The notes under the pieces: model-generated | Databases searched by the model: none | Told to the model about the DNA's origin: nothing | What the model saw: the letters and a program-made list of their open reading frames with translations, nothing else | Made by a program: the position numbers and the translations under genes | In this document: positions 1 through 49,460 of the stretch, piece by piece | Position numbering within the stretch: the first letter of the stretch is position 1 | Layout of the letters: each line of letters starts with the position of its first letter | Assembly (NCBI GenBank): GCA_937625935.1 | Contig: OW569396.1 | Location: 1 to 49,460 of the forward strand | Source: Tetramitus jugosus | Taxonomy: Eukaryota; Protista; Heterolobosea | Length of the DNA: 49,460 nt | Direction of reading: 5' to 3'

Positions 1-691
1 TATTTTTAGTAAATTATTATTAAATACTTTTTATGTTTTGAATATTATTTATTCTCCAATTATAGTAATAACTATAGTTAGTAGTTTATTATTAGGTACT
101 TTTGGTGCTTTATTTCAAAAAAAAATAAAACGTTTATTAGCATATAGTACTGTTACAAGTGTTGGATATTTTCTAACTATGTTTATTTCTAATAATTTTA
201 TATTAATTAATAGTGTATATACTTATATTTTTTTATATAGTTTTTCATTATTAACTTTATTTTCCATTTTTTTACAATTATATTTAAATAAAAAAAAATT
301 ATATGTAGAAAACATTTCTTCACTAAGTGGTTATTTTTATAATAATAAATTTATGTCCTTATTATTATTATTTATTTTTTTTACTCTTGCAGGTATTCCA
401 CCATTTTCATTATTTATAGGTAAACTTTTTCTATTAACTAGTATTGCGCATATACAAATGTATCAATTTTTATTTTTAGCTTTATTAGCTACTATATTAA
501 GCTGTTTTTATTATTTAAAAATAGTAAAAATTATATACTTTAATAAGATAAAAAATTGGAATTATTATTCACAAATTAATTTTATTCCTGCATTTTTTAT
601 TAGTTTATTTATTATATTACAATTTTTATTTTTTATTAACCCTTCTTGGATTATAGTATTTTTTAAATATAATATTTATAGCTTTATTTAA
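1..691 (+). CDS. nad2: NADH dehydrogenase subunit 2, 3' part
   Basis: QKKIKRLLAYS and LAGIPPFSLFIGK motifs; frame is open from base 2. Confidence 0.95.
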   Translation, partial: IFSKLLLNTFYVLNIIYSPIIVITIVSSLLLGTFGALFQKKIKRLLAYSTVTSVGYFLTMFISNNFILINSVYTYIFLYSFSLLTLFSIFLQLYLNKKKLYVENISSLSGYFYNNKFMSLLLLFIFFTLAGIPPFSLFIGKLFLLTSIAHIQMYQFLFLALLATILSCFYYLKIVKIIYFNKIKNWNYYSQINFIPAFFISLFIILQFLFFINPSWIIVFFKYNIYSFI

Positions 692-940
692 TATATTAAT
701 TTATATTTTTTTTATTGATTACTTTGAATTATTATTATATTAATTAATTATGTATTAAATGCATGTATACCATCGAATATAGGTATTATTGATAATATAT
801 ATACTAATATTATATATTATGTGTATAGCACTGGGGTATATATAAGATGATAATTATTATAATTATAATAATTATCAAATTATAACTTAATTATTATATA
901 TTATAAATATAATAAAATATAATTGTATAATAGTAATAAA

Positions 941-1012
941 TGATCCATAGCTCAGTGGTAGAGCATTCGCTTGATAAGCGAATGGTCGGTGGTTCAAGTC
1001 CACCTGGATTCA
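941..1012 (+). tRNA. trnI: tRNA-Ile(GAU)
   Basis: Cloverleaf with anticodon arm TTCGC-TTGATAA-GCGAA; U1xC72 mismatch, G2.U71. Confidence 0.95.
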
Positions 1013-1013
1013 A

Positions 1014-1055
1014 TTCTATGACACAGCAGCCGGTCATAGAGTAACAATAGGCTGC
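1014..1055 (+). other. Predicted H-type pseudoknot
   Basis: TTCTATGAC 1014-1022 pairs with GTCATAGAG 1033-1041; loop GCAGCC 1026-1031 pairs with GGCTGC 1050-1055. Confidence 0.55.
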
Positions 1056-1143
1056 ATAAAGAAGTGGAAAGTAAGTAAAAATAATATATATATATGTAGT
1101 ATATATGAATAATAGTCACAGGGCAGCAATAGGGGTGGTATGA

Positions 1144-1896
1144 ATGTTAAATAGTCCATTTGAACAATTTCAAGTTCAATATTTATATAAGAATGAAAAT
1201 TTGTATATAACAGATACATTATTAATTAGTGCAGTGATAATAGTATTATTACATTTATTATATGTATCGATCAACATACAAGACAATCGTTATCATATAA
1301 ATATAGGTAGTGTATTATTAAAAGGAATATATAGTTTTATATATGATATAGTGTATGAATATTTAAATGAAGAAGGAAAAAAATTCTTTCCTTTTTTTAA
1401 TTATTTATTTATATTTATAGTAGTAAGTAATGTAATTGGAATATTACCATATAGTTTTACAATAACAAGTCATCTATCAATTACATTTGGATTAGCATTC
1501 ATGTTATGGTACGGTATGTTTATAGGTGTAGGAGTAAATAAATATGGTATAAAAATATTTTCAATGTTCTTTCCAAAAGATATACCATTTGCATTAGTAC
1601 CATTGTTAGTGTTTATTGAAACAATTTCATTTATATTTAGATCAATAAGTTTAGCATTACGATTATTTGCAAATATTGTAGCAGGACATATTCTATTAGA
1701 TACAATAGCGGTAGTAGTACATAAATTAATTTATCCAGCTTACTATATATCAGGTAAAACAATTTTAATTGGATTAATGCCAATATTCATAACAATGGTA
1801 TTAATCTTATTTGAATGTGTAGTAGCTATATTACAAGGATATATCTTTGTAGTATTATGCTGCATATATTTAAAAGATATGATAGTATTACATTAA
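1144..1896 (+). CDS. atp6: ATP synthase subunit a
   Basis: SPFEQF; SLALRLFANIVAGH; LQGYIF. Confidence 0.97.
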   Translation: MLNSPFEQFQVQYLYKNENLYITDTLLISAVIIVLLHLLYVSINIQDNRYHINIGSVLLKGIYSFIYDIVYEYLNEEGKKFFPFFNYLFIFIVVSNVIGILPYSFTITSHLSITFGLAFMLWYGMFIGVGVNKYGIKIFSMFFPKDIPFALVPLLVFIETISFIFRSISLALRLFANIVAGHILLDTIAVVVHKLIYPAYYISGKTILIGLMPIFITMVLILFECVVAILQGYIFVVLCCIYLKDMIVLH

Positions 1897-2603
1897 TGCA
1901 AAATATTAGATATTTATTAATATATGTATCAATATTAATAGTATTACAGATGTTATATTTTTCGATATATAATATACCGATATATAAAATCTATTGTGAA
2001 TTAAATAATTATTATTTAAATAGTCAAAATTTATATAATCAAATTAATTATAAATTTTATATATATACTGAATTAGAAACTAATATTTTAAAGAATAAAA
2101 TATTAGTTTCTGAAGTAAGTAAATATTTAGAAGAAACTAGATGTAATATAGATATAAATAAAAATAATTTAATATATAATATAGAAAAGTATTACAAGCA
2201 AGTAGAATTAGAAAAAAGAATATTAAAAAATTCTGAAATAAACTTATATGTGGTTATTTTTAAAGCAACTACAACAAATGTAAATTTAGTTGAATTTGTA
2301 ACATTACAAAATAATATATATATTGCACCGAGTGAAACATATTTAGTATTTTTTAGGATATATAATCCAACAGATTATATAATAAAAGGGATAAGCATAT
2401 ATTTTATTTCACCTAATACAGTAAGTGTATACTTATTAAAAATACAATGCTTTTGTTTTGATGAATTATTATTATATAAATTTGAATCTGTAGATTTACC
2501 TATATTATTTTATATTTCATCAGAAATCATAGTATTAAATTTAAAAATAATAGCATATATACAAATACATATAACATATTTATTTATACTTAGTGGGTTT
2601 TAG
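1896..2603 (+). CDS. cox11: Cytochrome oxidase assembly protein Cox11/CtaG
   Basis: KIQCFCFDE copper motif, N-terminal TM plus 'PIYKIYC'; likely start is ATG 1896 (TAATG overlap with atp6 stop) rather than 1815. Confidence 0.88.
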   Translation: MQNIRYLLIYVSILIVLQMLYFSIYNIPIYKIYCELNNYYLNSQNLYNQINYKFYIYTELETNILKNKILVSEVSKYLEETRCNIDINKNNLIYNIEKYYKQVELEKRILKNSEINLYVVIFKATTTNVNLVEFVTLQNNIYIAPSETYLVFFRIYNPTDYIIKGISIYFISPNTVSVYLLKIQCFCFDELLLYKFESVDLPILFYISSEIIVLNLKIIAYIQIHITYLFILSGF

Positions 2604-2637
2604 ATTGATTGACTACATAAAAAAAAAATAAAAAAAA

Positions 2638-3813
2638 ATGTTTAATAAATTAAATAATATAATATTAGCAGACGCTAGTTTAAGAAGGGTATATCAATTT
2701 TTAGTATATTATCCAACACCACAAAATATAAATTATTTTTGGAATTATGGATTTATGGCAGGGATGTTTTTAGGTATACAATTAATTAGTGGTATATTTT
2801 TATCAATGTTTTATACACCACATATAGATTATGCATTTGATAGTGTACAACATATAATGAGAGATATAAATTATGGTTGGTTTATAAGATATGCTCATTC
2901 AAATGGAGCATCATTTTTTTTTATAGTAATTTATATACATATATTAAGAGGTATTTACTATGGATCATATTTAAAACCAAGGTTATTTGTATGGTTCTCT
3001 GGAGTAATTATTTATATTTTAATGATGGGTACAGCATTTTTAGGATATGTGTTGCCTTGGGGACAAATGAGTTATTGGGCAGCAACAGTAATTACAAATT
3101 TTTTAACTGTTATTCCAGTAATAGGTAAAGATGTAGTGTACTGGGTATGGGGAGGATATGCTATTAATAACTCAACATTAAATAGATTCTTTAGTTTACA
3201 TTATTTATTACCTTTTGTTATAGCTGTTTTTGCATTATATCATATATATACATTACATAAATCAGGTAGTTCAAATCCATTAGGAATAAGAACAAGTAAA
3301 TTAGATAAAGTAAACTTTTATCCATTTTTTTTAGTAAAGGATTTATTTGGTTTATTTATAGTTTTTATAGTATATATTATATTTGTAATATATTATCCAG
3401 AATTATTAGGACACACAGATAACAATATTAAGGCTAATCCACTAGTTACTCCAAGTCATATAGTACCAGAATGGTATTTTTTACCAATGTACGGTATTTT
3501 AAGATCAATTGAAAGTAAGACATATGGAATAATATTAATGTTTTTATCAATGTTAGTTTTATTTGTATTACCAGTTTTAGATAAAGGTAGTGAAAGAAAT
3601 AATCATTTCAGAATGTTTAATAGAATGATGTTTTGGTTATTTACATTTAATTTTATATTTCTAGGATATTTAGGTGGTCAATTACCAGTATATCCATATA
3701 TACAATTAGGTGTCATTTGCTCTCACTTTCACTTATTTTATTTTTTAATACTGCCTATTATAAATGGGGCCAAATTTCAAAATTATTTCACTTTATTTAA
3801 AGTAAAATATTAA
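2638..3813 (+). CDS. cob: Apocytochrome b
   Basis: HSNGASFFF, LPWGQMSYW, PEWY. Confidence 0.99.
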   Translation: MFNKLNNIILADASLRRVYQFLVYYPTPQNINYFWNYGFMAGMFLGIQLISGIFLSMFYTPHIDYAFDSVQHIMRDINYGWFIRYAHSNGASFFFIVIYIHILRGIYYGSYLKPRLFVWFSGVIIYILMMGTAFLGYVLPWGQMSYWAATVITNFLTVIPVIGKDVVYWVWGGYAINNSTLNRFFSLHYLLPFVIAVFALYHIYTLHKSGSSNPLGIRTSKLDKVNFYPFFLVKDLFGLFIVFIVYIIFVIYYPELLGHTDNNIKANPLVTPSHIVPEWYFLPMYGILRSIESKTYGIILMFLSMLVLFVLPVLDKGSERNNHFRMFNRMMFWLFTFNFIFLGYLGGQLPVYPYIQLGVICSHFHLFYFLILPIINGAKFQNYFTLFKVKY

Positions 3814-3909
3814 TTTTATATAAATATATACTGTAAATAAGTTTGTTTTTTGTGCGAAAAACATATAACCAATCCATGGATTAAATGGAAAAAAATTGAA
3901 ATAAAACTA

Positions 3910-5097
3910 ATGTTAGCTGAGCAATCTCAACAAATAAAAAATTTTATGTTGAATTTTGGTCCACAACATCCGGCGGCACATGGGGTATTGCGGTTAATAT
4001 TAGAATTAGATGGTGAGATAATAAAGAATGCTGATCCACATATAGGACTTCTACACAGGGGAACCGAAAAATTAATAGAGTATAAGACTTATGCACAAGC
4101 TTTACCATATTTTGATAGATTGGATTATGTCTCAATGATGTGTCAAGAGCATACTTTTTGTTTAGCTGCTGAAAAATTATTAAAATGCAAAATACCATTA
4201 AGGGCACAATATATACGTGTTATTTTTTCAGAAATAACACGTATATTAAATCATTTATTAGCAATCACTACACATGCTTTAGATGTAGGTGCTTTAACAC
4301 CGTTTTTGTGGGCTTTTGAGGAACGTGAAAAATTAATGGAATTTTATGAGCGTGTTTCTGGTGCAAGAATGCATGCTAATTATTTTAGAATTGGAGGAGT
4401 TGTGTATGATATACCTATAGGTTTATTAAAAGATATATCTATTTTTATACAACAATTTGCATCTAGAATAGATGAGATTGAGGAAATGCTTACTACTAAT
4501 CGTATTTGGAAACAAAGATTGATAGAGGTAGGTAAAGTTAATAGTCGACAAGCTATGGATTATAGTTTAAGTGGTCCAATGTTAAGATCTACTGGTATTG
4601 CTTGGGATTTACGTAAATCTGAACCTTATGAAATATACAGAAAGTTTTCTTTTGCTATTCCTACAGGTGTATGCGGAGATAGTTATGATAGATATCTTAT
4701 AAGAATAGAGGAGATGCGTCAGAGTATAAATATTATAAATCAAGCGATTAATCAAATTCCTTTAGGATTAGTAAGAGTAGATGATCATAAAATTACTCCA
4801 CCATATCGTAGTCAGATGAAAACATCTATGGAGTCATTAATACATCATTTTAAATTATATAGTGAAGGTATAAGTGTGCCTCAGGGTCATAGTTATGGTT
4901 GTGTAGAAGCACCTAAAGGAGAAACAGGTGCTTATTTGGTGTCTGATGGTGGTAATAAACCATATAGATGTAAAGTTCGTTCTCCTGGTTTTATGCATTT
5001 ACAGGCATTAAATAGTATAGTAGTAGGGCATATGATTGCTGATTTAGTTACCGTAATTGGTACTTTAGATATTGTTTTTGGGGAAGTTGACAGATAG
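3910..5097 (+). CDS. nad7: NADH dehydrogenase subunit 7
   Basis: [15 protein letters not shown] ... DIVFGEVDR; first ATG 3910 (ORF track begins at TTG 3850). Confidence 0.98.
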
Positions 5098-5167
5098 TTT
5101 TATACTATAAATTCGCATTATAAGCTTTTAGCACACATTACAAACAAAAAAAAAATATAAATAAAAC

Positions 5168-6253
5168 ATGTTTAGTAATTTAAAAAATAAAATTATGAAT
5201 TTAGTATTAAAGGTGGAGCCAGATGTAGTTTCTATTGCTAATAAAATTATAGCTGAAGTAGAACATAAATTTGTCTCTGCCATAGAAAATATAGTTGATG
5301 TCGTCTATAATTTTATAGAAAAATGGCATATAAGAATGAGTAAAGTAGAAAGTAAAATCTTTATTGCTTTATTTGGTAGATTTTTAGATAATAAATATTT
5401 TAAAAAAATTATAGATTTTTATGATAAGGTAGATAGTTACGAAGATAAAAAAGAAAGGGAATTTGCTAATCAAATAATAAAATTTATTATTTATATAGTT
5501 AGAAAAATTGCTTATGTTGTTGCAATATGTAAAATTATGTGGACAGTAGATGAAAAATTACATGTAATATTAGTTAAAAAAGAAAAACAATTATTAGAAG
5601 ATTTAAAAAATTTTTTACGTACTATTATTTTTCATTATTACTATGTTTTTTCAATTTTTTATTTATTTTTTTTAATATTGTATCATATGGATATAAGTTC
5701 TTTTAGTACATATAGAGATGCATTAGTTTCTCAATTTCCATATCCATATATTTCTGGTTATCTTTATTATTTTTTTTGTTTAGTATCTATGTATGGTTTT
5801 TCTTATTATTTAATTACGTACCTTACATATAAATATGATAATATTAATAAGTTTTTTTTAATTTTTTTAAGTTTATTAATTACTTATGTATCTTTTTATT
5901 TAGTTTTTATTAATACAGATATATCTAATGCTCAATTACCTGATATTACTGCATTATTATATGAGAAAGAATGTACTTTAGATAAATATAATGGTAATTC
6001 TACTATTACATTTAATTTTAGTATCGGAGTATTAATCATTTTAATAGCTGCATTATTGCATTTAGTAATTATATATTATTTAATCCGAAATATAATTTCT
6101 ACTGTATCAGAATTATTAATAGATTATATGGACCCAGAACATGATATGGTAATTGCATTCTTTTATCTTTTTGTTTATTTTTTTATATTAATTTTTTTTT
6201 TTTATTTATTAGGTGATATTTCTTTATTTTATACATTAAATGGTATACAATAA
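5168..6253 (+). CDS. Unassigned membrane protein orf361
   Basis: 361-codon ORF on the coding strand filling the nad7-nad3 gap; charged N-terminal half, several hydrophobic segments in the C-terminal half; no recognised motif. Confidence 0.7.
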   Translation: MFSNLKNKIMNLVLKVEPDVVSIANKIIAEVEHKFVSAIENIVDVVYNFIEKWHIRMSKVESKIFIALFGRFLDNKYFKKIIDFYDKVDSYEDKKEREFANQIIKFIIYIVRKIAYVVAICKIMWTVDEKLHVILVKKEKQLLEDLKNFLRTIIFHYYYVFSIFYLFFLILYHMDISSFSTYRDALVSQFPYPYISGYLYYFFCLVSMYGFSYYLITYLTYKYDNINKFFLIFLSLLITYVSFYLVFINTDISNAQLPDITALLYEKECTLDKYNGNSTITFNFSIGVLIILIAALLHLVIIYYLIRNIISTVSELLIDYMDPEHDMVIAFFYLFVYFFILIFFFYLLGDISLFYTLNGIQ

Positions 6254-6305
6254 TTTTATTGGTTATAATTAATTTATTGATTACTTTTATATTTTTTTAT
6301 ACAAG

Positions 6306-6671
6306 ATGTTTTATTATTTAAATGAATATGGTGATTTTGTATTTTATGCATTAGTAATGTTTGCTATTTGTACATTAGTATTAGGTATTAGTTATTTAAT
6401 AACTATTAAAAATCCATATAATGAAAAAAATACAGGGTATGAGTGTGGTTTTGATCCATTTTCAGATGCAAGAGAACCATTTTATGTAAAATTTTATTTA
6501 ATTTCTATATTATTTATTATTTTTGATGTAGAAGTTGTATTTTTTTTTCCATGGGCAATAAGTTTAAAGCAATTATATTTTTTTGGGTATTACGTTATGT
6601 ATATTTTTATATTAATTTTATTAATAGGTTTTGTGTATGAATGGAAAAAAGGATCATTAGATTGGGATTAA
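6306..6671 (+). CDS. nad3: NADH dehydrogenase subunit 3
   Basis: YECGFDP, FIIFDVE, YEWKKGSLDW. Confidence 0.98.
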   Translation: MFYYLNEYGDFVFYALVMFAICTLVLGISYLITIKNPYNEKNTGYECGFDPFSDAREPFYVKFYLISILFIIFDVEVVFFFPWAISLKQLYFFGYYVMYIFILILLIGFVYEWKKGSLDWD

Positions 6672-6681
6672 TTGATTACAT
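6672..6681 (+). promoter_or_regulatory. TTGATTACWT upstream motif (representative copy; all copies listed in findings)
   Basis: TTGATTACAT, 29 nt before the nad4L ATG; 12 further copies at 27-30 nt spacing. Confidence 0.75.
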
Positions 6682-6700
6682 AACTAAATAAGTTAACAAT

Positions 6701-6967
6701 ATGTTTATACATTTAATTGTACCAGTATTATTATTTATTATAGGTATATTTGGATTATTTTTAAGCAGAAAAAATATAATATTAATTATTATGTCTTTAG
6801 AATTATTATTATTAGCAGTGAATTATAATTTTTTATTTTTTTCTGTATATTTAGATGATTTAATGGGTCAAGTGTTTTCTTTATTTATACTAACTATTGG
6901 AGCCTGTGAATCATCTATTGGATTAGCATTATTAATTTGTTACTACAGAACATATAAATATGTGTAG
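6701..6967 (+). CDS. nad4L: NADH dehydrogenase subunit 4L
   Basis: IMSLELLLL, ACESSIGLALL. Confidence 0.97.
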   Translation: MFIHLIVPVLLFIIGIFGLFLSRKNIILIIMSLELLLLAVNYNFLFFSVYLDDLMGQVFSLFILTIGACESSIGLALLICYYRTYKYV

Positions 6968-6985
6968 TATTTTATAAATAACGAT

Positions 6986-8950
6986 ATGTATTTATTACCA
7001 ATATTTTTTACTTTTTTTTCATTTTTTTTTACTTTTTGTTTTGGTAAACAAATAGGTAATTACAAAAATCATTTAATCAATATATTATTAGTATTTATTT
7101 CAACATTAGTTTGTTATTTAATTTTTTTTGAAGTTTCATTTTTATCATTACCATGTTATATAAAAATGACAGACTGGATAGTATTTGATATTTTTAATGT
7201 ATACTGGTATTGTTTATTTGATTCTTTATCTGTTTCAATGTTAGTAGTGATTATGTCTATTTCATTGTGTGCGCATATTTATTCAGTGTCCTATATGGAT
7301 CAAGACCCTCATCAAATACGTTTTATGTCTTATTTATCATTATTTACTTTTTTTATGCTTATTCTAGTAACAGCAAGTAATTTAATACAATTATTTATTG
7401 GATGGGAAGGTGTTGGTATTTGTTCTTACTTATTAATTAATTTTTGGTATACTCGAGTTGGTGCAAATAAATCTAGTATAATGGCAGTATTTACAAATAA
7501 AATAAGTGATATTTGTCTATTATTTGCTTTTGGTTTAGTTTTTAAAATTTTTAAAACTTTAGATTTTAATATAATATTTTCTATATTATCAGTTAATTAT
7601 GAAAATGATTATTTATTTCAACTAATGTATTATGCTGGATTTTTTATTATTTTAGGAGCAGTTGGTAAATCTGCTCAAATAGGCTTACATTTCTGGTTAC
7701 CAGAAGCAATGGAAGGTCCTACTCCAGTATCTTCATTGATACATGCAGCTACTATGGTAACAGCAGGTGTATTTTTAATAGTTAGATGTTCATTTTTAAT
7801 GGAAAATATTCCATTACTATTAGTATGGATTTCTTTTTTTGGTAGTTTGACTATTTTTTTTGGTAGCACTGTTGGTTTATTTCAGTACGATATTAAAAAA
7901 ATAATTGCTTATTCTACTTGTAGCCAACTAGGTTACATGTTTTTATCTTGTGGATTATCAAGTTATTATAATGGTATGTTTCATCTAATAAATCATGCAT
8001 TTTTTAAAGCATTGCTGTTTTTAACTGCAGGTTATATAATACATGCATTATCAAATGAACAAGACTTTAGAAAAATGGGTGGTTTATTAAAAAAATTACC
8101 ATTATCTGCAATGTTAATTTTAATTGGTTCTTTATCTTTAATGGGATTTCCTTATACTTCTGGTTTTTATTCTAAAGAAAAAATAATTGAGTTATTTCAT
8201 AATAAATTAATTTATAATTTTGAATTTTTAAAATACATTAAATTTTTTTATTTTTTTCAATTTTTAGCAATGTCAAGTGTTATCTTAACTATTTGTTACA
8301 GTATCAAAATGTATGTATATGTTTTTTTAAATAATTTTAATGGTTATAAATCATATATATACAATCTTCATTATGGTTCATTTTATTTAGTATTACCATT
8401 AGTTATTTTATCTTATTTAAGTATTTTTAGTGGTTATTTACTAAATGATTTAATGATTGGTATTGGTACTGATTTTTGGAAATACTCTTTATATATTTCT
8501 TGTCAAGAGTACCAAGATTTTAGTAATTCTTCTGGGTTCTATTTATTTAATTATGAATTTATTAAATATGTTCGAAAAATACCATTGGTATTAACTATTT
8601 ATTATACTTTCATTTTTTTTATTTTATTTATTTGGTTGAAACAAATATTTTTATATTTTAAGTTTTATTATTCTTGGGTAAATAACTTATTTATTTTTTT
8701 TAATCGTAAGTATTTATTTTTTAATAAAAATGTTGTTTTTCCTTTAATTGATTTAATGAACTATTCTGCATTAAATTATACATTTAAATTATTTGATAAA
8801 GGTTTAATTGAGTTATTTGGGCCTTTTGGAATTACTAAAATAGTGGATAACATGGTTAATTTTAATAGTAAATTACAAACTGGTTTAATATATCATTATT
8901 CTGGTCTAATAATATTAAGTTTATTATCTTATTTATTTATTATTTTTTAA
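6986..8950 (+). CDS. nad5: NADH dehydrogenase subunit 5
   Basis: GWEGVG, GKSAQIGLHFWLPEAMEGPTPVS. Confidence 0.99.
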   Translation: MYLLPIFFTFFSFFFTFCFGKQIGNYKNHLINILLVFISTLVCYLIFFEVSFLSLPCYIKMTDWIVFDIFNVYWYCLFDSLSVSMLVVIMSISLCAHIYSVSYMDQDPHQIRFMSYLSLFTFFMLILVTASNLIQLFIGWEGVGICSYLLINFWYTRVGANKSSIMAVFTNKISDICLLFAFGLVFKIFKTLDFNIIFSILSVNYENDYLFQLMYYAGFFIILGAVGKSAQIGLHFWLPEAMEGPTPVSSLIHAATMVTAGVFLIVRCSFLMENIPLLLVWISFFGSLTIFFGSTVGLFQYDIKKIIAYSTCSQLGYMFLSCGLSSYYNGMFHLINHAFFKALLFLTAGYIIHALSNEQDFRKMGGLLKKLPLSAMLILIGSLSLMGFPYTSGFYSKEKIIELFHNKLIYNFEFLKYIKFFYFFQFLAMSSVILTICYSIKMYVYVFLNNFNGYKSYIYNLHYGSFYLVLPLVILSYLSIFSGYLLNDLMIGIGTDFWKYSLYISCQEYQDFSNSSGFYLFNYEFIKYVRKIPLVLTIYYTFIFFILFIWLKQIFLYFKFYYSWVNNLFIFFNRKYLFFNKNVVFPLIDLMNYSALNYTFKLFDKGLIELFGPFGITKIVDNMVNFNSKLQTGLIYHYSGLIILSLLSYLFIIF

Positions 8951-9089
8951 TTTTTATACTCTTTGTATATATTATATATTTATTGATTACTTTATATTTA
9001 TTTTTATCTGGTAAACTCTTTGTCCTATAAAAGATTCATTTAATGTTGTATGCAAAATATTATTAAAGTGCAAATTTTATTGTACTATT

Positions 9090-9401
9090 ATGAAATCAAT
9101 ATTTAAATATTATAATAATAATAATTACTCAATTAACACTTTAAATCATATACATAGTCAGATACTACCTATTAAACAAAATAAGTATAAAATGTCAAAT
9201 CAATTAAGAATAATGAATACAATTTCTATTGCATTCATTATTAAATCTAATACTTTTTCTTATTTTCAGTTAACTGGTGCTATTAAACGAAAAAAAAAAG
9301 CTTTAAGCTTTGTAGGTAGTGTATGTGTCGCTAGTGATTTATCAGGTATAAAAATTTTTGTATACACTGAAAATCATTCTCCATATAATAGATTTAAATA
9401 A
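9090..9401 (+). CDS. rpl19: Probable divergent ribosomal protein L19
   Basis: FQLTGAIKRKKK..SFVGSVCV..DLSGIKIFVYTENHSP aligns by eye with the bL19 core (F.G.vI.r......tf.vr.i..GVe..f..hSP); frame is open upstream to 9015, so the start is uncertain. Confidence 0.55.
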   Translation: MKSIFKYYNNNNYSINTLNHIHSQILPIKQNKYKMSNQLRIMNTISIAFIIKSNTFSYFQLTGAIKRKKKALSFVGSVCVASDLSGIKIFVYTENHSPYNRFK

Positions 9402-9421
9402 CTTTTTTTTTATATATAATA

Positions 9422-10135
9422 TTATAATTGACATATATATACATTATAAAGTAAGTAATACTGTAATATATAATTTGATAAATATATATATATATTTAAT
9501 GGACACATTATTAATAATATTAATACAGTAACAAATATAATATATATATTATTATTAAATATTATATACACTATTGTAATTAAAAAAATCCAAATATAAG
9601 ATATAAAAAATATATATAAGTATATATTTAAGTAATTTTGTAAATTTAAATTTACATCAAATATTATAAAATTAATTTCTTGATAATTATTATAAAAAGA
9701 ATTAAATATTAAAAATATAATATAATTATTATATATGAATATAAATAAATAAAAATAAAAAAATAAAAATACTGAAAATGCTGTAATGTAACTCATCTCA
9801 TGTTTATAAAAAGATGATTTAAAGTACATTAGTATTTGTATTATTATGAATGGCATTAATATTATAAAAGATATTATAATTATATAATACATTAATATAT
9901 AATTATAATCTTGTATTGAATAAGAGATCTGTAATGATGGAAGTATATAATTTTTAGTAGTATTTATTGGGTAAATAAATTCAGTATTTGAGATATTTAT
10001 AATATTTTTTATATATTTGTATGGTGTGAATGATAAATTTATTTTTGTTATTGGTATAAATATAAAAAGGAGAAAATAATCAAAATAAATAAAATAAAAT
10101 AATAATAGTGGTATTATTGAAAATAATATAATCAT
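9422..10135 (-). CDS. tatC: Twin-arginine translocase TatC (divergent)
   Basis: Hydrophobic ORF with MPFIIIQILMYFKSSFYKHE (TatC P....Q.w.F..p.ly..E); start set at ATG 10135 because the longer ORF overlaps trnR. Confidence 0.7.
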   Translation of the reverse strand: MIILFSIIPLLLFYFIYFDYFLLFIFIPITKINLSFTPYKYIKNIINISNTEFIYPINTTKNYILPSLQISYSIQDYNYILMYYIIIISFIILMPFIIIQILMYFKSSFYKHEMSYITAFSVFLFFYFYLFIFIYNNYIIFLIFNSFYNNYQEINFIIFDVNLNLQNYLNIYLYIFFISYIWIFLITIVYIIFNNNIYIIFVTVLILLIMCPLNIYIYLSNYILQYYLLYNVYICQL

Positions 10136-10170
10136 ATATACTTTTATATAAGTATAGTAATTGTTACTTT

Positions 10171-10242
10171 TTACTCTTAGCTCAGTGGAAGAGCATTCGC
10201 CTTCTAAGCGAGTGGTCACAGGTTCAAGTCCTGTAGAGTATA
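10171..10242 (+). tRNA. trnR: tRNA-Arg(UCU)
   Basis: Cloverleaf, loop CTTCTAA; U1xU72. Confidence 0.93.
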
Positions 10243-10257
10243 TATACTGTATATAGG

Positions 10258-10330
10258 TATGGAATAGCTCAATTGGCAGAGCGAGAGTTTCATGAGCTCC
10301 AGGTTATAGGTTCAAGTCCTATTTCCATCA
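10258..10330 (+). tRNA. trnM: tRNA-Met(CAU), probably elongator
   Basis: Cloverleaf, loop TTCATGA; U1xC72. Confidence 0.85.
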
Positions 10331-10340
10331 ATTTTATTAT

Positions 10341-10423
10341 AACTACTTGGTGGAACGGTAGACACGAGAGACTTAAAATCTCTTAGCTTTTTAGCTGTGC
10401 AGGTTCGATTCCTGTAGTAGTAA
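10341..10423 (+). tRNA. trnL: tRNA-Leu(UAA)
   Basis: GAGAGA-CTTAAAA-TCTCT with long variable arm; A1xA72. Confidence 0.93.
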
Positions 10424-10441
10424 TACATTAATTACGAATAA

Positions 10442-12757
10442 ATGAGAGTGCGACAAAATGATATAATAAATTCTTCATCATTACTATTCAATGTACCATC
10501 ATTGATAAATATTACAACATATAAAAAAAACAAGAAAATTACAAAGTTTGTATTATTGTCAGAATTAGTTTATATGATAATATTACAAACAAAAAATTAT
10601 AAAAAATTACATGAAAATATTTTAAGACAAATAAGTTATATAAAAAAAAAATTATTTATGTTGATTAAAGAAGAATTAGAAAAGGCAAACAGAGTAGATA
10701 TTTTAGTATTAAAAAAAAAATTATTGAGAAATAATATTTCTTATGATAGTTTTGTTGATTTTATATTGTTAGACAATAAAGGACTTAATATTTCTCACTA
10801 TTTAAGAAAACATTTTAAAGAGGAGATAGATCATATAAAATTAAAAATTAAAGATAATAGTGTATATATTAAATATATATATCTAAAGAAAATAATAACA
10901 TACTTAAATAGAATATTAAATGATAAATTAGATAAAATAAATTATTTTTTTTATAAAATAATTTATCAAGTGTTAAAAAATAAAAATAATAGATTAAAAT
11001 TAAAAATATTAATTACTAGAATTATCAAAATGTATACTTCAAAAGGTTTAAATATTGAATTAAGTAGACAACGATTACAAAGATACTTATTAAAATGTTT
11101 TAAAAAATCAAATAATTTTAATTATAAATATTTACCGAACTCTGATGAAACTAGTGTGAAAGAACGAAATGTATTAGTTATTCAAAGGGATAATGCAAGC
11201 TCAATTAAAGAGGTATTGAATTATATTGTTAAACATAAATATGGATTTGGTTATTATAAGTTTTATAGAGAATTAAAAGCACGTAACTTAGAAAATATTT
11301 CTATTATTGAATTATTTAAATTATTTGACAGAGTTAATAATAATACATTATTTGGTATCTTTAAAAATTTAAATATTAAAATAAACAATAAAAAAGAAAA
11401 TAAATTATTAACTATTAATAATGTAGAGTTAAATAATTATAGAGTTTTAAGAAAAAATAATTTATATTTTTTACAATCTGATTATCATACATATTATAAT
11501 AAAGATCTTTATGGTATTTATAATGTGTATAATTTTTTTAATAGTTTAATTAAACATAAAAAAAATGATAATTTTTTAGGTGTTTCTGATAAATTATTAG
11601 AATTATTTAGCAAGAGTTATTTAAAGTATATTTTTTTTAATTTTGAGTATACTGATTTAGGTGAAGAATCTATAGTTGCTTATGGCGCATTGAATGATTT
11701 ATATAGTTATATGAGTAGCAACAAATTAAAAAAAGTAAAAAAGCAAAATATACCTTTTGATATAAATTTAGATTTTTTTATTACAGACACTATTTCTTTT
11801 TATGATATTATAAAAAGAAAAAAACATATTGAAGAATTATTCATAAATAATATCTTAGAGCAAACAAGTAGTTATTTTTATAAAATAAAAAATATTTATT
11901 TAAATTATGATATAATTAAGTCTTTTAGTTTAGCAAATATTAATACTAGTCATAAATTATTAAACCTTTCAGATAATTTAAATCAAATACACATATACAG
12001 TATTTTAAATAATATTTTTCTTCGTTATTTTACTAAACTAAGAAAAATAATTTATATTAATATTAATAATATTTCTGATAATAATGTAATAACATTACTA
12101 CATAACAAAAAAATATTTAATGTAATTTCAGATACAATTTCAAATCATTTTAATGATAAAAATGATTTGTTAAATTTAAAAAAAAATATATTAAATGAAG
12201 AAGATAGTACTGAAAATATTAATTTAAATATATCTAAATTTCTTATAAAAATTGAATCAAATCTTTTAAATAAAACATTAATTGATCAAATACCTTTATT
12301 AGAGAAACAATATTTAAATAATACATTAATTTATAATAAAGAAACTATTGTGAATAAATCCGAATGTTTAATTAGTATTAATAATCATATTCTATATAAA
12401 ATTCGTAACAATATAAGTATCTTTTTTAAAAATAATATAGATAGTGAGATAAAATTATTTCATTTGCAGGAAAGTTTTAATAGTTTTTTTTTTAAAAGGT
12501 TAATTTCTTTTAATAATATACTTAAACTTTCAAAAAAAGAAACAAGATTTTTAATAAAAAATAATATAATGTTTTTTTTAAATACTAAAGATTATTTTGG
12601 TGAATTAAATACAGAACGTTTGATGAAAATAAATTATTCATTTTTATTGGATGATTATAGTAGAGTACTAACTAGCATTATTACATACACTACTACTGAA
12701 TTAGAAAAAATTACAAAATTTCAAGCTAAAAGAAAACAATCTAATCGTATATACTAA
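10442..12757 (+). CDS. rps4: Probable greatly expanded ribosomal protein S4 (771 aa)
   Basis: By-eye colinear matches to uS4: IVKHKYGFGYYKF..LFKLFDRVNN..FGIF, KLLTINNVELNNYRVLRKNNLY, and C-terminal INYSFLLDDYSR; followed, after tRNAs, by rps13-rps11. Confidence 0.55.
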   Translation: MRVRQNDIINSSSLLFNVPSLINITTYKKNKKITKFVLLSELVYMIILQTKNYKKLHENILRQISYIKKKLFMLIKEELEKANRVDILVLKKKLLRNNISYDSFVDFILLDNKGLNISHYLRKHFKEEIDHIKLKIKDNSVYIKYIYLKKIITYLNRILNDKLDKINYFFYKIIYQVLKNKNNRLKLKILITRIIKMYTSKGLNIELSRQRLQRYLLKCFKKSNNFNYKYLPNSDETSVKERNVLVIQRDNASSIKEVLNYIVKHKYGFGYYKFYRELKARNLENISIIELFKLFDRVNNNTLFGIFKNLNIKINNKKENKLLTINNVELNNYRVLRKNNLYFLQSDYHTYYNKDLYGIYNVYNFFNSLIKHKKNDNFLGVSDKLLELFSKSYLKYIFFNFEYTDLGEESIVAYGALNDLYSYMSSNKLKKVKKQNIPFDINLDFFITDTISFYDIIKRKKHIEELFINNILEQTSSYFYKIKNIYLNYDIIKSFSLANINTSHKLLNLSDNLNQIHIYSILNNIFLRYFTKLRKIIYININNISDNNVITLLHNKKIFNVISDTISNHFNDKNDLLNLKKNILNEEDSTENINLNISKFLIKIESNLLNKTLIDQIPLLEKQYLNNTLIYNKETIVNKSECLISINNHILYKIRNNISIFFKNNIDSEIKLFHLQESFNSFFFKRLISFNNILKLSKKETRFLIKNNIMFFLNTKDYFGELNTERLMKINYSFLLDDYSRVLTSIITYTTTELEKITKFQAKRKQSNRIY

Positions 12758-12772
12758 TTGTTATGTTTAAAT

Positions 12773-12844
12773 GACTAAGTAGCTCAGTGGTAGAGCAGTT
12801 GACTGTTAATCAATTGGTCATAGGTTCAAATCCTATCTTGGTCT
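12773..12844 (+). tRNA. trnN: tRNA-Asn(GUU)
   Basis: Cloverleaf, loop CTGTTAA. Confidence 0.95.
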
Positions 12845-12856
12845 ATTATTATTGAT

Positions 12857-12929
12857 GAGTGAGTATGTCAATTGGTAGACTCTCCGTTTTGGGTATGGAA
12901 TAATGTAGGTTCGAATCCTGCCTCACTCA
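12857..12929 (+). tRNA. trnP: tRNA-Pro(UGG)
   Basis: GAGTGAG/CTCACTC acceptor, loop TTTGGGT. Confidence 0.93.
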
Positions 12930-12933
12930 TATT

Positions 12934-13016
12934 TGTAAGGTGGCTGAGTGGTCAAAAGCGGCAGACTGTAAATCTGCTCCGGTAACGGTTCACAGGTTCA
13001 AATCCTATCCTTACCA
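12934..13016 (+). tRNA. trnY: tRNA-Tyr(GUA)
   Basis: GCAGA-CTGTAAA-TCTGC; U1xC72; CxA in T-stem. Confidence 0.95.
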
Positions 13017-13049
13017 ATACGATAAGTTTAATAGTCTTTATTTTTATTA

Positions 13050-13121
13050 TTGGTAGTAACTCAATGGTAGAGTAGTGGTTTGTGGTACCATTAGTTGAGA
13101 GTTCGATCCTCTTCTACCACC
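13050..13121 (+). tRNA. trnH: tRNA-His(GUG)
   Basis: Loop TTGTGGT, C73; U1xC72; G-1 not encoded. Confidence 0.92.
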
Positions 13122-13136
13122 TATTAAAAAAAGTTC

Positions 13137-13217
13137 GCAGCTATGATGAAATGGTAAACATGTTGGTTTTAGATTCCAATCCTTAATAGGTTGAGGGTTC
13201 GACTCCCTTTAGCTGTA
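13137..13217 (+). tRNA. trnL: tRNA-Leu(UAG)
   Basis: Loop TTTAGAT, long variable arm. Confidence 0.92.
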
Positions 13218-13230
13218 TAATATACAAATA

Positions 13231-13635
13231 ATGATAATGGTAGATTCAATATTACCTTTTAGAACAGATAAATCAAAACAAGTATCACAATTAAATTTAT
13301 TAAATATATTTCAATTTTTTTCGCAACGATATGGTATAGGTAAAGGTATTAGCAATATTTTAATTTCTTATTCAGGTTATCATAAAAAAATAAAGTATGC
13401 TGTGTTAGAAAAAAAAAATAGTTATGTTTTATTTAGATATAAAGATTTTTTTATTGAAAAAAAAAAATTTTTAGATAATTTTATATTGGAAGATATGAAA
13501 AATAATATAAAATCTTATATATCTGATTGTACATTAAAAGGTAAGAAATTTAGATTAGGTATGCCTGTTAGAGGGCAACGAGTAAAAACTAATGGTAATA
13601 CTTCTAAGAAGTTAAAAGCATTTTTACGTTATTAA
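13231..13635 (+). CDS. rps13: Ribosomal protein S13
   Basis: YGIGK; LGMPVRGQRVKTNG. Confidence 0.92.
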   Translation: MIMVDSILPFRTDKSKQVSQLNLLNIFQFFSQRYGIGKGISNILISYSGYHKKIKYAVLEKKNSYVLFRYKDFFIEKKKFLDNFILEDMKNNIKSYISDCTLKGKKFRLGMPVRGQRVKTNGNTSKKLKAFLRY

Positions 13636-13667
13636 TTGAACACTTATATAAAGTATATAGAATAATT

Positions 13668-14342
13668 ATGTATAATAATAAAATAAGAGATAAAATAAAA
13701 AATAAAATAGTTCTATTATTGCACAGCTCTATAAATAAATTTCAATTAAATGAAATGTTAACATTTAGTTCATCTTCATTTTTGAATAGAGTAGACAAAG
13801 ACACAAATCAAGAGGCAAGGATTTATATTCAGAGTTTGGGCAGAAACACTTTTATTACTGTTTCATTGGATGATAAATTGATTTATAATAGATCTATTGG
13901 TCAATTTAAAGTATCTAATTCAAAATTAAAAAAAAAAGATAAACGTAGAATGATGTATATTCATTCATTTTTACAATCTTTTAATCATTATTTTTTTAAG
14001 ACATTAACTAAAAAATACAATATAAAAAATGTATCATTTTACTTAAATTGTTTACCTAGAATTGTAAATGCGATATTAAAAGATTTTTCTTTTAAGTATT
14101 ATAGTCGTTTATATTTTGCAAGAAAGGCTCATCGTAAATATATAAGATTTAAAAATAGAAGATATTTAAAAAATAAAAAATTATTTGCAAGACTAAAAAT
14201 AAAAAAAAAATTTAAAAAAAAATTATATTTACTTGATTTTATACGTAAACATAGATATAATAAATTTTTTAGTATACGTAGTATTAACTATTTAGGTAAA
14301 ATTTCTTATAATGGTTGCAGAAAAAAAAAGAAAAAAATATAA
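13668..14342 (+). CDS. rps11: Ribosomal protein S11 (with basic insertion)
   Basis: IYIQSLGRNTFITV; C-terminal SYNGCRKKK; follows rps13. Confidence 0.85.
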   Translation: MYNNKIRDKIKNKIVLLLHSSINKFQLNEMLTFSSSSFLNRVDKDTNQEARIYIQSLGRNTFITVSLDDKLIYNRSIGQFKVSNSKLKKKDKRRMMYIHSFLQSFNHYFFKTLTKKYNIKNVSFYLNCLPRIVNAILKDFSFKYYSRLYFARKAHRKYIRFKNRRYLKNKKLFARLKIKKKFKKKLYLLDFIRKHRYNKFFSIRSINYLGKISYNGCRKKKKKI

Positions 14343-14363
14343 TGTACTTTTAAGTAATTATGT

Positions 14364-14435
14364 ATTCTTGTAGCTCAGTGGTAGAGCATTCCGCTCATAA
14401 CGGATTGGTCATGGGTTCAATTCCTATCAAGAATA
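14364..14435 (+). tRNA. trnI: tRNA with CAU anticodon, probably Ile (lysidine type)
   Basis: CCGCTCATAACGG arm typical of tRNA-Ile2; AUA codons are abundant; identity is inferred. Confidence 0.75.
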
Positions 14436-14437
14436 CT

Positions 14438-14511
14438 TCGGTGGTAACTCAGTTGGTTAGAGTAATTGTTTGTCACACAGGAGGTCGTAGGTTCAAATCC
14501 TATCCATCGCA
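14438..14511 (+). tRNA. trnD: tRNA-Asp(GUC)
   Basis: Loop TTGTCAC; U1xC72. Confidence 0.92.
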
Positions 14512-14679
14512 TTTATTTAATTTAATTAATAAGCAATTGTATATCAAATAATATATTTTTACTATAGTACTAACTTAAACTTTTATTAATTATGTGTAGT
14601 TAATTAATTGTATTATTAACTCTATATTGCATGTTCAATTGTATACTGATAACTTGTAATGTGTAATATTAAGTATACA

Positions 14680-15501
14680 ATGTTAAATTTTAACGTATTT
14701 CAATATTTCTTTTTTGGAGAGGTTGCAAATGATACAATGTTTAATATTGCAATGTTATATAAAGAAACAGTTATTATGATGTTATTGATTCTATATGTAG
14801 TATTATCTATAATTTTTTATATTATAGAAAATTTTAATCATGAAACAAATAAATTTCCAATTTATTTTAGTAAAGAAACAGAATCAACATTAGATATTGT
14901 TTTTGTATTATTCCCAACAGCAATAATAGCATATTTAATTATTCCTGCAGTAGGGTATGTATATAATATTGAATATAGTGCAGCTCAAGTGGAAACATTA
15001 TTTAATGTTTATGTAATAGGTCATCAATGGTATTGGTCTTATGAATATGAAGTAAATATTTGTAATGATAGTAATTTAAATTTTTTAGGAAATGATTTTA
15101 TTAAACAAAAATTAACTTTTGATAGTTTAATTGATTTATCAGCATCTGATTCTAGATTACTAGCGGTAGATAAAAGATTAATATTACCTTCTAGTTCCTA
15201 TATTAATTTATTAATTACTTCTGAGGATGTTATACATTCTTGGGCACTTCCTCAATTAGGTATAAAGGTTGATGCAATACCAGGTAGATTAGCAGAATAT
15301 GTGTTTTTTGCTAATTTTAATGGTATTTATTATGGTCAATGCTCTGAATTGTGTGGTGTAAATCATGGTTTTATGCCTATTTGTGTTGAAACTATTTCTA
15401 GTGATATTTTTTTAGATTTTTTATTAGTTAGTATAAATTTTAATCCAAGTAAGTTATTATTAGATAATTGTGATGGATTTATATTAAATAATGAAATTTA
15501 A
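14680..15501 (+). CDS. cox2: Cytochrome c oxidase subunit 2
   Basis: GHQWYWSYEY, DVIHSW, CSELCGVNHGFM CuA motif; start is ATG 14659 or 14680 (the latter lies 34 nt after a motif variant). Confidence 0.97.
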   Translation: MLNFNVFQYFFFGEVANDTMFNIAMLYKETVIMMLLILYVVLSIIFYIIENFNHETNKFPIYFSKETESTLDIVFVLFPTAIIAYLIIPAVGYVYNIEYSAAQVETLFNVYVIGHQWYWSYEYEVNICNDSNLNFLGNDFIKQKLTFDSLIDLSASDSRLLAVDKRLILPSSSYINLLITSEDVIHSWALPQLGIKVDAIPGRLAEYVFFANFNGIYYGQCSELCGVNHGFMPICVETISSDIFLDFLLVSINFNPSKLLLDNCDGFILNNEI

Positions 15502-15532
15502 TATAAATAATATTATGTATAGGTATAATTGA

Positions 15533-15699
15533 TGCAAGATGTAAAATATTATGTATTTTACAAATAAAAATAACAATAACGTATTGTTATATTAATATAA
15601 AAGATGCGACAATGTAGCAGTACTATAATTATTTTTTTAGTAGTATTGGATACATTATATTTTATGCTTTATTAGCATAAAATATACTTTACATCTGTA
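15533..15699 (+). ncRNA. Candidate structured intergenic RNA (identity unknown)
   Basis: Closing stem 15537-15545/15688-15696 encloses three to four hairpins. Confidence 0.35.
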
Positions 15700-15726
15700 A
15701 ACAATAAATTAAATAATTTAATAATC

Positions 15727-17388
15727 ATGAAAAATATTATAAGTATAGATACTATTGGTAAAGTAAAAAAAATATTTGATCATTTTGTTATAGCAGAAGG
15801 TTTAGATACAGCATATATAGGAGAAGTTGTAAATTTTAAAAATAAAAGATCTGAAATTACAGGTCAAATATTAAATTTAGAAAAAAAAGAAGTTAAGATT
15901 GCTATATTAAGTGGTGATCAATCTGATATTGAAATTAATGATGTTATTTACAGAACATATAAAATGGTTGAAATTCCAGTTGGTACTAGAGTATTAGGTA
16001 GAGTAATGGATCCAGTAGGGGAATGCTTAAATAAAAAAGAATTTGACAGACATGAATATGTGTATAACGAAACTATATATACACAAAAATATGAAATCGA
16101 AAGAAATTCTCCAGGTATTATCGAAAGAGAAACAGTTAGAACTCCTTATATGACTGGTATTAATGTAATAGATTTTTTTATACCAGTAGGTTGTGGACAA
16201 AGGGAATTAGTTATTGGTGATAATAATACAGGTAAAACTACATTATGTGTTACAGCTATATTACATCAAAGACACTGGAATAATCAAATCCATTCTTTAT
16301 GGAGAGAAATGGAAGGCTCTATGAAAGTATATACACATTATAGCTTAAGACCTTGTGTATATGTTTGGGTAGGTGCTCGTAAATCTGAAGCAGCAAGATT
16401 AAAAAGTTTATTAAAAACAAGTAATGCTTTAAATTATACATCTATAGTATTTACTTCTGCAGATCAACCTGCAGCTTTACAATTCTTAGCTCCATACTCT
16501 GGTATAGCTGTTGCTGAGTGGTTTAGAGATCGTGGTCATGCTGCATTAGTAGTATTTGATGATCTATCTCAACATGCTGTTGCATACAGACAAATGTCTT
16601 TAATTTTAAGAAGACCTCCAGGTAGAGAAGCTTACCCAGGTGATGTATTCTATGTACATTCTAAATTATTAGAAAGATCTGGCCAAGTTTGTAAACCAAA
16701 AGGTGGTGGATCTGTTACAGCATTACCAGTAATAGAAACTAAAGCAGGTGATATATCTTCATATATACCTACAAATGTTATTTCTATTACTGATGGTCAA
16801 GTATTCTTATCATTAGAATTAATTAATAAAGGTATTCGTCCAGCTATACATATAGGTTTATCTGTAAGTAGAGTTGGTAGTTCTGCTCAATATAGAACAA
16901 TGAATTACTTATCTAAACGTTTAAAACATGATATGGCTTTATATATTTCTTTTGCTGGTTCTCAAAAAATAGGTTCTAGTGTTGATGAAGCAATTAAACA
17001 ATATATAAGTAGAGGTGAAAAAATAATTGATTTATTTAGACAAGGTTCATATCATTCATACAGATTATTTCATCAAGTTGTGATGGCATATAGTTTAGTA
17101 AAAGGTAATTGTGATTTTTTAGACACTAAGTATTTAAAATTATATTTTGCTATTAAATTTAATAAATTAATATCTGCTAAATATTTAAAGGCTAATGTAA
17201 CACAATATTTATTATATATTGATGAAATAGAAGCTATGTTTAAAAGTAGAAATATTGAATTATTTGAAGAAGATTTAAAGATGTGGGATAATGCTTTTAA
17301 AAATTTTTTTTATAAAGACCTTTATCCTAGATTATTAGCTGATAAAAAAGATAGATTCTTTAATATGATGAAATCACAATATTTATAA
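15727..17388 (+). CDS. atp1: ATP synthase F1 alpha
   Basis: GQRELVIGDNNTGKT, RRPPGREAYPGDVFY, TNVISITDGQ. Confidence 0.98.
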   Translation: MKNIISIDTIGKVKKIFDHFVIAEGLDTAYIGEVVNFKNKRSEITGQILNLEKKEVKIAILSGDQSDIEINDVIYRTYKMVEIPVGTRVLGRVMDPVGECLNKKEFDRHEYVYNETIYTQKYEIERNSPGIIERETVRTPYMTGINVIDFFIPVGCGQRELVIGDNNTGKTTLCVTAILHQRHWNNQIHSLWREMEGSMKVYTHYSLRPCVYVWVGARKSEAARLKSLLKTSNALNYTSIVFTSADQPAALQFLAPYSGIAVAEWFRDRGHAALVVFDDLSQHAVAYRQMSLILRRPPGREAYPGDVFYVHSKLLERSGQVCKPKGGGSVTALPVIETKAGDISSYIPTNVISITDGQVFLSLELINKGIRPAIHIGLSVSRVGSSAQYRTMNYLSKRLKHDMALYISFAGSQKIGSSVDEAIKQYISRGEKIIDLFRQGSYHSYRLFHQVVMAYSLVKGNCDFLDTKYLKLYFAIKFNKLISAKYLKANVTQYLLYIDEIEAMFKSRNIELFEEDLKMWDNAFKNFFYKDLYPRLLADKKDRFFNMMKSQYL

Positions 17389-17417
17389 TTAGTATACTGT
17401 CATTATTTATGTTTATC

Positions 17418-17447
17418 ATTATTAAAAATTATTGATTACTTATTTAT
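17418..17447 (+). repeat. 30-bp dispersed direct repeat, copy 1
   Basis: ATTATTAAAAATTATTGATTACTTATTTAT, identical to 37604-37633. Confidence 0.85.
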
Positions 17448-17460
17448 CATATTTCATATT

Positions 17461-18006
17461 ATGAATATTTTATTATTTGTTGGAGTGTTTATTGTAGTTT
17501 GTACTACACAAAATTTACTAGGCATTGGGTGTGATTCATCACAAGCTTTATTGGATAATGATTTAAAAGAAATTCATGATAAAGAAATGCAAGCTTTATT
17601 GGATCATGATTCAAGAGAAATTCATGATAAAGAAATGCAAGCTTATGATAAAGCAGAAAAAATGTTGTTAAAGCAACAAGAGATAGAAAAAGAAAGTGTA
17701 TTACAAATACAGTCTTTAATAACAGCTTCTTATGAAGCTGATTCTATTGTTCATGAGAAAATGTATAGAGTGGTATCAGCATACAGGGATCATCTTTGTG
17801 ACAACATAGAAAGAGATGGATTCTCATTAACTAGAGAAGATAGATCACTAGTTTTTTGTCAGGTTCATGATATGTTTATGGCGGTAATAGGTCAAGTTGA
17901 ATCTAAGAAAGAGGCATGCGAAATAGTTGATGCTTTGTATAATCAAAAAGTATTAAACAACATGGACGGTATAGAAGAAATTATTCAACGTACTAGAACA
18001 CATTAA
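17461..18006 (+). CDS. Orphan orf181 (hydrophobic N-terminus, acidic body)
   Basis: Intact ORF; TTGATTACTT motif 29 nt upstream of the ATG. Confidence 0.7.
   Translation: MNILLFVGVFIVVCTTQNLLGIGCDSSQALLDNDLKEIHDKEMQALLDHDSREIHDKEMQAYDKAEKMLLKQQEIEKESVLQIQSLITASYEADSIVHEKMYRVVSAYRDHLCDNIERDGFSLTREDRSLVFCQVHDMFMAVIGQVESKKEACEIVDALYNQKVLNNMDGIEEIIQRTRTH
17542..17644 (+). repeat. 48-bp in-frame tandem repeat (2 copies + 7 nt)
   Basis: Units start at 17542, 17590 and 17638 (CAAGCTT...) and encode QALLD(N/H)D(L/S)(K/R)EIHDKEM. Confidence 0.92.
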
Positions 18007-18022
18007 AAAAAGTATTACTGAT

Positions 18023-18097
18023 TAAAAGATGCCTGAGTGGTCAAAAGGGTTAGTTTGCTAAACTAATAAATCGCAGGTTCGAATCCTGTTCTTTTCT
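18023..18097 (+). tRNA. trnS: tRNA-Ser(GCU) with short variable region
   Basis: TTAGT-TTGCTAA-ACTAA; U1xC72. Confidence 0.85.
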
Positions 18098-18168
18098 TTA
18101 GGAGTAGTTCAACGGTAGAATGTGAGTCTCCAAAACTCAATATAAGGGTTCAATTCCCTTCTCTCTTA
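18098..18168 (+). tRNA. trnW: tRNA-Trp(CCA)
   Basis: TGAGT-CTCCAAA-ACTCA; mismatches at acceptor pairs 1-3. Confidence 0.92.
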
Positions 18169-18176
18169 TCTATTTT

Positions 18177-18249
18177 TGCTCCTTCGTCTAGCGGTCTAGG
18201 ACGATACCCTTTCACGGTACAAACACGAGTTCAAATCTCGTAGGAGTCA
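18177..18249 (+). tRNA. trnE: tRNA-Glu(UUC)
   Basis: Loop CTTTCAC; U1xC72, G2.U71. Confidence 0.93.
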
Positions 18250-18307
18250 TTTTTTATTACAGATTATTTATATTAGAAATAATGTTTTTTAAAACATTAT
18301 TTCGTGT

Positions 18308-19957
18308 AGAGTAGGGTTTTATTCTGGCTCGGAGTGAATGCTACTGATATGCTTAACACATGCAAGTTGAACGTATCTTTTTAATGTTAGAATTCTTTTA
18401 TAAGAATAAGTAAAGATTTACGTAGCGAACGGGTGTAAAATGTAGATTGAATGTTACTTAAAAGTTTGGGATGATTGTTTTTACATAAATACCGAATACA
18501 ATTAAAGTATTTAATATAAATAGTACTTATAATAAAGGCTTATAAAGTCGCTTTTAAATACGCATCTATAGTTTTAGGTAGTTGGTGTGGTAATGGCACA
18601 CCAAGCCAGACATGCTTAGCTGTTCTGAGAGGATGTACAGCCACATAGAGACTGAGACAAGGCTCTGGCTCCGTTTGGAGGCAGCAGTGGGGAATCTTGG
18701 GCAATGAGCGAAAGCTTGACCCAGCAATATCAATAGAGTGAACGAAGATTTTTAATCGTAAAACTCTTCCTTTAGCTAAGATTATGACTTAAACTAAAGA
18801 TTAGCGCTGGCAAAATCTCGTGCCAGCCGCCGCGGTAATACGGGTAGCGCTAGTGTTATTCCTCTTGATTGGGCGTAAAGGGTGTGTAGGCGGTATAATA
18901 AGTTAGAAATGAAAGACTATGCTTATCAATTGTAAATTTCTAAAACTATTATACTAGAGTAATATGAAAGATAGCGGAACCTTTAACATCAGAGTTGAAA
19001 TGCGTATACATTAAAGGGAACCCCGAAGGCGAAAGCAGCTATCTATTTATTTCTGACGCTGAGGCACGAAGGCATGGGGATCAAATAGGATTAGATACCC
19101 TAGTAGTCCATGCTGTCAACGATGAGTATTAAATGTCTTACTATTTAGTGGGATGTTACAGCTTACGCGTTAAATACTCCGCCTGGGAAGTACGATCGCA
19201 AGATTGAAACCTTAAGAAATTGACGGAGGTTAGTTGCAAGCGGTGGAGCATGTGGTTTAATTTGATAAAACGCGTAGAATCTTACCAATCTTTGATATAT
19301 CCATAATAGATAGTTAGAACTTATTATTTATAATAAACTAAAGACTTGTCTTTCTATCTCATAACATATTTATTTAAAATATGTTATGAATCTTTGTAAA
19401 ATATTTTTTTTTTAGAATATTTGCTTATATAAAAATTGGATACAGATGCTGCATGGCTGTCGTAAGGCCGTGCTGTGAAGTGTTAGATTAATTTCTTTCA
19501 ACGGCCACAACCCCTATCCTAAGTTGTTTTACTATTCAGTAAAGAGAAACTTGGGATATTGCCTACGTAATGTGGGATGAAAGTAGGGACGACGTCAAGT
19601 CATCATGGCTCTTATAGATTGGGCTACACATGTGCTACATTGGTAGATACAAAGAGAAGCAAAGATGTGAATCTGAGCAAATCTAAAAAATCTATCTTAG
19701 TTCGGATTGTTCTCTGAAACTCGAGAACATGAAGTTGGAATCGCTAGTAATCGTGGATAAGAACGCCACGGTGAATTTGTCACCTAACCTTGTACATACC
19801 GCCCGTCACGTCACGAAAGTTGGTTGTTCTGTAGGTTGTATTTAAATTTATTATAATTATTTATTAATGAAATAAAGTATCAGTACAATCAAAGGGTGAT
19901 CGATGATTGAGATGAAGTCGTAACATGGTAGGCGTAAGGGAACTTGCGCCTGGAATA
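18308..19957 (+). rRNA. rns: Small subunit rRNA (ends approximate)
   Basis: GTGCCAGCCGCCGCGGTAATAC, ATTAGATACCC, GTACATACCGCCCGTC, AAGTCGTAACA. Confidence 0.97.
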
Positions 19958-19966
19958 ATGTAAATT

Positions 19967-20043
19967 GTTGGAGTAGATTAAATTTTTAGGAAAATCGTCA
20001 GACTCATGATCTGAAGACACTGGTTCAAGCCCAGTCTCCAACT
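19967..20043 (+). tRNA. trnM: tRNA-Met(CAU), probably initiator
   Basis: TCAGA-CTCATGA-TCTGA; A11:U24 as in fMet tRNAs. Confidence 0.88.
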
Positions 20044-20046
20044 TAA

Positions 20047-22090
20047 AAGAGGTTTTTTAACAAAAAATAAACAAGTAATAAATGGATGCCTTGGCATTTA
20101 GTTAATGACGTTGTAAACGATAAGCTAGTTAGAAAACGGCATGTTATCTATGAAATTAGCGTTTAAATTATTGCATATTATTATGTAATAATTACATTTT
20201 TTATTATTGCTAAAAAAGTGAAACATCTCATTATTTAGTAAATAAGAAATCAACAGAGATACTGTAAGTAGTGGTGAGCGAAAGCAGTTTAGACAGTAAT
20301 GATATATGTACTAAGAAAAGCGCTGAAAAGGCTTACTATATATGGTGACAGTCCAGTATTTTGTACATACATTCTGCAAATATTGTTTTCTATATACCTT
20401 AAAATTTTTTATTTTTTGAAGTTATAAATTAATTGTACATAAAGTTATATATTTATATATAACTTTATGTACAATTTTTATATAACTTTTTGTGTATAGA
20501 ATTAGTTTAGAAATAAAGATGATATTTGCCTTCTTAAAGTAGGATAATAATTCATATATTGTTTGAATAATGAATACCACTTTAAATGTCTATATACAAC
20601 TAAATGACCGATAGTGAATAGTACTGTGAGGGAAAGGTGGAAAGAAGCCGTGAAAGGTTTGAAGACGTAACTGAAGTTTATTACTTATTAGCATATGAAG
20701 CACTATTGACGGAAGCGTCTTTAGAGAGTGACATTATACCTTTTGCATAATGGGTCAACGACTATATAAAAATAGCAAGCTTAATTTATTAAAAGTAGGC
20801 GAAGTTAAAACAAGAATAACAGAAGTTATTTTTATATAACCCGAAGCTAGGTGATCTATTCATGATCAGATTGATGAAGACTTTAATAGGTTTTTGGAGG
20901 ATCGAACCCGTGTATGTTGCAATATACTGGGATGAATTGTGAATAGGGGTGAAAGGCCAATCAAACCTAGAATAGCTGGTTTTCTGCGAAATCTATTGAG
21001 GTAGAGCATTTATTTTAGTCTTATTAGGGTAGAGCACTCATTGTATGATGGGGACCATCATATCTTACTGAATACAATAAAACTTTCAATACTAATAATG
21101 AATTAAATGAATAGTCAGAATGTAAGTGATAAGATTTATATTCGAGAGGGAAACAGCCCAAATTACAAACTAAAGTCTTAAAATATATATTTAGTGAATG
21201 AGGAGTTAATGTGTATAAAATCATTCAGGATGTAGGCTTGGAAGCAGCCACCATTTAAAGAAAGCGTAAATGCTCACTGAATCGTAATACAATCATTCTG
21301 TAAATGTATAGAGTCTAAATATATTACTGAAGTTGTAATATTAAGTAGCAGAACATTCTGTAATTTGCTGAAGGAAAACAATGGTTGTTTGTTTAGTGTT
21401 TGAAAAAATCAGAAGAGATTATGTTGACATGAGTAACTTAAATAATGTGAGAAACATTATCGCCGAAAATCCAAGGGTTTCATATTTACAGATTATCTAA
21501 ATTGAGTTAAACGGTTTCTAAGAAAATAAATAAAACATATTTTTTGATGAAAATATTATTTTTATATTCTAATAAAGGTGACAGTATATATAGTTTTATG
21601 CTTTTAAGTATAAATGAGTATACTCAGGAAAAACCTTTATATATATTGGTGTTTAGTATTTAAGACCGTACCCTAAGCGGACACACGTGGATAAGTAGAG
21701 TATACTAAGGCGATTGAGATAATAGCATTGAAGGAACTCGGCAAAATAACTCCGTAACTTCGGAAGAAGGAGTATTATTTATCTATTCAGATAAATAGTG
21801 TAACAGAGCAGGGAAGGGCGACTGTTTAGCAAAAACACAGGACGCTGCAAAATTATAATATATGATGTATTGCGTCTGACACCTGTCCGGTGCTGGTAAT
21901 TTGAAAAAAAAAAGTGAAAGCTTTTTTTATAAGAGCCGGTAAACGACGGCCCTATCTTGAGGGTCCAAAGGTAGCGAAATTCCTTGGCAGTTAATTGCTG
22001 TCCCGCATGAATGGTGTAACGACTTTTCCACTGTCTCCAATGTTATCTCAGTGAAATTGAATTTTCTGTGAAAATGCAGAGTACTTGCAG

Positions 22091-22124
<34 letters not shown>

Positions 22125-22435
22125 TCATAAATAGTTTCTAATTTTTGGGGAAATGTAGAATAGGCATAAATTTGATTTTTTAAGGTCTTTTTTTTTTTGA
22201 AATATTGTTTTTTTCTGAGTTAGTACTAATAAGTATATTTAATATTTTATGATTGGTAGTTTTTCTGGGGCGGAAACCACCTAAAAAGTAACGGTGGTGT
22301 ACAAAGGTAAATTTCAATAATAATTATAATTATTTGAAATATTCAGTGGTATAAGTTTGCTTGATTGTTGTATAAACAAATATAACAAGAACGAAAGTTG
22401 GTCACAGTGATCCGATAATTCTGTGTGGAAAGGTT

Positions 22436-22475
<40 letters not shown>

Positions 22476-22507
22476 TATGACTCCTTAGAGTCCTAATCGA
22501 CGGAGTT

Positions 22508-22542
<35 letters not shown>

Positions 22543-22921
22543 AGCTGAAAGCGGTTCCAAGGGTTTAGCTGTTCGCTAATGAAAGTGGTACGTGAGCTGG
22601 GTTCAGAACGTTGTGAAACAGTTCGGTCCCTATCTACTGTAAGGTATTAGAGAATATATTTTAACTTTTTTTTAGTACGAAAGGACTGAAAAAAGCGCAC
22701 CTCTTGTGTACCAATTGTATGGAGTATTTTACAAAATGCATCGTTGGGTAGCTACGTACGTAAAAATAATTGCTGAAGGCATCTAAGCAAGAAGTTTTAA
22801 AATGTTGTTTTCTTTTGAGGATAGTAATAGACTATTACTTTTTAGGTTAAGTGTGTATATCATGTAAGTGATTCAGCTTATTAATACTAAAAGTCCAATA
22901 ATTTTTTGTTTCAGACCTCTT
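20047..22921 (+). rRNA. rnl: Large subunit rRNA (ends approximate)
   Basis: GGATGCCTTGGC, PTC motifs GGGATAACAGG and CACCTCGATGTCGGCTC, sarcin loop AGTACGAAAGGAC; termini 20047-20068 and 22901-22921 are complementary. Confidence 0.97.
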
Positions 22922-23046
22922 ATTTTTTTTTTACTTTTTTACATTCGCATTCACCTTTAACCTTATATCCCCTGTATTATATATATTTAATAAAGTATAT
23001 ACAATATTTATATAATTTTAAAGGTACAAATAATTAATTATAAAAT

Positions 23047-24144
23047 ATGAATTTTCTTTTTTTTTTTATTTATATCTTTCTTGAAGTTGATAGATTTATA
23101 CGTAAAATTTGTTCTTTTATTCGTGATTCTATTCGCGATTATTTTTTTTTATTTATCGAGTCTAGTTATTTTATACTTCTATTATTAGTATTAGTTGTAA
23201 TTATATTTAATTTATTATCTATTGCTATTACTACTTTATTAGAAAGAAAAGCAATGTCTAGTATACAAAGACGTAGAGGACCAAATATAGTAGGTTTTTT
23301 TGGTTTATTACAGCCTATTGCTGATGGATTAAAATTATTGCTTAAGGAAATAATTTTACCAAGTAATTCTAATGTTTTTATTTTTTTATTTTCATCTATT
23401 TTAACATTGTTTTGTAGTATGTTATTATGGTTAGTAATTCCTTTTTCAGATTCAATATTATTACTTGATTTGAGTTATTCTAGTTTATATTTACTAGCTG
23501 TTTCTTCTTTTTCTGTGTATGGTATTATTTTTTCTGGGTGGTCTAGTAATTCTAAATATGCTTTTTTAGGTGGTTTACGTTCTGCAGCTCAAATGATTTC
23601 TTATGAGGTTACTATTGGTTTAGTGTATGTAAGTATTATTGTAATGTGTGATAGTTTTAGTTTTGTAGACTTTGTATTATGTCAAGAATATGTATGGTTT
23701 GTATTTCCTTTATTTCCACTTTATATTGTGTTTTTTATTTCTATGTTAGCTGAAACTAATAGAGCTCCTTTTGATTTACCTGAAGCAGAAGCTGAACTTG
23801 TTGCAGGTTATAATGTAGAGTACTCTTCCATTGCTTTTGCTTTATTTTTTTTAGGAGAATATGGTAATATGATATTAATGAGCACTTTAAATACAATTTT
23901 TTTTTTAGGTGGGTGGTTTCCTATATTTAATATAACTTTATTTAATGAATTAGTAGATCCTTATATTTGGATTGCAGTAAAAACTGCTTTTAATGTTTTT
24001 GTTTTTGTTTGGGTTAGAGCTAGTTTACCTAGATATAGATATGACCAATTAATGAAATTTTGTTGGAAAGTATTATTACCAGTTACTTTATTTTTAGTTT
24101 TTTTTTTTCAATTTATTTTAATATACTTTGAAATGTTTATATAA
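23047..24144 (+). CDS. nad1: NADH dehydrogenase subunit 1
   Basis: [33 protein letters not shown]. Confidence 0.98.
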
Positions 24145-24213
24145 ATTTTTTTGATACAATTTGATATTTTATTTATTGTAAACGAATACACTACTATTTT
24201 TTTTATATATTAT

Positions 24214-26379
24214 ATGCAGAAATATTTAAATTGGAAACGTTTACTAGTTAAGTACATTAAATACAAAAAAAAAGGTGATTATTTTTTAACTCTTCAAAAT
24301 ATTAAATATTATAATAGTAATTTATTTCAATATAAGTATAAATATTATAATCGTTTATTGCAAAAACAAATATCTTCTGGTTTTTTTTTCCCTAGTGTAG
24401 AAATTCAAAATGTTGAAAATTATTATTTAGGAAAGCATTTTATTGTGCATAATACTCTTGATTATTTTAAGGATAGTTTAAATAAGTATTTAAAAAAAAA
24501 AAAATCAATATACAAGTACAATTATAATACAGCGGAACCATTAAATTCATATTTAAATATTTTTTGTACATTATGTAGTATTGAAAATGTTTATTCTTTT
24601 TATAATTTTTCTAATGTTATGTATTTTATGGACTACGATCACACAGAAGTAGATTTAATGAATTTTGTACATTTTGATTATACTGGAGGTTCTTCTGAGA
24701 TATTACATCTAGTATTATTTCATAATGATATTATTTATAATAACTTTAGTTTTGAATTTTTTGAAAATAAAAATACTATTTCCGCTCATTATATACGTAC
24801 TTCTAAATTATTTGATCTTAATTCTTCTATTTTCACCGAGATGTTAATAAGTAATTCTAATAGTAAAGTATGTTATAATAATTATGCTAGTTATGATTAT
24901 TTACATTCATATTTTTTTTTAAATATGAGGGATAAATTAAAAAAAAATATAAAATATGAATTACAAAAAAGATATACAGAAAAATTAGAATACTTAGCTG
25001 AATTTAAAATTAGAATGGAAGAATATTTAGCGCGTATAAAAGAAGAAACAAGAATAAAATCTGATAAAAGTATTGGAGAAAAACAGAAAGAAAGATTAAT
25101 AATTGAAGGGCACCGTAAACAAAAAGAGGCTGAAACACAAAGAGCAGAATTTAAAGAAAAAACAAGTAAAGAGTTTATACTTACTCAAATTGATTTTTCT
25201 AATTATACATATTTCAAGCCGTCTTTAAATGATGTACATAGTCTACCGATTAATAATTTTGATTATTTATCTAATTTAAATAATACTAATAAATTTATTA
25301 GTAATAATATATATCAGTATGAATATGAAAATATAAATAATCAAATTTCTATTTATGATAAAAATACAAAATCAGGTGCAATTAATTCTATAGTAGATAA
25401 AATTAGTATTAATAACTTAAATTATTATGAATTAAATATACAAGAACCTATCAATAAAGAATTACAGTTAAAACAAAATAAATATAATTTTGAAAAATAT
25501 AATAAATTTTTTATGGATTTATTGAATGGATTATTAAATTATTCTGAATTACGTAGCTTTGATATTGAAAATTTATATAAAAGTAAAAATAAATTTGAAA
25601 GATTATTTAGTAATAGATTTAAGATATTAAAAATTATGTATAATAATTATAAATTAAATACTAAATTTCCAATTAAATATTTATATTTTTCAAAGTCTAA
25701 AGTACAAACTAGTAGTAACATTAGTAATAACACTATATTATATTATCGAAAAAAAAATATATATGTTCAACTATTAATTCCTAGAATTAGTAATTTATTA
25801 TATTATCCTTCCTCATACTTTTTTGATGCAAAGCATAATTATTACACTTATTGGGATATTAACTGTCTATATTATAAATTTTTAGGTTTTTTAATTAAGC
25901 ATGGTAAAAGACATAAAGCAGAATCTATATTAAGTAATAGTTTTTCTTTTCTAAAGAACTTAAGTTTATGTAATCCATTATATTTATTTATGAAGGCTAT
26001 TTATAATGGTCAAACTTTTTTTGAATTTACAAAACAAAAAAAACAGACTAAATCTATTTTAATTCCTAGATTTGCACCTTTAAATAAACGAGTTAGAATT
26101 TCTATGCGTTTAATTACTCAAAATATTAGAGATCATGATAATTTACGTAAAATGAAAAAATCAAAAAAATATAAAGTAAGTACTTCTTATTTATTATCAA
26201 ATATACTTATTTCTTATTTTTTCAAAATAGGTAAAGTAAAAACTGATCTAAAAACTAATGTAACTAGTGCTTTTAAGCAAAAACATTTATTACGAAAAAA
26301 TGTTGGAATATTTGTATACAATAGATTATTAAAATTTTTAGCTTTTCGTAAAATTAGAGGATATCATATTAGCAAATAG
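24214..26379 (+). CDS. rps7: Ribosomal protein S7 domain with very long N-terminal extension
   Basis: C-terminal KFLGFLIKHGKRHKAESIL..NPLYLFMKAIYN..LIPRFAPLNKRVRISMRLI; first ATG 24214 (TTG 24151 possible). Confidence 0.75.
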   Translation: MQKYLNWKRLLVKYIKYKKKGDYFLTLQNIKYYNSNLFQYKYKYYNRLLQKQISSGFFFPSVEIQNVENYYLGKHFIVHNTLDYFKDSLNKYLKKKKSIYKYNYNTAEPLNSYLNIFCTLCSIENVYSFYNFSNVMYFMDYDHTEVDLMNFVHFDYTGGSSEILHLVLFHNDIIYNNFSFEFFENKNTISAHYIRTSKLFDLNSSIFTEMLISNSNSKVCYNNYASYDYLHSYFFLNMRDKLKKNIKYELQKRYTEKLEYLAEFKIRMEEYLARIKEETRIKSDKSIGEKQKERLIIEGHRKQKEAETQRAEFKEKTSKEFILTQIDFSNYTYFKPSLNDVHSLPINNFDYLSNLNNTNKFISNNIYQYEYENINNQISIYDKNTKSGAINSIVDKISINNLNYYELNIQEPINKELQLKQNKYNFEKYNKFFMDLLNGLLNYSELRSFDIENLYKSKNKFERLFSNRFKILKIMYNNYKLNTKFPIKYLYFSKSKVQTSSNISNNTILYYRKKNIYVQLLIPRISNLLYYPSSYFFDAKHNYYTYWDINCLYYKFLGFLIKHGKRHKAESILSNSFSFLKNLSLCNPLYLFMKAIYNGQTFFEFTKQKKQTKSILIPRFAPLNKRVRISMRLITQNIRDHDNLRKMKKSKKYKVSTSYLLSNILISYFFKIGKVKTDLKTNVTSAFKQKHLLRKNVGIFVYNRLLKFLAFRKIRGYHISK

Positions 26380-26448
26380 CATATATTAAATTTTTATTCG
26401 CATAGCAACTATTAAATAGAAATAATACTATGTGTAATTTTTATTTAT

Positions 26449-28599
26449 ATGAAATCAGTATTATTAAAAGTAAAACATTCTAATATATTTAAATATTTAT
26501 TAAAGGTGAATAAAAAAAAATGGAAACATAATGCTTTATTTATTAATGATAAAAAAATACGTTTGGAGGACCGTTGTTATAATAGCACTATATTAAAATT
26601 TTGTGATTTTATTGGTGTTGGCGTTCCACGTTTTTGTTTTCATGATAGATTATTTATTGCAGGTAATTGTAGAATGTGTATGGTTGAAATTAAGTCATCC
26701 TTTAAACCTGTTATTGCTTGCTCTACTACTTTAGTTCGAGGAATGCATATATATACTACTAGTTTTTTTGTTAAAAAAGCCCGTGAAAATGTAATGGAGT
26801 TTTTATTAATCAATCATCCTTTAGATTGTCCAATATGTGATCAAGGAGGAGAATGTGACTTACAGGATCAAGCAATTATCTTTGGTAGTGATCGTGGTAG
26901 ATTTAAAGAAGTAAAAAGATCTGTTTTAGATTTTTTTATGGGGCCTGTAGTTAAAACAATTATGACTCGTTGTATTCATTGTACACGATGTATTAGATTT
27001 AATGAAGAAATAGTTGGTAACACTATTCTTGGTAGATTAGGTAGAGGTGATAGCACTGAAATTGGTACATACATTACTAAGCCTTTTATTGATGAATTAT
27101 CTGGTAATATTGTAGATGTTTGTCCAGTAGGAGCATTAACTTCTAAAAGTTATGCTTTTAAAGCTAGACCATGGGAATTAAAAAATTTAGAATCAATTGA
27201 TATATTTGATAGCTTAGGTAGTAACATACGTATAGATATTAAAGGTAATGAAATTGTAAGAATCTTGCCTAAAAGACATGATTATTTAAATGAGGAATGG
27301 ATTACTGATAAAGTACGATTTTCTTTTGAGGGATTAAAAAATAATAGAATACTTTTTCCTATGTATAGAGATAAAGCCGCTACGGATTTTTTATTACAAT
27401 CATGTAGTTTTTCATTTATTTTTAATTATTTAGTTAACAGTATAAATAATATTTTCAATTTTTATGATGATGGCGAGTCACGATCTATAGTACGTGTTGA
27501 ATTAAGTAATTATTTTACTTCTGCACAAGATTATTTTTATATTTCTTCTTTTTTTAGTGTATTAGGAATTGACAATATTAATTACTTTTCTAATGCATTA
27601 AACAATAATATTGATTTCAGGTACAATTATTTAGTTAATTCAAGTTTACGTGTTTTTACATATTATGAAAGTTATTTATTAGACAATATTAATTTAAAAA
27701 CTGTTAATCCTTTGATTAATAGTAGATTAAAGTATCGTAAGTTAAGGAAGGGAAATAATGTAAATGTTAGTTATATTGGTAAAAATATAAGTTTAAATTA
27801 TGATTATAATCATATTTCTAATTCTTATTTTACATTATTTTTTATATTAGAAGGTAAACATTTTTATAGTAGTAGATTATTTAAAGATTTAAATATTGTT
27901 AATAATTTAAATTCTAATTATAATAATTTAAATTTATATAATTATTTAAAACAATTTAAAGTGGATGTACAATTTACTACTATTTTAAATAGTAGCAGTG
28001 ATGTTACTGTTAGTGATTTAGGGCATTCTAATCCTAGTAATTATTATAGTGAGAATTCCGATATAATTTATTTATATAATACTGAATATTTAAATAACTC
28101 ACAGTTATTACGTTATATGAAAACAAAAGAATTAATTTTTCACGGTACTAATATTAGTGAAGAAATTAAAAAATATATTAGTGTTTTAATACCATCGACT
28201 TCTTTTTTTGAAACTAATGCTTCTTTTAGTAATTGCATTGGTATATCACAAAATAGTAATAAAGTTTTAACTAAGTTAAATAATTTTTACAGCGTTTCTG
28301 ATTTAATCTCATTTACATGTAATCTCTCTAATATTCCTCAAGTATCTTTTGCTGGCTTATATACTCAAATATCTTATAATAATCGGTTTGAAAAAGTATA
28401 TCCTTATGCAATTATAGATTATTTTTTACATATAGGTAAGTATGATCATATACATATAGTTAATACTTTTTTTACTGTTAATAATTTTGTGAGTAATAAT
28501 GTAAATTATTATAAAACTGATAATGTAACATTAAATTCTGATACTTTACAAAAATGTTCTTTATTATTATTAAATAATAATAATAATTTTATTATTTAA
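26449..28599 (+). CDS. nad11: NADH dehydrogenase subunit 11 (75 kDa/NuoG)
   Basis: PRFCFH..AGNCRMC, HPLDCPICDQGGECDLQ, CIHCTRC; divergent C-terminal half. Confidence 0.97.
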   Translation: MKSVLLKVKHSNIFKYLLKVNKKKWKHNALFINDKKIRLEDRCYNSTILKFCDFIGVGVPRFCFHDRLFIAGNCRMCMVEIKSSFKPVIACSTTLVRGMHIYTTSFFVKKARENVMEFLLINHPLDCPICDQGGECDLQDQAIIFGSDRGRFKEVKRSVLDFFMGPVVKTIMTRCIHCTRCIRFNEEIVGNTILGRLGRGDSTEIGTYITKPFIDELSGNIVDVCPVGALTSKSYAFKARPWELKNLESIDIFDSLGSNIRIDIKGNEIVRILPKRHDYLNEEWITDKVRFSFEGLKNNRILFPMYRDKAATDFLLQSCSFSFIFNYLVNSINNIFNFYDDGESRSIVRVELSNYFTSAQDYFYISSFFSVLGIDNINYFSNALNNNIDFRYNYLVNSSLRVFTYYESYLLDNINLKTVNPLINSRLKYRKLRKGNNVNVSYIGKNISLNYDYNHISNSYFTLFFILEGKHFYSSRLFKDLNIVNNLNSNYNNLNLYNYLKQFKVDVQFTTILNSSSDVTVSDLGHSNPSNYYSENSDIIYLYNTEYLNNSQLLRYMKTKELIFHGTNISEEIKKYISVLIPSTSFFETNASFSNCIGISQNSNKVLTKLNNFYSVSDLISFTCNLSNIPQVSFAGLYTQISYNNRFEKVYPYAIIDYFLHIGKYDHIHIVNTFFTVNNFVSNNVNYYKTDNVTLNSDTLQKCSLLLLNNNNNFII

Positions 28600-28654
28600 T
28601 GATATAAAATTATTATTATTATTTAATAGTAAAATTATATTACATTTTATTACT

Positions 28655-28727
28655 ATTCTGGTAGCTCAGTTGGTAGAGCGTAGGACTGAAAATCCTCGTG
28701 TCGGTGGTTCGAGTCCACTTCAGAACA
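28655..28727 (+). tRNA. trnF: tRNA-Phe(GAA)
   Basis: AGGA-CTGAAAA-TCCT; A1xC72. Confidence 0.95.
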
Positions 28728-28738
28728 ATTAATTTTTT

Positions 28739-28823
28739 TGATAGATGACAGAGTGGTCAAATGTGCTTGTTTGGAACACAAGTTTAGGATAACTAAGCGA
28801 AGGTTCAAATCCTTCTCTATCCT
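28739..28823 (+). tRNA. trnS: tRNA-Ser(GGA)
   Basis: CTTGT-TTGGAAC-ACAAG, long variable arm; U1xC72. Confidence 0.9.
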
Positions 28824-28876
28824 ATTTTGATAGCACAGATAATAATTGTGTTATTAATTATTATTCTTTATTGTTC

Positions 28877-29842
28877 ATGAAATTGGAAAGAGACAAGATA
28901 TATAATTACTATAGCACTGAGGAAAATCGTTTAAGAATGGAAAATTATATAAATCAAGATGTAGCGTTTACATCTGAAAGAAGATATTTTCATTATTATA
29001 ATGATATACCATACACACGTTGGCCATTTTATATAAGCGGTTTTATATTTTTATTTTTATTTTTTGGTGTTTTATATATAAATAAATATGAATACACTGG
29101 TTATTTAGTAGTTATTTCTTTTATTTCATTAGTTTACAATGTATTTGGATGGTTCAATGATATGTTAATAGAATCTATGGTATTTGGTAAATATAATAGA
29201 AAAGTTAGAAAAACTTTAGCTGCTGGATTTATTTTATTTATTGTTTCAGAAACATTATTATTTTTTGGTTTTTTTTGGACATACTTTGATAGATTTTTTC
29301 ATCCTTCTGTTTTTTTAGGTAGTAGATCTGTTCCATATGGTTTAGAAATGTCTATTTGGTATAAAAAACCATTAGTTGCCACATTAGTTTTAATTGCTTC
29401 AGGATATATCGGTAATTGTGCACATTATTATATGAAAATGAAAGATTGGCATACTGCTATATGTTACTCTGTAGGCTGTATACTATTTGGTTATACTTTT
29501 TTAGTAATGCAGTTAGAAGAATATATGCATTTATTATTTGATATTTCTGATAGTGTATTTGGTAGTATTTTTTATTTATTAACTGGTTTTCATGGTATAC
29601 ATGTATTAGTAGGTATGATTTTTTTAAATTATCAACATGATCGTTTATATTATTATCATTTTTCACAAGAAAGAAATTTAGGTTATGGGTTAGCTTTATT
29701 ATACTGGCATTTTGTTGATATTATATGGATTTTATTATTTATTTCTTTATATGTATTAAATTATAATGTACAACAAGCTGAATATGATTATTTTTCTCAT
29801 TTTAGAATTAGATTTAACGTATCTTTTGAAAGTAATATATAA
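28877..29842 (+). CDS. cox3: Cytochrome c oxidase subunit 3
   Basis: LFIVSE..FFGFFW, TGFHGIHV, YWHFVD. Confidence 0.96.
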   Translation: MKLERDKIYNYYSTEENRLRMENYINQDVAFTSERRYFHYYNDIPYTRWPFYISGFIFLFLFFGVLYINKYEYTGYLVVISFISLVYNVFGWFNDMLIESMVFGKYNRKVRKTLAAGFILFIVSETLLFFGFFWTYFDRFFHPSVFLGSRSVPYGLEMSIWYKKPLVATLVLIASGYIGNCAHYYMKMKDWHTAICYSVGCILFGYTFLVMQLEEYMHLLFDISDSVFGSIFYLLTGFHGIHVLVGMIFLNYQHDRLYYYHFSQERNLGYGLALLYWHFVDIIWILLFISLYVLNYNVQQAEYDYFSHFRIRFNVSFESNI

Positions 29843-29916
29843 TTATATGTATTTACTTTTTATTGTTTGTTTTTTTATAAAAAACTTTATATTAATTCAT
29901 TATACATAAAAAAAAA

Positions 29917-30531
29917 ATGTACACATCTTTAATCATAATTATATATATATTTTTAATTAGTTCATCAGTACTGATGATTTCTGCAGCAAATCCTATAAAT
30001 TCTGTATTATTTTTAATTTGCTCTTTTTTATTTAGTTCTATAGTTTTTATTTTATTGGGTATTGATTTTTTTGGTTTTATATTTTTAATTATTTATGTTG
30101 GTGCAATTGCTGTATTGTTTTTATTTATAGTAATGATGTTAAATATTCAAAAAATACAAACAGATAAGTATACTTACTTGACAATTGGTGTTTTTATATT
30201 AGTAATTTTATTGTTTGAAATATTTATTTCATTATTATATGGTTATGTTTATATGTTAAACTTAGATGAATATAATTATAATAATTTAAATAATTTATTT
30301 ATTTATAATATGAATTATAATGATGAAGAATCACATTATTTTACTTTATATAATATTGCTTTATTATTATTTCAAGTAAACCCTTTAAATTTAATATTAG
30401 CTGCATTGAATTTATTAATTGCGATGATTGGAGCTATAGCACTAACAAATAATACAAGTGGTAGTAATATTATTGAAAATAAAGAATTTACAGAAAGAGA
30501 TATGCATATTTATAATGTATATGTATACTAA
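29917..30531 (+). CDS. nad6: NADH dehydrogenase subunit 6
   Basis: NPINSVLFL, YVGAIAVLFLFIVMMLN. Confidence 0.96.
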   Translation: MYTSLIIIIYIFLISSSVLMISAANPINSVLFLICSFLFSSIVFILLGIDFFGFIFLIIYVGAIAVLFLFIVMMLNIQKIQTDKYTYLTIGVFILVILLFEIFISLLYGYVYMLNLDEYNYNNLNNLFIYNMNYNDEESHYFTLYNIALLLFQVNPLNLILAALNLLIAMIGAIALTNNTSGSNIIENKEFTERDMHIYNVYVY

Positions 30532-30555
30532 TATATAATATAATATATATTATAT

Positions 30556-30639
30556 ATTCAGATGGCTGAGTGGTCAAAAGCGCTGGCTTTGAATTCCAGT
30601 TTATTTTTATAAGCGAAGGTTCAAATCCTTCTCTGTTCT
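30556..30639 (+). tRNA. trnS: tRNA-Ser(UGA)
   Basis: Loop TTTGAAT, long variable arm; mismatches at acceptor pairs 1-3. Confidence 0.9.
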
Positions 30640-30722
30640 TTTTTTTATTGTTATACATTTTATATTTATTTTTTTTATATTATTATTTATATAGTATAAT
30701 AATACATTATTAACTAACACAC

Positions 30723-31487
30723 ATGAATTTTAAATTAACTAAATTTTTATTTGAATTAGGTATGCACATTGGTGAACATAAAAGTAAAGTTTTTAATTTA
30801 AATTCTTTTTTCTTATTAGGAGTAAGAAAAAACCTGCACGTTATAGATTTAAATGTAACTATCTATTTTTTAAAAAATGCTTGTAATTTTTTAAAAAATT
30901 TAGGAAGTAAAAATAGTTATTTATTTTTTTACTATACAAATTTGTCTAATTTAGACAAAAGATTGATTAGCTTTTTTATATTTCATTTATATAGAAGTAA
31001 TCATTCATTTTTATTTAACAATTGGAAACATGGATTATTATCTAATTATAATATGCAAGCTTCGGATATATTAATAGATTTATTTTCAGGTAAAGATAAT
31101 GTTAAATCAAATTTAAAATTTACATCATTATTATTTAAAATGATTTATTTTTCTTTTAATACTCGTGAAGCTGGTATGCGTTGGTTTAAACATTTAAAAA
31201 TTATTAAAAAATATTGGAGATTTTTTATATTTTATTGTTTTTTTCGTAATTTAAATGCTCTACCAGATGTAGCGATAATAATGAATGCTAATAAAATGGT
31301 TACTCCTGTAAAAGAATGTAACTCTTTAAAGATACCTGTTGTTGGATTAGTTGATAGTGATAGTAAAAGTAATTTTTTCACTTATCCTATCCCAGGTAAT
31401 GATAATTCTTTTTTAATTACTGCTTTTTTATTTATTTTATTTATAAATTGTTATAAAAAAGGATTATTATCAAATATAAATTATTAA
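30723..31487 (+). CDS. rps2: Ribosomal protein S2
   Basis: LGMHIG, HVIDL, IPVVGLVDSD, YPIPGND. Confidence 0.93.
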   Translation: MNFKLTKFLFELGMHIGEHKSKVFNLNSFFLLGVRKNLHVIDLNVTIYFLKNACNFLKNLGSKNSYLFFYYTNLSNLDKRLISFFIFHLYRSNHSFLFNNWKHGLLSNYNMQASDILIDLFSGKDNVKSNLKFTSLLFKMIYFSFNTREAGMRWFKHLKIIKKYWRFFIFYCFFRNLNALPDVAIIMNANKMVTPVKECNSLKIPVVGLVDSDSKSNFFTYPIPGNDNSFLITAFLFILFINCYKKGLLSNINY

Positions 31488-31574
31488 TTTTCATTAATAA
31501 TTAATTGGTTACATTATAAAGTATTAACTATTAGTAGTTGCATTAGTAGATTACATTATGTATTTTATATTTTT

Positions 31575-32429
31575 ATGGTTGATCCAAAAAAATTGAAATT
31601 AAAAGTTATATCTTATGAAAAATTTAGAGATATCACTAAATCTATTCAAATTGTTGCATTATCTAATATTTCAGAATTAAAAGAAAATATCGCAAATAGA
31701 TTTTTAGCGCTTACTCCATTTTTATCTTTTTTTAATATTAAACATTATGCAGAATGTGAAAATATGCAATGCTTAGTGATGCCTATTACAATTGATAAAA
31801 ATTGTTGTGGACCTCATAATAATGAGATTTTTGGAGCAACTGAAGAAATTATTGATACTTTAGAGGAAACATTTAATACTGTTAGAACTTTTAGTACTGG
31901 TGTACGTTGTAGAGTTACAATGTTAAGGGATTACCCAGGTAGTTTAATTAAGCATATTGCTCGGTACAATAAGGATATTGCAGCATTTTCTATTTTTAGT
32001 TTTTCTATTATTGTAGAGAAAATTATCAAGTTAAATTTAGATAGATATTTTATAGTATTTAATAGATTTATTTCTGTATTTGCACAAGAAACATCTTGTT
32101 ACCAAGTTTGTTCCTTTAATGAATTTACTAATATATTAGTTGATAAAATGGATTTAAATGAATCTATTTTTCATCGTGTAGCATTAGATAATAAAGATTT
32201 TCCTAATTATTTAAGTGACCTTTATAATTTTGGATTATCTTTAGTATTAATGGATGCCTTTGAAGAGAATGAATATAGTTCTTTAGGTGCACGTATTGTA
32301 GCTATGGATAGTGCTAAAAAAAATGCAGGTAAATTAATAGAAGAATTAACTATTAAATATCATAGAGCTAGACAGGAATCTATTACTAATGAATTAATTG
32401 AAATAGTATCTTGTGCTAACTTTGTATAA
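31575..32429 (+). CDS. atp3: ATP synthase F1 gamma
   Basis: ITKSIQIVA, DKNCCG, ARIVAMDSAKKNA, RARQESITNELIEIVS. Confidence 0.93.
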   Translation: MVDPKKLKLKVISYEKFRDITKSIQIVALSNISELKENIANRFLALTPFLSFFNIKHYAECENMQCLVMPITIDKNCCGPHNNEIFGATEEIIDTLEETFNTVRTFSTGVRCRVTMLRDYPGSLIKHIARYNKDIAAFSIFSFSIIVEKIIKLNLDRYFIVFNRFISVFAQETSCYQVCSFNEFTNILVDKMDLNESIFHRVALDNKDFPNYLSDLYNFGLSLVLMDAFEENEYSSLGARIVAMDSAKKNAGKLIEELTIKYHRARQESITNELIEIVSCANFV

Positions 32430-32524
32430 TTAATTTGTTATATTGATTTTTTTATATTCTTTGTCCTAAAAAAGATTCAAATTAGTTGTTGATTTTTATT
32501 AAAAAATATAAAAATACATGTAAC

Positions 32525-32743
32525 ATGATCGTAGAATTTAAAATGATAGGTGCAGGTTTAGCTACTATAGCTTCAGGTGGTGTAGGTGTAGGTATAGGTT
32601 TAATTTTTAGTAGTTTATTAGAAGGTATTTCTAGAAATCCATCAGTACATCAAAGATTATTTAACTTAGCTATTTTTGGTTTTGCTTTAACAGAAGCAAT
32701 AGCATTATTTACTATTATGATTGTTTTCTTAATATTATTTTAA
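32525..32743 (+). CDS. atp9: ATP synthase subunit c
   Basis: [19 protein letters not shown]; ATG at 32525. Confidence 0.97.
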
Positions 32744-32829
32744 TATATTATTAAATATATTATTTAGTATCATTTAACAATATTTTTATATTTATTATTT
32801 ATTGATTACATAAATTATTATTATTTTTT

Positions 32830-33291
32830 ATGATATATTTATTTATTATATTTACACTATTAAATTTTACTAACTTTTTTTTATTATTTCAATCTGAGTC
32901 ATTTATATTGTTTATATCTTTTTTTTTAATTATTTCTTATTTTTATGCATTTATGAATATAAACTTAAAATCAACACATGCTTCTAATTTAGAATGGATT
33001 GAAACAGTACGATTTTATATTACACTATCTAGTTGGCATAAATCTTATATACGTTACAATGAATTAAAAATTGCAAATTTTTATAAATTAGTTTTAGTTT
33101 TAAAAAAAAATTTTTTTTTAAAACTACAAAAAATTAATAAATTATTAGTACGTAATCATTATAATAATTTAAAAAAATTACAATTATTTAGATTAATTCA
33201 TATTGAAAGAAAAACTAAGTTATATAAAGAGTTAGTGAGAACTAGTAAATCTAACTCTAAATCTATTATTTTAATTGGAAGTATTATATAG
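32830..33291 (+). CDS. atp4: ATP synthase subunit b (ymf39)
   Basis: N-terminal TM with 'SESFILFISF', basic helical tail, located in the atp3-atp9-atp8 cluster. Confidence 0.65.
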   Translation: MIYLFIIFTLLNFTNFFLLFQSESFILFISFFLIISYFYAFMNINLKSTHASNLEWIETVRFYITLSSWHKSYIRYNELKIANFYKLVLVLKKNFFLKLQKINKLLVRNHYNNLKKLQLFRLIHIERKTKLYKELVRTSKSNSKSIILIGSII

Positions 33292-33329
33292 TTATTTTTA
33301 TTGATTACTTATTTTATACATATATATAT

Positions 33330-33659
33330 ATGCCACAAATAGATATTTTTATAGTAGTAAGTCAATTACAATTTTTATTATTTTTTTTTTTAGGATATTT
33401 TTATTTTTTAAAAAAAATATTACCATTAATTAGTTTAGAAATGAAATTTAGACAAAAAGTATTATTATTTCATATGAATTGGTTTGCTAATAATATAAAT
33501 CAAACAATATATTATAGAGAAACTTTTAGTACTTTATTAGTTAAGTTCAGATCTTTATTAGAAATATTTAATTTTATAATAAAAAAACGTGATCTTTTTT
33601 ATGGTATTTATGATATCGATTTAATGTTAGTTCGTTTTCAATATAGACAATTTAAATAA
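33330..33659 (+). CDS. atp8: ATP synthase subunit 8
   Basis: MPQID start, TM, ILP..K.R. Confidence 0.9.
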   Translation: MPQIDIFIVVSQLQFLLFFFLGYFYFLKKILPLISLEMKFRQKVLLFHMNWFANNINQTIYYRETFSTLLVKFRSLLEIFNFIIKKRDLFYGIYDIDLMLVRFQYRQFK

Positions 33660-33671
33660 TATTATATTAAC

Positions 33672-34313
33672 ATGACAATACATAACATTCTAATTAAATT
33701 ATTATTACGTAATAAATTATATTGGGCTAATAAGTTAGCTTTAAATTCTAAAATAGTTATTAAATCTTTTTATAAAAATTCTGAATCTGTATTATTAAAT
33801 AGTTTAGTAAAAACTAATGCTTTATTATTAGAAAATATTAATACTTTATTAAGAACTTATTTATTTATTTACCGTATTTTGTTATTTAATCAATTACATA
33901 ATATTACATTGAATAAATATAGTGTATCTGGTTGTACTTTATTAAAATATGATAATATTTCTGATTTATATAGTAGTCGTAAAATTTTAACTACTTCTAT
34001 TTATAGTACTATTAATTTTGTTGGTTCTTTTGGTATGAATGTATGTACTTTTTATAATATTTTTTATAATATTTATTTCAATATATTATATTTATTAAAC
34101 ACTAAATTATTATATAAGTATAATTGGAGATTAAGTAAATTACCTAAACATTCTGAAAAAATTACAGTTTTAAGGTCTCCACATATTGATAAAAAATCAA
34201 GAGAACAATTTGAAATCTTAACTCATAAATCTTCTATGATAGGATTTAATTTATTAACTATTGATTTTTTAAAAAATCAATCAGATAATAATTATATTGA
34301 ATATATTTATTAG
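33672..34313 (+). CDS. rps10: Ribosomal protein S10 (N-terminally extended)
   Basis: LPK...[18 protein letters not shown]. Confidence 0.9.
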
Positions 34314-34365
34314 TATTTTATTACTAATATTTTTTTTTTGATTACTTTTTTTTATAATTAATATT

Positions 34366-35088
34366 TTGAAACAATATATAAATTTATTACTTAAACAAAT
34401 ATATATTTTTATACACAATAATAAAAAATTAAATGAATTACACAAACTATCATTAGAAGTATATAATAATTCATTAAATAAATTTTATAATCAAATTTAT
34501 AATAATCGGGTTGTAAATTATTATAAATCATTTTCTGGCACTGAAGAAAATACATGTTTACACAATCAATCAAATTTAGATACATTATATTATAATAATA
34601 ATTTTATACTTTATAAAAATATAAAAACTTTATTTTTATTAGAGGTTTCTAGAGGTATGTTTTTTGCTTTAAAAAATATATTTGATAGGAAAGCTACTAT
34701 TAATTATCCTTTTGAAAAAGGACCAATTAGCTCACGTTTTCGTGGAGAACATGCATTACGTCGTTATCGTACTGGGGAAGAAAGATGTATTTCTTGTAAG
34801 TTATGTGAGGTTATATGCCCTGCTTTAGCTATTACTATTGATTCTAGTATGCGTAGTAATGGTAGTAGAAAAACTGATAGATATGATATTGATATGACAA
34901 AATGTATTTTTTGTGGACTGTGCCAAGAAGCTTGTCCTGTAGATGCTATAGTAGAAGGCCCTAATTTTGAATACTCTACTTTTTCACATGATGAATTATT
35001 ATATGATAAAAAAAAATTATTATTAAATGGTGACATGTGGGAAATTGAGATATTTAATAATTTAAAAAAAGAAAATATTTATAGATAA
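34366..35088 (+). CDS. nad8: NADH dehydrogenase subunit 8 (NuoI)
   Basis: Two CxxCxxCxxxCP clusters, TINYPFEKG; TTG start 28 nt after the motif. Confidence 0.96.
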
Positions 35089-35231
35089 GTATTTCTTTTT
35101 TTAAAATGATTAATTAATATTTGAAGATAATATTTAATCATATTAGTAAAATGAAAAAATTTTATCTATGTACTTACACATTGTATTAATAAATATTTTT
35201 TATATATAATTGTACAAAAATAATTATATAT

Positions 35232-37136
35232 ATGTCTTATTCTGATAGGGTTTGGAAACGTTGGGTTTGGACTACAAATCATAAAAGAATTGGTATTATG
35301 TATATATTTTTTGGTATCTTTAATGGTTTTTTAGCTGTTTTATTATCTATGATTATTAGATTAGAGTTAGCTTTTCCAGGAGATCAAATTTTATTTGGTG
35401 AATATCAATTTTATAACTTAGTTACTACTATGCATGGTGTACTAATGTTGTTTGTTGTTGTGTTGCCTATTTTATTTGGTGGGTTTGGTAATTATTTTGT
35501 TCCTATTTTAATAGGTGCCCCAGATATGGCATTTCCTAGATTAAATAACTTTAGTTTTTGGACATTACCACCTTCTACTTTATTAGCAGTCATTTCTACT
35601 TTTGTAGATGGAGGGCCTGGTACTGGTTGGACATTATATCCACCTTTATCTAGTACTCAAACACATTCTAATTCATCTGTAGATTTTTTAATACTTAGTT
35701 TTCATTTAGCAGGTATTTCTTCAATAGTTGCTAGTATAAACTTCATATGTACTATTTTGTATTTTAAAAGTGAATCAATGTATTTAAAAGATTTATCATT
35801 ATTTGTATGGTCTGTTTTTATTACTTCTTTTTTATTACTTTTAGCAATTCCTGTATTAGCTGCAGCTATTACTTTATTATTTTTTGATAGAAATTTTAAT
35901 ACTAGTTTTTTTGATCCAGCTGGTGGTGGTGATTTAGTATTATACCAACATTTATTTTGGTTCTTTGGTCATCCTGAGGTTTATATTTTAGTTATTCCAG
36001 GTTTTGGTATAGTTAGTCATGTTATATCAACATTCTCTCAAAAAAGAGTATTTGGTCATACTTCTATGATTGCAGCTATTTTAATAATAGGTATTATTGG
36101 TTTTATTGTTTGGGCGCACCATATGTATACTTCTGGTATAGATACAAACACTAAAGCTTATTTTACTTCTGCTACAATGGTTATTGCAATTCCTACTGGT
36201 ATTAAAATTTTTAATTGGTTAGCTACAATGTGGGGTGGTAGTATTTGGTTTTATACTCCTATGTATTTTGCTGTAGGTTTTGTTGCTTTATTTACAATGG
36301 GTGGTTTAACTGGTATTATATTATCTAATGCTGGTATAGATGTATCATTACATGATACATATTATGTTGTTGCTCATTTTCATTATGTTTTATCAATGGG
36401 TGCAGTGTTTGCTATTTTTTCTGGTTTTTACTATTGGTTTGGTAAAATGTCTGGTTTTCAATATTCAGAACACTTAGGACAATGTCATTTTTGGTTAACT
36501 TTTATAGGTGCTAATTTAACATTTTTTCCAATGCATTTTTTAGGTGTAGCAGGTATGCCTCGTAGAATCCCTGATTATCCAGATATGTATCAAAAATGGA
36601 ATACTTTTGCTAGTTTTGGTAGTTTAATTTCTTTTTTTGGTTTAATCTTTTTTTTTTATGTAGTTTATGATGCTTTAACACAACAAATTCCTTGTGGTAG
36701 AAATCCTTGGATATTTTCTACTCATGATGAAATGTCATATAGAATGACTAGATTATCATACTATGTTACTAACAATTTTGTTGCAAATGACTATAAAGTA
36801 AATAAACGTTTTACTACATTAGATAATAAATATTATCAACAATGGTTATTATATAATTATATATCACATTTAAAATATGTAATAAATTTAAAAAATATAA
36901 AAACATTTAGTTTAGAGTGGACATTACCTTCTCCAGTGCCTGCGCATACTTTTGCGGTTGCCCCTAAAATTATTACAGTTTCTAGTAATTATAAAAAATA
37001 TAGAAAAAATTATTATTTTAGAGATTTAAGTAATCCAAAAAATAAAAAATATATTTTACCTTTTGGTTCAGGTATGGATGCTGATTTTGATGTATTAGTA
37101 GAAGTATTTTATAGTACTACTCGTAAAAATATATAA
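35232..37136 (+). CDS. cox1: Cytochrome c oxidase subunit 1
   Basis: [20 protein letters not shown]; no introns. Confidence 0.99.
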
Positions 37137-37196
37137 GTAGTATATTAATGTTTGTTTATTATAATATTGATTACATATTTAAATATAATATATAAT

Positions 37197-37595
37197 ATGA
37201 TACATGAATATTTACCAGCGATGATACAAGCATATTTACCAACTATAGTTGGTGGTTTACATTTGACATTAGTTATTTTATTTCCTGGAATTGAATTAGA
37301 GTTTTACGAACAACTTGCAAGTTTACAAGCTTATTCTTCACAAATTATGTACGATATGGAAATGTCTAGAAATGTAGAGATAGAAGCTTATTTAGAATTA
37401 AGGAATCAAGTCGAAAAACTTTTTATTGAAATTAAATTGGATGGATTCTGCAGTGGATATGAGGAAAGGGAATTATTCAAACCTTGTATTGAAGAAGTAG
37501 TAAAAAGTGAACTTGAGTCTGGTTTAAGTGGTTATAAAGATATTCCTACTAAAATTAAATTTTTAAATATTATTCTTTCTGATTTAACAAAATAG
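37197..37595 (+). CDS. Orphan orf132 (hydrophobic N-terminus, acidic body)
   Basis: First ATG 37197, 30 nt after TTGATTACAT (ORF track start 37152 is TTG). Confidence 0.62.
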   Translation: MIHEYLPAMIQAYLPTIVGGLHLTLVILFPGIELEFYEQLASLQAYSSQIMYDMEMSRNVEIEAYLELRNQVEKLFIEIKLDGFCSGYEERELFKPCIEEVVKSELESGLSGYKDIPTKIKFLNIILSDLTK

Positions 37596-37603
37596 ATACT
37601 TTT

Positions 37604-37633
37604 ATTATTAAAAATTATTGATTACTTATTTAT
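37604..37633 (+). repeat. 30-bp dispersed direct repeat, copy 2
   Basis: Identical to 17418-17447. Confidence 0.85.
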
Positions 37634-37902
37634 AAAAGTATATAGTAAGTAGTATTAGATATTACTTATAAATAGACTGAACTTTTAGTAATTCTAAAAA
37701 AATAGAAGTTTTTAACTGTTATTGAAGTTAATTATTTAGAAGCACTATTTCTAATACTACTGATGAAGTATTAGCAAGAGAAATATTTGAAGACTTTTTA
37801 AATTTATAAGTTGTGTATGTTTAATTAATATTAATTTATAACTTTAATTTGATAACTTATAAATTTTTACAAATCGTTTGGATTATTTTTTATTTTGTTT
37901 AA

Positions 37903-38694
37903 ATGTCTAATAATTATATTCTTAGGTTTAATCCTATTACACCTTCACAAAGACATACTTGTTTAGTTAATAAACGTAATTTATCTAATAATATGCATAT
38001 TAAACGTTTATGTTTATCATTAAAAAATAGTGCTGGTCGTAATAACACAGGTATTATTACTGTAAGACATAAAGGTGCTGGAGTAAAAAAAAAATTTCGT
38101 AAAGTTGATTTTAAACGTAATATTTATAATATTCCCGCAGAGGTATACACTATTGAATATGATCCATATAGATCTTCTTTTGTTTCTCTTATTCATTACA
38201 GTAATGGTTTATTTTGTTATATTTTAACTACACAATTTAATTTGTGTAAAAAAATATTTATTTATAACTATAATGAAAGAATAGCTTTCCATAACATAGG
38301 AGATTCAAATTTATTATTATATTTTGATAATGGTACTCTTTTACATAATTTAGAGCAATTTCCAGGTAAAGGCGGCTCTATTTCAAGATCTGCTGGTACA
38401 TATAGTTTATTAGTAAACGTTAGTAGTAATGCGTCGAAGGTAAAACTTCCTTCCGGTAAAATATTATTACTTTCTTCTTATTGTAGAGCTACTTTAGGTA
38501 TTGTTTCAAATCAATGGTATAGATATTTAAATTTAGGTAAAGCTGGTCGATCAAGATGGTTAGGTATTAGACCAAGCGTTAGAGGTGTTGCAATGAATCC
38601 TATAGATCATCCACATGGTGGAGGTGAAGGAAAAAAAACAGGTCGAGTTAGTCCTTTTTCTGTTTGGGGCAGAAGACAAAAAACAGTAAGTTAA
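37903..38694 (+). CDS. rpl2: Ribosomal protein L2
   Basis: GRNNTGIITVRHKG, IEYDPYRS, RGVAMNPIDHPHGGGEG. Confidence 0.98.
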   Translation: MSNNYILRFNPITPSQRHTCLVNKRNLSNNMHIKRLCLSLKNSAGRNNTGIITVRHKGAGVKKKFRKVDFKRNIYNIPAEVYTIEYDPYRSSFVSLIHYSNGLFCYILTTQFNLCKKIFIYNYNERIAFHNIGDSNLLLYFDNGTLLHNLEQFPGKGGSISRSAGTYSLLVNVSSNASKVKLPSGKILLLSSYCRATLGIVSNQWYRYLNLGKAGRSRWLGIRPSVRGVAMNPIDHPHGGGEGKKTGRVSPFSVWGRRQKTVS

Positions 38695-38705
38695 TACTTA
38701 AATAG

Positions 38706-38972
38706 ATGGTTAGATCTTTGTACAAAGGACCTTTTGTTGATAATAAATTATTAAAGAATGCGATAAGTGCTAAAATTAACAATAAAAAAATATTATATAC
38801 TAGAAGTAGATGTTCTACTATTACTTTTGATTTTTTAGATTTAATTGTTTATGTTTATAATGGTAAAATATATTATCCATTAAACGTTAAAGAATATATG
38901 CTGGGTTATAAATTTGGTGCTTTTTGTTTTACTAAAAAACGAGCAATTTACAAAAAGAAAAAAAAAAAATAA
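38706..38972 (+). CDS. rps19: Ribosomal protein S19
   Basis: RSLYKGPFV, VYNGK, GYKFGAF. Confidence 0.95.
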   Translation: MVRSLYKGPFVDNKLLKNAISAKINNKKILYTRSRCSTITFDFLDLIVYVYNGKIYYPLNVKEYMLGYKFGAFCFTKKRAIYKKKKKK

Positions 38973-38978
38973 TTAATT

Positions 38979-40868
38979 ATGAGTCGTCTTAGTAATTTAA
39001 ATACTTTAAAAATCGGTATTTTTGGTAATTGGTATTCTTCTTGGTATGATCGTGAATTTTATAATTTTTTAGTTTTTAGAGATTATAAATTAATACAATA
39101 TTTAAACTCTGTTTTTTATCGCCTTCGTTTACCAACTTCACATTTTTATATTAATAGAATTAATCAAAAGTATTATTACATCGAATCAAATATATATATT
39201 ACTAAACATACTTTTAGAAGATTTACTAAATCAGTGCATACATATAAAGATATATTTAAATATATATCTTTAATTGAATATTTATTTGATTCTGTTTTTT
39301 TATTGCCTAAAGATTCTATTTCAGGAATAAGTATTAATAAATTTATTTTTGAATTTGATACTTTTTATTATTTTTTATATTATTTTTTTAATAATTATAA
39401 TACTTTAAATTTAAATAGTAATATATTATTAAATAGATTTTCTTATTTTTATTATATTAATCATTTATTGGTTAATTCTTGTATTAACTTTTTCCCTGTT
39501 AAATATAATGTACAACTAAATATATTTTCTAATTTTTTTAAAATTAACAATACATTAAAAAATAAATTTATCCGCAATTACTCTGAATTAAATAAAAAAA
39601 AGTTAAATATTAAGAAATTAAATTATTTTTATTTAAATTCTTTTTTTCTAAGCTCCAGTAATATTAGTTTATTTAATTATATAATTAATATTAATTATGC
39701 TAATACTATTAATTTATTACATAGATTATTATTTAAATTCATTTTTAAATTTTTATTTATTTTTCTAAATATCTATATAATTATCGTATATAATTTTAGA
39801 TATTACAAAATAAATAAAAATTTACTAAAATGTGAAAATTTTTTAATAAGTAGTTACTATTATTTAAAAAAAATAAATATTATTTGTAATTATAAATTAA
39901 TTATTAAAAATAATGTAAAATTATTTTTAATGTATAATTTTAATAATTATTCATTTAGTTCTATTTTAGATTCAAAAAAAACTAGAAGCACTTACATAAT
40001 TAATCATGAAAATGTTTCAAATAATTATATACATAATAAATTTAATAAGTATTTAAATTTATTATTAAGTAATAAAAATAATTTATTTGGTTTTTTATAT
40101 ATACAAGATTTTGATGAATTTTTTAAAAAATCTATTAATAATAGTATTACAGTTGAAAATGATCAAATAGATGCTATTTATTATAAACAAGTAAATCATT
40201 TTAACAATTTTTTTAAGCGTATATATGTATATTTTTATAAAAAATTCTTTAATTTTTTTCATTTGTCTATAGAGTACACAATTTCTAGTTTTACTGGATT
40301 ACAATGTTTTTTTTTACCTACATATTATATTAAAACATTTCCAATCTTTGATACTAAATTATTATTAGATTATATTTCATATAACTTAAAAAGAAGACAT
40401 CATATTACTAAAATATTTAATAAAATTTCATTATTGCAACAAAAACATAATTCTGATGTTTCTAAATCATTTATTAATTTATTTAATGAATTTTCTGATT
40501 TAAAAAAAAATGCATTAAAATTTAATAAATTTTTACCATATTTTAATTTAGGTGAAATATATCAAACTTTAAATGTAAATAATATATATAGTGATCAAAT
40601 AAAAAAAAAAAAAAATCCAATTTCAGGTATACGTATAGAATTTAGTGGACCTCCTAAAAAAGCTGAAAGGACTGCATTAGTGGCATATCATGATATTATA
40701 CAAGATTATAGACTAATTGGTAAAATGCCAACACATAGTGTTTATGCAGATATACATTATTATCAGTCATACATTAAATTAAAGAGATCTACTTTTGGTA
40801 TTAAAATTTGGTTATTTTATTATACTCGTATTCTAAATTGCAATAATGTTAATAAAACTATTTTATAA
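38979..40868 (+). CDS. rps3: Ribosomal protein S3 with large internal expansion
   Basis: N-terminal LKIGIFGNWYSSWY; C-terminal GIRIEFSG ... FGIKIW; position between rps19 and rpl16. Confidence 0.88.
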   Translation: MSRLSNLNTLKIGIFGNWYSSWYDREFYNFLVFRDYKLIQYLNSVFYRLRLPTSHFYINRINQKYYYIESNIYITKHTFRRFTKSVHTYKDIFKYISLIEYLFDSVFLLPKDSISGISINKFIFEFDTFYYFLYYFFNNYNTLNLNSNILLNRFSYFYYINHLLVNSCINFFPVKYNVQLNIFSNFFKINNTLKNKFIRNYSELNKKKLNIKKLNYFYLNSFFLSSSNISLFNYIININYANTINLLHRLLFKFIFKFLFIFLNIYIIIVYNFRYYKINKNLLKCENFLISSYYYLKKINIICNYKLIIKNNVKLFLMYNFNNYSFSSILDSKKTRSTYIINHENVSNNYIHNKFNKYLNLLLSNKNNLFGFLYIQDFDEFFKKSINNSITVENDQIDAIYYKQVNHFNNFFKRIYVYFYKKFFNFFHLSIEYTISSFTGLQCFFLPTYYIKTFPIFDTKLLLDYISYNLKRRHHITKIFNKISLLQQKHNSDVSKSFINLFNEFSDLKKNALKFNKFLPYFNLGEIYQTLNVNNIYSDQIKKKKNPISGIRIEFSGPPKKAERTALVAYHDIIQDYRLIGKMPTHSVYADIHYYQSYIKLKRSTFGIKIWLFYYTRILNCNNVNKTIL

Positions 40869-40944
40869 TACCTTTTATTAACATTATAATCGTGTTTGTT
40901 TTTTACTTTAAAAAACTTAATAAATATATATATATATATATATT

Positions 40945-41364
40945 ATGAAGCAAAAAAAATTATTTAGACGTAACATTTATAAAAAAGGAATTACTTCTTT
41001 TAGTAAAGATTTAATTTCTGGTGATTTTGGGTATGTGGTATTAAAAAACCACATATTAAATAAAAAAAATTTAGAATCTGGTAGAGTTTTAATTAGAAGG
41101 GAATTAAAAAAAAAAGCATACTTATTTGTACGTCCAAAATTTACTATTCCAGTTACAAAAAAACCAAATGGTGTACGTATGGGTAAAGGTAAAGGACCTA
41201 TACATGAATATATTAGTTTTTTAAAAATAGACACTTGTTTATATGAAATTAAACAAGTACAATTAGCGAATGCTTTAAAAATATTAAAAAAATTATCTTA
41301 TAAATTTGGAGTACCTTTAGCATTAGTGCATAAAAGTGGTACTAGATATTATGTAAAAAAATGA
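40945..41364 (+). CDS. rpl16: Ribosomal protein L16
   Basis: PVTKKPNGVRMGKGKG. Confidence 0.96.
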   Translation: MKQKKLFRRNIYKKGITSFSKDLISGDFGYVVLKNHILNKKNLESGRVLIRRELKKKAYLFVRPKFTIPVTKKPNGVRMGKGKGPIHEYISFLKIDTCLYEIKQVQLANALKILKKLSYKFGVPLALVHKSGTRYYVKK

Positions 41365-41726
41365 TTTATTTAAACACTAGAGTAAATATTGCAGATAATT
41401 CTGGAGGTAAAATAGGTGAATGTATTAAAGTATTAAACTCTAAATTTGGTAAAGCACGTTTATCAAGCTTAATTGTTGTTGCTGTGAAAAAAGCAACAAA
41501 TAATAAAAAAATTAAATTGCATGATGTTCGTATTGGAGTAGTAATTAGAATGAAAAAATATGTTAGACGTAGTAGTGGTACACGTATTGCATTTGGTGAT
41601 AATGCAATAATATTAATAGATAAACGTGATAATCCTTATGGTAGTCGTCTATTCGGGCCAGTAGCAAGTGAGCTAGTAGTTAAAAAATACAATAAAATTG
41701 TATTTATGTGTTCAAGTATTCTATAA
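41361..41726 (+). CDS. rpl14: Ribosomal protein L14
   Basis: ADNSGG, FGDNA, GSRLFGPVA. Confidence 0.97.
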   Translation: MIYLNTRVNIADNSGGKIGECIKVLNSKFGKARLSSLIVVAVKKATNNKKIKLHDVRIGVVIRMKKYVRRSSGTRIAFGDNAIILIDKRDNPYGSRLFGPVASELVVKKYNKIVFMCSSIL

Positions 41727-41741
41727 TATAAAAACAAAAAA

Positions 41742-42293
41742 ATGATATTATCAAATGAATTAAATAGTAATCAACATTTTAATTTTACTAGTAACTCTGA
41801 ACAATTAGGTATTAATAAACAACAAGATATTTTTAAAGTAAAAATTAACTTTACTTTAAAAAATATGGAACAAAATAGATTTATATTTATAGTTAATTTA
41901 TTACTATTAGAACGTGCTTCCGGGCAACGTATAGTTTTTATTAAGGAAAACACTAATTTTTCAAAATTATTACCTTTAAAAGTAGGATGTACTGTAACAT
42001 TGCGACAACATTCTTTATTAAATTTTATTAGAATGTTTATTATTTTCTCATTTCCTAAAATAAATCAAGAAATAGTAAATAGAAATTTAAAAGCTCGTAA
42101 ATATCAATTATTATCAATTAATTTTAATAAATTTTTATTTATTTCTATGTTTTCTTACTTTACTGATTTTGATAAATTTTTAATTCATTATGAAAATTTA
42201 ATATATAATTTTAATATTGAATTATACACTGGTTCTCATAAATTTACATTAAATAGATTAATATATAGTTTATATGGATTACAAACTTTATAA
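41742..42293 (+). CDS. rpl5: Ribosomal protein L5
   Basis: LERASGQR, VGCTVTLR; spc operon position. Confidence 0.85.
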   Translation: MILSNELNSNQHFNFTSNSEQLGINKQQDIFKVKINFTLKNMEQNRFIFIVNLLLLERASGQRIVFIKENTNFSKLLPLKVGCTVTLRQHSLLNFIRMFIIFSFPKINQEIVNRNLKARKYQLLSINFNKFLFISMFSYFTDFDKFLIHYENLIYNFNIELYTGSHKFTLNRLIYSLYGLQTL

Positions 42294-42298
42294 TTTAA

Positions 42299-42607
42299 AT
42301 GGCTGGAGTATTATTAAAAAAAAAAAATTTAAAGATTAGGTACTATAAAGATCATAATTATATTAAGTATATAATTACTAATACATTATTAAAAGATAAT
42401 TATATAGATAAGGTAATTAGTTTAAAATATTTATTTGAGCATTCAAATAAATATTTTAAAGATTCAAGTATTACTAAAATAAAAAATAAATGCCTAATTT
42501 CAGGAAGAAATAGATCTGTTTTAAAAAAATTTAAATTATCAAGAATGTTTTTAAAAAATTTAGGTGTATGTGGTTATATTAATGGTTTAAGAAAAGCAAG
42601 TTGGTAA
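42299..42607 (+). CDS. rps14: Ribosomal protein S14
   Basis: NKCLISGRNRSV..FKLSR, GLRKASW. Confidence 0.95.
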   Translation: MAGVLLKKKNLKIRYYKDHNYIKYIITNTLLKDNYIDKVISLKYLFEHSNKYFKDSSITKIKNKCLISGRNRSVLKKFKLSRMFLKNLGVCGYINGLRKASW

Positions 42608-42656
42608 CATATTCAAAAATCGTATACAATATATGTGAATATATTATACTAACTTT

Positions 42657-43034
42657 ATGATAAATTTTGCATCTATATTAAATCAAGCAATACAACACAA
42701 AAAAAATATATGTGTTATTCCTTTAACTAGAATAAATTTAGATATTTTAAAAATATTATATAATAATGGTTTTATTTATTCATACACTATGAATCAAAAA
42801 AATTTAAAGATAGTAGTTGCATTGAATATAGTAGGTGATATTAATACAATGAAAAAAATTAAAATTATTTCTAAGCCTAGTAAACCAATACACTATACAA
42901 TTAAGCAATTAAAAAATTGCATCATTAAAGAAGGTAGATTTTTTATATTATCTACTAGCAGTGGCATTATAAGCAGTGAGTCTGCATTAAAATTAAACAC
43001 TTCTGGTGAGGTTTGGATTGAAGTTATAAAGTAA
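42657..43034 (+). CDS. rps8: Ribosomal protein S8
   Basis: ILYNNGFI, ISKPS, ILSTSSGI, GEV. Confidence 0.93.
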   Translation: MINFASILNQAIQHKKNICVIPLTRINLDILKILYNNGFIYSYTMNQKNLKIVVALNIVGDINTMKKIKIISKPSKPIHYTIKQLKNCIIKEGRFFILSTSSGIISSESALKLNTSGEVWIEVIK

Positions 43035-43609
43035 TGATACATAACTATTGTTCTTTTTTATATTTTTTTCTGTATAATTATGTATATATTTATATTGAGC
43101 GTGGAAATATTATATGTGTTAGTAAATTAGGTAGTTTTAAATGTAAATTTAATTTATATTTTTTTTTATACAATAGTAATAGTTTATTTATTTTTAAATT
43201 TTTTTTAATTAATTCATTAATAATTTTTAATGACTTGAAACAATACACTAAAAATAAAATTAATTTTCAATTATTTATTTCTTTATTTTTAGTATCTATT
43301 TTTTCAGGTTTTAGAGCTAAGTTTAAAATACATGGTAGAGGTTACAAATTACATAAAAAAAATAATAATTTAGTTTTTAAATTAGGATATAGTCATTTAA
43401 TTTTTAAAACTTTAGATTTTGCTTTATTTTTAAAAAAAAAAGAAAAAAAAAAAGTTTTTTATACACTAATTTCCCTAAACCATCAATTGTTAACTAATAC
43501 TATTAGTACTTTTAGATCGTTTAGAATACCTAATATATATACTAAAAAAGGTATATTAAATAATACTAAAAAAATAATATTTAAAATTGGTAAGATTAAT
43601 ATGGTTTGA
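43034..43609 (+). CDS. rpl6: Ribosomal protein L6
   Basis: GRGYK, LGYSH, RIPNIYTKKG. Confidence 0.9.
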   Translation: MIHNYCSFLYFFLYNYVYIYIERGNIICVSKLGSFKCKFNLYFFLYNSNSLFIFKFFLINSLIIFNDLKQYTKNKINFQLFISLFLVSIFSGFRAKFKIHGRGYKLHKKNNNLVFKLGYSHLIFKTLDFALFLKKKEKKKVFYTLISLNHQLLTNTISTFRSFRIPNIYTKKGILNNTKKIIFKIGKINMV

Positions 43610-43633
43610 TTACTTATTAGTTCGTATTTTATT

Positions 43634-44134
43634 ATGTGTGATTACATTTTTTGTTTTTCACATCTAGAGGATAAACAAATGCAATTGTTAAAAACTGAAT
43701 TTTTTACTAAATATGGATATTTTATATTTTTTTTAACTCGTAAAAATTTTGATTCTTTTTTTAATATTGATCATATTAATTTAAAAAAAATATTAACTGG
43801 TAAATATTTATTAGTTAGAGGTGTTCATAATAAATCTTTAGGTATGGTTATTGATGAAATTAAATCATTGTTAATGTACGTAGATGGTAATTCTATGAAT
43901 TTATCATTTTTTTGTTTAAATTATAATAATAATTATTATTTTAATGATTTTTTTTTATTATCTAATAATTATAATGTAAAAAGTTTATATAATAATATAT
44001 TATTAAATATCAAACATTATAATTATTTAAATTTAATAATATATTATTATTCATTTTATTATTTTTTTTTTCGCATTTTTAGTTTGAATTCATTAATTGT
44101 TTTTAACGCTTTTATTAATCCAGTATATATATAA
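43634..44134 (+). CDS. Possible divergent ribosomal protein L10
   Basis: Size, position among r-protein genes and weak uL10-like pattern (L...Q...L+..f ... L.G); motif 28 nt upstream supports expression; identity tentative. Confidence 0.45.
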
Positions 44135-44136
44135 TT

Positions 44137-44517
44137 ATGATTACTATTAATCAATTACTATTTGTGCATAAGAGAAAAAGTAAAAAAACTAAAACACATG
44201 TTCCTAGATTACAGAGTTGTCCACAAAAACGTGGTGTTGTTGTTAAGGTATTTGAACAAACACCTAGAAAACCAAATTCTGCAAAAAGAAAATGTGTTAG
44301 GGTTAAATTAAGTTCAGGTAAAAAAGTTTCATGTCATGTACCTGGTATTGGCCATAATTTACAACAACACTCTGTTGTTTTAGTACGTGGCGGTAGATGT
44401 CAAGATTTAATTGGTGTTAGATATAAACCAATTAGAGGTAAATTTGATTTATTAGCTGTTAAAGGTAGAATCACTAGAAGATCAAAATTTGGTTTAGGTA
44501 GTTTAAAAAAAAAGTAA
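44137..44517 (+). CDS. rps12: Ribosomal protein S12
   Basis: [26 protein letters not shown]. Confidence 0.98.
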
Positions 44518-44584
44518 TGAATAAATAGATAATAATCATATATATATTATATAATAAATAATATTATTTATGCTGTAACATATG

Positions 44585-44656
44585 TTGCGTATAGCTCAGC
44601 GGTAGAGCAATTGACTTTTAATCAATTGGCCGTAAGTTCAAATCTTACTACGCACA
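44585..44656 (+). tRNA. trnK: tRNA-Lys(UUU)
   Basis: ATTGA-CTTTTAA-TCAAT; U1xC72. Confidence 0.95.
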
Positions 44657-44661
44657 TATGT

Positions 44662-44733
44662 TACAGTGTAGCCAAGTGGTAAGGCATACGGTTTTGGTCC
44701 GTATATACGTGGGTTCGATTCCTTCCACTGTAA
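44662..44733 (+). tRNA. trnQ: tRNA-Gln(UUG)
   Basis: TACAGTG/CACTGTA acceptor; loop TTTTGGT. Confidence 0.93.
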
Positions 44734-44785
44734 TTTAGTTTACTAGTCATGAGATTTATCTCATGAAATTAATTATAAAATTATT

Positions 44786-45283
44786 ATGAAAAATAAAAAA
44801 AATATAATTGAACAAAAACAATCAGTAAAAACTCTTGAAGTTCTAGTAAAATTAAATATTAATTCTATGGAAGCTTCTAGTAAAGAACCTATCGGTCCTA
44901 CTTTAGGTCAGTATGGTTTACCTATTAATGATTTTTGTAATTTATTTAATAATTCTTCTACTATTTATGAAGAACAAGTACCTTTAAGGGCGCACATATA
45001 TATATACACAGATAAAACATTTGAATTAACAATCAATATTCCTACATTATATTATTTTTTAAAATCTTCTTTATCTTTAGAAGAAATAGATTTAATTAAA
45101 TTTAAAAGAAAACCTGGTTACATTGATTTAAGAACTATTTATTTGCCTATATTTAATAAAAATATGGTATATACAATACTTAAATATGTTACTGATAATC
45201 TTATATTTGTTATTAATTTAAAAAGTTTATTTAAGAAAATTCTTGGTATCATTTATTCTTCAGGTTTTTTTTTTTTTGCTTGA
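44786..45283 (+). CDS. rpl11: Ribosomal protein L11
   Basis: PIGPTLGQYGLPINDFCNLFN. Confidence 0.93.
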   Translation: MKNKKNIIEQKQSVKTLEVLVKLNINSMEASSKEPIGPTLGQYGLPINDFCNLFNNSSTIYEEQVPLRAHIYIYTDKTFELTINIPTLYYFLKSSLSLEEIDLIKFKRKPGYIDLRTIYLPIFNKNMVYTILKYVTDNLIFVINLKSLFKKILGIIYSSGFFFFA

Positions 45284-45308
45284 TTACATTTGTTCTATCT
45301 AAGTCGTT

Positions 45309-46208
45309 TTGTTTGTTGGCTTTTTAGATAAAATTCATAGTAGTTTATTGCACTATTATCGAGAATTAAATCTTAAACGAATAAATTTAATAAATGAGAA
45401 ATTTATTAAATTTCCAAATACTGACGACTTTATTTGTTATCGTATTTTTAAATACGATAGTACTATTCGTGAAAAACCGTCAGTAGATACTTTCTTTTTG
45501 AGAGCACATGAACATGCACCAATGCTATTGGATACTTTAATATATTTAAAAGATATTAAAGATGATTCTTTAGCATTTAGACGTTCTTGTAGGGAAGGTA
45601 TTTGTGGTAGTTGTGCTATGAATATTAATGGAGTAAATGCATTAGCATGTACATATCGGATAGATCAACATGTATCATATATTTTTCCATTTTTAAATAT
45701 TTATCCATTGCCACATATGGTAATTGTTAAAGATTTAGTCATTGATATGAAACATTTTTATAATCAATATCGTTCTATTAATCCATTTTTAATTAAACCT
45801 TATGAAGTTAGGCTAATTTCAGATATTTCAAATAGTGTACATAATATTAGTGTATACGTTTCTAGACCAACTATTGAGAATTTGCAGTCAGATTCTGATA
45901 GACGTATGTTAAATGGTTTATATGAATGTATATTATGTGCTTGTTGTACAACAAGTTGTCCTAGTTATTGGTGGCACACTGAAAAATACTTAGGTCCTGC
46001 TGTATTATTACAGGCATATAGATGGATAATAGATTCTAGAGATTTATCATTTGAATCTAGATTAGAATTTTTGAATGATACTTATAAATTAAAAAGATGT
46101 CATTTAATATTAAATTGTATCAGATGTTGCCCTAAAAAATTAAGTCCTGCAACAGCTATATCTAACATTAAGTATATGATACACTTATATAATGTTGAAA
46201 AAGTATAA
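45309..46208 (+). CDS. sdh2: Succinate dehydrogenase iron-sulfur subunit
   Basis: RRSCREGICGSC, CILCACCTTSCPSYWW; TTG start 29 nt after the motif. Confidence 0.97.
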   Translation: MFVGFLDKIHSSLLHYYRELNLKRINLINEKFIKFPNTDDFICYRIFKYDSTIREKPSVDTFFLRAHEHAPMLLDTLIYLKDIKDDSLAFRRSCREGICGSCAMNINGVNALACTYRIDQHVSYIFPFLNIYPLPHMVIVKDLVIDMKHFYNQYRSINPFLIKPYEVRLISDISNSVHNISVYVSRPTIENLQSDSDRRMLNGLYECILCACCTTSCPSYWWHTEKYLGPAVLLQAYRWIIDSRDLSFESRLEFLNDTYKLKRCHLILNCIRCCPKKLSPATAISNIKYMIHLYNVEKV

Positions 46209-46249
46209 AAATTATTTAAATTGACAACATTATATCTTATTTTTATTAT

Positions 46250-46798
46250 ATGAGCAAATATTTAATTTCATTATTACCAAATTATATATTTAATATTCAT
46301 AAAAAAGAATATTATTATATTACTACACATAAACAATATTTAAATAATTTATTGAGTTTTTTTTTTTTACATATGAATACTCAAGTTAAGATTTTTGTAG
46401 ATTTATGTACTATTGATTTAATTCAGAATAAAAGTAGATTTTTATTAGTGTATCAATTTTTATCCCATTATTTTCATAATCGATTTTTTATTAAAATTAA
46501 TTTCAGTGAAATAGATAGCGTATATTCTATTTGTTCATTATTTCCAAGTGCTTCTTGGTACGAACGAGAATCTTGGGATTTATTTGGTATAAATTTTATA
46601 GGTAATCCTGATATGCGACGTATACTTACAGATTATGGATTTCAAGGATTTCCATTGCGTAAAGATTTTCCACTAAGTGGTTTTGTAGAAGTATCTTATT
46701 GTGAAATGATTAAGAACATTAAATACTCTTCTATTAGTTTTATACAAGAATTTCGTTTATTTGATACTAAAAGCCCTTGGGAGTTTTATCATAAATAA
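46250..46798 (+). CDS. nad9: NADH dehydrogenase subunit 9
   Basis: WYERESWDLFG, RRILTDYGFQGFPLRKDFPL. Confidence 0.97.
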   Translation: MSKYLISLLPNYIFNIHKKEYYYITTHKQYLNNLLSFFFLHMNTQVKIFVDLCTIDLIQNKSRFLLVYQFLSHYFHNRFFIKINFSEIDSVYSICSLFPSASWYERESWDLFGINFIGNPDMRRILTDYGFQGFPLRKDFPLSGFVEVSYCEMIKNIKYSSISFIQEFRLFDTKSPWEFYHK

Positions 46799-46825
46799 CT
46801 GATTACTTCCCTGTTACATTTTTTA

Positions 46826-48352
46826 ATGTATTATAATCATAAATTAATATCTAATAATTTTCAAAAAATAGGAGCAACAATAAAAATTGTTGTTTTTTTT
46901 TTATTTAATATTTTAAATATACTAGATAGGTATTTAAATATTAGTAGTGTTTATAATTATTTTATAAAGATTCCAGTTCCTTTAATTATTTCTTGGATAT
47001 CACATATTTTTTTTAGTATTATTTGGATAATGTTTGATCCATTTCATTTAGGTTTTCAACATTGCATTCAAATAAATATTTATGATTTATATTTAAATTT
47101 TGGTATTGATGGATTGTCATTATTTTTTATATACCTTATTTCTTTTTTATTACCATTATGTTTAATACATATATATTATTCTAATAATTTAACTTTTTCA
47201 GCAAGAAGTTCTTATGGTGTTGCATTGTTAAGTATTAGTTTTTTATTGGTTATAGTATTTTATACTTTAGATTTATTAGTTTTTTATATTTTTTTTGAAG
47301 GTATTTTAATACCTTTTTTTGCATATATTGGTATATCTGGATATAAAAAACGAAGAGTACATGCTTCATTTTTATTTTTTTTCTATACTTTATTTGGATC
47401 ATTATTTATGTTGATTTCTATTTTTTCTATATATTTACATACTGGTACTACTGATTTAGAATTACTTTGGTTAAGTGAGTATAGTAGCATCAATGAACAT
47501 TTTATTTGGTTTGCTTTTTTTCTATCATTTGCTATTAAAGTACCGATGTTTCCTTTTCATATTTGGTTACCTGAAGCTCATGTAGAAGCCCCAACTGAAG
47601 GTTCTGTTTTTTTAGCTGCTATTTTATTAAAATTAGGAACTTATGGCTTTTTACGTTTTTTATTTCCTATTTTTCCAAATGCAACTTATTATTTTTCACC
47701 ATTAGTACTATTAATGGCTACTCTTTCTGTATTTTATACTTCTTTAACTACATTAAGACAAATAGATATAAAAAAAATTATAGCTTATTCTTCTGTAGCG
47801 CATATGAATGTATGTATGATTGGACTGTTTTCATTTCACATTACTTCTTTAAATGGTTCTATTTTTTTAATGATCGGACATGGTATCGTTTCAGCTGGTT
47901 TATTTTTTATGGTTGGTTTTTTATACAATAGATATCATAGTAAAATAATTAAATACTATAGTGGACTAGTTCAAACTATGCCACTATTTTCAATTTTTTT
48001 TTTCTTATTTTTATTAGGTAATATTAGTATGCCATTAACTAGTAACTTTATAGGTGAGTTATTAGTTATAATAGGAACTTTTAATTCTGAAAATTATATA
48101 CCTTTATTTTTTGTGGGTTTTAGTATTTTAATATGTTCTATATATTCTTTATGGTTATACAATAAAATGATTTTTTTAATGCCAAATAATAGATTTATTC
48201 AACATTACTTTGATCTTAATTTTTTAGAATTAAGTATAGTTTTACCACTAGTTCTATTTATGTTATTTTTAGGTATTTATCCAAATCCATTTTTTCAAAT
48301 AATTAATCCTGCGGTTAATTATAATTTTTTTGAATTATTAAGTATTCATTAA
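46826..48352 (+). CDS. nad4: NADH dehydrogenase subunit 4
   Basis: KVPMFPFHIWLPEAHVEAPT, IAYSSVAHM. Confidence 0.98.
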   Translation: MYYNHKLISNNFQKIGATIKIVVFFLFNILNILDRYLNISSVYNYFIKIPVPLIISWISHIFFSIIWIMFDPFHLGFQHCIQINIYDLYLNFGIDGLSLFFIYLISFLLPLCLIHIYYSNNLTFSARSSYGVALLSISFLLVIVFYTLDLLVFYIFFEGILIPFFAYIGISGYKKRRVHASFLFFFYTLFGSLFMLISIFSIYLHTGTTDLELLWLSEYSSINEHFIWFAFFLSFAIKVPMFPFHIWLPEAHVEAPTEGSVFLAAILLKLGTYGFLRFLFPIFPNATYYFSPLVLLMATLSVFYTSLTTLRQIDIKKIIAYSSVAHMNVCMIGLFSFHITSLNGSIFLMIGHGIVSAGLFFMVGFLYNRYHSKIIKYYSGLVQTMPLFSIFFFLFLLGNISMPLTSNFIGELLVIIGTFNSENYIPLFFVGFSILICSIYSLWLYNKMIFLMPNNRFIQHYFDLNFLELSIVLPLVLFMLFLGIYPNPFFQIINPAVNYNFFELLSIH

Positions 48353-48419
48353 TAATTTATATTTATTTTTCCTATGAACGTGATACATTTTTCATTTACT
48401 ATATATATAATATCTTATT

Positions 48420-48632
48420 ATGGCTGCTCCTAAAAAAAAAAAAACTCATATGAGAAAAAATATTAAATATAAAAAATCAAATAATGTATTATTAAATAGA
48501 GTATTTGGTTTTAAAATGCAAAAAAATCGATTTATGAACCATACTATTGATTATTTTACTAATAGTCAGCGTATTTCTCATGTAGATGAAAGTAGATTAA
48601 AACTTCGAACAGATGATGCAAGATTTAAATAG
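48420..48632 (+). CDS. rpl32: Ribosomal protein L32
   Basis: MAAPKKKKTHMRKN N-terminus typical of bL32. Confidence 0.75.
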   Translation: MAAPKKKKTHMRKNIKYKKSNNVLLNRVFGFKMQKNRFMNHTIDYFTNSQRISHVDESRLKLRTDDARFK

Positions 48633-48666
48633 TTGACTACTTAAGAATCATATTATATTATATACT

Positions 48667-49460
48667 ATGAATGTTTCAATGGTTTATTTATTATTATTAC
48701 CAGAAATCTATTTTATTTTTGTAGTTTTATTTTTTTTAACATACACTACTATTGTTAATTTATCTAAGACTTACAATTTCCCTAATAACACTAAAAATTA
48801 TTTATTTTTTTTTATATTATCAATTATTAATATTATGTTATTATTATTTAATTACATTCATTTAGGTGAATTTAATATATTACAATATGTAAGAAAAGAT
48901 ACTTTTGTTTTTTTTTTACAGTTAATTACTTTATTTTTTACTGTATTATTATCATTTTTAATGTATGATTACATTAAAATCAATAAATTTAATCAGTTTG
49001 AACTGTATGTACTTTTTTTTTTTTCAGCTCTTAGTCTTTGTCTATTAGTTACTTGTAGCCATATGACTAGCTTATATTTAATTTTAGAATTACAAGGATT
49101 CAGTTTTTATATACTAACTGCTTATAATAAAAATAATCAATATTCTGTCGAATCTGGTTTAAAATATTATATATTAGGATCCTTTTCTTCTATTCTTTTA
49201 TTATTTGGTATATCTTTAGTTTATGGTTTTACTGGTTTACTTTCGTTTAAGGAAATTGAAATATTTTTAAATAATTTTGATTATTATATTAATAACATTA
49301 ATATACATTTAATATCTGCTAGTTTTATTTTTATATTAATAAGTTTTTTATTTAAATTATATGCAGCTCCTTTTCATTTATGGGTAAGTGATATATATCA
49401 AGGTGCTCCAATGATGGTAACTGCTTATTTTTCATCTGTTCCATTTATATCTGTATTTTT
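48667..49460 (+). CDS. nad2: NADH dehydrogenase subunit 2, 5' part (continues across the circular junction)
   Basis: Hand-translated from ATG 48667: MNVSMVYLLLLPEIY...LYLILELQGFSFY...ESGLKYYILGSFSS...FKLYAAPFHLWVSDIYQGAP. 794 nt leaves 2 nt that join base 1 in frame with ORF 38..691. Confidence 0.95.
   Translation, partial: MNVSMVYLLLLPEIYFIFVVLFFLTYTTIVNLSKTYNFPNNTKNYLFFFILSIINIMLLLFNYIHLGEFNILQYVRKDTFVFFLQLITLFFTVLLSFLMYDYIKINKFNQFELYVLFFFSALSLCLLVTCSHMTSLYLILELQGFSFYILTAYNKNNQYSVESGLKYYILGSFSSILLLFGISLVYGFTGLLSFKEIEIFLNNFDYYINNINIHLISASFIFILISFLFKLYAAPFHLWVSDIYQGAPMMVTAYFSSVPFISVF

Follow-up and report, generated by a model that had tools for sequence, protein, structure and literature searches.

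A conserved ten-nucleotide box upstream of start codons in Tetramitus-clade mitochondrial DNA, a candidate signal for translation initiation

The box and its distance to start codons

The mitochondrial DNA of Tetramitus jugosus analysed here (49.46 kb, the whole of which we call the window) carries a 10-nt box, TTGATTAC(A/T)T, upstream of protein-gene starts (Table 1). The exact form, TTGATTACWT, occurs 12 times, in every case on the plus (coding) strand and never within a coding region except across a stop codon. All 16 boxes listed in the initial annotation have the coordinates and distances given there, 13 of them at 27–30 nt from the start codon and those of rps11, cox2 and nad2 at 32–34 nt, and the overlaps it reported with the TGA stops of rpl6 and rpl11 are real. 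The list had passed over three perfect boxes (715, 8983 and 37618) and two weaker copies (31505 and 37849), and the gene names rpl10 and rps11 are without Pfam support, their basis being position and conservation. Box carriers amount to 16 of about 47 ORFs, or about a third; "genome-wide", as the box had been described, is thus an overstatement for a signal that does recur at many genes.

Table 1. Boxes and the SSU rRNA 3′ tail in the window (distances run from box start to start codon unless stated otherwise; letters denote related genomes)
Feature	Position	Strand	Context
Orphan perfect box	715..724	+	24 nt 3′ of nad2 stop; no ORF downstream
cob box (TTGACTACAT)	2609..2618	+	29 nt 5′ of ATG 2638; orthologous box at 31 nt in genome C
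nad3 box	6277..6286	+	29 nt 5′ of ATG
nad4L box	6672..6681	+	Adjoins nad3 stop; 29 nt to ATG; 34 nt in genome F
Orphan perfect box	8983..8992	+	33 nt 3′ of nad5 stop; 107 nt 5′ of orf103
Putative rps11 variant box (TTGAACACTT)	13636..13645	+	32 nt to ATG; TTGAATACTT at 30 nt in genome F
cox2 weak box (CTGATAACTT)	14646..14655	+	34 nt to ATG 14680
orf181 box	17432..17441	+	29 nt upstream; orf181 lineage-specific
SSU rRNA 3′ tail (GGAAUAAUGUAAAUU)	19952..19966	+	No anti-Shine-Dalgarno CCUCC; weak pairing with 3′ half of box
Second, weaker box (TTGGTTACAT)	31505..31514	+	42 nt 5′ of atp3 box
atp3 box (TAGATTACAT)	31547..31556	+	28 nt to ATG; 32 nt to homologous TTG in genome C
atp4 box	32802..32811	+	28 nt to ATG; also in genomes B, C, D, E
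atp8 box	33301..33310	+	29 nt to ATG; also in genomes B, C, D, E
nad8 box	34338..34347	+	28 nt to TTG 34366; 32–33 nt in genomes B, C
orf132 box	37167..37176	+	30 nt upstream; orf132 lineage-specific
Orphan perfect box	37618..37627	+	Within ~29-nt copy of orf181 leader
Variant box (TTGATAACTT)	37849..37858	+	54 nt 5′ of rpl2
Putative rpl10 box	43606..43615	+	Overlaps rpl6 TGA; 28 nt to start; 31 nt in genomes B, E
sdh2 box	45280..45289	+	Overlaps rpl11 TGA; 29 nt to TTG 45309
nad9 variant box (TTGACAACAT)	46221..46230	+	29 nt to start; perfect, 30–35 nt in genomes B, C, D
nad4 box (CTGATTACTT)	46799..46808	+	27 nt to start; 29–33 nt in genomes B, C, D
nad2 box (TTGACTACTT)	48633..48642	+	34 nt to ATG 48667; 30–33 nt in genomes B, C, D

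With a weight matrix trained on 39 sites from five related genomes only, we found a box 26–36 nt upstream in 11 of 42 ATG-start genes of T. jugosus (two TTG-start genes and two ORFans were excluded), compared with a mean of 0.23 and a maximum of 3 box-bearing genes in 1000 dinucleotide shuffles of the leaders. The standard deviation of the box-to-start distance was 1.7 nt, against 21 nt for the distance from the upstream stop to the box, which ranged from −3 to +60 nt in T. jugosus; the box is anchored to the downstream start, as had been claimed. Depletion of the box from the sense strand of coding sequence was not significant (14 observed vs. ~20 expected; p = 0.07–0.4 across thresholds, with about 0.07–0.09 at the loosest and weaker values at stricter ones).

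No box precedes cox1, atp1, atp6, atp9, cox3, nad1, nad5, nad7, nad11 or most of the r-protein genes in T. jugosus, and the tRNA-free junctions cob-nad7, cox2-atp1 and nad8-cox1 also lack one. By junction size, boxes were present in 0/9 junctions of 20 nt or less, 12/13 of 21–65 nt and 3/15 of more than 65 nt, in bins that were set post hoc with the data already known. Gene starts would appear to fall into three classes: those coupled to the previous gene, those with a box, and those with a long leader of their own.

The box in related mitochondrial genomes

The box recurs upstream of orthologous genes in five other mtDNAs across the clade (genomes B to F; atp3 65–84% identical). Together, the six genomes yielded 55 box-start pairs with a median distance of 31 nt and a minimum of 27 nt. 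In 51 of the 55 the distance was 27–37 nt, placing 17–27 nt between the box end and the start codon, and the remaining four had spacers of 41–47 nt. The minimum implies that at least 17 nt are left free between box and start. The preferred distance differed between genomes (29, 31, 33, 33.5 and 34 nt; Kruskal p = 6e-4), so the fixed spacing of ~29 nt in the initial annotation holds in T. jugosus but not in the relatives, where medians are 31–34 nt and the four long spacers occur. Looping-out of a long spacer by a hairpin in genome B scored no better than in shuffles (z −0.2).

The box also travels with the downstream gene in rearrangements, as seen for cox2, atp4 and nad6 in genome E, whose relocated cox2 has a perfect box 36 nt upstream. 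New, lineage-specific ORFs have a box upstream in four genomes; genome F lacks an orf181-like ORF between atp1 and trnS. At the 5′ ends of tRNA and rRNA genes we found one marginal match among 67, and the lone minus-strand gene had no box upstream in two genomes. We found no box in 21 kb of Naegleria mtDNA, and searches of viral contigs with atp3 and of genome contigs with nad7 returned no useful relatives.

Start codons, orphan boxes and transcript ends

Three genes have a UUG start at the ruler distance from the box: sdh2 and nad8 in T. jugosus, and atp3 in genome C, where the TTG start is confirmed by homology. From TTG 45309, sdh2 encodes about 300 aa, in line with orthologues of 287–300 aa whose box lies 29–33 nt before an ATG. 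Starting nad8 at TTG 34366 adds a 75-codon N-terminal extension, a frame that was open in only 5 of 20,000 shuffles; near the orthologues' start position, T. jugosus nad8 has neither an ATG nor a second box. In all three genes the box corrects the annotated start. ATGs at +11 to +16 from the box are bypassed, including an out-of-frame ATG at +11 in atp3, and an in-frame ATG at +13 in cox2 is probably skipped.

Three of the 12 perfect boxes in T. jugosus, those missing from the earlier list, have no start codon at the ruler distance, and these orphans lie 23–33 nt 3′ of stop codons. The box at 715 has no counterpart at the same place in genomes B, C and D, and that at 8983 is missing in genome F. 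The ORF behind the orphan at 37618 looks decayed; in the cox1-rpl2 interval, genome B has a similar orphan box and genome D an intact boxed ORF.

Orphans behind stop codons would suit a box that only protects RNA ends, acting as a PPR10-type exonuclease barrier whose spacing reflects ribosome clearance and which does not position the start. The box has the geometry of chloroplast PPR footprints (PMC3326301), and its overlap with the rpl6 and rpl11 stops would fit overlapping 5′ and 3′ ends. Clearance, however, accounts for a minimum distance and not for the tight upper limit (27–30 nt in 13 of 16 T. jugosus boxes), and end protection does not explain why the UUG starts and the extension of nad8 are linked to the box, which makes this reading improbable in our estimation.

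The same three orphans are also consistent with a processing ruler, in which a box-bound protein guides an endonuclease to a site at a defined distance 3′ of the box. Cleavage there would give a nearly leaderless mRNA, and the upstream RNA would keep the box at its 3′ end, as with the dodecamer in yeast. All conserved genes but one lie on one strand, so that long precursors must be cut or internally read, and boxes are mostly found at tRNA-free junctions, both of which speak for cleavage. We nevertheless regard this as a rather poor prospect, since the cox3 box of genome C lies 26 nt 3′ of trnS, where tRNA excision already yields an end, many tRNA-free junctions (including the three named above) are boxless, and the sequence 3′ of the box shows no conserved cut site.

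The one-sided distances and the skipped ATGs suit equally well an RNA 5′ end about 20–27 nt after the box start. Such ends could arise from a DNA promoter at which an accessory factor binds the box, with TFAM-like geometry, and a phage-type polymerase starts ~20–27 nt after the box start, making a short-leader or leaderless mRNA for each boxed gene. A sharp 27-nt floor with a long tail is expected from a fixed start site with variable leaders, orphan boxes 54–114 nt upstream of a gene would then mean longer leaders, and ATGs close to the box would not be part of the transcript. Position 9, where A and T are interchangeable, would suit minor-groove reading of DNA, and one nuclear phage-type polymerase was found. 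We still consider a promoter unlikely. The box is missing at rRNA and tRNA genes, at cox1, atp9, atp1 and atp6, and at the only minus-strand gene, which must own a promoter; no offset 3′ of the box has a fixed purine; and a leaderless RNA is unlikely to use a UUG start.

Phage-type mitochondrial promoters (yeast ATATAAGTA, plant CRTA, TFAM sites) generally drive rRNA and tRNA genes and keep no fixed distance to start codons. The box is likewise short, strand-specific and upstream of genes, but it does not precede rRNA or tRNA genes and keeps a ruler-like distance to the start codon. It also resembles a bacterial −35 element (TTGACA), a resemblance without a reader, as Sigma70_r2 had no match in the assembly and no rpo gene is among the window's ORFs. 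An antisense reading of the box as a yeast-like promoter, suggested by AAGTA in its reverse complement, was rejected because the required flanks are not conserved and the tie to start codons is left unexplained.

A possible protein-read site at the mitoribosome

The SSU rRNA 3′ tail, GGAAUAAUGUAAAUU, contains no CCUCC, in agreement with the initial annotation. An alternative Shine-Dalgarno interaction, with AAUGUAA of the tail pairing with UUACAUU, nonetheless has some features in its favour: as many as 7 pairs are possible between the T. jugosus tail and the ACAU variant of the box, the mean tail-pairing energy in T. jugosus is minimal at the box (−3.5 kcal/mol), and the tail reads AUGU in the box clade and AGGU in the box-less outgroup. 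Past AUGU, however, the tail varies (AAAUU, CAAU, UAUUC) and the box stays constant, with no covariation. The U at position 9 in half of the boxes is a mid-helix mismatch with the tail, the invariant UUGA has no partner there, and the conserved 9-nt core pairs with the tail at only −1.5 kcal/mol. Finally, a spacing of 17–27 nt is far outside the Shine-Dalgarno range of about 5–10 nt, and we deem such pairing highly improbable. Bacterial and jakobid Shine-Dalgarno sequences resemble the box in that a single motif serves many genes at a set start distance and tolerates UUG starts; here, by contrast, the rRNA tail lacks CCUCC, no rRNA partner covaries with the box, and the spacing is about three times longer. 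Internal rRNA complements of the box (the universal AGUAAUCG and a helix-44 stretch) were discarded, being present in the box-less outgroup too or not conserved in the clade.

We infer that the box acts as RNA and is read by a protein that touches the ribosome, and give an even chance to a single nucleus-encoded protein binding the box and thereby keeping the mRNA at the exit of the mitoribosome. The element UUGAUUAC(A/U)U on the mRNA would be recognised by a single nucleus-encoded, sequence-specific RNA-binding protein, with PPR or other helical-repeat proteins the obvious candidate class. On the box, this protein would sit about 20–30 nt 5′ of the start, immediately outside the ~16 nt under the initiating mitoribosome, and dock at the small-subunit mRNA exit. 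The P site would thereby receive a codon lying 17–27 nt downstream of the box. Box and protein would take over the role of the lost Shine-Dalgarno pairing; the bound protein may additionally shield RNA ends, as PPR10 does. The nuclear genome has about 26 PPR loci; the plant PPR code applied to them matched no protein to the box, the repeats being too degenerate. The ruler-like expression signal at the downstream start proposed in the initial annotation gains support from the statistical tests and from the conservation of the box in the five other mtDNAs, and of the three mechanisms it had offered, the protein-bound RNA element for translation initiation would fit best and a general per-gene promoter worse.

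The one-sided minimum of 27 nt matches yeast, whose mitoribosome protects 16 nt upstream and whose activators bind about 30 nt upstream (PMC12916500). Like the sites of Pet111, Aep1/Aep2/Atp25, Aep3 and Pet309 (PMC12916500), the box lies ~30 nt upstream, beyond a 16-nt footprint, in a system with no Shine-Dalgarno pairing, and its distance would likewise set the start codon. In contrast to yeast, where each mRNA has its own activator set (published in 2025; PMC12916500) and the UTRs are gene-specific and partly folded, the box is a linear 10-nt motif common to about 16 genes and new ORFs, with a putative factor. Chloroplast PPR footprints have their 3′ edge 20–60 nt upstream of the start, and the PPR10 and HCF152 sites, like the box, are short, conserved and intercistronic, with the 3′ edge at least about 20 nt before the start (PMC3326301). 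As there, overlapping RNA ends may be defined at the box, and translation may be helped by it; those proteins have few sites each, with longer footprints at 20–60+ nt, whereas the box is 10 nt long and tightly spaced at a third of the genes.

Start-codon choice in mitochondria without Shine-Dalgarno pairing is settled in few lineages. Our literature search, which covered a smaller part of the subscription literature and included heterolobosean papers, found no description of the box, just as the initial annotation knew of none; as far as the papers searched show, it is the first cis-signal for heterolobosean mitochondrial gene expression, whatever the mechanism. That Tetramitus-clade mitochondria use one general factor and a 10-nt word as a protein-read Shine-Dalgarno replacement for about a third of their reading frames seems to us somewhat short of an even bet. 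If they do, UUG starts would be permitted, newly arrived ORFs would receive a ready-made start signal, and cox1, atp1, atp6 and atp9 would retain their own leaders. A single word at a ruler distance, found clade-wide in cultivable amoebae, makes start choice directly testable in Discoba, with one RNA bait and 16 internal replicates in T. jugosus.

One short motif common to many mRNAs is also found in the S. cerevisiae dodecamer with Rmd9 and the S. pombe C-core, each served by one PPR protein and anchored at the upstream gene's 3′ end. The box, unlike these, is tied to the downstream start: its position relative to the upstream stop varies from −3 to +60 nt (SD 21 nt), and it moves with the downstream gene.

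The upstream box in the window and in related mtDNAs

All 16 positions at which the initial annotation had placed the box TTGATTACWT (W = A/T), taken there for a ruler-like expression signal, were verified. Exact matches number 12, every one on the coding strand and in non-coding sequence, save for two overlapped TGA stops. To reduce circularity, a weight matrix was built from 39 sites of other genomes and then applied to the window; these sites were initially picked by resemblance to the annotated consensus, so that the motif definition is shared and the data are independent. Matrix matches lay 26–36 nt upstream of 11 of 42 ATG-start genes vs. 0.23 in shuffled leaders, where the maximum over 1000 shuffles was 3 genes. 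The distance from box start to start codon varies little (SD 1.7 nt, vs. 21 nt from the upstream stop), in line with the proposed anchoring to the downstream start. The description 'genome-wide' was too broad, as 16 of ~47 ORFs have a box. Three perfect boxes with no start codon behind them (orphans) and two weaker copies add to the original list (see table).

A search with atp3 placed 17 close relatives in a single clade (support 100/100), with Naegleria and Pleurostomum outside; we infer that this clade is the genus Tetramitus. We compared 20–30 kb of mtDNA each from genomes B, C, D and E (atp3 identity to the window 84%, 71%, 65% and 65%), which together represent the clade's main branches, and from genome F (atp1 92% identical). 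The box recurs upstream of the same genes (atp4, atp8, nad8, rpl10, sdh2, nad9, nad4, nad2, cob, nad4L and rps11), and some relatives add nad6, cox3, rps8 and rps12. Across 54 sites, G3, A4, C8 and T10 never vary, position 9 is split evenly between A and T, and the flanks are unconserved except for a slight A bias immediately 5′ of the box. Among 55 box-start pairs, the median distance is 31 nt and the minimum 27 (51 at 27–37 nt), with medians that differ between genomes (29, 31, 33, 33.5 and 34 nt; p = 6e-4). Two unusually long spacers in genome B (46–47 nt) both start with ATATCCT and have a higher GC content than the remainder. No box was found in a 21-kb portion of Naegleria lovaniensis mtDNA that has many shared genes, and four further distant heterolobosean-like loci held two isolated matches only, at 44 and 61 nt.

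Linkage to the downstream gene

The box travels with the gene that follows it. In genome E, the relocated cox2 lies between rps2 and atp3 and is boxed at 36 nt, and atp4, now after atp3, retains its box; lineage-specific ORFs are boxed at 29–41 nt in four genomes. One such ORF of the window, orf181, is absent from the close genome F; it contains a tandem duplication, and its N-terminus varies between strains with 99% identical atp1. UUG starts also lie at box distance: TTG 45309 gives sdh2 a length matching its orthologues, and from TTG 34366 of nad8, where the window has no ATG near the orthologues' start, 75 additional codons stay open (5 of 20000 shuffles). The boxed TTG of genome C atp3 aligns with the ATG of other genomes. 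Since ATGs 11–16 nt past the box start are bypassed in four leaders, the start codon is not simply the first AUG downstream.

Sorted by gap in bins set post hoc, boxes occur at 0 of 9 junctions of ≤20 nt, 12 of 13 of 21–65 nt, 3 of 15 of >65 nt and 1 of 8 after an RNA gene. This sorting suggests three classes: coupled starts in abutting genes, boxes where the gap is of medium size, and, for cox1, atp1, atp6, atp9 and others, leaders of their own. Orphan boxes may be remnants of lost ORFs: 37618 lies inside a copy of the orf181 leader, ahead of a decayed-looking frame, and at the corresponding site of genome D the boxed ORF is intact.

Possible modes of action

The initial annotation offered a protein-bound site, non-Shine-Dalgarno initiation or a promoter; the geometry suits an RNA-bound protein, and a general promoter fits poorly. 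The box spans about −29 to −20 in the window, and its closest approach to the start is 17 nt. The yeast mitoribosome covers 16 nt upstream, with activators bound ~30 nt upstream, aligning the mRNA (PMC12916500), and chloroplast PPR footprints stop 20–60 nt ahead of starts (PMC3326301). Because the box geometry matches a protein on RNA just outside the initiating ribosome, we favor, at roughly even odds, an RNA site that many genes share and that one nucleus-encoded factor binds; this factor would set the position of the ribosome and may also protect RNA ends.

The sharp minimum and tail of longer distances would also fit an RNA end 20–27 nt past the box start, with orphans heading long leaders. 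Such an end could come from a promoter with an upstream-binding factor, which we consider unlikely, or from a ruler-guided cut, which appears quite improbable; the UUG starts and the absence of boxes before RNA genes speak against both. Against a general promoter, 67 scored tRNA and rRNA 5′ ends gave one marginal match, the lone minus-strand gene has no box within 600 nt in two genomes, and no position after the box has a fixed purine. Within the limits of the assembly (26.35 Mb, 56 contigs, of which the window is one entire contig), a sigma-70 −35 box is excluded, since a single phage-type polymerase and no sigma factor are present. Pairing with the SSU rRNA tail, which the ACAU variant could in theory form, is weak, and the tail changes while the box stays constant.

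In its working, the box is closest to the yeast translational-activator site and the PPR footprint, but lacks the gene-specificity of both; by three tests it does not qualify as a Shine-Dalgarno motif. None of the ~26 nuclear PPR loci could be assigned to the box by the PPR code, for which their repeats are too degenerate. Two of them (L182 and L185, on contigs C52 and C3) encode proteins with a three-repeat period of ~102 aa, like PLS-class editing factors, and this mtDNA may undergo C-to-U editing. The box is not described in the open literature searched, heterolobosean papers included, a coverage mostly outside subscription papers.

Other leader elements and gene content

The second word TCTTTGTCCT..AAAAGATTCA, a candidate gene-specific leader element, is conserved in part: genomes C and D retain pieces of it in the leader of atp9, and genome F ahead of orf103. 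TCGTTTGG, upstream of rpl2, is a word different from the box at a similar distance; genomes B and C keep it at 32 and 46 nt. The rps7 leader word, present in five genomes, is either a motif in its own right or a degenerate form of the box. In plain folding, the GC-rich atp6 leader had no clear advantage over shuffled sequence (z −1.0).

Features outside the original list of boxes
Feature	Position	Strand	Remark
Orphan boxes	715, 8983, 37618		perfect
Additional box copies	31505, 37849		weaker
Long spacers, genome B (L001)	10537-10586, 11055-11103
TCTTTGTCCT..AAAAGATTCA	32456-32490; 9016-9040		atp9 leader; before orf103
TCGTTTGG	37875-37882		~28 nt upstream of rpl2
A(C/T)GAA(T/A)A(C/A)	24181-24191		rps7 leader, 27-45 nt
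atp6 leader	1013-1143		follows trnI
TatC-like ORF (weak)	10135-9422 (also given as 9422-10135)	-	Pfam E 0.27; 61% identical in genome F
uS7	24214-26379		721 aa
Putative uS4	10442-12757		771 aa
uS3	38979-40868		629 aa
tRNA-Met-like gene	19967-20043		unusual D arm; adjoins SSU rRNA 3′ end
Duplication in orf181	17542-17637		48 nt, tandem

Mitochondrial genes of the window include atp3, sdh2, cox11, nad8 and nad11, plus two rRNAs and 20 tRNAs, and every conserved gene except one, the weakly TatC-like ORF, is on the + strand. The leader of the TatC-like gene is antisense to trnR. The tRNA-Met-like gene, kept in relatives, is detected by Rfam and not by ARAGORN. uS7, putative uS4 and uS3 are far longer than their bacterial counterparts (uS7 reaches 1037 aa in genome E); uS7, sited at the mRNA exit, could participate in leader reading, and its extension is poorly conserved. 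Finally, an amoebal mtDNA contig in GCA_029240795.1 (L007), whose atp3 product is named as a 'Haloplasmataceae bacterium' MAG protein, is likely contamination of a bacterial bin.
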